Assembly: GCA_963977445.1 (NCBI GenBank)
Contig: CAXBPH010000037.1
Location: 1-37,094, forward strand
Reading direction: 5' to 3'
Source of the DNA: an uncultured bacterium
GTDB taxonomy: Bacteria > Hydrogenedentota > Hydrogenedentia > Hydrogenedentales > JAEUWI01
Length of the DNA stretch: 37,094 bases
A model generated the notes under the pieces. It had not been told where the DNA came from and ran no database searches. It saw only the letters and a list, made by a program, of their open reading frames with translations. Below, piece by piece: positions 1-37,094 of this stretch. Each line of letters begins with the position of its first letter. Within the stretch, counting starts at the first letter, position 1. The position numbers were made by a program, and so were the translations under genes.

Positions 1-1461
1 GCCCTGACCGCCGCCACCGAAGCCGCCGCCGCCCTGACCACCACCCTGGCCACCACGACCGCCACCCTGGCCACCACGACCGCCACCCTGGCCACCACCA
101 AGACCGGCAACGGAACCCAGAACGATTTTGAACAGGGTCTCTGCGCCTGCATTGCGCAGTTCATAGTAGCGCGTCTCTACTTCTTCAAACGATTCGCGCT
201 GAATAATTGAAGGCTTGCTGATGAACAAGAAGCCCGGCTCGATGGAGTAGGTAAGCCCAAGAGGACGGAGGATCGCTTTGAGCGCGTCACCCAAGGCGGC
301 GTCTTTCAGGTTAATATAGGGAATCATGCCATCGCTTTTGCCGCCATAGAATCCTTCTATGTCTTCGTTAGCGAAATTACTCGTCCCATTGACACCCAGA
401 CCTCCACCGAAGTTTGGCCCGCCGCCCTCTTCGAGGTCACGGGAGGACGTAGTACGACGGTTCTGACGACCACCACGGCCAGCTGGAGCTGCCCCTGGAA
501 AGGCACCGGGCGCACCGGGAAAGGCACCGGGTGCACCGGGAAATCCACCGGGAACACCACCGGCCGCATTTTCTTTCGGCTGGGGCTCAATGGCACGCTT
601 GTCAATAACAACATTCAGTTCGAAGCTATCTTGAATGAATTCCATCACGTCTTTGATGTGAATTTCTTCAAATTCGATATTAACCGGTGACTGGAGAGTC
701 TTTTCCATCACGGTCTCTTCGTGCTCTTCTTCAAACGTTTCTTCTATTTCTGGCACACGAAAGATATAGTTCTTGATGCCCTTCGGATCGGCACCCTCAG
801 GCAATTGCTTTGCCTGCTCGATGTATCGCCGAATACGCTCGCTGTCCGTCTCGACCTGACGCACTTCGTCGGTCATGTTCTCACGGCTCTGCGCCAGAGC
901 AGCAGTGTGCTGCCCCTCTTTGGCTTCCTTATTATCCGGATCCAACTGCAGCACGTGGGTATAGATCTCCAGTGCTTGCGTGTAGAAATGGTTTTCCAGA
1001 TAGAGCTTGGCATATTTGAGGTGTTCTTTGACGCGAACACGCTTCAACTCATCGGGAGACAGGCCAGGGGTTTCCCCGCCGCTACCGATGGACTCTGGAT
1101 CATAGGTTTCGAAGATTGGAACCGTACCAGGGTCACTGCCTACCGCTTCAAGCGCAATCTTCCCACGGCACTTCTCGAGAAATTTCTTCGCTTCCTCGTA
1201 GTCCGGCTGCAGCGCGAGCGCTCGATTGAACTCCGTTTGCGCCTCTCGATAGCGGTCGCTTTTATAAAAGTCGACCCCCGTTCGAAACGCTTCTTCCGCC
1301 GGGGAGGTTGTTACCGCCTGGGCCAGAACAATCTGTGCGTTGGGTGTTGACGTTACTGCCGTATCGCTGCGCTGCAGCCCTTGGGCAACCAAGGGCATGA
1401 TCAGCACCATGGGTGACAGCATCCAACCCCATGTGTTGGCCCGAATATAGCCGTTCTTCAT
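1..1461 (-). CDS. Probable secretin (PilQ/GspD family), N-terminal 487 aa; truncated at the left window edge
   Basis: Not in the ORF track. I translated it by hand from ATG 1461 (upstream GGAAGGAAG), and it stays open to position 1. It begins MKNGYIRANTWGWMLSPMVLIMPLVAQG (signal-like). It has two TPR-like segments (FRTGVDFYKSDRYREAQTEFNRALALQPDYEEAKKFL; AKLYLENHFYTQALEIYTHVLQLDPDNKEAKEG) and a split STN/N0-like segment (LQSPVNIEFEEIHIKDVMEFIQDSFELNVVID...INLKDAALGDALKAILRPLGLTYSIEPGFLFIS...ETRYYELR). It follows pilMN-O-P-like genes. The secretin core would lie outside the window. Confidence 0.75.
   Translation of the reverse strand, partial: MKNGYIRANTWGWMLSPMVLIMPLVAQGLQRSDTAVTSTPNAQIVLAQAVTTSPAEEAFRTGVDFYKSDRYREAQTEFNRALALQPDYEEAKKFLEKCRGKIALEAVGSDPGTVPIFETYDPESIGSGGETPGLSPDELKRVRVKEHLKYAKLYLENHFYTQALEIYTHVLQLDPDNKEAKEGQHTAALAQSRENMTDEVRQVETDSERIRRYIEQAKQLPEGADPKGIKNYIFRVPEIEETFEEEHEETVMEKTLQSPVNIEFEEIHIKDVMEFIQDSFELNVVIDKRAIEPQPKENAAGGVPGGFPGAPGAFPGAPGAFPGAAPAGRGGRQNRRTTSSRDLEEGGGPNFGGGLGVNGTSNFANEDIEGFYGGKSDGMIPYINLKDAALGDALKAILRPLGLTYSIEPGFLFISKPSIIQRESFEEVETRYYELRNAGAETLFKIVLGSVAGLGGGQGGGRGGQGGGRGGQGGGQGGGGFGGGGQG
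41..98. repeat. 21-bp coding tandem repeat (~2.8 copies) encoding GGRGGQG in the secretin-like ORF
   Basis: ccaccctggccaccacgaccg at 41-61 and 62-82, with a partial copy at 83-98. Confidence 0.9.
497..559. repeat. 21-bp coding tandem repeat (3 imperfect copies) encoding PGAPGAF-type heptapeptides
   Basis: ggaaaggcaccgggcgcaccg / ggaaaggcaccgggtgcaccg / ggaaatccaccgggaacacca. Confidence 0.85.
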
Positions 1462-1529
1462 TACCGTGTCTTCCTTCCGCTTTTTTCTCAGCACTATACC
1501 GTAATGCTCTGATTTGTCGCAAGCACTGG

Positions 1530-2015
1530 CTACTGTTCTATCTCAAGGGTAATTGATGTCGCAAATCGTTCTGCGTAAACATCAACCGTTTGGTCTTCCG
1601 GATTGATTTTCTCCAGGGTAAATTCTTCAAAACTCTCCCCTTCGTTATACCATTTGGGTGTCTTCGTTCTTAACTGAGCGCGCCATTTGGTGTCACTTAT
1701 TTTTTGTATCTGAATTAGATGAATGCCGACTTCTTCTGCGGTCAGTCGATTGCTTCCATCCAACTTGGCATCTGAATAGTAGGACAAGGGGTTCCGGCGA
1801 TACAATGACTCGTAGCTGCCCGGGGCATCACCTCGGCGTGGTTCGGGCAATTCTGCCTGGGGGGGGGTACCAAGGCGAGCCTGAACGGTAAGTTGTTCTA
1901 CTTTTGGATCAAAGATTTTGTAGATGTTGACCGCGAGAAAGCCCAGTAAAATTACCAAGACAAACCGTTCTTTCAACAGCCAAAGCCTTTTGAAAAATTT
2001 TTGTATCGTATCCAA
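1530..2015 (-). CDS. Membrane-anchored PilP/GspC(HR)-like protein, 161 aa
   Basis: Has an N-terminal hydrophobic segment, a Pro-rich linker, an RNPLSYY (RnPF-like) motif and a C-terminal beta-rich segment (WYNEGESFEEFTLEKINPEDQTVDV). It lies between the pilO-like gene and the secretin-like gene and has no lipobox Cys. Confidence 0.5.
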   Translation of the reverse strand: MDTIQKFFKRLWLLKERFVLVILLGFLAVNIYKIFDPKVEQLTVQARLGTPPQAELPEPRRGDAPGSYESLYRRNPLSYYSDAKLDGSNRLTAEEVGIHLIQIQKISDTKWRAQLRTKTPKWYNEGESFEEFTLEKINPEDQTVDVYAERFATSITLEIEQ

Positions 2016-2066
2016 TTCGCTAGACCTGCCTTATCTGGTGTCGTACGAAGTCGTTTGCCTGCTCGT

Positions 2067-3074
2067 CTATTTCATGAACAGGACGGTGTGCTTAAACCAG
2101 CGCCATCCTTTGGCTATCGTTCCTGGCTCATTGAGAGGCACCCGTCGGGGGTTGCCCTCTTCATCATCAATACTCAGATTGCTCTGTGCGACTTGCCCTA
2201 TGAGCTGGGTATTGTATACCGATTCTGCGTTGGGCGCTACATCTGTACCACCCGGGGTTTTCGTCTCGGTCGTGTGCGCACGCAACAAGTACATATCTAC
2301 CCGCAATCGGGGCTCGTAACGAGCGGCTACGTAAGGGTGTCGAATTTTCAAGCCTGCAAGGCTGTAATAAGAGTCTTCGCTTCGAAGTTTTTCAAGAAAT
2401 GTTACCAGTGGCTTCATTTCCATTGTAAAGGAAAGCCCAAGTCGGACATAGTCTACGCCCTTCCCGACAAATCCCGAGCTCCCGATGTCCAGCATGTCTA
2501 CGTGAAGAATTTGCTGGGCATCGTTGTTCATCAACAGCTCATACGCTGAGATACCGTAGCTCAACCGTTCCAGCTCTTCGTTTACCAATTTCGCCGAAAT
2601 ATCCAGGCCCTGCCAATCCTCTGCGTAGGTCACGTTCAACGTGCTTTGCAGATTCGTGGGAAATCCTTCGGGCATATTCTGATATACGGTCGCGCCGTAG
2701 GTCTTCTGCGCTTTCTCCCAAAGCCCCTTCACCAACTCCCGACTTTCGTCACCATACCAGAACTGGAGGATAAACACATCATCCGGCGGTGTTTCATGAA
2801 TGCGCCAGTCCCCATCGGTGAAGTAGGGCACGCGAACTTCAATGGCTTCATTCCAGGCTTCCACTTTGCCTTTGTGATCTACAATCACATCTTCAGGCGC
2901 GGCGTCACCAAAGGTTGTACGCAAATTGCCGTTGGTCGTATTCAGGGATGCCAGAAGCTCGCGATTTCTCGCGTATTCCTCTAGTTTCGCAGCGAAGTAG
3001 AATTGGTACACAAGAAAGACACCAAGAAAAACCAGGCCAAGGATACCAACATATATTAGTTTCTCTTTTTTCAT
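2067..3074 (-). CDS. PilO/GspM-like alignment protein, 335 aa
   Basis: N-terminal TM helix, then a helical region, then a PilO-like C-terminal pattern (LGLSFTMEMKPLVTFLEKLRSEDSYYSLAGLKI). Directly follows the pilM-pilN fusion. Confidence 0.55.
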   Translation of the reverse strand: MKKEKLIYVGILGLVFLGVFLVYQFYFAAKLEEYARNRELLASLNTTNGNLRTTFGDAAPEDVIVDHKGKVEAWNEAIEVRVPYFTDGDWRIHETPPDDVFILQFWYGDESRELVKGLWEKAQKTYGATVYQNMPEGFPTNLQSTLNVTYAEDWQGLDISAKLVNEELERLSYGISAYELLMNNDAQQILHVDMLDIGSSGFVGKGVDYVRLGLSFTMEMKPLVTFLEKLRSEDSYYSLAGLKIRHPYVAARYEPRLRVDMYLLRAHTTETKTPGGTDVAPNAESVYNTQLIGQVAQSNLSIDDEEGNPRRVPLNEPGTIAKGWRWFKHTVLFMK

Positions 3075-3079
3075 AGCGA

Positions 3080-5320
3080 CTACCGCCCCTCTTTCTTGTC
3101 TCTGAGGCTCTTACGGGAACCGCCAGCGGGTCTAGCTTGCCCTCCTCGCTTCGATCCTGGTTCAACAACGGGCAGAATGGGCGCTTTCGGTACCGCTTCG
3201 TAAAAGCTACCTTCAAACTCTATGCTGACTTCGAAAGAGTAAATACTGTTCTCTTCCGTTGGGACGTAATCTTGCCGACCGAGTGATTGAGCCGATTCCG
3301 GGTCAGTCCACGCGTCATTCAAAGTGCTGCGATCAACGCGCAACACACTGGCTTCACTAAAGTGGACCTTCTTCGCCTTCAGCGGCTCACCATTGGCCTG
3401 CGTGCGCTCCTGCTCTTTGAGCGTCTCTACGAAACGCTGAATGACATCCCCGGATTTGGCAAAGCCCGTGATCCGGACGCCATTGGGCCGGGAAAACTCC
3501 TGGAGGCCTGCGGCGGGACCTGATCGTGAGCTCCGACCACCAAAACCTTCGTCTTCTTCGTCATCTCGGTCTCTGCGACCGCCACCAAAGCCACCGCCAC
3601 CAAAACCACCACCGCTACTGCGGTAGCCGATGGTGCCACCGACCGGGCCGGACAACGCCGGAAATCCCGTGCTGAGAATGGCTTCTTCAAGGGCACCTGG
3701 TCCACCAGCACGCTGAATTGCAGAGGCGGGGGTTCCGCCACCCAATCGACCTAATTTCCCAAGGCCACCAAATAAACCCGCATCTTCATCGTCTTCGTCG
3801 ATACTTCGGACACTTCTCCGTGGAGCAATCACGGCCGGATCACCAATGCTGGAGGTTTCGACCGCCGAGAACCACATCTTTTCCGGGCGCGCGTCGTTTA
3901 CAAAGGCAAACTCTTCGAGCCAGAATTTACGGAAGAGTTTCTCGTCGTCGTAATCTTTGACCTTGGCCTTCCGCTGATCGATTTCAGCCTTTACCGCCCG
4001 AAACCGCGCAAGCTTGTCGGATTGGGGCACGGTCGTACTGCCAGGTTGTATTTTCAGAACGAGTTCCGGGTCGTATTTGCTGATTTGGGTCTTCACCCGT
4101 GCGACTTCCGCCTGAACGCGCTCATCTTCTTTCGCTTTCTGGGGAATAATACACGCCATGGTCAAAGCCAGGGACACAATAGAAAGCCCCCAATAGAATG
4201 CCGCCTCGCGACGTCGCGTCGCTTCCAGCACCCGCGGGGGAATCAGATTGATTTCAATGGCCACCTTTTGCTGGCAGCGTAGCGCCATACCCAGTGCCAC
4301 GCAGGCCTGCTCGGGCTGATCGCTTACTGCCTGACCATCCGGCGCCACCGCGAGTCCGGCCAGGGGCTGTGCGATACGAACCTCCAGGCCCAGTTGGCGC
4401 TGCATGTAGGGCACAATATTGCGGAGACAGGCACCGCCACCACAAAGGATGACCCGGTTGACCTGGCCGCCACCGGGCAAGGACCGGAAATAGGCAAAGG
4501 AGCGCATGACCTCAGAAACGAGGCGCTGGAGCACGTTGCCGATAACCTCACCACCCTGGCCATCCGTTGCGGGATCACCCGTCGGGGCAAAGCCACGCTC
4601 CCGCTTGACCCGTTCTGCATCGGTGAAATTCTGATTAAACGCCGAGCCAATGGCAAGGGTAATATCATTACCACCGATATTCAGTGGGCGGGTAAACCGA
4701 AACTGGCCTTCGCGCTCAATTACAATGTCGGTCGTGGCGGCACCAATGTCTATCAGGGCAACACATTCGCCAGATTCACCAAACTCACCCGTATGCTTCA
4801 GCCAGTTATAGGCCGCCAGGGGGTTTACATCGGCGATGTCGATGTTGCGCTTTGAAGAGTGCAGCACCTCCACCAGCTTGTCGACCACATCCACCTTGAT
4901 GGCCGCCATCATTACTTCATAGCCACCCGCTTCTGTGCGGCCGAGTATCTGATAGTCCATCGCGATCTGGTCCAACGAGAAAGGAATCTGTTGTTGGATT
5001 TCATAACGGACGATCTGACTGACTTTATATTCTGGCACGGGAGGCAGGGCACGGCTTCGTGTGAACACCGATTGACCCGGTACACCGAATATAGTCTTAC
5101 GGGTCCTGACCTTGGCCTCTTTCAGCAGATCAGCCAACGCTTTCTCGCGTATGGCCTTCCGCTCTGCCTCGTCCAACGCAGGATCGGAGTTATACTCCCG
5201 CTGGTAATATTTTACCAGCTGGTGGCCTGTTTTGGTTTGAGCAAGTTCAGCCAGACGTATGGCGCTCGCGCCAATGTCCAGGACCAATCGCTTCTTTTTT
5301 TCACCAGTCATTCCAGCCAT
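3080..5320 (-). CDS. pilM: Type IV pilus assembly protein PilM fused to a PilN-like TM/periplasmic domain (~746 aa)
   Basis: Actin-like ATPase motifs LDIGASAIR, IDIGAATT, NIGGNDIT and ILCGGGA, plus the PilM signature QQIPFSLDQIAMDYQIL. These run into the PilN N-terminal motif INLIP, a TM helix, a coiled coil and PilN-like WLEEFAFVNDARPEKMWF...ITGFAKS...FVETL. Start trimmed to ATG 5320. Confidence 0.9.
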   Translation of the reverse strand: MAGMTGEKKKRLVLDIGASAIRLAELAQTKTGHQLVKYYQREYNSDPALDEAERKAIREKALADLLKEAKVRTRKTIFGVPGQSVFTRSRALPPVPEYKVSQIVRYEIQQQIPFSLDQIAMDYQILGRTEAGGYEVMMAAIKVDVVDKLVEVLHSSKRNIDIADVNPLAAYNWLKHTGEFGESGECVALIDIGAATTDIVIEREGQFRFTRPLNIGGNDITLAIGSAFNQNFTDAERVKRERGFAPTGDPATDGQGGEVIGNVLQRLVSEVMRSFAYFRSLPGGGQVNRVILCGGGACLRNIVPYMQRQLGLEVRIAQPLAGLAVAPDGQAVSDQPEQACVALGMALRCQQKVAIEINLIPPRVLEATRRREAAFYWGLSIVSLALTMACIIPQKAKEDERVQAEVARVKTQISKYDPELVLKIQPGSTTVPQSDKLARFRAVKAEIDQRKAKVKDYDDEKLFRKFWLEEFAFVNDARPEKMWFSAVETSSIGDPAVIAPRRSVRSIDEDDEDAGLFGGLGKLGRLGGGTPASAIQRAGGPGALEEAILSTGFPALSGPVGGTIGYRSSGGGFGGGGFGGGRRDRDDEEDEGFGGRSSRSGPAAGLQEFSRPNGVRITGFAKSGDVIQRFVETLKEQERTQANGEPLKAKKVHFSEASVLRVDRSTLNDAWTDPESAQSLGRQDYVPTEENSIYSFEVSIEFEGSFYEAVPKAPILPVVEPGSKRGGQARPAGGSRKSLRDKKEGR

Positions 5321-5467
5321 CGTATACCTATGTTCCCATACCCCCAGACGCAACACGCCTTGTCCGTCGTCAAGGCCTTTTTACTGTGCTGAATCGGTCC
5401 AATCCGCTCCGAAGGTAAATAGTGTTAATATTCCTATTTCCCAATATAGCGTAAACCCTTGTGCGTT

Positions 5468-5496
5468 ATTGTAGTATACACTTAAATTCTTGTCAA
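5468..5496 (-). promoter_or_regulatory. sigma70-type promoter upstream of pilM
   Basis: Minus-strand TTGACA (5496-5491), 17-nt spacer, TACAAT (5473-5468), in an AT-rich intergenic region. Confidence 0.65.
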
Positions 5497-5519
5497 GGCC
5501 CCCTTCACTTTGACAAGAA
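5487..5519. promoter_or_regulatory. 10-bp perfect inverted repeat overlapping the pilM -35 box (operator or terminator hairpin)
   Basis: ttcttgtcaa (5487-5496), N13, ttgacaagaa (5510-5519); lies just downstream of the FGE-fold gene stop. Confidence 0.5.
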
Positions 5520-5530
5520 ATTACCTACAC

Positions 5531-6931
5531 TCAGGGTTTCTGTAATGTCAGTGCACAACGAAAGCCATAATCAGTACGCACTGCAGATACCTTATCATAG
5601 TGACGCTTCGAACAACGAACGTCGAAACGTTCTGACCGGAAGCTCCCTCCCCGGAGCACCCGGAAGACCTGTCCATAATCCTTCGTCACAATCGTATTTC
5701 CAGGGTACGCCTGATACCAATCCTGCGTCCACTCGTATACATTGCCTGCCATATCCACGCAATCATAGAAGGATATGCCCTTGATGTTCGCTCCACGCCC
5801 CACCGGATAACTCACCCCCGCCGACGCCGTGGTGCACAAGCTCGAATCGAATTCGTTCCCCCACGGGTACTCCAGCCCCTTGGGGCCGCGCGCCGCCTTC
5901 TCCCACTCCAACTCCGTCGGCAACCGTTTTCCCACCGCCTGTGCGTAGTCTACGGCCTGCGTCCACGTAATACCAACTGCAGGAAAGTTTTCCCGGCCCT
6001 GTGCAAACTCATGCTCCAGAAAGACTTCCTTGAATTCTGCGTTAGTAACCTCGTATTTGTCAATGTAAAAGTCTGGAATATCAATCTCTGCCTGAGGCCG
6101 CTCGTCGGGAGCCCGCTCTGAACCCCGTATAAAGGGCCCTGCAGGCACAAACACCATCCCCGCAGGCACATTCCCTTCCCGCATCTCCAACTCCAGCCGA
6201 ATATCACTATTGGGCGTTACCGAGACCTTCTCCCCCTTCATTACATGACCCGCCGTGTGCACGTCCACAATATATTCCCCCGGGACCAGGGTAAATTCTT
6301 TCGGCGTCAATCCCGCCTGCTTCGATCCACTCAGCCAGATTTCCGCACCCGTCGGCCGCGACGTCACCAGCACCCTCCCCTCCTGGGGCTTCAACTGAAT
6401 CGACGTATTGAGGCCATATTGGTGATCGGCCCGCACCTCGAACGGTTCGGCAAAATAGGGATAGTAGTTTTCAAGGCGCACCTGGTAGCTATGCATGCCC
6501 ATGGGCAAGGGGAATTTTTTGATAGGCGTCTGGCCAATCCGTTCCCCGTCATCCAGGATAACATCCGCACCCGGTGGCGTCGACGTAACCGATATATAGC
6601 CCACCAGCCGCTCCATCTCAATGACGAATGATTGGGGCGGTCCCATCTCCAGGGTGATCTGATCAGACGTGTCGCGATAGCCCTCCCGCTTCAGCAGGAG
6701 TGTCACCGGACCCACCGGCAAACCTGTAATGGTTGCAGGGGTCGTCTCCTCAATCCCACCAGCTATCAACACGGTTGCTCCCGACTCCGGTGCGCTGTCG
6801 ATAGTCACGACAGTCATCTCCGACTCTCCACACCCACCCGACACCAGCCCGACCAGCAGAAGGATACACGGCATCACTATACGCGCAAAACGAACGCGCC
6901 CAGTCTCCACCTTGTCTTCCATCAGCCCCAT
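5531..6931 (-). CDS. PEGA-repeat / FGE-sulfatase (SUMF1)-fold protein, possibly a lipoprotein, 466 aa
   Basis: Hydrophobic leader ending LVSGGC. Three PEGA-like units (VTIDSAPESGATVLI, ISVTSTPPGADVILD, VLVTSRPTGAEIWLS). C-terminal FGE motifs MVFVPAGPF, FYIDKYEVTNAEF, KRLPTELEWEKAARG, YPWG, DMAGNVYEWT, RVLRGGSF and GFRC. Confidence 0.9.
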   Translation of the reverse strand: MGLMEDKVETGRVRFARIVMPCILLLVGLVSGGCGESEMTVVTIDSAPESGATVLIAGGIEETTPATITGLPVGPVTLLLKREGYRDTSDQITLEMGPPQSFVIEMERLVGYISVTSTPPGADVILDDGERIGQTPIKKFPLPMGMHSYQVRLENYYPYFAEPFEVRADHQYGLNTSIQLKPQEGRVLVTSRPTGAEIWLSGSKQAGLTPKEFTLVPGEYIVDVHTAGHVMKGEKVSVTPNSDIRLELEMREGNVPAGMVFVPAGPFIRGSERAPDERPQAEIDIPDFYIDKYEVTNAEFKEVFLEHEFAQGRENFPAVGITWTQAVDYAQAVGKRLPTELEWEKAARGPKGLEYPWGNEFDSSLCTTASAGVSYPVGRGANIKGISFYDCVDMAGNVYEWTQDWYQAYPGNTIVTKDYGQVFRVLRGGSFRSERFDVRCSKRHYDKVSAVRTDYGFRCALTLQKP

Positions 6932-7061
6932 CGAGCCACCCCGTCCTGTCTACTACCCAACGGGCAGAGTCCAGACGCGCATCCCATACAAGGCACGCGT
7001 CTCCCACAAGTACCGCCATAGTTTTTCCATTATAGACCATAACTGGAAAAAATACACCCCC

Positions 7062-10000
7062 CTAATCTCGCTTGAAGGTCTTAATAGATTGTTCCGATGC
7101 TTTTGAACCACCAGAGCCCGGCGTTACCACAAATTCTACCGAGGTAGGCGATTGATCAAACACGGGGAGACCGCTCACTGGGTCAGGGTAGCCCGTCGCG
7201 GCGCGGAGCACGTATTTCACGTCCCGCTTGCGGTGGGGGGACTCTGGGCCATCGTTCCCGTCGTCACCGAGACGCTCCCGCACCGGGCCACAGACGTCGG
7301 GCGAAAGGTTCAGGAAATCCAGCGGGTTGGGCGCGGCGTCCACGTTCACACCGGGGGTACCGCCAAAGAGATCCTGGGGGATAACGAGAAAGACCTTGGA
7401 GTTGTTCGCCGCACCGTCTATCGTGCCTGTCGCCACCACGACCCCATCTTCCAGCAGCTGAAAGGCGACGCCCGCGTTGCTGGTGTCGGCAGAATCGGGC
7501 AGATCCATGGTAATCGAGAATCCCGCTTCCACGCGCTGCACGCAGTCTTCCGGGGCGGTCAGAGGAATCCGGGTAGCCGCGCCGAAGGTTTTCTCGCCGG
7601 CATCAACACCGCGGAGATTGAGTCCATTGGTGAAGTTGTGCCAGAAGACCGGCTGCACCCGGGTATCAAGGGAAATACTCAGGCCCCCATTGTTCCACGT
7701 GTCGGCCACAAAGCCGAAGGGCAGGTTACCCAGGTTCAGGGTGCCCAGACCGGGATAGGTGGAACGATCCACAATATTGCCCGCCTCGTCCGCCGTGCGC
7801 ACCACGATCATATACTGGCCCGGGTTCGCGGTGATGTCGCCGAGACGCGTGCCGGCCACGGAATCGAATATGGTGAATTTATCGATGCGGGGCGACGCAA
7901 TCCAGTCGCTCCACTCCCGACCACCCGCCAGAGCCCAGCCTACGGAATAGGGGTCTTGCCCTACGGCACGCCCATAGACTGCATATTGAGCAATGGGATA
8001 GGCATTGTCGGTGTTGCTGGGTACGACGCCGTTGAAACGTTGCACCCCCCAGCTAATCACCGGGGAATTGGTAGCCTGGCCACCCAGGCCATCCCGCAGG
8101 GCACCCTGCACACCGGCGAGCTGCCAGATGTGAAAGGGTAAAATCTCTTGGATCAGGGGGTCATTGGAGGGATTGGCCCCCATGACGTTGCCCGCCAGAT
8201 CCTGGGCACCAAACTGGGCAACCGTTTCCCAGAACCCGGTACCCAGGGTAAAATCGGTCGGAACCCCGGTGAACACCCATTGTACGGTCAAGGTGTCGCC
8301 ACCCCCCGTATAATTGATGGCCAAGGAGGTCGCCCCATCGACGGCAACGGGCTTGACCCCTTCCCACCAGCCAAGTCCACGGGGATCCACGCCAGCGATA
8401 TCCGGATGGACCAGGGCGACGTTATTAATGTCAGGGCCTATATAGGGACCACCCACCGCACCAGCCGCGCCGAAGCCGGCCCGAGCGGGCGTAATATTTA
8501 CGCCGGCACCGTTGTCGCGGGGGAGCGCCGCGTCGGTAAAGGTTACTTGTATCGTAAAGTCGAATAGCGCCATCTGGTTGTTGAAGAAGACATGGGGATC
8601 CAGGCCTGCCTGCGCACCGGCCAACAGCCCTGTGCTCGACGGATAAGGATCACTAGCCGCACTCCAAGGCACCAACAAGGGCTCCGCGCCCAATCCACCC
8701 GTCGGGGGATCCAGGTTGGTAGACGCTACATATTCGAAGGCCCGGCCGGATCCGGTTACCGCGATGGTCGGCGCATAGGTGTCGATGATAAAGGTACGCC
8801 CCGCTTCGGCGGCCGGTTCAATTTGAGCTGCCGAGGTGGTAGAGAATTCGTCGCCACCCGCAGGAAAATCATTGTTGATATCACCAGGAATCTGGAGGGC
8901 CAACTCGGCCAGTCCATCCAGCAGAATCGTTTCCGTCTCAAAGGTTACATAGTGGTCGCCTTCAATCAAGAAGGTTGCCGTACCAAAGTACTCGAATCCC
9001 GGTGGGCCCACGGTGATGGGGATAGGCACATAGCGACGGACAGCCCCGAGCGCGCCCCCCTGGGGGACGACATAGAGGGTGGCGTTGGTCAGATCCGCGC
9101 CAAGTCCGCCAACGGTAATATCGATTTGTATTTCGCCAGCCGCCGCATATTCTTCAGCACTACCGACGATGGGCTGCAAGGGCTGACCAAACTGGTAGAT
9201 GTCACAATCGACCCAGCTTAACCCACCGGCCACGGCACCATGCTCGTGGGCACCCAGTTGGGCATCAGTCGTGTTTCGAATCCTAAAAACAAAATCGCGG
9301 CCCAGGGGGGCGGCAGACGTAAATGTGCCCGAGGCGACGCCGGTCTGGAAAGCCTGCCTCACCTGGCCGCGCCAGGGGCTGCCTGTAAGGAAGACCAGAT
9401 TTTCCGGGTCCGCAAACTCCGTCGCATAGGTAACGGCCCCGAGATCTTCTAAGGGGGGAGCGACGACCGTGGCCCCAACGGTACCACCGCCGGGAATACC
9501 GAACCAGTCCAACTCGACGCCGGCCACGGCACCATCCACCTGTACGGTGCCGGGACCACCATTATTGTTGTAGAAAAAGGAGCCGCTGGCCATGCAGGTG
9601 CCGCCCTGCAGATCGATGGCCAGGCCCGTGTTGTCGATGAAGGTAGATTGGGTAATGTTGACGGGGCCGCTGTTGATGAGTAGTCCCGCGCCGCCACAAC
9701 CCGTAAAGATGGAACTCGTAATATGAACCAGATTGGCATCACTGACGGTCATACCTTCGTTGCCTGTGCCGTTTATATAGACCCGGTCCATGATACAGCT
9801 GGCACCCATCATAACCTGGACCCCGACGGTGCCGCCGGTAATGCTCAGATGACGGAGGGTAACCTGGGCGTCGGTTTCCACGGTGATGGCCGGCGTACCC
9901 GCTGGACCTTCGATGATGATTTGGTCCGGCCGCTCGTTGTTGTTGAAAGGCCCTTGAATGCGGAGGGGACTCTTGGCCTTGGTAATAACCAGCTCACTGG

Positions 10001-10199
10001 TGAGTGTGTAGGTGCCTACCGCCTCAAGAAGGATAATATCACCCCCCGTTGCATTGTTGAAGGCCGTATTCAGGTCGGGGTAGGTTCCCGTCGCCCCAAC
10101 GGTGATAATGGCGGCAAAAACCGAAGTCGGGGCCAGCACCGCACATCCCAAGAGACATAGGGCGGCCTTAAAAGTCATTGTGCGCTTGAAATACAACAT
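7062..10199 (-). CDS. Large secreted protein with an N-terminal right-handed beta-helix, 1045 aa
   Basis: RBS AGGAGGT. Sec-type signal peptide ending SVFA. TYPDLNTAFNNATGGDIILLEAVGTY followed by parallel beta-helix-like repeats (VTLRHLSITGG, VHITSSIFTGC, VNITQSTFIDN). Later DLAGN and DEAGN Ig-like turns. Function unknown. Confidence 0.8.
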   Translation of the reverse strand: MLYFKRTMTFKAALCLLGCAVLAPTSVFAAIITVGATGTYPDLNTAFNNATGGDIILLEAVGTYTLTSELVITKAKSPLRIQGPFNNNERPDQIIIEGPAGTPAITVETDAQVTLRHLSITGGTVGVQVMMGASCIMDRVYINGTGNEGMTVSDANLVHITSSIFTGCGGAGLLINSGPVNITQSTFIDNTGLAIDLQGGTCMASGSFFYNNNGGPGTVQVDGAVAGVELDWFGIPGGGTVGATVVAPPLEDLGAVTYATEFADPENLVFLTGSPWRGQVRQAFQTGVASGTFTSAAPLGRDFVFRIRNTTDAQLGAHEHGAVAGGLSWVDCDIYQFGQPLQPIVGSAEEYAAAGEIQIDITVGGLGADLTNATLYVVPQGGALGAVRRYVPIPITVGPPGFEYFGTATFLIEGDHYVTFETETILLDGLAELALQIPGDINNDFPAGGDEFSTTSAAQIEPAAEAGRTFIIDTYAPTIAVTGSGRAFEYVASTNLDPPTGGLGAEPLLVPWSAASDPYPSSTGLLAGAQAGLDPHVFFNNQMALFDFTIQVTFTDAALPRDNGAGVNITPARAGFGAAGAVGGPYIGPDINNVALVHPDIAGVDPRGLGWWEGVKPVAVDGATSLAINYTGGGDTLTVQWVFTGVPTDFTLGTGFWETVAQFGAQDLAGNVMGANPSNDPLIQEILPFHIWQLAGVQGALRDGLGGQATNSPVISWGVQRFNGVVPSNTDNAYPIAQYAVYGRAVGQDPYSVGWALAGGREWSDWIASPRIDKFTIFDSVAGTRLGDITANPGQYMIVVRTADEAGNIVDRSTYPGLGTLNLGNLPFGFVADTWNNGGLSISLDTRVQPVFWHNFTNGLNLRGVDAGEKTFGAATRIPLTAPEDCVQRVEAGFSITMDLPDSADTSNAGVAFQLLEDGVVVATGTIDGAANNSKVFLVIPQDLFGGTPGVNVDAAPNPLDFLNLSPDVCGPVRERLGDDGNDGPESPHRKRDVKYVLRAATGYPDPVSGLPVFDQSPTSVEFVVTPGSGGSKASEQSIKTFKRD

Positions 10200-10279
10200 T
10201 ACAACCTACCTCCTGAAAGGAAAACCCGGCCCAGGCAAAGCCAAACGCTTCCGGGGTATTCTGTTTACATTCTGGTACG

Positions 10280-10313
10280 AAAAAAGGGGCGTGCGGCGTT
10301 ACCACCACGCGCC
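10280..10313 (-). terminator. Putative intrinsic terminator/attenuator between the giant pilin gene and the 1045-aa gene
   Basis: Minus strand GGCGCGTGGTG-GTAA-CGCCGCACGCC followed by CC and T6. The stem has one mismatch and two GU pairs. Confidence 0.4.
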
Positions 10314-10390
10314 AACCAGCACGGGGACTCCAGAACGTCCCCGTACCGAGAATTCAATTGTCAGCGATGGCCTGGGCCATCGTTGCGCCG

Positions 10391-13300
10391 TTACTCACCC
10401 GTATCGGTCTGATCCGAGGGGGCGCGCCGTTCATAAATCGCCGACGCCTTCGTGCGCGCCGTCGTCGTAAATTCCCGGGGATCGCGATAGTTGATAAAAC
10501 CGTCGCCATTCTTATCCTGGCCAAAGCCCGATTCTACGGTCATAAATATCTTGTAGACATCCGACCGCGTCGTAATGAGATTGCCAATGCGGCGAAAACG
10601 GGCCTGATCTTCATCAAAGCGTTTGGACGGCGCCGCCTCATTGCTGAGCGGGTACACCGCGCGATTGTCCGTGCCCCCCACGTCACCGGCATTTGCCACG
10701 ACACCATCGGGCGGAGTGGGACGCCAACGGGGGCTGAGATTATTAAAGTAATTGTATACATAGGAACTATCATCGTCCACGAGGTCGCCGGTGGATCGGT
10801 AATACCGACCATCGGCATGCTCGATACGACCAATCTCCAGCAATTGATTCAACCGGAAGGCACCCAGTCGATGCATTTCTTCCCCGTTGTCGCCGGGGTC
10901 TCCATCAGTCAGCGATGCCGGCACCAACAAGTGGGTATCATTCGTTGCCTCGTCGAGACTGGTGCTCGGCGGGTCAATGCTATGCTCGTTGCGCGCCGGA
11001 GGCACACTCAAGGGACCGTAGCCCGGCTCCGTGTAGGTCAGCGCCGAATAGAAGGAATCCGGTGCGGGCCAACGCCCACCGAGTGAGGGGGGAGCGCTCA
11101 TCTCATCGATGGCATCTGCCGTACCGTAAGAAGGCAACAGCGATACACCGGTGGGAATGAGGTTTGTATCTACATTGTCCGACGGCACGACCGACGTGGC
11201 CGCATCCACCACGCCCGGCAAACTCAGCAGGGGATTCAGATAGCTGTGATTGGCACCAAGCGTCGGCATACGGCTCAGCGTGGTGTTCACGTTGATACGG
11301 CCGGCGGTGCGTTTCCGCGGCGCAAGCACGATATGGGTAATCACACCCACGTCACCCAGCTCACCCATGTTGCGAACCCGGAGGGCCAGGAAATTATCGG
11401 TCACCCGGACAATCTGGGGCTTCCAGCCCCCTACGGCATTGTTGCCATAGAAGATGTAGCCATCGTCATCGGCTTTGTAGATGATGGACGGTGTCCAGTC
11501 CACGGGGTTAATCAGGCCCGGTGGTTTCACCGAGGGATCGGCCGTGCCTGAGGCGACCGGGGCTACACCCCGGGCTTCCGTCGGATCGGTGATTACATCC
11601 AAGGCAAAAATGGGGTTGAATACGGAACCCGCACGATCGGGGTGCGAGGGGTCGTTGAATATGATTTCCCGGGTCACCTCATTTATCGCCAGCGAACCCT
11701 CGTTGATGACCGGTGCGACATCATAGAGCAAGTTGGTCTCGGCTTTCACCGGCAACGTCGGGTCGTAGGTCGCCGAATTCGCCGATACGTCGGCGGCGTC
11801 CAGGAGGCGCTCCCGCATACCGGGAACAAAGGTGCCCACGTAGAGCACGTACTCGCCATTTTCCAGACCATCGGCACCATCCCAGATAAAGAGACCTTCG
11901 GGGCGGTTAACGTTGGTGCTCGCTGTCACGGGTGCGGGAAACTCGGGCCGCACTTCGCTCACATACATGGCCACCCGCTGTTCCATGGGCCAGCGGTTGG
12001 CATAGGGATCCACGGCGTTGGCGCGCATATAGGCGTCAAATTGATTGGTGCCCAGATAGCGCCAGTTGAAAAGATAATCGGGCGTCAGCTGTTGGTTGAT
12101 GGTGACCCCGTTGATGTAGGACGGGTACGAGGGAAAACGATCCACCACGGTGGTGGTATCCCAGGCGGTATTCGCCAGCGGGAAGAGGAAGACCGGTGCC
12201 CAGGTGGCCGGGGCCAGATAGGCACCGCCCGTGCTGAAGGGATTCTTGACCCAATCGAGAATAGCGGCATGGGCACCAACCGGGAAGGTGGTCGTGTCGC
12301 TCAAATCGGGCACAATGGGATGGAACTCGGCCTGACCTACGGTGAAGGTCGCCGTATCCAGCGACATACTGTTTGTTGCGGCCGTAAGGAGGTTGCCGAA
12401 AGTCCGGTTGGTGATGGCGTCCTGACCCAACGTGGATCCCCGCAGGGCGATATCCTGCCTGGAGGATTGGCCGTCGTTGGCCGCCGTATTACTCTGCAGA
12501 CCATAGTTCATCATGGTCATGTCGCGGAGATAGACCGACCCGCCCGCCAACGCCGTGTTCACGGCATCGTGGAGGTAGGTCTGGTGGGGCACGTTCATCA
12601 GGTCCCCAGGCGTCGCAAATTTCTTGTTGGCCACAAAGCCCTTGGCCGTATTCCAACTCTGGTCACGCTGGGTGTTGAGATCGCCCCCTACGGGGCCATC
12701 CTCGTGGGTGCGGAACCAGGGTGCCGCCTCGAAGAACTGGCGATTGTCCGGAGCGCCCGCAACAACCCGCTCGAGATCCCGTGGGTTCTCGCTGAATCGG
12801 GTCGCCGTGTTCATGCGCAGGGGCGTGGCCGCCATGGCATGAAGGTAGAGGCGTCGTTGCCGTTGGGACAGGGCAAGGGGTAAGACGGGAAAACGAACCC
12901 GCCTATCCACCAGCGAATTGTTGGCTACCAAAATGGGCAGGGTAGCGGTCGTCTCCAGCTCGGCCTCGAAAAAGCTCAGGCTGTCGGCCCAGTCGTCGTA
13001 ATTACCATCGGTGGCCTGCCAGCGATTCTCGGTACCGAAGCGATCACCATTGTAAAGGGGGTGTTTGCGCTCCAGGCTGCGATAGAAATCCAGACCCATC
13101 TGGTTTTCGGGCCAGAAGGTGGGGTAGCCACTGTTAATCGTGAGGGGAACATTACCCGCGCCCAGATCGACGGGGAATTGCTCCAAATCATCAATGGTGC
13201 GGTTGGTCACATCGTATTCGCGATAGGTGACCCGATCCGCCACGATTTCGTCGTTGGCATCGCCCTGATAGAGGGTGACGATGACATTGTCGCCGGGATA

Positions 13301-16300
13301 CCAGCGCCGTTCGGCGAAGGCCTTCCAATCGGGGGGATCAAAATTGCTGCCGAGGTACGCATTGTCGTTCAATGCCGGGTCAAGGGCCGTAACGGCCAGC
13401 AGGGTCGCGTCAATTGCGGTAATCGTTCCGTTGGCCGCCGGATAGAGTGCCAAAGGCACCGGCACCGAAAGCTCATTGAAATTGAAGTAGTCGATATCCG
13501 TCGGATAACTATTGCGGTCGCTATAGAATTGTATAGGCAGGAGCTGGTCGGTGTAGTACCCTGCGGGGACCCCGAAGCCTTCGTCCACCCCTTCACTCAA
13601 CTGGGGGTTGACGCCGTCGCCATTGAAGCCCGCGGCAATGCCAAAGGGATCGATATCATCGAAGGTTGCCGGGCCACCGGGTACCGTTTCGCCCCGTTCG
13701 TCGATGAGGCCATCAAAATCATTGTCTACCATATCCCGGTCGAGGGTACCGGCGATATAACGGGGATCGGGGATAAGATCGCCGTCATCATCGGCTCCAA
13801 AAACCACGTAGGCCCCATCGCCATCGTTGTCGATGCCGTCGCGCTCGGGGTAGTTGGGCAACACGCCACCGCGCAGCACCAGGGCCGCCACGGTATCCAC
13901 GTCGATCACGTCGTCCATGGTAAATGCAAAGGGTGCGGTTGAAAATGGATTCTCTGAGGTGAGGCGGAGGTTATCCATCTGGACAATGCGGTCCCAGGGG
14001 CGATTGGCACGAGACAGATTGGTCTCGCCCAGGGCCACGCTATCGAGGCCGTCGGTGGTCGACAAGATGGAGGCTTCCGTGAGCACATTATCCGTATCGC
14101 GACCGAGGGTCGTGTCATACATGGAACTGGCACCGTCGCCGTCGCGGTCCACGTAATCTTCAAAGCGGTCCCGGAAAGGATCATAATTGCGACGGAAGAC
14201 ACTCCCCGTGAAATCCCCGTAGAAGGTCATGGGATGGGGCGAGATATAATTGGGCGAATCATCGCCAATGGGCGGCACAGTAATCGGCTGGTCGGTGATC
14301 GTATTGGTGTAGGAGAGGAAGGCATTGTCGCTCGCGGCCAACCCCATACCATTGTGGGCAATGGCATTACCCGGCTCATAGATCAGGCCAGCCTGAAGGG
14401 CAGGATCCACGCTTCGTCGGTAATGATCATATTTATTGAAGGCCAGGAGCACCATGCCCTGGGGGGCCACCAGGGTGCCCTGGGGCACTTTCCATTTGCT
14501 CTTGAAGGGATCGGGGGGAACATCATCGCCCCGGTCAGGAATACCCACTTCCAATTCCCAGCCGCCAATGTCTACGGCGTCGTTGGACACATTCACCAAC
14601 TCAACCCATTCGTGATCGGGCTCCTGGCTGAAATCCAGGGAGTCGATAGCGAGGGTGGTTGGTACTGGAGGTCCTGGAGGAGGTGGTAAGGTCGGGTCCA
14701 GACGAAATGCGATATAGAGATCTTCTGACGCACTGACTGTCACGGTGAAGGTCTGTGGAAACGCTGCTGAGCTTGGGGTACCCAGACGCGTATCTGAGAC
14801 ACCATCATAAATGCCACCGTCCGAATAGTAATCGTCCGCAGCGGGGTTAAGGCCATCCGTACCATCGAGAAAGACGGAACCGAAGGGGGCACCGGGTACC
14901 TGCTCGGAGTGGTGCAGCACAGGGGGTGAACGGAACGACGCGGGATCAACTGCGGGCGCGCCATAGCTGATGGAATATTGGAGGTCCGCCGCATTGGCAG
15001 CGGTAATACCCAGAACGCCCAGTGTCGCGGGGTCCACGAGGTTAACGGTCAAATAATAGCGCCCTGGAGGCATGGCATCCGTAGCGCCGATACGGAAATT
15101 TATAATGCTGTCGGGTGTACTTGTTTGAATCCACGTCCTGTCACCCAAGTATCCCGGTACCGCCGCTGTCGTTCCAAGAATCCAAGCACCGGGACCTTGC
15201 AGCAGACGTTCGACATCAAAATAAGGCAATTCGGCATGACCACCCTGGGGATCGAAGTTTTTCTGGTTAATCGCTGGAAGCAGGCCAACCGGGTCATCGA
15301 GATTGGGCACCAAAATCGCTGGGTTCGGCAGGGCCTCGGCCTCGATGCGACGGACGGGGCGCACCATGAGCTCATTGATGCGAATGGCTTCGTTGCCCGA
15401 AGCGGTGTAGCTAATCTGGCGCACTTCCGGGTTGCTATCTACACCGACCACGCCAGCCACGCCGGGCTGGACGGCGTCGAAGGTCCACCAGTCATCGCGG
15501 AATTCCAGTTTGCGGGAGATATCCATGGTGTGAAGGAGGTGATCCTGAATCTCTTCGACGGGCAGGAGTTCCCCTTCCCGAATCTGCTCACGACTGCTGA
15601 GTCGGGTGGGCCAGGTGTCGTAGACTGCGTCGGACAATGCGGCGGTCTGGGCGACCCGATCGCGCCGTTCGGTGCTCAGCAGGCTCCGGCCATTGTCCTT
15701 ATCGCGAAAATCGACAATGTCGACGGCCGACTGCATAATCTGAAGTACGGGATCGGCCGGAATGCCACCCACGGATGGAATCAGGGTGCCGAAACCATCG
15801 TCCACCCACATCAGACCTTCACCGGGCGAATTCAGCAAGGGAGCAGCCGGATCAAAGGAAGAACGGATGTGGACATCGCCCTGAAGCAATCCCTCGGCAA
15901 AGCGATTAACCGTGAGGGCGGTGGTCAGGGGTGCGGTAGTCACGGTCTGCACGCTATTGGCGATGAGCAGGTTTGCCGCAATCTGCGGGGCGGAAGCCAG
16001 ATTGTAGTCGAGTTTATTGACGGCCCGGATGGCACCGTTTTCACCCACGACGAAATTCACATTGCGGTCGGTGCTGTAGGCGGTCATGGCCTGTTGCAGG
16101 TCGTTGTATTGTCCGCTGCCGATGATGCCGCTGAGTTCCAGGGTATCTTTCAGCTGAAGGTCGCCAAATTCGCCCACTTCATTGGCGGCGTTGTCACCGT
16201 CGTTGTCGCCGGTGTCTGCGGTGCCAACCAGCAGGTATCGGTTGTTGCCTTCCGCTTCCAGATTCCGGAGGGAGCGATAGCGCTGCATTTCACTGAAGTC

Positions 16301-18493
16301 ATCGGTACCTTCGAAATCACCGAGCAGGGCGTAGTACACGCCAAAGAGCGGATCATTCAATGGGGGCAGATAGAGACCTTCATCAACCAGGCCATCGCCG
16401 TCGTTATCCTGGCCGTCGAGGGCCGCCAGCAGCAGGTTGGCATTGTCATCTACACCACCGTAGCCGGGGAGGTTCACATCCGCATTATAGTTGTTGCCCG
16501 GCGCGCCGCCGCCACCCGTGAGGGCGGTCCAGCTATTGAGGGCGCGGGTCACCCCATAGTGAGGTAGCACGCGGGTTTCTAATTCGTTGGTTGTCCGCCC
16601 GTTGCCGAGGGAGCGCCTGGGAGCGGTCAAATTGGGATCGCTGAAGGGCTCGTGGTGGTGACCACCGGCCACATTCATGTTGAGCCCACCGGCCTCATCG
16701 CGCACAAGAACGGCCGCGCGTCCTACAAGATTACAGACCGCTTCACCGGAGTGGGTAATGCGGAGTATCGAGGGCAGGGCCGCCTGGTAGTTGAAGGTAA
16801 TTCCGGGGCCATCATATTCGGAATAAAAGGTGCTCGAAGCGGGCTCGATGGTCAGCACGTTCCCCGGTATGGAAAAGATGGTTGCATCGAGATTAATGTC
16901 GTCATAGGATTTGCGCAAGGCAATTTCAAAGCGCTCGGCATCTGGTGGTACAGGTACCGCGCCGTCACCGGGGTGCCAGTTGCCGGCGAGCTGCCAGTTG
17001 TCGTAGTAGTTTGGCTGGGGCACGGTTGCGGTTACTGCGGCGCTGTTTTCGTCCGTTTGATTTTCAATGGCGCGCACAATGGTCGTGCCATCGTTGGCCG
17101 GGCTTTGCACCCCCGTGTCTTCGAAGCCCATCAGGCGGAAGGGCGGGCCGTTGGCCGTGTTTGGGCCCACGTAGGCGTAGGCGCTGTAGTTGTTGGCCAG
17201 CATGTCCCAGTCGTTGTCAATGACATCGACACGAGAGGCGTTCAGGCTAATACCAATGACCGTGCCTGCGGCGATATTTTCTGGATTATCGGAGGCAAAG
17301 ACCCGGATTTGCGCGGGAAGGGTCACCGAGAGGGGGGTGAGGATGCCGAAATTGGCATCGTCGGGCACGAGGTCGGGTACGATGCCGTCGGCGTTCAGGT
17401 CGATGGCAATTTTAATTCCGGGCAGGGGTGCCGTAAGAAAATAGCCGTAGAACGGTCCTATGGGCTGTTCGTTGGGATCGGCACCATCGATAAGTCCGTT
17501 GCCATCGTTGTCGAGGCCGTCGTTGCCGCCATAGTAAACAAAGGTGGGCAGCTCCAGGGATTCGTCGAGGTCATCGGCAACGCCGTCGGCATAGCCACCG
17601 ATGCCGTTGTCGTCGTCGATGTTGTTTTCCTGATTCTCGTCGACCATCCCATCGAGATCATTGTCAATGCGATCATCATAGAGCCGCAATTGTTGGAGGG
17701 CGATGTCTTCGCCGATGATTTCGCCGCCACTGGCAAAACGATCTTCCCCAATCGGAATCCACATGGAATCCCGTAGCCCGTCGAGATCAAGGTCTTCGTC
17801 GGTCCAGGTATCAATCCATTCCAGGGGGTAGCGTAGCGACTCGTCCAGCACGTCGGTGGGCGCGCCTGGTACGGGTTCATCGTACAGGCCATCCCCGTTG
17901 AAATCCGAGGGACCATAGTACGCGGGAGTCACGAAGGGTCCACGGTTTGGATCTAATATGTTAAAAATATAGTCGTAGGGCAGCCCCGTGCTCACATCGC
18001 GCACATTGGCATAGGCCATCGGGCCCAGGTCTTCATAGCGCGGGTAATAGAGCCACGGCGTGGAATTGGGACCGTTGTACAGTTGCTCTTGTATGCCGCC
18101 GCCAAAATCGATGAAGGGCATGTTTGCCAGATTGATGTAGGGAATGCCGCCCTGCTGCAGAGGAATGCCACCAAGTAATGCCCACGGCTTGCCCGCAACC
18201 CAGCGGCCATCAAAGAAGGCGAACTGGCGGTGATCGAAGGAGGTTGATTCGGGATGCTCCAGGAAATTCCGATTGATTTCCACCATCGCTTTGGCAAGCG
18301 CAGAGTCCACCAGCAAATCGGCCTGAATCCGGTTCTGGACGCTGTCGGCGTTTTTGACCTCCTGGCGACTTATGGAGTAGAAGGTTAGGGCGATAGCCAG
18401 CAGTATGGTCATGATCGCAATAGCTACGATCAGCGCTGCGCCGCGCTCTCTCGTTGGGCGACCCGATTTGGGAAACGTGTTCCTGTTCATCAT
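10391..18493 (-). CDS. Giant GspK/PilX-like minor pilin (~2700 aa) with lamin-tail-like and Asp-rich insertions
   Basis: Start trimmed to ATG 18493 (RBS AAAGGTG). Class III signal RERG|AALIVAIAIMTILLAIALTF lacks Glu5, as in GspK/PilX. GspK motifs appear in order: DEAGGLNMN, IVDFRDKDN, FATPGDLMNV, GRINVNT, ITTRSDVYKI. Confidence 0.85.
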   Translation of the reverse strand: MMNRNTFPKSGRPTRERGAALIVAIAIMTILLAIALTFYSISRQEVKNADSVQNRIQADLLVDSALAKAMVEINRNFLEHPESTSFDHRQFAFFDGRWVAGKPWALLGGIPLQQGGIPYINLANMPFIDFGGGIQEQLYNGPNSTPWLYYPRYEDLGPMAYANVRDVSTGLPYDYIFNILDPNRGPFVTPAYYGPSDFNGDGLYDEPVPGAPTDVLDESLRYPLEWIDTWTDEDLDLDGLRDSMWIPIGEDRFASGGEIIGEDIALQQLRLYDDRIDNDLDGMVDENQENNIDDDNGIGGYADGVADDLDESLELPTFVYYGGNDGLDNDGNGLIDGADPNEQPIGPFYGYFLTAPLPGIKIAIDLNADGIVPDLVPDDANFGILTPLSVTLPAQIRVFASDNPENIAAGTVIGISLNASRVDVIDNDWDMLANNYSAYAYVGPNTANGPPFRLMGFEDTGVQSPANDGTTIVRAIENQTDENSAAVTATVPQPNYYDNWQLAGNWHPGDGAVPVPPDAERFEIALRKSYDDINLDATIFSIPGNVLTIEPASSTFYSEYDGPGITFNYQAALPSILRITHSGEAVCNLVGRAAVLVRDEAGGLNMNVAGGHHHEPFSDPNLTAPRRSLGNGRTTNELETRVLPHYGVTRALNSWTALTGGGGAPGNNYNADVNLPGYGGVDDNANLLLAALDGQDNDGDGLVDEGLYLPPLNDPLFGVYYALLGDFEGTDDFSEMQRYRSLRNLEAEGNNRYLLVGTADTGDNDGDNAANEVGEFGDLQLKDTLELSGIIGSGQYNDLQQAMTAYSTDRNVNFVVGENGAIRAVNKLDYNLASAPQIAANLLIANSVQTVTTAPLTTALTVNRFAEGLLQGDVHIRSSFDPAAPLLNSPGEGLMWVDDGFGTLIPSVGGIPADPVLQIMQSAVDIVDFRDKDNGRSLLSTERRDRVAQTAALSDAVYDTWPTRLSSREQIREGELLPVEEIQDHLLHTMDISRKLEFRDDWWTFDAVQPGVAGVVGVDSNPEVRQISYTASGNEAIRINELMVRPVRRIEAEALPNPAILVPNLDDPVGLLPAINQKNFDPQGGHAELPYFDVERLLQGPGAWILGTTAAVPGYLGDRTWIQTSTPDSIINFRIGATDAMPPGRYYLTVNLVDPATLGVLGITAANAADLQYSISYGAPAVDPASFRSPPVLHHSEQVPGAPFGSVFLDGTDGLNPAADDYYSDGGIYDGVSDTRLGTPSSAAFPQTFTVTVSASEDLYIAFRLDPTLPPPPGPPVPTTLAIDSLDFSQEPDHEWVELVNVSNDAVDIGGWELEVGIPDRGDDVPPDPFKSKWKVPQGTLVAPQGMVLLAFNKYDHYRRSVDPALQAGLIYEPGNAIAHNGMGLAASDNAFLSYTNTITDQPITVPPIGDDSPNYISPHPMTFYGDFTGSVFRRNYDPFRDRFEDYVDRDGDGASSMYDTTLGRDTDNVLTEASILSTTDGLDSVALGETNLSRANRPWDRIVQMDNLRLTSENPFSTAPFAFTMDDVIDVDTVAALVLRGGVLPNYPERDGIDNDGDGAYVVFGADDDGDLIPDPRYIAGTLDRDMVDNDFDGLIDERGETVPGGPATFDDIDPFGIAAGFNGDGVNPQLSEGVDEGFGVPAGYYTDQLLPIQFYSDRNSYPTDIDYFNFNELSVPVPLALYPAANGTITAIDATLLAVTALDPALNDNAYLGSNFDPPDWKAFAERRWYPGDNVIVTLYQGDANDEIVADRVTYREYDVTNRTIDDLEQFPVDLGAGNVPLTINSGYPTFWPENQMGLDFYRSLERKHPLYNGDRFGTENRWQATDGNYDDWADSLSFFEAELETTATLPILVANNSLVDRRVRFPVLPLALSQRQRRLYLHAMAATPLRMNTATRFSENPRDLERVVAGAPDNRQFFEAAPWFRTHEDGPVGGDLNTQRDQSWNTAKGFVANKKFATPGDLMNVPHQTYLHDAVNTALAGGSVYLRDMTMMNYGLQSNTAANDGQSSRQDIALRGSTLGQDAITNRTFGNLLTAATNSMSLDTATFTVGQAEFHPIVPDLSDTTTFPVGAHAAILDWVKNPFSTGGAYLAPATWAPVFLFPLANTAWDTTTVVDRFPSYPSYINGVTINQQLTPDYLFNWRYLGTNQFDAYMRANAVDPYANRWPMEQRVAMYVSEVRPEFPAPVTASTNVNRPEGLFIWDGADGLENGEYVLYVGTFVPGMRERLLDAADVSANSATYDPTLPVKAETNLLYDVAPVINEGSLAINEVTREIIFNDPSHPDRAGSVFNPIFALDVITDPTEARGVAPVASGTADPSVKPPGLINPVDWTPSIIYKADDDGYIFYGNNAVGGWKPQIVRVTDNFLALRVRNMGELGDVGVITHIVLAPRKRTAGRINVNTTLSRMPTLGANHSYLNPLLSLPGVVDAATSVVPSDNVDTNLIPTGVSLLPSYGTADAIDEMSAPPSLGGRWPAPDSFYSALTYTEPGYGPLSVPPARNEHSIDPPSTSLDEATNDTHLLVPASLTDGDPGDNGEEMHRLGAFRLNQLLEIGRIEHADGRYYRSTGDLVDDDSSYVYNYFNNLSPRWRPTPPDGVVANAGDVGGTDNRAVYPLSNEAAPSKRFDEDQARFRRIGNLITTRSDVYKIFMTVESGFGQDKNGDGFINYRDPREFTTTARTKASAIYERRAPSDQTDTGE

Positions 18494-18651
18494 TGCTACT
18501 TCACCTTTACCTGGCCGCCATCCGTGCGGCCCCATTCCCCAACACCGGAACCTGGACCCAGTGTCCACTTCCGTTACCGCGCGTGGGGTCCGTCCCACGT
18601 CCTCAAGCCTGTTTTTCTGAATTCTTTACCGTCAACGGTTGACCCAAAACA

Positions 18652-20241
18652 CTACAGGGCCTGACCGGGGGTTCGTGCGATTACACTGCTCGGCGTGCGA
18701 CCGGAGGCCGCAGGCACCTGTATGGATTGTTCAAAGAGCCGACGAAATCCCGGTGCGCCGGGACGGGTCTTGGAACGGGTCACCCACAATTGGGGTGTTA
18801 TCACCCGGGGCAGATTGGGCAACAGGGGCGAACCCAGGTTGGCCCGGCTCTCGCGCAGGGTGCTCAATTGCTTGTCAGCCAACTCGCCGTCGATTTCTAC
18901 GAGGTCGGCGTTGGAATAGCCCCCCACGCCAGCGCCCAACAGACCGGGCACATCGAGCACGGAGTAGGGGTCATCGGGGTCACTCAGGTTGTCGGCGGTA
19001 TTGAAAAAGTTTACGTTGCCGTTCTTGCCGTCGCCGTAAGAAAACTTCACCTCGGCGTCGAGGGCATCGAGGGGATAGCCGTTGAAGGTCACGGGGTTGC
19101 CGGTGGCGGTATTAAGAAGTATGGCCCGGGAAATAATACCGTCTGCCACGACGAATTCGTTGACCACCCGGTGGTTACGCAGATTGTTGGAGGTGGTGGA
19201 TGCTTCGTCATACCAAAAGCCGTTGCCATCGGATTCGGGCCCGGTGGACGTGGGATCGAGGTCCTCCACACCCATCGTTTCGCCGGAGAGCATGCGCAAC
19301 CAGAATTCCCGTTTCTTCGCGCGCAGCAGGGTGTCGAAGGTATCCCGGCCGAAGACCCGCAGGTATGTCGTGTCGAAGGTCACGGGGTGGACCCAGCCAC
19401 CGCCCGCGTTGATGTTTTGGTACACCTCACGCATGTCGTAGGTGGTGGTACTCGGGTCAGGATTGAGGGCACTCAGGAGAAACTCAAACTGGGCCGCTTC
19501 GTTGGCGTCCAACCCACCGAGGGGGGCGTCGTTCAGGGGCTCCACGGGATCGATGTAGACGGGTGCCCAATCGAGGGTGATATCGGCGGTGTTGGTGCCG
19601 TTGCGCTTGACATACATATTGAAGGTATCGAGATCGGTCACGCCGATTTCTTCAAGGCGGATCAGGCTCTCGGTCTGAATGATGACCTCGAATTCGATGT
19701 AGTCATCGACAAGATTGGTACCACCGCTGTTGTAAGCGGCATTGAGAACATTCAATGCATTTTGCACGAAGGCCTGGGCCGCGACGCCGAATAGCTTTTC
19801 GTCTTCACGGGCGATGCGCTGAAACTGGCGCTGTACATATTGGGTCACGGTGCCCCAACGCTCGGTGATGGTCAACTCGAAGGCGGGCTTGGACAATTCG
19901 GGATGAAAAACATAGGACACCCGGCCCAGTTTGCCTTCGTCGAGGGCACCCACAAACATGAAGCCGTCGGGACGGCCGTAAAAGCTGTAGACATCACCAA
20001 ACTCTTCGGACACGAAGGCACCGCTCAGGTCACGGTCGATGGTGGTCATGGCGGCCCGGGCATTTTCGTAGGCGTCGATGCTGGCGTAGCCCTGGCGCGC
20101 ACTGTCGACAGCGGCGCTGAACATGGTCGCGAGGCCACTCATGAGAATCAGGAAGATGACCATGGCCACCAGCAATTCGGTGAGGGTGAAGCCGCGCTGA
20201 CCGTGACGATGGGTTCGGGTTCGTGGGTGATACTTCATCAT
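18652..20241 (-). CDS. Enlarged GspJ/PilW-like minor pilin (~529 aa)
   Basis: QRG|FTLTELLVAMVIFLILM, then YENARAAMTTIDRDLSGA (J/W-type helix) and a C-terminal LPRVITPQLWV (J-type LPxxV). Start trimmed to ATG 20241 after the RBS GAGAGG. Confidence 0.8.
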   Translation of the reverse strand: MMKYHPRTRTHRHGQRGFTLTELLVAMVIFLILMSGLATMFSAAVDSARQGYASIDAYENARAAMTTIDRDLSGAFVSEEFGDVYSFYGRPDGFMFVGALDEGKLGRVSYVFHPELSKPAFELTITERWGTVTQYVQRQFQRIAREDEKLFGVAAQAFVQNALNVLNAAYNSGGTNLVDDYIEFEVIIQTESLIRLEEIGVTDLDTFNMYVKRNGTNTADITLDWAPVYIDPVEPLNDAPLGGLDANEAAQFEFLLSALNPDPSTTTYDMREVYQNINAGGGWVHPVTFDTTYLRVFGRDTFDTLLRAKKREFWLRMLSGETMGVEDLDPTSTGPESDGNGFWYDEASTTSNNLRNHRVVNEFVVADGIISRAILLNTATGNPVTFNGYPLDALDAEVKFSYGDGKNGNVNFFNTADNLSDPDDPYSVLDVPGLLGAGVGGYSNADLVEIDGELADKQLSTLRESRANLGSPLLPNLPRVITPQLWVTRSKTRPGAPGFRRLFEQSIQVPAASGRTPSSVIARTPGQAL

Positions 20242-20248
20242 GGCCTCT

Positions 20249-20656
20249 CTATTGCTCGGTGACATAGGTCACAAAGCGTTCACGGCGCCCGTCGAAAAGT
20301 TCTACGTTGAAGGTCACGCGATACAGATCGACGTCACTACTGATGCGCTTCACGGTGCTGGTCCAGGACTTGTAGAGGCCCGGCACGGGATCAAAGTACG
20401 TCCCCCCGGCAGCGCTCAGATTGCGATAGGCATTGGCGGAAGCCCAATCGGTCAACAAGGGACCCACACCGCCCGCGCGCAATTTGCCCAGCTCGGTCTT
20501 GGCCAGAAAGGCCACCTGCTGACGCACGGCTGCATTGTGGGATTGTTTAATGGACTCAGGGAAAATTTTCATGATGGCAATTATCGCTACGGCCAGAATG
20601 GTGAGGGCCACCATCACTTCCAGAAGCGTAAAACCACTGCGCTGATTTGTTTTCAT
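20249..20656 (-). CDS. GspI/PilV-like minor pilin (135 aa)
   Basis: MKTNQRSG|FTLLEVMVALTILAVAIIAI and LYRVTFNV; size and position fit. Start trimmed to ATG 20656 (RBS GAGGT). Confidence 0.8.
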   Translation of the reverse strand: MKTNQRSGFTLLEVMVALTILAVAIIAIMKIFPESIKQSHNAAVRQQVAFLAKTELGKLRAGGVGPLLTDWASANAYRNLSAAGGTYFDPVPGLYKSWTSTVKRISSDVDLYRVTFNVELFDGRRERFVTYVTEQ

Positions 20657-20669
20657 GACGGAAACCTCA

Positions 20670-21614
20670 CTAAAAGTTCTTCGGGATTTCGGTACGTCCC
20701 GTCGATTTGAAAATATGAATCTTCCGATACAACATATTGGGCAGGCCACCGGCATCAAAATGGGTGTCCAGCTCAGGGATGATCAATCGCTCTTCGGCGA
20801 TACGAGACGCCACCGGCGCGATATAGATGGTGAATCGTTCGTTATTGCTGTTGACACCCAGACGACCCGAAGGCTTAAACACATGGGCACCAAAGGTCTC
20901 GGTGGTGAAATTCGTGGGGGTGGAAGCGAAAGTCGCGAAATCGACGCCCTCCAGCCCTGAGGGCACGCCTAAGGCGACGGATACACGGGAAATTCCCATT
21001 TCATCGGCCACCGTGGTCATCGGTATCGTATCCGTCAATCGAAAATTGGATCGAAGCTGATTCCAATAGATGGGCTGTGGCACAGGGGGGGCGTCGGTGT
21101 TGGGTTCTTCGGGATTCATCAACAGGATGGCCATACCCTGAGGAAACTCATTAAAGTCGCCCTTTTCACCTGGAATCGGCACATAGTGTCCACTAAGAGC
21201 ACCCATGCTGCTGGGTAACTGATACATGAGGGACGCGGACTCAAATTGACGGACGAGATTGCCCGAAATGGAGTCGACTATGGGGAGGACAGGAGCGAAT
21301 GCCGGATCAGCAGGGTTTTCGGTTGCCGGGTTGGACCCGGGAAAGATGTCGACAGCGGTGGCTTCGTCGTTGGACCAATTATCGAGGTTGTACACCACGG
21401 CCGTGTTTACATGGTAGGTCGTGGAATAGATCTGCGCCGCACGCAGCAGGCCCGAAACATCCTGCACCGTTCGCCGGAATTCATCTCGGGAGAAGGCCCC
21501 AAGTCGCGCCAGGCCGGGAATGGCGATAGCGGTGAGGAGAGCCACCAGGCCGAGGACCACCATAAGCTCTACCAATGTAAAGCCGCGCCGCCCAATTTTT
21601 GCTCCATGTCGCAC
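20670..21614 (-). CDS. GspH/FimU-like minor pilin (314 aa)
   Basis: RRG|FTLVELMVVLGLVALLTAIAIP, VSGLLRAAQIYS, VFKPSGR and C-terminal IHIFKSTGRTEI (H/FimU-type). Confidence 0.8.
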   Translation of the reverse strand: MRHGAKIGRRGFTLVELMVVLGLVALLTAIAIPGLARLGAFSRDEFRRTVQDVSGLLRAAQIYSTTYHVNTAVVYNLDNWSNDEATAVDIFPGSNPATENPADPAFAPVLPIVDSISGNLVRQFESASLMYQLPSSMGALSGHYVPIPGEKGDFNEFPQGMAILLMNPEEPNTDAPPVPQPIYWNQLRSNFRLTDTIPMTTVADEMGISRVSVALGVPSGLEGVDFATFASTPTNFTTETFGAHVFKPSGRLGVNSNNERFTIYIAPVASRIAEERLIIPELDTHFDAGGLPNMLYRKIHIFKSTGRTEIPKNF

Positions 21615-21654
21615 GGTGAAATACCTCGTGTTTCGGGTTACTAAACTGACCGCA

Positions 21655-21686
21655 GCCTGATCGACGCCAAGAGACGTCGATCAGGC
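21655..21686. other. 12-bp perfect hairpin immediately downstream of the major pilin gene
   Basis: gcctgatcgacg (21655-21666), N8, cgtcgatcaggc (21675-21686); no U-tract. Confidence 0.7.
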
Positions 21687-21694
21687 CACAGGAA

Positions 21695-22573
21695 TTAATT
21701 GTAAAAACGCATGTAGGTTTGGTTCTTCTTATCCCAGTTGCAGATATCGTCACCACCACCCATCAACTCCGGCTCCTGACCACTGTCATAGTTGGTGATG
21801 GAGTTGTCGGTATAGCCCGGGTCATAGAAACGGAAGAGGGCCTGGCCCGACACGCCATTTTCGCCAAAGGACCAGATAAAAAGATCCTTGCGGTCATCGG
21901 CGGGGATACCAATTCGATCCAAGTCGGCACCTGTCTCGGGGTCAAACAGGGTGATAGCGTTCACCTCGGCAGGGTTTACCACATTGCCCAAAAGGCTGAG
22001 GATATCGCCATCTACTGCGGAAGTGTCGTCGCCCGGAAGGGTGGCAGCACCTACTTCCGGTGGCAGGTAAACACGGAAAGGTACCGGACCGTTACGGCTG
22101 GTGGACCAGGGGCCGGGGTAGAACTGGTACAGCTTGCCCCAAGGGTCGAAGGACAAGTCCGTCATGTAGGATGTGCCCAGGTTACGTATAACGTCTAGTT
22201 TAAACAGTGTGTCCGAGATACCCGTGTTTTGAGGGTCCGCCGCCGCGCGACCTTTGCGTAACAGGCGATACATGGCATCAGTATAGCGATCCGTAGCTGC
22301 CTGAAAGTCAATTGCGTCCCACGTGGTCATATCACCACCGAGTTCGGTTTCGAGAACGGTGAGGTCGAAAAAATCCGTTATATTGCTGCGACCTGCATCG
22401 GAGACCATCTTGGTAATGGCCAATTCGATATTTTGAATCTCCGACTGCGCCTGTACCGCCCGTCCTCGGCGAATCCATTTCTGGACATTGGGAATGGCGA
22501 TGGCCGCCAGGATGGAGATGATAGCCATCACCACCAGCAGTTCAATCAAGGTAAATCCGCGCTTCGTACGCAT
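21695..22573 (-). CDS. Probable major pilin, enlarged GspG type (292 aa)
   Basis: MRTKRG|FTLIELLVVMAIISILAAIAIP, with GspG-type motifs DPWGKLYQF, IWSFGENG and GDDICNW. Strong RBS GAGGAGG. Confidence 0.85.
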   Translation of the reverse strand: MRTKRGFTLIELLVVMAIISILAAIAIPNVQKWIRRGRAVQAQSEIQNIELAITKMVSDAGRSNITDFFDLTVLETELGGDMTTWDAIDFQAATDRYTDAMYRLLRKGRAAADPQNTGISDTLFKLDVIRNLGTSYMTDLSFDPWGKLYQFYPGPWSTSRNGPVPFRVYLPPEVGAATLPGDDTSAVDGDILSLLGNVVNPAEVNAITLFDPETGADLDRIGIPADDRKDLFIWSFGENGVSGQALFRFYDPGYTDNSITNYDSGQEPELMGGGDDICNWDKKNQTYMRFYN

Positions 22574-22654
22574 TTCAGTTCCTCCTCGCGCGAGCAGCCC
22601 GCTCGCGATAAAGCTTATTCACGTTGACAACGCCGTCGGCGATGCCCCAGATTT

Positions 22655-23893
22655 CTACGGTTTGTTGATTTCGTCGCCCAGAGTAAAGATGGGCAGATAT
22701 AAGGACACAACGATAAAACCAATGATACCGCCGAGCACCACAATGATTATGGGTTCCATCAGGGTCAACATGGCCTCTACTGCCACCTCCACTTCCTGAT
22801 CATAGATATCCGCCACCTTATTCAGCATGGAATCGAGCTGTCCCGTTTCCTCACCAACGTCGATCATATTCACCACCATGGGCGGGAACACTTTGGTCTC
22901 ATCCAGGGGGGCCGCAATGGTGTCGCCCTCCTTGATGCTGTCGTGGACTTTGTCCACGGCGTTCTGGATAACGCTGTTGCCGATGGTTTCCCGGGTAATC
23001 TTCAGGGCCTGCAAAATAGGCACGCCCGAGGTAATCAACGTACCCAGGGTTCGCGCAAAGCGGGCCACGCCAATTTTTGTTACCAAGTCACCCACCAGGG
23101 GCATTTTCAAACTCGCAATATCCGCTGCGCGTTTCACGAAGCGCAGCTTCAGTATCAACTTGAAGAAAATGATAGTGCCGTTGATACCCACCAGCACCAT
23201 CCACCACTTGTACACCATGAAGTCACCGGCAGCGATGAGGATCTGTGTCGGTTTGGGCAGGGTGCCGCCCAGTTCACCAAAGATATCGGCGAATACCGGG
23301 ACCACCTTGATCAGCAGGAAAGATACGATACCGGCTGCGATGAGCAACACGGCAACGGGATACACCATGGCACCTTTAACACGACGTTTCAGCGCTTCTC
23401 GACGTTCCATGAAGGTCGCCAGACGCTGCAACACCACTTCGAGAATACCACCGACTTCACCGGCCTTCACCATGTTGACGAAAAGGCGATCAAATTGCTT
23501 GGGGTGTTTGGCCAGGGCTTCCGAGAAGGTAGAACCCTGCTGAATATCCTGGGCACATTCCCGAAGAATATCGCGAAGCTTGCTCGGTTTCTGCTGCGCT
23601 ATCAACACGTTGATACTACGCAGCAGCGGAAGACCTGCATCGATAAGCGTGGAAAGCTGACGGGTCATCGTCACGATTTCCTTGGTCTTCACACCACCGA
23701 AATAGAGTTCGTCGATGCCTTTTTTCTCTTTACGCGCACGTTTTTCGTCGCGCTTGCTGGCTTCACGAACAGTGGTCGGATACAGACCCAGGGTACGCAC
23801 ATCATTGATAGCGAGTGCTTTGCTGTCCGAAGACACCACACCCGTGATGGTTTTACCATCTTTGTTCGTCGCCTTATAGAAATATTTGGGCAT
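22655..23893 (-). CDS. pilC: Type IV pilus inner-membrane platform protein PilC
   Basis: TRQLSTLIDAGLPL, FVNMVKAGEVGGILE, AMVYP, RFARTLGTLITSGVPIL, MIDVGEETGQLDSMLNKVADIY, LYLPIF. Confidence 0.95.
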   Translation of the reverse strand: MPKYFYKATNKDGKTITGVVSSDSKALAINDVRTLGLYPTTVREASKRDEKRARKEKKGIDELYFGGVKTKEIVTMTRQLSTLIDAGLPLLRSINVLIAQQKPSKLRDILRECAQDIQQGSTFSEALAKHPKQFDRLFVNMVKAGEVGGILEVVLQRLATFMERREALKRRVKGAMVYPVAVLLIAAGIVSFLLIKVVPVFADIFGELGGTLPKPTQILIAAGDFMVYKWWMVLVGINGTIIFFKLILKLRFVKRAADIASLKMPLVGDLVTKIGVARFARTLGTLITSGVPILQALKITRETIGNSVIQNAVDKVHDSIKEGDTIAAPLDETKVFPPMVVNMIDVGEETGQLDSMLNKVADIYDQEVEVAVEAMLTLMEPIIIVVLGGIIGFIVVSLYLPIFTLGDEINKP

Positions 23894-23907
23894 CTGTCGT
23901 TCCTCGA

Positions 23908-25653
23908 TTAATCTTCGTAACTATCGGTGTGATACAACACTTCAGCAGCCGTCGTAATTCCCTGAACGGCCTTGAGCAACCCGGCCTCACGCAGCGTAAT
24001 CATACCCAGGTGCTTCCGGCTGTAACGACGCAATTTCATGGACGTGGCACTTTCGAGCACCAAGTCACGCATGCCTTCATCTACGTTCAACATTTCATAC
24101 AGACCGGTACGACCGGAATAGCCGGTGTACTCGCAACTCTGACATCCGACCGCTTTGACCAATTGGAATTTGGGATCGTTACGCCAGGCGGTGGGGATGC
24201 CGAGCTTGTCCATTTCTTCTTCATCGGGCTTGTAGACTTCTTTACAGAAACGACAAACCTTCCGGCAGAGACGCTGGGCCAATACGGCCTCCAGGGACGC
24301 GGCGATGAGGAAGGGTTCCACATCCATATCCAGCAACCGGGTAATTGTTTCCGGTGCGCTGTTGGTGTGCAAGGTGCTCAGCACCAGGTGACCCGTCAAG
24401 GAGGCTTCCACCGCGATCTGGGCAGTCTCCAAATCTCGAATCTCACCAACCATGACGATGTCCGGATCCTGTCGCAAAATAGACCGCAAACAGCGGGCAA
24501 AGGTCAGGCCGACATCATCGTTTACCGCGCACTGAATCAGCTGGTCAATCTGAAATTCGACCGGGTCCTCGGTAGTGATGATTTTCACACCGGGGTCATT
24601 GAGCAAATTCAGACAGCCATAGAGGGTCGTTGTCTTACCCGAACCGGTGGGCCCGGTAACGAGCATGATGCCGTTGGGCTTCCGGATGGCGTTATTGATG
24701 TTTTCAAAAATATCCTGGGGAAAGCCCAGCGCGATCAGATCGTGTTTTACCGCATTCCGGTCAAGAATACGCATGACCACGCTCTCGCCATGGAGTACGG
24801 GCAGGGTAGATACACGAATATCGATAACCGTGTCGCCCACTTTGAGCTCGATTCGATTATCCTGAGGCATACGGCGTTCACTGATATCCATATTGGAAAT
24901 AACTTTAATACGGGAAATCAGGGCAATGGCCAGGTTACGGGGAGGATTCACGATCTCCTGAAGAATACCGTCCACGCGGATACGAATACGGAAATCATCT
25001 TCATAGATTTCAAAGTGAATATCCGACGCACGCTTCTGCACCGCTTCCAGGAAGACCAGGTTCACAATCTTGATGACTTCCGGCTGCTGAGCCAGTTCCA
25101 CCAGGTTGTCGGTGTCGCCCGTGACCTCCTGCATCCCCATTTCTTCCATGGAGAGTGCACCGGTACCCACCTTCTCCTGCAACTCCAGCAACATCTCATG
25201 GATCGAATCTCCCTCGAAGGAGTAGTTCGCTTTCCATGACGCCGCCACATCTTTTTCATTGCTGACGGCACCCATCACTTCCATGCCGGTGATCTGTTGC
25301 AGATCGTCCAGCACTTGAATGTTGAGCGGATCGGCCATGGCGACGATAAGCTTGTTGCCCGTCTTACGGATCGGCACCACGCTATAAAACTTCGCCACGT
25401 CCGCCGTTACGGTACGGATAACTTCTTCGGAAATCTTCACCTTGCTGAGGTCGATTCGCTCCATGCCCGATTGCACGCCGAGGGACTCAATAATGTCCTG
25501 CTCTTCACACAATCCCATGGTAACGAGAACACGACCGAGCATGTCCCCGGTCAATCGCTGACGCTGAAGCGCCTCATCCAATTGAAGGGGGCTGATTACA
25601 CCCTGTTCAACCAGAATGTCGCCCAGTTGTTTTTCGCGTGATCCTAGTGCCAT
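23908..25653 (-). CDS. pilB: Type IV pilus extension ATPase PilB with N-terminal MshEN-like domain (581 aa)
   Basis: ASDIHFE, Walker A GPTGSGKT, EDPVE, LRQDPDIVMVGEIRD, TGHLVLSTLHTN, Zn site CRFC...CQSC; N-terminal QLGDILVEQGVISPLQLDEALQRQ. Confidence 0.93.
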   Translation of the reverse strand: MALGSREKQLGDILVEQGVISPLQLDEALQRQRLTGDMLGRVLVTMGLCEEQDIIESLGVQSGMERIDLSKVKISEEVIRTVTADVAKFYSVVPIRKTGNKLIVAMADPLNIQVLDDLQQITGMEVMGAVSNEKDVAASWKANYSFEGDSIHEMLLELQEKVGTGALSMEEMGMQEVTGDTDNLVELAQQPEVIKIVNLVFLEAVQKRASDIHFEIYEDDFRIRIRVDGILQEIVNPPRNLAIALISRIKVISNMDISERRMPQDNRIELKVGDTVIDIRVSTLPVLHGESVVMRILDRNAVKHDLIALGFPQDIFENINNAIRKPNGIMLVTGPTGSGKTTTLYGCLNLLNDPGVKIITTEDPVEFQIDQLIQCAVNDDVGLTFARCLRSILRQDPDIVMVGEIRDLETAQIAVEASLTGHLVLSTLHTNSAPETITRLLDMDVEPFLIAASLEAVLAQRLCRKVCRFCKEVYKPDEEEMDKLGIPTAWRNDPKFQLVKAVGCQSCEYTGYSGRTGLYEMLNVDEGMRDLVLESATSMKLRRYSRKHLGMITLREAGLLKAVQGITTAAEVLYHTDSYED

Positions 25654-25659
25654 AAGCGT

Positions 25660-26763
25660 TTAGTTGGCCGCCGGTAAAGGCGCCGGCCCTCCTTCGAGCC
25701 CGAGTGCCCGGGCATTGGCTTCAAATTCGTCGCGGAACTGCGCACGACTTGCGCAGTCCTCGTAGCTACAGATGCCCTTACGATAGAGGGCCAGGAGATG
25801 CTCGTCCAACAGATTCATACCATACTTATGTCCGGTCTGAATGGCCGAGGTGATACGATACGTCTTATTTTCACGAATCAGATTCTGAATCGCCGACGTG
25901 GTGATCATGATTTCATAGGCCGCCACACGACCAAAGCCACTTTTCCGGGGCACCAGGGCCTGCGAAATTACGGCCTTCAGGTTACCGGCAAGCTGGGTAC
26001 GAATCTGTTCCTGCTGGTTCGTGGGAAAGGCGTCAACCAGACGGTCAACCGTACGTACGGCACCGGTGGTGTGCAACGTTCCAAATACCAGGTGACCCGT
26101 TTCCGCTGCGGACACCGCCGCACCGATCGTTTCCAGGTCGCGCATTTCGCCCACCAGAATCACGTCCGGATCCATTCGGAGCGAACGTCGCAGGGCTTCG
26201 GCGAAGGTGGGCACGTCTACACCCACTTCACGCTGGGTGATGATACTTTTCTTGTGATAGTGATAGTACTCGATGGGATCCTCGATCGTAATTATATGGT
26301 GATCGAAGGTCATGTTCATCCAGTCAATCATGGTCGCCAGACTGGTGGATTTACCCGAACCCGTAGGACCCGTTACAAGGATCATACCGCGGGGCTGCGT
26401 AATCACTTCCTTCAGGGAAAGGGGTAAGCCGATCTCTTCGAAGGTCATCATGTTTCGGGGAATTAATCGGAGCACCATGCCCACATAGCCACGCTGCTTG
26501 AAGACGGCGACACGAAACCGGGCCACGTCTTCAAAGGCGAAACCAAAGTCGGTGCCACCCACTTCCTGCAGTTCCTGCTGGTTATCCACCGAGGCGATGC
26601 TTTTCATCAAGCTCTCGGTGTCTTCACTTGTGAGTGGATTATCACCAAAAAACTGCATGTGCCCGTGCACACGGCCCGCCGGTGGATCATCCACGGCGAT
26701 ATGCAGATCGGACCCATCACGGTCAATCAACATGCGCAACAAGCTAACCATTTCATATGCCAT
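25660..26763 (-). CDS. pilT: Type IV pilus retraction ATPase PilT (367 aa)
   Basis: GSDLHI, GPTGSGKST, HIITIEDPIE, QREVG, LRMDPDVILVGEMRD, AETGHLVFGTLHT and the PilT motif variant AIQNLIRE. Confidence 0.96.
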   Translation of the reverse strand: MAYEMVSLLRMLIDRDGSDLHIAVDDPPAGRVHGHMQFFGDNPLTSEDTESLMKSIASVDNQQELQEVGGTDFGFAFEDVARFRVAVFKQRGYVGMVLRLIPRNMMTFEEIGLPLSLKEVITQPRGMILVTGPTGSGKSTSLATMIDWMNMTFDHHIITIEDPIEYYHYHKKSIITQREVGVDVPTFAEALRRSLRMDPDVILVGEMRDLETIGAAVSAAETGHLVFGTLHTTGAVRTVDRLVDAFPTNQQEQIRTQLAGNLKAVISQALVPRKSGFGRVAAYEIMITTSAIQNLIRENKTYRITSAIQTGHKYGMNLLDEHLLALYRKGICSYEDCASRAQFRDEFEANARALGLEGGPAPLPAAN

Positions 26764-26798
26764 AACGTGTTATCTCCCAAGAATGAACCGACTGTAGG

Positions 26799-28631
26799 TC
26801 AGTCCATTATCGCCTTAACAAGTGGTTCGTCGAGACGGGTCCGACGATTTACTTCTTCCAGAGTTGTAATACCATTTTGCGCCTTTTGCCAGGCGTCTTC
26901 ACGCATCGTTACCATGCCTTCTTCCCGGGCCGCACGTTTGATGGCGGTCGCCGATTCCTTATTCATCAGCATGTCACGGATACGGTCCGTCGTAATCATT
27001 AATTCGTAGGCGCCCAATCGGCCTGCATGGCCCGTGTCGTTGCAGTTGTCGCAACCGGCACCGTGATAGAGCTCTATCTTGTCTACGTCCACAGGAATAC
27101 CCAGGCGGATCAATTCCTGCTCGTCGGGTTCACAGGACTCTTTACAGTTGGTGCAGATGGTACGCACCAGACGCTGTGCCAGAATCGCGCGCACACCGGA
27201 GGCCACCAGGAAGGATTTAATCCCGATATCCACCAGACGGGTGAAAGAACTCGCCGTGTCGTTGGTGTGCAACGTACTGAACACCAGGTGACCGGTCAGG
27301 GCCGCTTTGATAGCGATTTCCGCCGTCTCCGCGTCTCGAATTTCACCAACCATCACGATGTTCGGATCCTGTCGCATAATGGCACGCAGGGCCCGTGTAA
27401 AGTCGAATTTAATTTCGTGGTTGATCTGCACCTGGTTGATACCCGCCAGCTGATATTCCACCGGGTCTTCTACGGTGATGATCTTGGTGTCGGGCTTGTT
27501 GAGGGTGTGCAACGAAGCATAGAGCGAAGTCGTCTTGCCCGAACCCGTCGGTCCTGTCACGAGAATAACCCCCGTGCTCAGGCCCATGAGCTGCTCCCAG
27601 GTGCGCTGATGCTCCGGACAAAATCCCAACTGACCCAGACCGAGGAGCAAGCCACTCTTATCCAGGATACGCATAACCACACTCTCGCCATAGAAGGCCG
27701 GCAGGGCGCTCACACGCAGATCGACGATTTTGCCGTTCATGTTCATCTTGATACGACCGTCCTGGGGGACGCGACGTTCGGTGATATCCATGCCCGACAT
27801 GATCTTCAGTCGGGAAATAATAGAGGCTTGTGCCCGCTTGGGCGGGGGGGGCATGAGCTGCATGACGCCATCAACCCGGTATCGCACTTTTACGTCGGCC
27901 CGGGAGGGTTCCACGTGTATATCACTCGCCCGCAGGCGGAAGGCTTCGAGGATCAGCTGATTCACATAACGCATGACGGGACTATCGTCGCCGTCATCGT
28001 CATCGCCGCCCCCAAGAGCGTCCGCGTCCATGGCATCAATGCTGATGCTGCTCAGGCTGATATCGCTCTGACTCATGCTGCCCATGCTGCTCATGGAAGA
28101 ATCGAGGGAGCTCAGATTGGACATGGTGCTGAGGGTGCTCATGCTGCTCGCAGAGCTCACGGAAGACAACATGGTTTCCACCGTGTTGTCTTGAAGGCCA
28201 TAGCATTTGGCCAAAGCCACCGACACTTCCTCTACCGTGCTCAAAACCGGTTCTACATTCCGATCAAGGAGACGACGGAGGTTGTCGAGGTTATTAATAT
28301 TGGTCGGGTCGGCCGTCGCGATGACAATGGTGTTGCCCCGCTCTTCGATGGGGATTACCCGATAGAGCGTAGCAATACTACCGTCGATCAGTCCGCGAAT
28401 ACGCTCAGGGATCTCCCGATCACTCAACTTCACAATCGGGATGCCCAGCTGATCGGCCAGGCCTTCCGTAATGTGATGCTTACTGATGTAATTCAGACGG
28501 ACGAGGATCTCACCTATCTTCCGGTGGGCCATTGTCGTCTGTTGTTTGTGGATGGCTTCGTCAAGCTGTTGTTGCTTGATAATGCCCTTTTCCACCAAAC
28601 GTTGCCCAAATAAGGAGTACGTGGTCTGCAT
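26799..28631 (-). CDS. pilB: Second PilB-family extension ATPase with MshEN-like domain and Ser-rich linker (~610 aa)
   Basis: ASDIHVEP, PQDGRI, GPTGSGKT, EDPVE, RQDPNIVMVGEIRD, TGHLVFSTLHTN, CTNC...CDNC. Start trimmed to ATG 28631 (RBS GAGAGGT; the promoter position argues against the GTG at 28655). Confidence 0.92.
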   Translation of the reverse strand: MQTTYSLFGQRLVEKGIIKQQQLDEAIHKQQTTMAHRKIGEILVRLNYISKHHITEGLADQLGIPIVKLSDREIPERIRGLIDGSIATLYRVIPIEERGNTIVIATADPTNINNLDNLRRLLDRNVEPVLSTVEEVSVALAKCYGLQDNTVETMLSSVSSASSMSTLSTMSNLSSLDSSMSSMGSMSQSDISLSSISIDAMDADALGGGDDDDGDDSPVMRYVNQLILEAFRLRASDIHVEPSRADVKVRYRVDGVMQLMPPPPKRAQASIISRLKIMSGMDITERRVPQDGRIKMNMNGKIVDLRVSALPAFYGESVVMRILDKSGLLLGLGQLGFCPEHQRTWEQLMGLSTGVILVTGPTGSGKTTSLYASLHTLNKPDTKIITVEDPVEYQLAGINQVQINHEIKFDFTRALRAIMRQDPNIVMVGEIRDAETAEIAIKAALTGHLVFSTLHTNDTASSFTRLVDIGIKSFLVASGVRAILAQRLVRTICTNCKESCEPDEQELIRLGIPVDVDKIELYHGAGCDNCNDTGHAGRLGAYELMITTDRIRDMLMNKESATAIKRAAREEGMVTMREDAWQKAQNGITTLEEVNRRTRLDEPLVKAIMD

Positions 28632-28661
28632 AGTGACACCTCTCGCTTTTGACACACTGTA

Positions 28662-28690
28662 ACTCTACCAAAGAAGGTGTAGTTTGTCAA
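28662..28690 (-). promoter_or_regulatory. sigma70-type promoter of the second (pilus) cluster
   Basis: Minus-strand TTGACA (28690-28685), 17-nt spacer ending in TGG (extended -10), TAGAGT (28667-28662); about 30 nt upstream of the pilB ATG. Confidence 0.65.
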
Positions 28691-29055
28691 TGTAAATACT
28701 GAGAGTAATTACTGATATATCTGGACTTACGACCATTTGTGTCAAGTAATTACCGGCCCAAGATTAAAAAGAACGCACGAAATAGGATCCCATTTCACCT
28801 GATCAGAGCACGACCCCGACAGCCCCCGGGGGAGCCAATGTTTATCCCAATTAGATCTCATTGTCACCGATTCACGTCACAATGTCAAGAGTTGTCCCCG
28901 GCGGCAGGGGGCGACTGCGGCGCGGCACGACGTCGAATACCTCGTGCGACACCCTGTCACCTTCCCACGTTCGGCTATCCGGCATTCCCTGTCTCCCAAC
29001 ATGGATTCCGGATCGCCCACAGACACCCAACCTGGTCAGGCGTCCCCGAAGCTTC

Positions 29056-29586
29056 TTACGCCGTAACGCTTACAAAAGTGATCTCACAACGGAGCCCCCG
29101 GTCACGGACCGCCGGCTCCATCTCCATCTTATAAATAGTAACCAGATTCTTGCTGGCCCGAATCTTAAACAGCAGATCAATCACTTCCGTGAGGGAAACG
29201 CCGTTCAGTTCCAGTTCCACCATAGGGTGCTTGGGCCATTGTTTTTTGTTTCGGGAATTCTGGTCATTGCCAAGCTTTGCCCGTTCACTGAGCCCCGCCT
29301 CGCTGACCATACCATTGATGAACGGAAAGAGGCTGAAGGTGCTTCCCCGGGCATTCAATTGCTCCAGCAACTGCTGCTGACTGCTCACCCGCTCCAACTC
29401 GGCAATCCGCTCCAACTCCGCCAACTGCAGCTCCTGGGTCTTTAGCGTCATATCGGCCTTGGCCGATTGGAAACGCTTTCCCCAGCTATTGGGCACATAG
29501 AAGGCCATAAAAATCGCCAGCAAGAGGAAAAGCACCGCAAAGGCGACCGTTCCCTTCTCCCGCGAATCAAGATCATTCACTCCCAT
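29056..29586 (-). CDS. gspM: Type II secretion protein M (176 aa)
   Basis: LDSREK, a TM helix, a coiled coil and VELELNGVSLTEVIDLLFKI. Overlaps the gspL stop; start trimmed to ATG 29586. Confidence 0.75.
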   Translation of the reverse strand: MGVNDLDSREKGTVAFAVLFLLLAIFMAFYVPNSWGKRFQSAKADMTLKTQELQLAELERIAELERVSSQQQLLEQLNARGSTFSLFPFINGMVSEAGLSERAKLGNDQNSRNKKQWPKHPMVELELNGVSLTEVIDLLFKIRASKNLVTIYKMEMEPAVRDRGLRCEITFVSVTA

Positions 29587-31030
29587 CGTCTCCCTCCTCC
29601 GTAATGCGGTGTACCCGCACGGTAAATGTGATTTCACTGCCCTCCGCCTGTTGGGCAATCTCGCTGTCCACGCGGAACAACGCCGATTTCTCCAACGCCG
29701 CCTTCACCTCGCCCACATGGGCCGCATTGGTGGTGGATCCGTAGATGGTTACCCAGCCACTGCGGGCTCCAGGCGGCGAAACGGTTACACGGGTAATCAA
29801 TACCTTGGATTCCGGCATGAACTTGCTGATGTCATCCAGCACGTCGAGCATGGGTGGATCGCGAAAGAAGTTCACGTTCACATCCTGGCCCAGGCCTTCT
29901 TTTTCCAGCGCCGCAATTTCCGTATCGAGCTTGCCGATTTCTGCTTCGAGGAGGGCCACCTGACCCCGATAGTAATTCGCGCCGATGTAGTAGTAGGCAC
30001 CCCAGAACAAGAGGGCTACCAGCGCCATACCCGAGGCATAGACCAGATGGGGCGCCACGGCACGGACCACACTCGCCTGATTGGTGCTGCCTTGGTCAAA
30101 GTTCAGTGCAAGGGAGCCACCGGCACCGGAAAAAGCCGCACCAATGACACCTTCCCAGCAATTGGGACCCTGGGGCAAGTCGTCCCGGGACAAGATAAGT
30201 TCACTACCCTTAATACCCTCGAGCATGGAAGCCGAATGCACCGGCAGGCGCAACGCCGTCGACAGGTCATCCTGCTCGGCCGGTGAAAGAGAAAGGCCCG
30301 TTAGGTCCAGGTCCGCAATTTCACCACCCCCCCGCCACTTCGACAGGAAGGCCCGCAAGGTAATCTGCACTTCACGGCCCACCCGTTGGGGCGACTCAAG
30401 TACCGCGTTGCCCTTCAGGGGCAGATTGCGGAAATAGGCCAGGGTACCGTTAAAGAGAACGGCCAGGCTCAGACACTCATCCCGCACGTGCAAGATTGCC
30501 TGCAACCCTTTCGCAGCTTTTCGGCCCGACTGCCACAACCCCGTCAGGGCCACGGCATCCAGATTCACCGCCTCCACCTCAATACCCGCTTCGTCGAGGA
30601 TATGGCGTTGCTCTTCCAGGTGCGTGCGGCGCACCCCGACAGCCAACACTTCGGTCTCGCCATCCACTTCCGCCACCAGATTAAAATCAAGCAGGAGCTC
30701 ATCGATGGGAAAGGCCAGGTGGGGCTCCAACTCAAACTGAGCCGCCGCCAGCACACGCTTCCGTCCACGAATGGGTATGGTGATAGAGCGAACGATGCTA
30801 TGGCGACCGCTCGCACACAGCACAAACACCACGGGTGGATTCTTCAAGGCGTCGACGGCCTCGCTCACCGCCAGCACCAGCGCCGGAATGCGATCTTCTT
30901 CTTCCGCATAGGCCGCAACCCGCGACTGCACTTCAAGCACCGTGGGCGTGCGACCGCCGGTCTTCACCACCGCCACGCGGACTTCGTTGTCCACAAATTC
31001 GATGGCACCTATTTTTGCACTCAACAGCAT
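29573..31030 (-). CDS. gspL: Type II secretion protein L (PilM/PilN-like, 485 aa)
   Basis: Degenerate actin-like domain (FELEPHLAFPIDELLLDF), LNF, a TM helix and a PilN-like C-terminus (LDVLDDISKFMP...VTIYG...ALEKSALF). Lies between gspK and gspM. Start trimmed to ATG 31030 (RBS GGAG). Confidence 0.8.
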   Translation of the reverse strand: MLLSAKIGAIEFVDNEVRVAVVKTGGRTPTVLEVQSRVAAYAEEEDRIPALVLAVSEAVDALKNPPVVFVLCASGRHSIVRSITIPIRGRKRVLAAAQFELEPHLAFPIDELLLDFNLVAEVDGETEVLAVGVRRTHLEEQRHILDEAGIEVEAVNLDAVALTGLWQSGRKAAKGLQAILHVRDECLSLAVLFNGTLAYFRNLPLKGNAVLESPQRVGREVQITLRAFLSKWRGGGEIADLDLTGLSLSPAEQDDLSTALRLPVHSASMLEGIKGSELILSRDDLPQGPNCWEGVIGAAFSGAGGSLALNFDQGSTNQASVVRAVAPHLVYASGMALVALLFWGAYYYIGANYYRGQVALLEAEIGKLDTEIAALEKEGLGQDVNVNFFRDPPMLDVLDDISKFMPESKVLITRVTVSPPGARSGWVTIYGSTTNAAHVGEVKAALEKSALFRVDSEIAQQAEGSEITFTVRVHRITEEGDDGSE

Positions 31031-31087
31031 TAACGCTACTCCGTATATGCGGCGGGACCCATCGGATCGACCACCGCCCAAAGGGGC

Positions 31088-32362
31088 CTATTGTATAACT
31101 TTCCATTCCAGAATGCGATAGAACTCTTCCAATGCAGGAATCACAATGTTCGAAGCGCCCCCATTCGGGTCCAGTTGATTGGTGTTCTGGGTATTACCCG
31201 TCGGGAATTCGTAAAGGCTTTCATCCTGAGGCACCCGAAACACATAGGCCTCATTGCGCACCATAATATCATCGAGCAGGGCGTCGCCCTGGATCCGGAA
31301 GATGTGGCTGTATACCGTAAACATATTCCGAATCGCATCGTTCTGCTGATCCCGCTGTTGTTGCTGGTCGTTGTTGTTTCGGCGCGACGGCGATCGGGTC
31401 GTTGTATTTTCTGCGTCACCGGCCGTCACGTCAGAAAAGGTGACATACTGACTGAGCTGGCCCACTTCGGTGAAGGGCTCACTCACCTCCACATCCAACA
31501 CCACCGTCAAAATCCCCTCCACATCCACATCGTCTGCCAGGGGACCCGTCGCCCCCTGGAAACGCCACCCTTCACGCATGGCTTCCAGCACTTCACAAAG
31601 CCCCGTGTCGTAGTCCACATAGGCCGTATTGGGGTTGATGCGCCCGAGCCAGTCGCCATGAACCGTCAGATACTCCGACAAGGGCAACTGGATGGGCTCC
31701 ACATTCTGCTTGCCGAAATACAAATCCGTTGTCATCCCTTTGATCAGCAGCAACTCGTCGATAGAGTCCATCGGGCCGTTTTTGCAGGGGTAGGGCACTT
31801 CCGATGCCTGATAAAAATCGCTCTCCGCGCCATCATCGGTGACTTCATTATCCTCATCCATCCAGTCGATGAGCGAATCTACCAGCCCCTCGGCATTCAC
31901 GCTGTCGTCCCGGGTGGTAAAGAAATACACCAGGGCTTCCTTGATATGCTCCCGGACCGTCGGCTCACCGGCAGCCTCGTAGTAGACCAGGGCATTCAGA
32001 TTAATCTTGCCAAACTCATCGGAGATGGTCGTTCGCATGACCGCATCATTCAGCGGCTCGAAGGTGCTGGGTTGGGCCCACGCGCTCAGGCGGCTATCGG
32101 AAGGCACACTACTCCCCCCCGCCACGGCCAATTCGTTCTGGAGGCGATCCGTCTCGAGGATGGCGATGCCGTTGTAGACCGCCGAACGCGCCGCCAACCG
32201 TGCCTGAAAGTCGTTTCCCGCATTCAAGGCATAGGACGCCTCCACCTGGGCCTCGTAGGCAAACTCCACCACCAGCACGGTAAGCAGCACAACAAAGAGC
32301 AGCGTCAAAATTAACGCCACACCTTCGTTTCTCTTTTTTCGTCTCTGCTTCATGGGTTTCAT
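31088..32362 (-). CDS. gspK: Type II secretion minor pseudopilin K (424 aa)
   Basis: NEG|VALILTLLFVVLL, DEFGKINLN, LIDWMDED, GAESDFY, KNGPMDSIDELLLIKG, GRINPNTA, SHIFRI, ILEWK. Confidence 0.93.
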   Translation of the reverse strand: MKPMKQRRKKRNEGVALILTLLFVVLLTVLVVEFAYEAQVEASYALNAGNDFQARLAARSAVYNGIAILETDRLQNELAVAGGSSVPSDSRLSAWAQPSTFEPLNDAVMRTTISDEFGKINLNALVYYEAAGEPTVREHIKEALVYFFTTRDDSVNAEGLVDSLIDWMDEDNEVTDDGAESDFYQASEVPYPCKNGPMDSIDELLLIKGMTTDLYFGKQNVEPIQLPLSEYLTVHGDWLGRINPNTAYVDYDTGLCEVLEAMREGWRFQGATGPLADDVDVEGILTVVLDVEVSEPFTEVGQLSQYVTFSDVTAGDAENTTTRSPSRRNNNDQQQQRDQQNDAIRNMFTVYSHIFRIQGDALLDDIMVRNEAYVFRVPQDESLYEFPTGNTQNTNQLDPNGGASNIVIPALEEFYRILEWKVIQ

Positions 32363-32386
32363 TTCATAGGGACCCGCCGAGTCCCA

Positions 32387-33229
32387 TTATTTCTCTTCAA
32401 AAATAGCCGAACCGCCATCCACGGTCTCCGAATAGCGCTTGTGATTGGGGTCCTGAAAATCCGGGGTTATCACACCGGCACCCGTGGGCAACACCACCAC
32501 GAGACTCATATCCGGGTCTTCTTCGGTGCCCACCCCGTCCGCGAGGTCGCCCCGCAATTGCTCTTCCGTCTTGGCAAGATTCACGCCCACCCGGATGGCC
32601 CAAGGCAACATACCGATTTCATCCGAATTCCATTCTTCCACCCACTCCTCCGCCACACCGTCATAGTATTCAAAGTTGATGGAGCGAATGGGAATCTCCC
32701 GCTGCCAGAGTCCTTCTTCGTCATCTTCAAAAAACGCCTCGTCACTGTCTTCACCCAGGGTGAGAGGACGCTCGGTAATAAACAACGTCACCGACGGTTT
32801 TTCTTCGTCAATATCGGCCCCAAAGGTCTTGAAAACACTGTCTTCCGACGTGGTCGGGTCGTCAATGAGGTATTCCACCTTTTTCACGATACCCGGCAGC
32901 GATTTTGCGCCGCTCGTGGGCAGGGTCGTCACGAAACTCAGCGTATCCGCCGGGCCAAAGGCACCGGACTCATCTTCGCCGACCAAGGCATATTCACCCG
33001 AAAAATTGGCGTGTACCGCGCTCAAATTGGTGCCAAGATGCTCGCGCAGGTAGGTCTGGATACGCATTTCATCGGTGGACGACCGGGCAATCTCTGCCGA
33101 GTCCGCCACCGCGATAAAGCTGGTGTAAATGGCGGCCACGAGTCCCACGAGGATGACCATGGCCACCATGAGCTCAATGAGGGTAAAGCCGCTATTAGGC
33201 CGCACCCGATGCAACGCAGGACCGGCCAT
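32387..33229 (-). CDS. gspJ: Type II secretion minor pseudopilin J (280 aa)
   Basis: NSG|FTLIELMVAM and a C-terminal FEYYDG...WVEEWNS...LPWAIRV motif; position fits. Confidence 0.85.
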   Translation of the reverse strand: MAGPALHRVRPNSGFTLIELMVAMVILVGLVAAIYTSFIAVADSAEIARSSTDEMRIQTYLREHLGTNLSAVHANFSGEYALVGEDESGAFGPADTLSFVTTLPTSGAKSLPGIVKKVEYLIDDPTTSEDSVFKTFGADIDEEKPSVTLFITERPLTLGEDSDEAFFEDDEEGLWQREIPIRSINFEYYDGVAEEWVEEWNSDEIGMLPWAIRVGVNLAKTEEQLRGDLADGVGTEEDPDMSLVVVLPTGAGVITPDFQDPNHKRYSETVDGGSAIFEEK

Positions 33230-33642
33230 CAGGTCAGCCCCCCGAGCACTTCGGTGCTGCTGATATTAAAGACATAAAAGTTCAGGGTTTCGTCTTCCTC
33301 GCCAGGAATACGCAAGGTGGCTTGCACCTGATAAAAAGGAATAGGGGCCTCTTCCGTGCCGCCCAGGGGCGTGCCCTGGTAACTCCACGTATAGCCTGCG
33401 TAGCGCCCCTTAAACTCGCCCGACCCCGTAAGCTCGCCGGTAAGCACGCCAAACTCGGCCTCCCCCACCGCCCGCTCCAGCAACTGGCGTTTCAAAACCG
33501 CATCGTTCATGGACTCATAGAGATTGAGGGCGCTCAAATGGGTATTCAGCAGAATAAAGACGGCGGAACCAAGAATCGCGAGGGCCGCGAGGATCTCCAC
33601 CAGGGTGAAGCCGCCGTTACTGTTATTTCGGGGGTGAATCAC
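33229..33642 (-). CDS. gspI: Type II secretion minor pseudopilin I (137 aa)
   Basis: GG|FTLVEILAALAILG and SGEF...YTW; overlaps the neighbouring genes (translational coupling). Confidence 0.85.
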   Translation of the reverse strand: MIHPRNNSNGGFTLVEILAALAILGSAVFILLNTHLSALNLYESMNDAVLKRQLLERAVGEAEFGVLTGELTGSGEFKGRYAGYTWSYQGTPLGGTEEAPIPFYQVQATLRIPGEEDETLNFYVFNISSTEVLGGLT

Positions 33643-34790
33643 GATTCAATCCCCCGGCCGAGGTGGATGGTGCTCCGGTTGGATAGGGGATCCCAAAACA
33701 CGGTGTAGGCTTCACCATCTTCGTTTTCAATATAGATAAGCACCGACTGGGTAAGGCCCAAAACGGAAAACTCCGCTTCCGCTACGCCTTGGGAGATGTA
33801 GTCGCCGTCAATCTCGACCCCCACAATGCGGACGTCGCCCCGCAGGGCCGTACGTCGCAGGATGGGGTCGCCCAACTCCTCTTCGACGGGCTCTTCTTCG
33901 TCAAGTTCAAAGGCTTGGTCCTCGCCGAAAATCGTGCCCGCATCTTCGAGAAAGCTCTCGTCGTGCTTTACATTTTTCGCACGCACTTCCAGGGCCTGGC
34001 GGGCAAAACTGTTGAACTTATCGTCCATCTGATAGCCCGCAAGCTCGGGATCGAAGGCACCGTCGCCATCGCTCAGAATGCCAGACAGGTCGCTCTCACC
34101 GAGAAATTTCTCCTGCAGGTCGGCCGAAGAATTGACGCCCATCTCCCGCAATTGCGCGAGCTTGGCCAATTGATCCGGCTCGGCTTCGGCGGCTTCGGCC
34201 TCGGCCTTTTCTGTCTCTGGTAGTATCCAGTGGACGGCGTAAATTTGCTGCTCTTTCAGGTCGATACGCACCACCACCCGATCACGTAACAGAGCCGAGT
34301 GGGCCATGGCCCCCTGGCCAAAACCCGCCACCCGACGGGCACTGCCCTCGAGTTCACTGAAGGCAATAATCGGCAACAACTGGGGAATGGACATGGCCGC
34401 AATCACCCCAATCAGAAACACCACGATGGCCAGCTCAATGAGCGTGAAGCCCGCCGATTGCTGACGGCGCGCACGCGCTTCGCCACCACACCGCCTGTGA
34501 GAATGGTTGTTGTTACCACGAAGGTCACAGGACAACCTGTGGCCGCAGGCAAATCGAGGCAGGGCGTCATTCCCGCGAACGCGGGAATCCAGCGAGTATG
34601 TACGGTTAACTTTCCGCGCTACTGGGTCCCCGCCTTCGCGGGGATGACAGCCCGGGAGAGCTGTTTCGGATGACACCGTACGACACGTGTATTCGATGGC
34701 GTGTGGGGTCAACCCAAGAAATCGACGAATAGGTGCACGAAAGACAAAAAGAAAAGAAGGGCGTAGTGATACGTGAGCAGTTTTTATCAT
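33639..34790 (-). CDS. gspH: Type II secretion minor pseudopilin H; start uncertain, apparently with a very long leader
   Basis: SAG|FTLIELAIVVFLIGVIAAMSIP (Phe at 34448), LEGSARRVAG, AEFSVLG and YTVFWDPLS. The only well-supported start is ATG 34790/34793 after AAAGGAG. An alternative TTG at 34535 has no clear RBS. Confidence 0.8.
   Translation of the reverse strand: MIKTAHVSLRPSFLFVFRAPIRRFLGLTPHAIEYTCRTVSSETALPGCHPREGGDPVARKVNRTYSLDSRVRGNDALPRFACGHRLSCDLRGNNNHSHRRCGGEARARRQQSAGFTLIELAIVVFLIGVIAAMSIPQLLPIIAFSELEGSARRVAGFGQGAMAHSALLRDRVVVRIDLKEQQIYAVHWILPETEKAEAEAAEAEPDQLAKLAQLREMGVNSSADLQEKFLGESDLSGILSDGDGAFDPELAGYQMDDKFNSFARQALEVRAKNVKHDESFLEDAGTIFGEDQAFELDEEEPVEEELGDPILRRTALRGDVRIVGVEIDGDYISQGVAEAEFSVLGLTQSVLIYIENEDGEAYTVFWDPLSNRSTIHLGRGIES
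34566..34648. repeat. REP/dRS3-like palindrome pair (MITE-like) in the gspH leader region
   Basis: gtcattcccgcgaacgcgggaatccag (34566-34592) and an inverted copy ctgggtccccgccttcgcggggatgac (34622-34648). Each arm is itself a hairpin; the left arm has the ATTCCC-N8-GGGAAT pattern. Confidence 0.85.
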
Positions 34791-34870
34791 CATGCACTCC
34801 TTTCGTTTCGTCGTGGCAACAACTATCTCAAGACGCTCCGCCCCCGGAATGGAGACAAGAACCACGACAC

Positions 34871-35296
34871 TCAGTTCGCCTGAATATCATCGCTCCGGAT
34901 ATCGGCATCCACTTCTTCGCCGCCCGGCACGCCATCGGCACCCAGGGAGATAATGACGAACTTCCGCGATCCTTCGAGCTGATACTGGTAGGGGTTGTCC
35001 CATGGGTCCAGTGGGATGCTCTTCGAGGTCAGAATGGGGTCACCGGATGGCGGACTGACCAACTGATCCAGGCTGTCGGGGAACTTCTTGAATTTAATCT
35101 TGTAGGAGACCAGCGCCGTTTCGAAATTCTTAATTTGGGCCTTGGCGGCCGCCACGTTGCCGTCGTCCACGGAACTCAATACATTAAACCCTACGATGGC
35201 CGCGAGGACAGCAATAATCGAAATCACCACCATCAATTCAATCAGCGTAAAACCACTGGTACTGCCGCTTTTACGACGTGCCTGATTCTGTTTCAT
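34871..35296 (-). CDS. gspG: Type II secretion major pseudopilin G (141 aa)
   Basis: TSG|FTLIELMVVISII, AKAQIKNFETAL, DPWDNPYQY, ISLGADGVPGGEEVDADI. Confidence 0.96.
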   Translation of the reverse strand: MKQNQARRKSGSTSGFTLIELMVVISIIAVLAAIVGFNVLSSVDDGNVAAAKAQIKNFETALVSYKIKFKKFPDSLDQLVSPPSGDPILTSKSIPLDPWDNPYQYQLEGSRKFVIISLGADGVPGGEEVDADIRSDDIQAN

Positions 35297-35308
35297 CTCT
35301 ACTCTCCT

Positions 35309-36535
35309 TCAGTTTATATTCTGGCTCATATTCAGGATTGGCAACAGGATTGATACAACCAGGAAGCCAACGAAAATGCCCATGACGATAATGATAACCG
35401 GTTCAATAAGGGCCACAATGGCCTCGATGGTAAGCCGCACGTCTTCGTCATAGGTGTCGGCTACCTTTATCAGCATATCTTCTATTTCACCACTCTTCTG
35501 TCCCAACTCTACCATGTGAATCATCATGGAGGGGAAGAGGCCTGTTTCACGCATGGGCTGGGCCAAATCGCGACCGCGACGTACCCCCGCCTTCACTTCA
35601 TCCATGTGTTCCTTAAAGTAGCTGTTCTCCAACACCGAGTTCACCACCTCCAGGGCGGGCAACATGGTCAGTCCACTTTGGAGCATGGTGCCCATGGTCC
35701 GGGCAAAGCGGGCGCACACCAACTTGAGGTGCAGGCTGCCATAGAGGGGAAAACGCAATTTCATGCGGTCCCATTTCAGCCGGCCCTGTGGTCGGGAAAT
35801 CCACCAGCGCCAAAGGGTTATGGCACCAAAGATCGCTGCGGTGATAAGCCACCAGTAGGCGCGGAGAAATCCGCTCGTGGCAATGAGTATTTCCGTCGGC
35901 CGGGGCAACTCGGCCCCTTGCTTGGCGAAGATATCGGTTATACGGGGAACGATGAAGGTCATCAGAAAGATGACCACGGCGATGGCAAAAAAGCCCATGA
36001 ACACCGGGTAGGCCAGGCTCGACGTGAGCTGGGCCTTGAGCTTGGACTGGTGCTCCTGCATGTCGGCCAGCCGAAACAGGACCTCTTCCAGGGTGCCACT
36101 CACTTCACCGGCACGCACCATGTTCACATAGAGGTTGTTAAAAAGGCGGGGGTGTTTTCCCAGGGCATCACCGAGGGTCATACCGCCGTTTACGTTATCG
36201 CGGATGTCATAGATAGCGGCCTGGAGCCGGGGCTTGCTGGTCTGCTCCTGCATGGCCGCCAGGGAATCCACCAGGGGCATACCGGCACGAAGCAGCACCC
36301 CGAATTGCCGGGTAAGCATGGACAGATCCCGGGTGGAGACGCGGCCTCCGCCCGATTTGGGTCCATCGTTCCCTTTGCCACCACGGGAGAGTGTCTTGCT
36401 CTCGGTGATGTCGGTGGGGAACAGTCCCTGGTCCCGGAGCTTTTGCCGGGCCTGCGACGCACCCTCGGCGTCGATGACGCCCTTGGTGTTCTTGCCCGTC
36501 GCTTTGTTTATCGCTTTGTAATCGTAGACCGCCAT
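35309..36535 (-). CDS. gspF: Type II secretion platform protein F (408 aa)
   Basis: TRQFGVLLRAGMPL, YVNMVRAGEVSGTLEEVL, LAYP, RFARTMGTMLQSG, GQKSGEIEDML, ILLPI. Confidence 0.95.
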   Translation of the reverse strand: MAVYDYKAINKATGKNTKGVIDAEGASQARQKLRDQGLFPTDITESKTLSRGGKGNDGPKSGGGRVSTRDLSMLTRQFGVLLRAGMPLVDSLAAMQEQTSKPRLQAAIYDIRDNVNGGMTLGDALGKHPRLFNNLYVNMVRAGEVSGTLEEVLFRLADMQEHQSKLKAQLTSSLAYPVFMGFFAIAVVIFLMTFIVPRITDIFAKQGAELPRPTEILIATSGFLRAYWWLITAAIFGAITLWRWWISRPQGRLKWDRMKLRFPLYGSLHLKLVCARFARTMGTMLQSGLTMLPALEVVNSVLENSYFKEHMDEVKAGVRRGRDLAQPMRETGLFPSMMIHMVELGQKSGEIEDMLIKVADTYDEDVRLTIEAIVALIEPVIIIVMGIFVGFLVVSILLPILNMSQNIN

Positions 36536-36710
36536 ACGCCGTCTCGGTTTCCTTTGTGGTTCTTGGAACTATCCATTCAACTACAGGAGACCCACCGGTG
36601 GGGCCTTCATGACGAAAACGATGTGTGGGACTCGGGGTTACCCCGTGCCGCTGTAGCGGATCCATCTGCCCCCTGGAACGAAGCCTTCCGCTCCACCGCC
36701 CCCACCGTCA

Positions 36711-37094
36711 TCAACCCATGATTTCTTCTTCCATATCATTCCGCGTGACCCGCAAGATCTCTTCGGCCGAGGTCAGGCCGAGCATGGCCCGGTTTGCCCC
36801 GTCTTCCCGAAGGGTACGCATCCCGAACTTCCGGGCTTCGCGCTTGATCTGGTTTGAATCAACCCCCTGCAGGGCCATCTCCTGGATGCGGGTCGTCATG
36901 ACAAGCAATTCGAAGATACCCGTTCGGCCGCGGTAGCCCCGATCGGAACAGGCGCTACAGCCCACGGCGTGATAGAGGATCCGTTTTTCCGGGTCCGCCG
37001 GCGCGTCCACACCCAGCTCTTTGTAGGTTTCCAGCTCGGGGGTGTACGCCACTTTGCACGTGTCACAAATGCGCCGGACCAGACGCTGGGCCTG
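36711..37094 (-). CDS. gspE: Type II secretion ATPase E, C-terminal 127 aa; truncated at the right window edge
   Basis: The frame is open from 37094: QAQRLVRRICDTCK...GCSACSDRGYRGRTGIFEL...GMRTLREDG...GLTSAEEILRV. Confidence 0.9.
   Translation of the reverse strand, partial: QAQRLVRRICDTCKVAYTPELETYKELGVDAPADPEKRILYHAVGCSACSDRGYRGRTGIFELLVMTTRIQEMALQGVDSNQIKREARKFGMRTLREDGANRAMLGLTSAEEILRVTRNDMEEEIMG

Follow-up and report, generated by a model that had tools for sequence, protein, structure and literature searches.

The window (the whole stretch of 37,094 nt analyzed here) contains, at 1..28690, a cluster of 15 genes which, with a probability of about 0.65, encodes a self-contained, two-motor, retractile T4aP-like filament, a lineage-specific variant with the adhesin within its K subunit. 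All genes lie on the minus strand with intergenic gaps of -17 to 191 bp, in agreement with the co-oriented cluster reported at this location by an earlier sequence-only reading. In the direction of transcription, they are as follows.

26799..28655, minus strand: ATPase1, an extension ATPase resembling PilB, with a Ser-rich linker and a c-di-GMP motif of the MshEN type (PF00437, T2SSE, E 1e-132)
25660..26763, minus strand: PilT retraction ATPase (TIGR01420, 458.3 bits, cut-off 319.1)
23908..25653, minus strand: ATPase2, the other extension ATPase resembling PilB, likewise with a c-di-GMP motif (MshEN) (PF00437, T2SSE, E 9e-136)
22655..23893, minus strand: PilC/GspF-type platform protein (PF00482, T2SSF, E 5e-67)
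21695..22573, minus strand: pil1, presumed major pilin in the G position, 292 aa (class III signal GFTLIE)
20670..21614, minus strand: pil2, minor pilin in the H position, assignment ambiguous (N_methyl, E 4e-6)
20249..20758, minus strand: pil3, GspI/PilV-like minor pilin (hhalign with GspI 97.5%, 118 columns, full length)
18652..20265, minus strand: pil4, GspJ/PilW-like minor pilin, 537 aa (hhalign with GspJ 97.0%, 105 columns)
10391..18598, minus strand: giant K-type tip pilin (ORF of 2,735 aa; 2,700 aa in the protein database)
7062..10199, minus strand: secreted protein with a beta-helix, encoded directly after K at the place of PilY1/MshQ (Beta_helix, E 3.5e-9)
5531..6931, minus strand: lipoprotein with three PEGA domains and an FGE-sulfatase fold (PF03781, E 3e-46; PEGA, E 1e-28)
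3080..5356, minus strand: PilM fused to a TM helix, a coiled coil and a periplasmic domain of the GspL/PilN/PilO fold (PilM_2, E 3e-43)
2067..3074, minus strand: bitopic O-like protein similar to Amuc_1100, PilO and GspM (a lead from an Atlas model)
1530..2015, minus strand: small P-like beta domain with a TM anchor, possibly of the GspC-HR/PilP type (a lead from an Atlas model)
1..1494, minus strand: TPR-secretin, N-terminal 498 aa, truncated by the contig end (TPR_2, E 2e-8)

Judged by its sequences, this is a complete retractable pilus-like gene set conserved across the phylum. Ten of the 14 relatives sampled show the whole order, as does a genome from another class of the same phylum (G001); the gene set is kept as a unit. 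A canonical T2SS, left out of the sequence-only reading, is situated directly upstream and co-oriented (29056-37094); it carries its own C-D-E-...-M set and passes its own E, F, G and D cut-offs. The genome also holds separate PilM-?-PilO-?-PilQ and PilB-PilT-PilS-PilR genes. Therefore, the cluster is an additional system, as the claim of a distinct machine implied; the searched literature yielded no description of it, and within that literature the word "undescribed" holds.

The ORFs of the cluster were searched against Pfam and NCBIfam. Of the equivalog cut-offs of the curated T4aP and T2SS models of NCBIfam, only those for PilT and PilM were reached, while no cluster protein reached the ones for PilB, PilC, PilQ and the pilins. 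PilT is present within the cluster, as had been noted, in all sampled relatives having motors (13/13) and in G001; it is 77-94% identical among the relatives and always lies between the two PilB-like genes. The latter score higher with the PilB model TIGR02538 than with GspE (617 vs 574 bits for ATPase1, both below the cut-off; 614 vs 566 bits for ATPase2), and with NF053729 they yield 51.5 bits (ATPase1, exceeding the cut-off of 38) and 62.8 bits (ATPase2). Among the sequences of solved structures, ATPase1 is closest to Geobacter PilB (476 bits, compared to 382 for GspE), and ATPase2 to Myxococcus PilB (492 bits, compared to 422 for Vibrio GspE). The Walker A and B motifs, the His box and four Cys residues are readable in ATPase1. 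In the ATPase tree, ATPase2 branches as a clade of its own, apart from both ATPase1 and GspE (support 100/100), and neither motor groups with the canonical PilB of this genome or with GspE, the deep nodes being open. By these comparisons, the two PilB-like ATPases are old and separately conserved, each with an MshEN N-terminus of the predicted c-di-GMP type. The platform protein scores 430 bits with the Myxococcus-type PilC and 417.7 bits with GspF, under the GspF cut-off of 424.

Two phylogenetically distinct PilB homologues in one T4aP are also described, in the available part of PMC8213720, for Acinetobacter baylyi (PilB and TfpB). Unlike TfpB, the cluster ATPases remain far from the cut-off of NF053534 (460 and 432 bits, cut-off 850), and, as compared with that part of the paper, their genes flank pilT within one operon.

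Five prepilin-type N-termini are recognizable by sequence, arranged G-(H)-I-J-K as in the canonical T2SS, and in the hhalign matrix of pilins by pseudopilins of the neighbouring T2SS the best partners lie on the diagonal. The first four prepilins match N_methyl with E from 3e-10 to 4e-6 (Pfam), and each of them matches the neighbouring GspK at 4.1% or less. Pil1, presumably the major pilin given its gene position and N-terminus, has the neighbouring GspG as the best profile partner (99.6%, E 7e-24). Still, this match is confined to the N-terminal 55-94 columns, where the solved T4a pilins fit better than solved GspG; hence, of the "GspG-type major subunit" the N-terminal resemblance stands. 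Cys residues are few in pil1 (0-1 in 12 of 14 sequences, its own and those of 13 relatives). Pil2 matches GspG and GspH about equally (97.2% and 96.9%). Pil3, whose true start is probably the ATG 34 codons inside the ORF, scores 35.9 bits with PilV and 30.2 bits with GspI, both below the cut-offs, and pil4 weakly matches the N-termini of Verru_Chthon C, HpsC and GspJ.

Of 135 genomes from the phylum, 117 encode the giant K-type subunit, whose presence in the cluster is supported. Its family matches are limited to sub-threshold ones, LTD (25 bits) and the GspK N-terminus (22.7 bits). In the hhalign comparison its N-terminus matches the neighbouring GspK at 94.3%, and G, H, I and J at 44.5% or less. 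Thus, the N-terminal part of the "true GspK motifs" claim is retained, while the remainder amounts to two short motifs (GRINVNT and TRSDV..I) colinear with GspK at low probability. The N-terminus (RG|AAL) lacks Glu+5 in this gene and in all 14 relatives (12 by pattern search, two by eye); since the same is characteristic of the K-family tip pilins, the giant would sit at the very tip. Ten loops of the DxDxDG type are present. The model of the C-terminal part is poor (pLDDT 43.6), the C-terminal beta-hairpin being its sole confident element, and the C-terminal module is specific to this family, with just 256 representatives in a set of 1.84 billion. Profiles of the two ends gave no match to the solved pilin sequences.

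According to the available part of PMC13533445, K-family tip pilins, GspK and Caulobacter CpaL (~600 aa), carry in cis the terminal beta-strand and, in some cases, an adhesin as well. The giant resembles them in the absence of Glu+5, in being the last gene of I-J-K and, as far as the model and that part of the paper allow comparison, in a large predicted insertion between the N-terminal pilin segment and the C-terminal beta-hairpin. In contrast to the middle region of CpaL as described there, the insertion is roughly five times longer (~2,300 aa), and, in contrast to both GspK and CpaL, the C-terminal module belongs to this family alone, its pilin fold being predicted.

The beta-helix protein starts with a readable signal-like segment and is poorly conserved (24-30% identity among relatives, length from 1,033 to about 2,200 aa). 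Its last ~90 aa are conserved, and all 13 aligned sequences, as well as that of G001, end with a QP[IV]K motif. The signal-end Cys of the PEGA/FGE lipoprotein is kept in all 11 sequences (its own and 10 relatives); the nearest solved sequences are CalU17 (90 bits), FGE (~69) and PorK (35).

The PilM fusion, the Amuc_1100/PilO-like protein, the small TM-anchored protein and the TPR-secretin form an envelope set whose order is conserved across the phylum. In the PilM fusion, the GspL architecture is built on a PilM-type cytoplasmic domain, with M. xanthus PilM as the best solved match (106 bits). The two small membrane proteins had been labelled "PilO-like" and "PilP/GspC-like", and these labels are retained as leads at the level of fold, while support from sequence families was not obtained. 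In particular, the O-like protein matches no Pfam, NCBIfam or PDB sequence, and its profile does not match the solved Amuc_1100 sequence, while its Atlas model aligns with the Amuc_1100 cluster (TM 0.57 over 252 residues) and with the PilO/T2SSM_b clusters (TM 0.33-0.49). The P-like protein has no family match in Pfam or NCBIfam and no profile match to solved GspC or PilP sequences, its model aligning with T2SSC clusters at TM 0.38-0.46. Its description as a membrane-anchored non-lipoprotein is confirmed by the conserved N-terminal TM segment and the lack of a lipobox. The C-terminal part of the secretin of this genome is situated on another contig (C231, 57-1508). The orthologue from a closed genome of the same genus (G069) has 1,075 aa and a secretin domain (PF00263, E 1.6e-33), scoring below all cut-offs with GspD (139 bits), PilQ (137), Amuc_1098 (131.5) and MshL (122).

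The envelope set may be compared with Amuc_1098-Amuc_1102 of Akkermansia muciniphila, termed a "pili-like" cluster in the available part of PMC5332112. Apart from the Amuc_1098 score and the Amuc_1100-like model, the similarities are the best NCBIfam match of the PilM fusion (Amuc_1101 family, 262.6 bits, profile positions 4-479 of 608) and the gene order (M-like, O-like, small protein, secretin). However, these comparisons were made via family models and structure clusters, the scores are far under the equivalog cut-offs (650 and 750), and here the envelope genes adjoin their motors and pilins.

Compared to the Myxococcus and Geobacter T4aP, the cluster shares the PilB-PilT-...-PilC order, the best solved matches (M. 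xanthus), a PilT above the family cut-off, the order of minor pilins and a large secreted protein after K. It differs in having two extension ATPases, PilN fused to PilM, a longer major pilin mostly devoid of Cys, a far larger K, a secretin with TPRs and the additional PEGA/FGE lipoprotein, and in lacking the PilY1 domain, AMIN and any family match to PilO, PilP or PilQ. Besides the pseudopilin order, the T2SS traits are the GspL-like alignment protein and the P-like protein, TM-anchored like GspC. On the other hand, the cluster contains PilT, yields no PDZ or GspC match, reaches none of the GspE, F, G, K and D cut-offs, and has PilM_2 rather than T2SSL as the cytoplasmic domain.

Hence, the term "T2SS/T4aP hybrid" of the sequence-only reading was an overstatement. 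The order H-I-J-K is common to T4aP and T2SS (available part of PMC13533445), the ATPases, PilC and PilM score higher with T4aP than with T2SS models, and solved PilB and PilM surpass their T2SS counterparts as matches to the ATPases and the PilM fusion. A true hybrid, representing a new class of type IV filaments outside T4aP, T2SS and MSH and common to planctomycete and other little-studied phyla, is in our estimate unlikely. Such a class would be consistent with the PilB, GspE, GspF, PilC, PilQ, GspD and MshL cut-offs not being reached here, while the adjacent T2SS passes its own, with the tied secretin scores, with ATPase1, ATPase2 and GspE being three separate old clades, and with the mixed architecture of the alignment protein; yet each part has a T4aP counterpart by function and gene position, and the top-scoring models and solved structures are those of T4aP.

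In this genome, as in G001 and eight of the 14 relatives sampled, the T2SS adjoins the cluster in the same orientation, an arrangement bearing on two other explanations. According to one of them, which seems improbable, a short periplasmic endopilus exports the beta-helix protein (perhaps also the giant) and PilT resets the piston; the GspG-like pil1, the G-H-I-J-K order and the variable secreted protein always encoded directly after K fit this scheme as well. To our knowledge, no described T2SS has PilT, which here belongs to the cluster in G001 and in all 13 sampled relatives having motors; moreover, a canonical T2SS is encoded next door, and a piston capped by a 2,700-aa protein would obstruct the channel. 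Sharing of parts between the T2SS and the cluster in one composite machine is highly improbable, as the two possess separate ATPases, platforms, pseudopilins, L/M-type proteins and secretins, and three relatives (G061, G006, G010) have no T2SS within 16 kb or more upstream of the cluster. Moreover, a 400-bp gap with promoter-like sites precedes ATPase1, the site counts being no higher than in shuffled sequence.

Under the preferred reading, a retractile T4aP-like filament, the only prepilin peptidase that the genome encodes would process all five pilins, and pil3 (I), pil4 (J), pil2 and the giant K would form the initiation complex. The acidic insertion of about 2,300 residues between the N-terminal pilin segment of K and its C-terminal beta-hairpin, in which Ca-loop-like motifs and an LTD-like segment occur, may serve as an in-cis adhesin or capture module of the tip, by analogy an extreme form of CpaL/GspK. 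Pil1 would polymerise under the tip, powered by the two extension motors, and PilT would retract the filament with the bound material. The beta-helix protein may be a second tip partner docking by its C-terminus, or cargo, and the PEGA/FGE lipoprotein, an envelope accessory. A difficulty for the tip placement is that a subunit of ~290 kDa would have to pass the secretin.

The proposed resemblance to the Verru_Chthon cassette A-D (TIGR02596-02600) holds for the four-pilin set, the very large K-like A member, the matching positions and weak N-terminal matches, while the scores (17-35 bits, cut-offs 51-332) reflect the N-terminal helices only. A supplementary table of PMC10632474, a paper whose main text does not mention pili, lists Plim_0407 (PulF), Plim_0408 and Plim_0410 (PulE/PilB) of Planctopirus limnophila. 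The named homologues of the cluster proteins are from Candidatus Hydrogenedentota.

The candidate type IV filament locus proposed by the sequence-only reading is a real, complete and conserved cluster. The window is the complete 37-kb contig C37 of a 7.1-Mb genome (464 contigs, 94% complete), and all genes discussed here lie on the minus strand. Gene calls, together with Pfam and NCBIfam searches, have borne out a co-oriented cluster of 15 closely packed genes within the interval claimed by that reading (1..28690), which omitted the canonical type II secretion system (T2SS) located directly upstream.

Features of the window in gene order (coordinates, strand, description)
29056-37094 (-): canonical T2SS (GspE C-terminus, F, G, H, I, J, K, L, ORF in the M position)
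28655 to 1 (-): cluster of 15 genes, comprising the following
(-): ATPase1, PilB-like (T2SSE, E 1e-132)
(-): PilT (TIGR01420, 458.3 bits, cut-off 319.1)
(-): ATPase2, second PilB-like (T2SSE, E 9e-136)
(-): platform protein, PilC/GspF (Pfam, E 5e-67)
(-): pil1-pil4, four proteins with GFTLxE prepilin signals, at the G, H, I and J positions
10391-18598 (-): giant K-type prepilin-like protein, 2,735-aa ORF (2,700 aa as called in the protein database)
(-): beta-helix protein, 1,045 aa
(-): PEGA/FGE protein, three PEGA repeats and an FGE-sulfatase domain
3080-5356 (-): PilM fusion, 758 aa (PilM_2, PF11104, E 3e-43, profile positions 2-339 of 340)
(-): O-like and P-like ORFs, 335 and 161 aa, no family
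(-): TPR protein, running off the contig end

All 24 genes of the T2SS and the cluster are colinear in two closed genomes, one from the same genus (G069) and one from another family (G034). In these genomes the final gene of the cluster encodes a 1,075-aa TPR-secretin (PF00263, E 1.6e-33); the next genes are those for KdtA and for an ABC transporter, which places the end of the cluster at the secretin. By orthology, the secretin end of C37 continues on contig C231 (secretin C-terminus, then KdtA), and the other end on contigs C358 and C115 (GspE N-terminus, GspD, GspC and two upstream proteins); exact k-mer overlaps between contig ends were not found, and the joins rest on orthology. The kdtA gene (Kdo transferase) follows the secretin in eight relatives, namely G069 (L052:10435-11715), six other sampled relatives, and G001 from another class of the same phylum, and thus this flank is conserved as much as the cluster. 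Promoter and terminator scans of the locus yielded site counts no higher than in shuffled sequence.

The synteny survey suggested by the sequence-only reading covered 14 relatives from eight families and has confirmed that the gene set is conserved as a unit. Ten of the 14 have the genes from ATPase1 through to the secretin in one row, single genes being below tblastn detection in G048, G091 and G081. The cluster is cut by contig ends in two relatives (G061 and G055) and rearranged in the two from family f3, with the PilM fusion on another contig in G010 and the giant gene alone within the 40 kb examined in G022. The T2SS lies directly upstream of the cluster in 8/14 relatives, in this genome and in G001, and is absent from at least 16 kb upstream in G061, G006 and G010; in G007 and G075 the upstream sequence is too short to judge adjacency. 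In the 14 relatives the motors and the platform share 61-94% identity with the proteins of this genome, and the PilM fusion 47-68%; the four pilins and the giant reach about 26-57% and the beta-helix protein 24-30%, a gradient that would be expected for surface-exposed parts.

The cluster is an extra system, present besides the T2SS and separate pilus genes of the same genome. The adjacent T2SS exceeds the curated cut-offs for GspE (680.8 bits in the G069 orthologue, cut-off 630), GspF (447.7, cut-off 424), GspG (100.4, cut-off 88.85) and GspD (414.9 in the orthologue, cut-off 351). The genes further upstream in G069 and G034 encode a protein with a TIG domain and one of 780 aa, then GspC (T2SSC and PDZ domains) and GspD. 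The TIG-domain protein and the 780-aa protein (weak metalloprotease-motif match) are always encoded upstream of GspC and could be substrates of the T2SS. The ORF in the GspH position (33639-34865) is 408 aa long with the prepilin motif at residue 136, hence its true start is probably much later. The same genome contains 19 T2SSE-family matches, 23 T2SSF-domain matches on nine contigs, seven secretin matches and one prepilin peptidase, which would process the pilins of the cluster. Other contigs carry the rows PilM-?-PilO(PF04350)-?-secretin and PilB-PilT-PilS-like-sigma54 regulator.

The top family of both extension ATPases is PilB (TIGR02538; 617 bits for ATPase1, 614 for ATPase2), yet both are below its cut-off of 675.65, and both also miss the GspE cut-off of 630 (574 and 566 bits). 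In comparison with solved structures both lean to the type IVa pilus (T4aP) side: ATPase2 scores 492 bits with M. xanthus PilB versus 422 with Vibrio GspE, and ATPase1 scores 476 with Geobacter PilB versus 382 with GspE. In A. baylyi, two distinct PilB homologues, PilB and TfpB, serve one T4aP (PMC8213720); according to NCBIfam, neither ATPase here is of the TfpB type. The MshE-type c-di-GMP motif is above cut-off in ATPase1, ATPase2 and the T2SS GspE orthologue. In the ATPase tree (37 rows, no named reference sequences) ATPase1, ATPase2 and GspE form three separate clades with support 99-100, so the two motors are old and do not stem from a recent duplication within the cluster; the deep nodes lack resolution for the mutual order of the three clades and their relation to other paralogues. 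PilT sits between the two extension ATPases and is found within the cluster in 13/13 sampled relatives having the motors, as well as in G001. The obligatory co-inheritance of two extension motors is of interest for the question why some pili need two. The platform protein scores 430 bits with Myxococcus-type PilC and 417.7 bits with GspF, the latter below the cut-off of 424.

Profiles of the four pilins (up to 14 orthologues each) were compared with those of the neighbouring T2SS pseudopilins by hhalign. The best partner is GspG for pil1 (99.6%, E 7e-24; next GspH, E 3e-11), GspI for pil3 (97.5%, 118 columns, full length) and GspJ for pil4 (97.0%, 105 columns); pil2 is ambiguous (GspG 97.2%, GspH 96.9%), and none of the four is above 4.1% with the GspK profile. 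The likeness of pil1 to GspG is limited to the N-terminal 55-94 columns of the profiles, and in BLASTP against the neighbour's GspG the N-terminal 52 residues align and no more; with the GspG equivalog pil1 scores 43.4 bits, below 88.85. Solved T4a pilins match the pil1 N-terminus with E 2e-8 to 1e-4 versus 0.015 for solved GspG. PilA major pilins typically have a disulfide-bonded C-terminal loop. This loop is lacking in pil1, since 12 of 14 sequences (its own and 13 relatives) contain 0-1 Cys.

The giant protein (~290 kDa) combines a prepilin-type N-terminus, RG|AAL(I/V)..., which lacks Glu+5 both here and in 14/14 relatives, with a gene position after the I and J homologues, and in these features it belongs with the K family. 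The missing Glu+5 is described as an invariable mark of PilK/GspK-family tip pilins (PMC13533445). Its N-terminus matches the GspK profile at 94.3% and the G, H, I and J profiles at 44.5% or less (hhalign). Two short motifs towards the C-terminus are colinear with the neighbour's GspK yet weak: GRINVNT, aligned with GRINPNTA (probability 25.7%), and TRSDV..I, aligned with the region of the penultimate strand (probability 2%). The GspK equivalog NF037980 gives 22.7 bits, below 130. When the giant was divided into seven pieces and searched in Pfam with E up to 1, only LTD was returned, sub-threshold, and no GspK alpha-domain (PF21687). The middle ~2,300 residues contain 14% Asp+Glu and 10 DxDxDG-type loops; no internal repeats were found by self-BLAST. 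For the last 360 aa, AF2 gave a model of pLDDT 43.6 that is confident in the terminal hairpin only (residues 306-348), and PDB profile searches with the N-terminus and the C-terminus returned nothing relevant.

From 1.84 billion proteins, the profile of the giant's C-terminal region retrieved only 256 representatives, mostly with lengths of 2,000-3,400 aa. The word-index search yielded 131 homologues, and all 13 that are named by organism come from Candidatus Hydrogenedentes/-ota. Of 135 genomes of the phylum, 117 encode the giant, among them 80 of the 86 of high quality. G001 was counted as a genome without it, but a weaker homologue of 1,809 aa lies there at the same position. According to a recently proposed rule, K-family pilins receive, or carry in cis, a strand and an adhesin licensing filament assembly; a tip pilin of 2,700 residues would stretch this rule.

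According to PMC13533445, PilY1 or MshQ is encoded after pilX or mshP. The beta-helix gene holds the same position, after K, and encodes a large protein non-homologous to PilY1; PilY1 itself (PF05567) has no match in the cluster or the genome, with the control matched in 0/14 genomes. The length of the beta-helix protein ranges from 1,033 to about 2,200 aa across relatives. The conserved part of this fast-evolving protein is its C-terminal domain (window 7062-7454, last 130 aa; alignment A6), in particular the last ~90 residues with motifs FLN, DRLGDDG and D.TPA.V.F.V. All 13 aligned sequences end in (D/E)xQP(I/V)K.., 3-8 residues from the stop, and the same (D/E)xQP(I/V)K ending is present in the G001 counterpart, which is otherwise unalignable. 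This terminus may be a PilY1-like docking strand, by which the protein might join the filament. The very end has conservation 0.61 versus 0.72 in the best window of the domain, and for that reason such a strand is offered as a hypothesis and not as a result. The word-index search with the C-terminal domain found the query alone.

Among the envelope proteins, the PilM fusion exceeds the cut-off of the T4aP PilM family (TIGR01175, 159.2 bits, cut-off 133), and the best solved match of its PilM domain is M. xanthus PilM (106 bits). In the AF2 model of residues 372-758 (pLDDT 62.7, from 11 sequences) a TM helix leads into a long coiled coil, after which a Gly-rich disordered segment precedes a domain rich in beta-alpha-beta elements, a predicted GspL architecture on a PilM-type cytoplasmic domain. 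Foldseek with this model returned no match at E 0.001 or better, with EpsM, PulM and PilN lower in the list. The best-scoring curated family for the fusion is Amuc_1101 (262.6 bits, below 650). The Atlas model of the O-like protein resembles the Amuc_1100 cluster (TM 0.57 over 252 residues, model versus model) and also PilO/T2SSM_b clusters; the solved Amuc_1100 sequence was not matched in PDB profile and single-sequence searches, which gave nothing relevant. The P-like protein is TM-anchored and lacks a lipobox; T2SSC clusters in the Atlas are weak leads for it (TM 0.38-0.46), with no T2SSC or PDZ match and nothing relevant in the PDB profile search. Pfam detects no PilO or PilP family in the cluster. 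In hhalign, the O-like protein versus GspM/PilO, the C-terminus of the PilM fusion versus GspL-C/PilO, and the P-like protein versus GspC/PilP-position protein all score at most 3.9%, while the fusion C-terminus reaches 36.4% with canonical PilN; the low scores are uninformative, since the controls (GspM versus PilO 9.5%, GspL-C versus PilN 0.2%) are equally blind. The secretin, analyzed as the full-length G069 orthologue, scores 139 bits with GspD (TIGR02517, below 351), 137 with PilQ (TIGR02515, below 284.35), 131.5 with Amuc_1098 (below 750) and 122 with MshL, and contains TPRs instead of an AMIN domain. The PEGA/FGE protein is probably a lipoprotein, because the Cys at the signal end is kept in 11/11 sequences (its own and 10 relatives); its sequence is closer to those of CalU17 and FGE than to that of PorK.

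As regards the class of the system, an ordinary T4aP would account for PilT within the cluster, for the PilM family match and for the lean of the motors. Several of its other marks are missing: pil1 does not qualify as a PilA-type major pilin, the secretin is not of the PilQ type, and in place of separate PilN, PilO and lipoprotein PilP there is an N-like part fused to PilM. A T2SS would fit the partners of pil1, pil3 and pil4. It is characterized by the absence of a dedicated retraction ATPase, by GspK with its alpha-domain and by the GspD secretin with GspC bearing HR and PDZ, and the cluster departs from it in each of these. Membership in a Verru_Chthon cassette (TIGR02596, 02598, 02599 and 02600 tested) is not supported: Verru_Chthon D scores 29.2 bits for pil1 and 18.5 for pil2 (cut-off 70), and Verru_Chthon B, C and A score 17.9, 34.6 and 17.1 bits versus cut-offs of 51.4, 256.5 and 332.3. 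Nor can the cluster be assigned to the type of the Akkermansia muciniphila "pili-like" genes Amuc_1098-Amuc_1102 by the Amuc_1101 and Amuc_1098 families. No closer relative of the Akkermansia Amuc_1098-1101 set was found than this envelope half.

A more far-reaching reading, at a probability of roughly 0.3, is that the type IV filament superfamily has a separate branch common to Hydrogenedentota, Planctomycetota, Verrucomicrobiota and allies, and that this cluster, where motors, pilins and the envelope half share one locus, is its first complete example. Its marks would be two co-inherited motors flanking PilT, the PilM-GspL-type fusion, an Amuc_1100-type partner, the TPR-secretin, a giant K tip with an adhesin in cis, and a second large protein docking by a conserved C-terminal strand. 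A separate branch, if true, would also explain where the Akkermansia Amuc_1098-1102 proteins belong. The cluster is unstudied: no published description was found in the literature searched on Hydrogenedentes/Hydrogenedentota pili, type IV filaments, Verru_Chthon, and LTD with pilin, and the search on Amuc_1100 with PilO gave nothing relevant. A possible parallel, Planctopirus Plim_0407 (PulF), Plim_0408 and Plim_0410 (both PulE), is tabulated in PMC10632474, whose main text does not mention pili.

In our main reading, which is more likely than not, the machine would be a T4aP-like retractile filament, in which two c-di-GMP-responsive extension motors and PilT work on one platform, and the PilM-GspL-type fusion with the O- and P-like partners connects the platform to the TPR-secretin. 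In the H-I-J-K initiation complex, the K subunit would itself carry, in cis, a very large module for adhesion or capture, probably placed at the tip. The locus unites motors, pilins and envelope parts. It provides an uncultured, widespread phylum with a defined surface machine whose parts can be tested.

Several minor features were also observed. Long Gly-rich low-complexity linkers (GGQGGGRGG-type runs) are present in the PilM fusion (residues ~505-620) and in the secretin (window 1-200), and a Ser-rich linker in ATPase1 (window 27990-28150). The G001 secretin is represented by two ORFs of 547 and 493 aa, which overlap and join in a Gly-rich run (L097-L099, reverse strand; positions 41902-44951 of the oriented stretch); a frameshift, misassembly of the repeat or a genuine split of the gene may be the cause. 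Two MshEN fusions were found near canonical pilus genes: a 793-aa one with a DnaA-type ATPase domain, just upstream of canonical PilB (C28:24183-26564 = L058:13183-15564), and a 514-aa one with HDOD, near canonical PilM (C97:15050-16594 = L056:11050-12594).

Follow-up and report, generated by a model that had tools for sequence, protein, structure and literature searches.

The window analysed here, 37,094 nucleotides of contig CAXBPH010000037.1 from an uncultured bacterium of the phylum Hydrogenedentota, holds a PilT-containing, type IVa-like pilus operon in the order pilB-pilT-pilB-pilC, four genes for Glu+5 pilins, a gene for a giant protein, and genes for a large secreted protein, an FGE-sulfatase-like protein, a PilM fusion, two small products and a secretin. 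The giant gene (10391..18493, minus strand, stop codon at 10391-10393) encodes 2,700 aa, and a longer frame (10391..18598, minus strand) encodes 2735 aa from a GTG; the start at 18493 used in the initial annotation corresponds to Met36 of this longer frame, with an AGGTGA-like ribosome-binding site upstream. Residue numbers below follow the database protein P0003 (P0001 numbering minus 35), which is identical to the 2,700-aa form. The composition of the giant includes 9.7% Asp, 1.1% Lys and one Cys, and nine loops are of the D-x-D-x-DG type.

The giant is the fifth pilin gene of the operon and always takes this place, behind four Glu+5 pilins. The four upstream genes (18652..22573, minus strand; 292, 314, 169 and 537 aa), recognized by Pfam N_methyl, N-terminal NCBIfam matches and their N-termini, are in order major-pilin-like, GspH-like, GspI/PilV-like and GspJ/Verru_Chthon-C-like, the best NCBIfam match of the 537-aa protein being Verru_Chthon cassette protein C, and all begin G/FTLxE. 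The giant thus occupies the K position, the last of an H-I-J-K minor-pilin cassette, as do its counterparts in G069, G034, L057, L058 and L061; K-type relatives in Ratteibacteria and two further MAGs also come after GFxLxE pilins. Downstream lies a secreted β-helix protein of 1,045 aa (7062..10199, minus strand; Pfam Beta_helix, E 3.5e-9) with a Sec-type signal peptide. G069 and G034, closed single-contig genomes of other lineages, have the same operon order, with proteins of 1,033 and 1,506 aa at the β-helix position. A canonical gspK of 424 aa (31088..32362, minus strand; T2SSK_1st, 69.2 bits) belongs to a T2SS-like cluster 12.6 kb upstream of the giant and served as comparator; it is the only above-cut-off PF21687 match in the genome and scores 119.4 bits against NCBIfam GspK (NF037980), slightly under the cut-off of 130. 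The genome also encodes a Peptidase_A24 protein. The Pfam PilC/PilY1 model (PF05567) has no match in the giant, and a genome search with it returned none; as the control gave no match in any of the 14 control genomes either, this second result does not show absence.

The giant gene is intact in 123 of 135 Hydrogenedentota genomes (82 of the 86 high-quality ones, 61 of 66 genera), two single-contig genomes being among the carriers, and the 131 database homologues span 1,646-3,431 aa, all named ones coming from Hydrogenedentes. Ratteibacteria, Omnitrophota and other MAGs have shorter relatives of 695-1,602 aa. The contig comes from a metagenome-type assembly (464 contigs), a kind of source that would suit an assembly chimera, a fusion of gene calls or a decaying pseudogene. 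However, unbroken frames of 2,000-3,340 aa stand at the orthologous place in many independent assemblies, including G069 and G034, conserved blocks run along the full length of the giant in the family alignment, the operon context is conserved, and internal stops are absent among the giant matches listed. These observations already contradict an artefact, including the chimera that the initial annotation named as a finding that would undo it, and leave it a practically negligible probability; the frame that the initial annotation reported is real, with orthologues across the phylum.

Residues 1-110 (18164..18493, minus strand) comprise a class III leader, helix α1 (predicted by AlphaFold at 15-79) and a conserved HP..TS.DH..F.G.W.AGK.W block. 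The leader, RERG/AALIV, has its cleavage site after G18, Ala at +1 and Val at +5. All 46 aligned giants carry V, I, M or L at +5, and Glu+5 is found in none of these, in none of six intermediates and in none of 36 GspKs, whereas the four neighbouring pilins all have it. NF037980 matches the giant over profile positions 1-67 only (E 6e-5, 22.7 bits), and hhalign aligns giant residues 11-107 with GspK 7-104 at 97% (E 1e-10). Among 18 giants, 15 match both NF037980 (best E 3.8e-12) and TIGR02600 (best E 1.8e-12), all under the cut-offs. PilK homologues are described as invariably devoid of Glu+5 and as the most apical subunit (PMC13533445). Its class III leader, the absence of Glu+5 and its place in the cassette support the assignment of the giant, made from sequence, to the K class (GspK/PilX-type) of minor pilins, in agreement with the initial annotation.

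Beyond the N-terminus, as had been proposed, very large insertions separate the GspK-like parts; they are conserved across the family. Insertion 1 (residues 111-575; 16769..18163, minus strand) is mostly β with acidic D-x-D-x-DG loops, AlphaFold giving strands with pLDDT of 65-89 over residues 320-590; it is present in Hydrogenedentota giants and absent from relatives of 695-1,303 aa, and the DE..N.N block of P0299, P0300 and the L057 protein comes within ~30-40 residues of α1. Residues 576-815 (16049..16768, minus strand) hold the VRDEAGGLNMN strands and a first GspK-like α-domain unit, recognized by hhalign to GspK and to the 695-aa relative and consisting of the acidic loop DGQDNDGDGLVDEG, the helix-hairpin-helix LKDTLELSGIIG and MTAYSTDRN; the putative α-domain region 600-811 is below pLDDT 50. 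Conservation then marks the start of an extra helix-hairpin-helix-like unit (NKLDYNLASAPQIAANLL ... AVDIVDFRDKDNGRS; residues 826-940; 15674..16018, minus strand), which holds IVDFRDKDN, is kept in giants and intermediates, reads IAANIxDFRDxD in A8, and has D928 and D931 conserved at 90% or more.

There follows a region that probably contains a real but split lamin-tail domain, judging from its sequence matches. The core (residues 1283-1363; 14405..14647, minus strand) matches PF00932 at E 2.2e-5 and 25.2 bits, under the gathering score of 34.3, over profile positions 10-74 of 109; with E up to 0.1 as the limit, 13 of 18 family members match as well, and the relatives P0300 (36.7 bits) and the L060 protein (36.1 bits) score above the cut-off. 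Ahead of it, the invariant block ISYT.AG.E.IRINE.MVRPVRR.EAE (residues 1026-1053; 15335..15418, minus strand; conservation 0.77, occupancy 1.00) has 64-75% BLASTP identity to intermediates and, searched alone, no Pfam match; its motif suggests that it may be the first strand of the split domain. Behind the core lies the most conserved block of the family (residues 1726-1850; 12944..13318, minus strand; conservation up to 0.85), WKAF.ERRW.PGDNVIVTLY ... MGLDFYRSLERKHPLY.GDRFGT.NRW.ATDGNYDDW, which BLASTP links to P0299 and P0300 (E 3e-9 and 7e-7); alone it too has no Pfam match, hhalign gives a weak, out-of-context match to GspK 178-196 (score 23.1), and it possibly supplies the closing strands. 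The block VANKKFATPGDLMNVPH (residues 1951-1975; 12569..12643, minus strand; occupancy 0.98), the fourth landmark of the initial annotation, has equivalents in intermediates (RVKNANFSTVGEL.DVPF) and in the 695-aa relative (VKNRPFSQVGELGNI, placed after its lamin-tail domain); against GspK it falls at the predicted place but within noise (E 0.06-0.08), and it is probably the rear half of the extra unit, which the lamin-tail domain interrupts.

Residues 2046-2395 (11309..12358, minus strand) are predicted to form a β-sandwich (jelly-roll) that may resemble sugar-binding (carbohydrate-binding) modules. The second GspK-type helix-hairpin-helix unit, GRINVNTT...NPLLSLPGVVDA (T2SSK/HHH_3-like; residues 2396-2440; 11174..11308, minus strand), was recognized by hhalign and by Pfam in relatives. 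A little-conserved linker (residues 2441-2620; 10634..11173, minus strand) has an occupancy of 0.28-0.5 over most of its length and pLDDT below 50 at 2437-2520 and 2586-2609. The C-terminus (residues 2621-2700; 10394..10633, minus strand) consists of a predicted helix (2622-2636) and a terminal β-hairpin (SDVYKIFMTVESGF / TTTARTKASAIYER; strands 2646-2658 and 2675-2688), which on the hhalign evidence is equivalent to the last strands of GspK; its direct alignment to GspK 339-358 is borderline. The structure prediction in fragments suggested earlier was run, and the two AlphaFold fragments (pLDDT 66.9 and 61.6), neither of which can contain the whole pilin sheet, were uninformative on the GspK fold: Foldseek and VIA-align searches with both gave no GspK match and were dominated by other domains. 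The family profile likewise found no GspK chain among solved structures.

The initial annotation had read the giant as a GspK in which six motifs recur in the order of the 424-aa protein. All six are exactly where it placed them: GAALIV at 18425-18442, DEAGGLNMN at 16673-16699 (residue 599), IVDFRDKDN at 15692-15718 (residue 926), FATPGDLMNV at 12590-12619 (residue 1959), GRINVNT at 11282-11302 and ITTRSDVYKI at 10547-10576, their partners starting at GspK residues 14, 115, 164, 198, 240 and 348 in the same order. Direct comparison with GspK is far less clear. Pairwise BLASTP of the two proteins is not significant (best E 0.65). T2SSK_1st (PF21687, gathering score 26.2 bits) has no match in the giant at E up to 1, none at the locus in the genome search and none in residues 572-898 alone, and T2SSK (PF03934, cut-off 24.2 bits) has none in the giant at E up to 1 and none among 18 family members at E up to 0.1. 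An unbiased profile-profile scan compared a 48-sequence family alignment, cut into 100-aa windows, with 36 GspKs and, as control, with reversed GspK (maximum 20.4). Besides the N-terminus (70.5, 97%), two direct matches exceed every reversed control, DE..N.N (35.6, 62%; giant 580-609 to GspK 98-125) and INVNT (34.7, 56%, E 1e-4; giant 2390-2406 to GspK 232-248); the C-terminal strand is borderline (22.8) and FATPGDLMNV within noise (17.7), both at their predicted places, and IVDFRDKDN was not recovered. In addition, hhalign places giant 577-850 on GspK 95-270 (E 0.001, score 35.4 vs 13.5 for reversed GspK).

When the similarity beyond the N-terminus was compared, with our own profile scores, with that to 200 column-permuted GspK profiles, the real profile won in 200 of 200 cases at gap costs 6 and 8 (z 4.1-5.6), in 199 at cost 10 and in 195 at cost 12. 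Collinearity taken alone is weak and marginal: at gap costs 6-8 the real score was reached by 12-13 of 200 nulls with shuffled giant blocks and by 5-6 of 200 with shuffled GspK blocks, and at cost 12 there was no excess over shuffled order. Among ungapped matches, only the two I/L-N-x-N motifs lie above the 95th percentile of the null (22.8 and 22.5 vs 20.4; null maximum 22.6). BLASTP and Pfam thus give no direct match to GspK beyond the N-terminus; homology holds through the compact relatives.

These relatives form a size series of 695, about 1,030, 1,222-1,602 and 2,129-2,178 aa that links the giant to GspK. A search with a profile built from giant residues 1-1060 brings up the 1,222-1,602-aa proteins at E 7e-40 to 1e-18, and BLASTP aligns them collinearly with the giant over up to eight blocks. 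The relatives carry PilX_N, the lamin-tail domain, and T2SSK or HHH_3 above Pfam cut-offs: PF03934 is passed by P0336 (29.9 bits) and the L058 protein (26.0 bits) in a block that aligns with giant 2344-2445, and HHH_3 scores above its cut-off in the block aligned with the second unit of the giant. The match of P0336 to NF037980 (E 5.8e-14) includes, at the C-terminus of the protein, profile positions 205-277 of 307, and in TIGR02600 the relatives match positions 224-264 (the DE.SK block) and 1193-1224 (a C-terminal block). By hhalign, giant residues 588-710, 760-840 and 2625-2692 align with 103-207 (98.2%), 187-275 (97.4%) and 622-685 (97.0%) of the 695-aa relative, whose residues 2-246 and 557-695 align in turn with GspK 11-222 (89.9%) and 223-423 (93.7%); similarly, P0300 2-392 aligns with GspK 8-281 (97.4%) and P0300 1126-1274 with GspK 230-367 (61%). 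Since blocks of the giant align to a protein whose two halves align to GspK, these profile alignments place the GspK scaffold in the giant. The view of the giant as an expanded GspK is thus borne out by its K-type N-terminus and by this bridge, though by no direct BLASTP or Pfam match beyond the N-terminus. The proposed six-fold expansion of a 424-aa GspK is right about insertion into the scaffold, but it skips a step, as proteins of 695-1,602 aa in other phyla already have this architecture; relative to these proteins the Hydrogenedentota form is longer by about 1,400 aa, spread over at least seven sites.

On these alignments, the main insertion (about 1,550 aa) separates the two helix-hairpin-helix units of the α-domain, and the second (about 465 aa, giant-specific) separates α1 from the first strands. 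The mapping of the individual landmarks is accordingly only partly upheld: four are supported, and IVDFRDKDN and FATPGDLMNV are not, the profile-supported equivalents of GspK 164-172 and 198-207 being at about giant 692-706 and 782-795. One might instead hold that each landmark is an orthologous GspK position, so that the first α-domain unit runs through DEAGGLNMN, IVDFRDKDN and FATPGDLMNV with the lamin-tail block in the loop between IDW.D.D/PYP and KNGP..S..EL. Giants and intermediates alike conserve all six blocks, and the 695-aa relative, VNIRDYQDEDS...YYGLEKTPY-lamin-tail domain-KNRPFSQVGELGNI, resembles the LIDWMDEDN...DFYQASEVPYPCKNGPMDSIDELLLIKG of GspK interrupted once; its block FDLNRAS..VNIRDYQDEDS, the equivalent of the IVDFRDKDN block, precedes the lamin-tail domain, and T2SSK_1st positions 36-83 match exactly this stretch just before the domain (18.2 bits, E 0.004, below cut-off). 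Moreover, hhalign puts residues 506-532 of this relative on GspK 186-212 and giant 1954-1977 on GspK 193-216. However, the latter matches are at noise level (E 0.06-0.17 vs 0.17-0.26 for reversed controls), IVDFRDKDN of the giant is never recovered against GspK, and in the significant alignments GspK 110-222, a segment that includes both disputed motifs, falls on giant 577-815 and, in the 695-aa relative, on residues 109-246, in each case ahead of the disputed blocks. Compared with GspK, the family therefore possesses an additional helix-hairpin-helix-like unit, into which the two motifs fit. We regard the reading in which all six landmarks are orthologous GspK positions as unlikely; judged from sub-threshold matches, the two motifs more likely belong to the extra repeat unit split by the lamin-tail domain.

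A more radical alternative is that only the N-terminal helix is pilin-like and the remainder a graft on a pilin or pilin-anchored surface protein, the I/L-N-x-N-T-A motifs being ComEA-type DNA-binding domains and the protein a DNA receptor without the GspK fold; ComZ has reportedly been proposed as such a receptor. The INxNTA unit is also similar to generic ComEA-type helix-hairpin-helix domains, the L057 and L058 relatives score higher with HHH_3 than with T2SSK, the best solved-structure matches of P0336 are generic helix-hairpin-helix proteins (EEPD1 and PsbU) and not GspK, and the only database-level GspK match of the giant is confined to the first 67 profile positions, at the N-terminus; modular pilins that carry a graft at the C-terminus are also described as common (PMC8179133). 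Nevertheless, the match of the compact relative to GspK 223-423 involves its C-terminal 140 residues and continues through the terminal strands, beyond the helix-hairpin-helix unit, P0336 matches the C-terminal part of NF037980, and the DE..N.N strand block directly follows α1 in compact relatives, as in GspK. The very acidic, Lys-poor composition is, in addition, unfavourable for DNA binding. A graft of this kind thus seems quite improbable.

The gene, its conservation, its operon position, its K-type N-terminus and its homology to GspK through intermediates are directly supported, and we consider it likely that the giant follows the GspK plan and serves a type IVa-pilus-like machine as its apical (K-class) minor pilin, with a fold, a tip location and a calcium or ligand binding that we infer. 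This plan would consist of the cleavable class III leader without Glu+5, a long α1, the DE..N.N strands, the helix-hairpin-helix α-domain and a terminal β-hairpin closing the pilin sheet in cis. Into it would be set the Hydrogenedentota-specific insert after α1, the main insert with the extra repeat unit, the lamin-tail domain with nested modules and the sugar-binding-module-like β-sandwich, and, ahead of the terminal hairpin, a further insert of about 180 aa, as well as several acidic loops of the calcium type. Prepilin peptidase would cut the giant after Gly18, and the giant and the GspI-like and GspJ-like pilins encoded upstream would jointly prime the filament, with the giant staying at the very tip. 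Its ~2,000 residues of β-rich, Asp-rich modules probably form a built-in, putative binding head, which would be calcium-stabilized, bind polysaccharide or cell-surface ligands and stand in for a separate PilY1-type adhesin; the adhesin role is a prediction. The initial annotation also held that the protein may be too large to pass a normal secretin when folded, but size alone is no argument on secretin passage. A bolder version is doubtful: at ~0.3 MDa, the giant would represent the largest pilin class so far and have replaced a PilY1-type adhesin in Hydrogenedentota, its head, nested domain within domain in one GspK α-domain loop, would be too bulky when folded for an ordinary secretin, and the unusual TPR/STN secretin, the conserved β-helix protein and the FGE-sulfatase-like lipoprotein beside it would form a dedicated export and mounting route, or else the filament would be a short, non-retracting grappling device for capture of polysaccharide or prey.

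The giant opens no new class of machine. Its class III leader lacking Glu+5, its K place behind H-, I- and J-like pilins and its DE..N.N strand motif are also those of GspK/XcpX (NF037980; PF21687 + PF03934), the minor pseudopilin at the tip of the type II secretion system, to which profile alignments through compact relatives link it; as in GspK, helix-hairpin-helix units would be inserted in the pilin sheet and the terminal strands supplied in cis. In contrast to GspK/XcpX, the giant is six to seven times longer, with about 2,200 extra residues at several sites, fails all curated cut-offs, carries the extra repeat unit, the lamin-tail domain and β-sandwich modules, and belongs to a PilT-containing operon rather than to the T2SS cluster, which has its own ordinary GspK. 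Known K-class subunits have about 150-450 residues. A GspK structure, PDB 3CI0 (chain K), is cited in PMC13533445. Another large GspK-like protein that ends a four-pilin cassette is Verru_Chthon cassette protein A (TIGR02600; 1,296 model positions), whose partners are cassette proteins B, C and D, but the giant scores 17.1 bits against a cut-off of 332.3, at the N-terminus only, and short stretches alone match in the family; our literature search returned no paper on Verru_Chthon/TIGR02600. As proposed for the giant, CpaL of Tad pili, ComZ of Thermus and the V. cholerae competence pilus homologue are described as apical minor pilins with their own functional domain, a sheet closed in cis and no separate PilC/PilY1 (PMC13533445). 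Their insertions, given there as about 470 aa or less, lie between the sheet and the last strand, whereas the main insertion of the giant is inside the GspK-type α-domain and three times larger, with a second after α1.

In modular type IV pilins such as PilB and PilC of S. sanguinis, a pilin module also carries binding modules (lectin-like, vWA), but these are described as grafted at the C-terminus by a short linker (PMC8179133). The most extreme example in that 2021 survey has 860 residues; the survey relied on the IPR012902 signature (PMC8179133), which K-type leaders without the methylation/Glu+5 motif would presumably escape. PilC/PilY1 proteins share with the giant a probable role, putative for the latter, as large tip-mounted adhesins, and metagenomic ones reach 3,500 residues, a similar size range (PMC13533445); PilY1, however, is no pilin itself and provides its last strand in trans.

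The tips of pili and pseudopili decide what a filament binds and when its growth starts, and a whole uncultured phylum keeps, almost universally, a subunit of 2,000-3,400 residues of this type. The size series shows that the scaffold tolerates insertion after α1 and between the two helix-hairpin-helix units, and the giant offers a natural test of the recent model in which β-strand addition in cis licenses the tip. It is also a candidate surface-recognition organ for the Hydrogenedentota, whose biology is hardly known.

The giant K-class minor pilin of this contig (10391..18493, minus strand) lies within an uninterrupted minus-strand frame that extends, in the window ORF translation, over 10391..18598. 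Its start at 18493 is Met36 of the longer frame and is preceded by an AGGTGA-like site, and the resulting 2,700-aa product is P0003 of the public protein collection, whose residue numbering is used here. A total of 131 database proteins match it at E 0.001 or better; the 120 matches listed are 1,646-3,431 aa long, and their source, where named, is always Candidatus Hydrogenedentes. With one genome per species, the giant is found in 123 of 135 Hydrogenedentota genomes (82 of the 86 of high quality) and in 61 of 66 genera, and the phylum genome scan returned orthologous open frames of 2,000-3,340 aa without stops. In the family alignment, conserved blocks run along the whole protein, including the segments that the initial annotation had viewed as inserts. 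Such phylum-wide conservation of intact frame and blocks across genomes excludes an assembly chimera or a pseudogene. Among sequencing runs, a single DNA run contained 9% of the sampled words, and no RNA run was listed as containing them. The two short members of the alignment, P0107 and P0112, were considered as compact forms and rejected, both being truncated.

The four pilins encoded upstream all carry G|FTLxE, whereas the giant (G|AALIV) and the canonical 424-aa GspK of the same contig (31088-32362, minus strand; G|VALIL) have neither Phe+1 nor Glu+5. None of the 46 aligned giants, the 6 intermediate-size relatives or the 36 GspKs has Glu+5; its absence is described as an invariant mark of PilK/GspK homologs, the most apical subunit (PMC13533445).

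Beyond the N terminus, homology is difficult to recognize directly. All six motif strings on which a GspK scaffold had been proposed (GAALIV, DEAGGLNMN, IVDFRDKDN, FATPGDLMNV, GRINVNT and ITTRSDVYKI) were confirmed in place and in the same order as their partners in GspK. BLASTP of the giant against GspK gave no significant match, and neither phmmer with the giant nor its family profile found GspK among solved structures. Pfam returned a sub-threshold lamin-tail domain alone, the NCBIfam GspK match was confined to profile positions 1-67, and residues 1725-1845, 1025-1060, 2331-2430 and 572-898, submitted as isolated pieces, had no Pfam match at E up to 10. A search with the GspK alignment as query returned no longer proteins (780-2,225 aa), which is weak evidence, and ESM Atlas leads all scored below 0.9; in one cluster (score 0.75), 13% of the members have HHH_3 and 11% have T2SSK. 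In an unbiased profile-profile scan of the giant family and GspK, where the reversed-GspK control reached at most 20.4, the N terminus (70.5), DE..N.N (35.6) and INVNT (34.7) stood out clearly; the C-terminal strand was borderline (22.8), FATPGDLMNV lay within noise (17.7) and IVDFRDKDN was not recovered. A chaining test revealed similarity at the level of motifs past the N terminus: none of 200 column-permuted nulls reached the real score at gap cost 6 or 8, whereas 1 of 200 did so at cost 10 and 5 of 200 at cost 12. When order was shuffled instead, 5-13 of 200 nulls reached it at costs 6-8, and at cost 12 there was no excess over the nulls, so that collinearity of the giant with GspK has marginal evidence as far as order is concerned. 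Among ungapped matches, only two I/L-N-x-N motifs beat the null, and both also cross-match each other. Giant residues 577-850 do align directly to GspK 95-270 (E 0.001). A match of giant 1798-1816 to GspK 178-196 (hhalign 23.1) was rejected as orthologous; the block is in the lamin-tail region and out of context.

The connection to GspK is instead provided by proteins of intermediate size. A search of 1.84 billion representatives with a profile of giant residues 1-1060 yielded 506 matches at E 0.001 or better, which comprise, besides giants and their fragments, the 1,222-1,602-aa intermediates P0299, P0300, P0320, P0329 and P0336 and one 2,178-aa protein. Intermediates and giant are joined by collinear BLASTP matches, in blocks at giant residues 12-98, 557-843, 1026-1056, 1271-1356, 1539-1604, 1732-1836, 2344-2445 and 2613-2689. 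P0299 passes the cut-off for PilX_N (26.3 bits against 25.5), P0300 that for the lamin-tail domain (36.7 against 34.3), and P0336 those for both T2SSK (29.9) and HHH_3 (29.7). P0336 also has two stretches of similarity to NCBIfam GspK (E 5.8e-14), of which the C-terminal one (profile positions 205-277 of 307) is the better. When species genomes were scanned with the intermediates' alignment, full-length relatives turned up in Candidatus Ratteibacteria (695 aa) and Candidatus Omnitrophota (1,037 aa) as well as in two other MAGs (1,034 and 2,129 aa); three of them are preceded by GFxLxE pilins. Partial matches came from Verrucomicrobiota and Hydrogenedentota. About 28 of the 37 loci have nothing but the acidic DG.DND.DG loop motif in common with the query and were set aside as unrelated. 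The 695-aa Ratteibacteria protein is the most informative link. Giant residues 588-710 align to its residues 103-207 (HH probability 98.2%), 760-840 to 187-275 (97.4%) and 2625-2692 to 622-685 (97.0%). As a single sequence against the Hydrogenedentota GspK family, its residues 2-246 align to GspK 11-222 (89.9%, E 1.7e-6) and residues 557-695 to GspK 223-423 (93.7%, E 1.9e-7), with reversed controls at E 0.018 and 0.56. Similarly, P0300 2-392 aligns to GspK 8-281 at 97.4% and P0300 1126-1274 to GspK 230-367 at 61%. Sequence comparison through these intermediates shows that the giant is homologous to GspK.

These alignments also bear on two of the six landmarks. The 695-aa protein contains, in order, FDLNRASISEI, VNIRDYQDEDS, YYGLEKTPY-FNEIE, a lamin-tail domain, VKNRPFSQVGELGNI and GRININTAS, in which VNIRDYQDEDS corresponds to IVDFRDKDN and KNRPFSQVGEL to FATPGDLMNV, the two flanking the lamin-tail domain. 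The initial annotation had mapped both motifs to GspK positions. Together they resemble a T2SSK_1st unit of GspK cut once by the lamin-tail domain (Pfam 18.2 bits, below cut-off). However, an earlier unit, at giant 692-706 and 782-795, already occupies the same GspK positions in the significant alignments, which makes orthology of the later motifs unlikely; they are probably a paralogous extra unit. Thus, the assignment of the landmarks to GspK positions holds for four of the six, whereas IVDFRDKDN and FATPGDLMNV were probably misassigned to a repeat.

The alignments through the 695-aa protein and the intermediates give a residue mapping. GspK up to about residue 222 corresponds to giant 1-110 and 576-815, which run from alpha1 through the DE..N.N strands and the acidic loop to the first helix-hairpin-helix unit; GspK 223-423 corresponds to giant about 2390-2440 and 2621-2700, where the terminal strands follow the second helix-hairpin-helix unit. 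Relative to the 1,303-aa P0300, the BLASTP block coordinates place about 447 extra residues of the giant between alpha1 and the first strands, plus six further expansions of about 70-270 residues each. AlphaFold predicts a long alpha1 (15-79), strands at 577-596, a C-terminal helix (2622-2636) and a hairpin (2646-2658 / 2675-2688); the fragments were too short for a whole pilin sheet, and fold searches were dominated by other parts, so that the GspK-type fold of the giant is putative. Judged by motif, residues 1026-1053 and 1726-1850 may contribute outer strands to a split lamin-tail domain, a reading that Pfam did not confirm. The giant is rich in Asp (9.7%) and poor in Lys (1.1%), with one Cys and nine D-x-D-x-DG-type loops, and its acidic loops match proteins in which the Pfam MopE-type metal-binding motif is abundant. 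Such loops lie at residues 234-239, 277-282, 696-701, 1449-1454, 1555-1560 and 1590-1595 (window about 13709-17794) and follow the DG.DND.DG..DE pattern of Pfam Cu-binding_MopE and the NCBIfam 'acidic double-disulfide repeat', without those families' cysteines. The ordinary GspK of the phylum (31088-32362, minus strand) has peculiarities of its own: a Q/N-rich low-complexity insert at residues 320-345, RRNNNDQQQQRDQQND, and a C-terminal extension of about 40 residues (380-424) with an extra strand-like FYRILEWKVI, absent from the giant and its relatives.

All genes of the window are on the minus strand. The upstream T2SS-like cluster (29056-37094) comprises gspE (partial, 36711-37094, the third GspE of the window), F, G, a pilin-like ORF, I, J, K, an L-like gene and a small, M-like ORF. 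A 400-nt gap separates it from a pilus set of two PilB-like ATPases with MshEN c-di-GMP domains, PilT, PilC, four pilins (292, 314, 169 and 537 aa), the giant, a 1,045-aa secreted beta-helix protein, a PEGA/FGE-sulfatase-like protein, a 758-aa PilM fusion (Amuc_1101-like), two small genes and the N-terminal part of a TPR/STN secretin (Amuc_1098-like). Two closed genomes share this gene order, G069 from the same genus and G034 from another family. A prepilin peptidase gene is located elsewhere in the genome that carries the giant. Within the window, the T2SS-like cluster lacks its own secretin gene; since the only one seen is at the end of the pilus cluster, it may be shared. At 22655-28655, PilT (367 aa) lies between the two full-length PilB/GspE-type ATPases (618 and 581 aa), both with an MshE-type c-di-GMP-binding N-domain (NF053729, E 6e-14 and 2e-17). 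At 1-5356, the PilM fusion has a below-cut-off match to the Akkermansia Amuc_1101 family (E 9e-78), and the secretin N terminus a weak one to the Amuc_1098 family; by these matches, the pilus machine resembles a PVC-type pilus cluster more closely than proteobacterial T4aP. The 466-aa PEGA/FGE-sulfatase protein (5531-6931), between the beta-helix gene and the PilM fusion, is weakly similar to the T9SS lipoprotein PorK/GldK (E 3e-20) and has an equal-sized counterpart in position in both closed genomes. Directly downstream of the giant, the Sec-signal beta-helix protein (7062-10199) also keeps its position (1,033 aa in G069, 1,506 aa in G034) and could be a pilus-associated adhesin or enzyme; a conserved extreme C-terminal strand (in-trans strand donor) was not seen in its three sequences. 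A PilY1 family search of the genome had no match, and its control itself matched in no control genome. Two mechanical ORFs carry the pilin leader motif internally, 33639-34865 at residues 136-159 of 408 and 20249-20758 at residues 38-62 of 169; both genes probably start inside these frames and are shorter than the listed ORFs.

The closest known proteins are GspK/XcpX, Verru_Chthon cassette protein A (an uncharacterised NCBIfam family), the insertion-bearing PilK homologs CpaL and ComZ, and modular pilins, of which over 1,200 proteins in 264 architectures are described, the most extreme with 860 residues (PMC8179133). The giant scores below the curated cut-off in each family tested and hence is not filed under NF037980 or TIGR02600. 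No paper on giant K-type pilins or on pili of Hydrogenedentota was found in the literature searched (main texts only, with subscription journals poorly covered). Other lineages have their own enlarged K-type pilins (2,129 aa at L061:5314-11703; P0314, 2,178 aa); thus, very large K-type pilins may have arisen more than once.

In summary, the giant is a real minor pilin of the K class, present phylum-wide, whose plan is that of GspK with nested insertions. By sequence, it descends from the K class, and we infer that it works like one. Its gene, conservation, operon position and K-type leader are established. Analogy with the known behavior of GspK/PilK (PMC13533445) suggests that prepilin peptidase would cleave the leader, that the giant would join I-like and J-like pilins in a priming complex and stay at the filament tip, and that its own terminal strand would close the sheet. 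Large PilC/PilY1 adhesins are described as mounted on pili (PMC13533445), thus size alone is no argument for the initial annotation's idea that the giant may be unable to pass the secretin. Because of its acidic loops, composition, lamin-tail domain and a predicted sandwich like that of sugar-binding modules, it may carry a calcium-stabilised binding head, and the presence of PilT suggests that the pilus is retractile.
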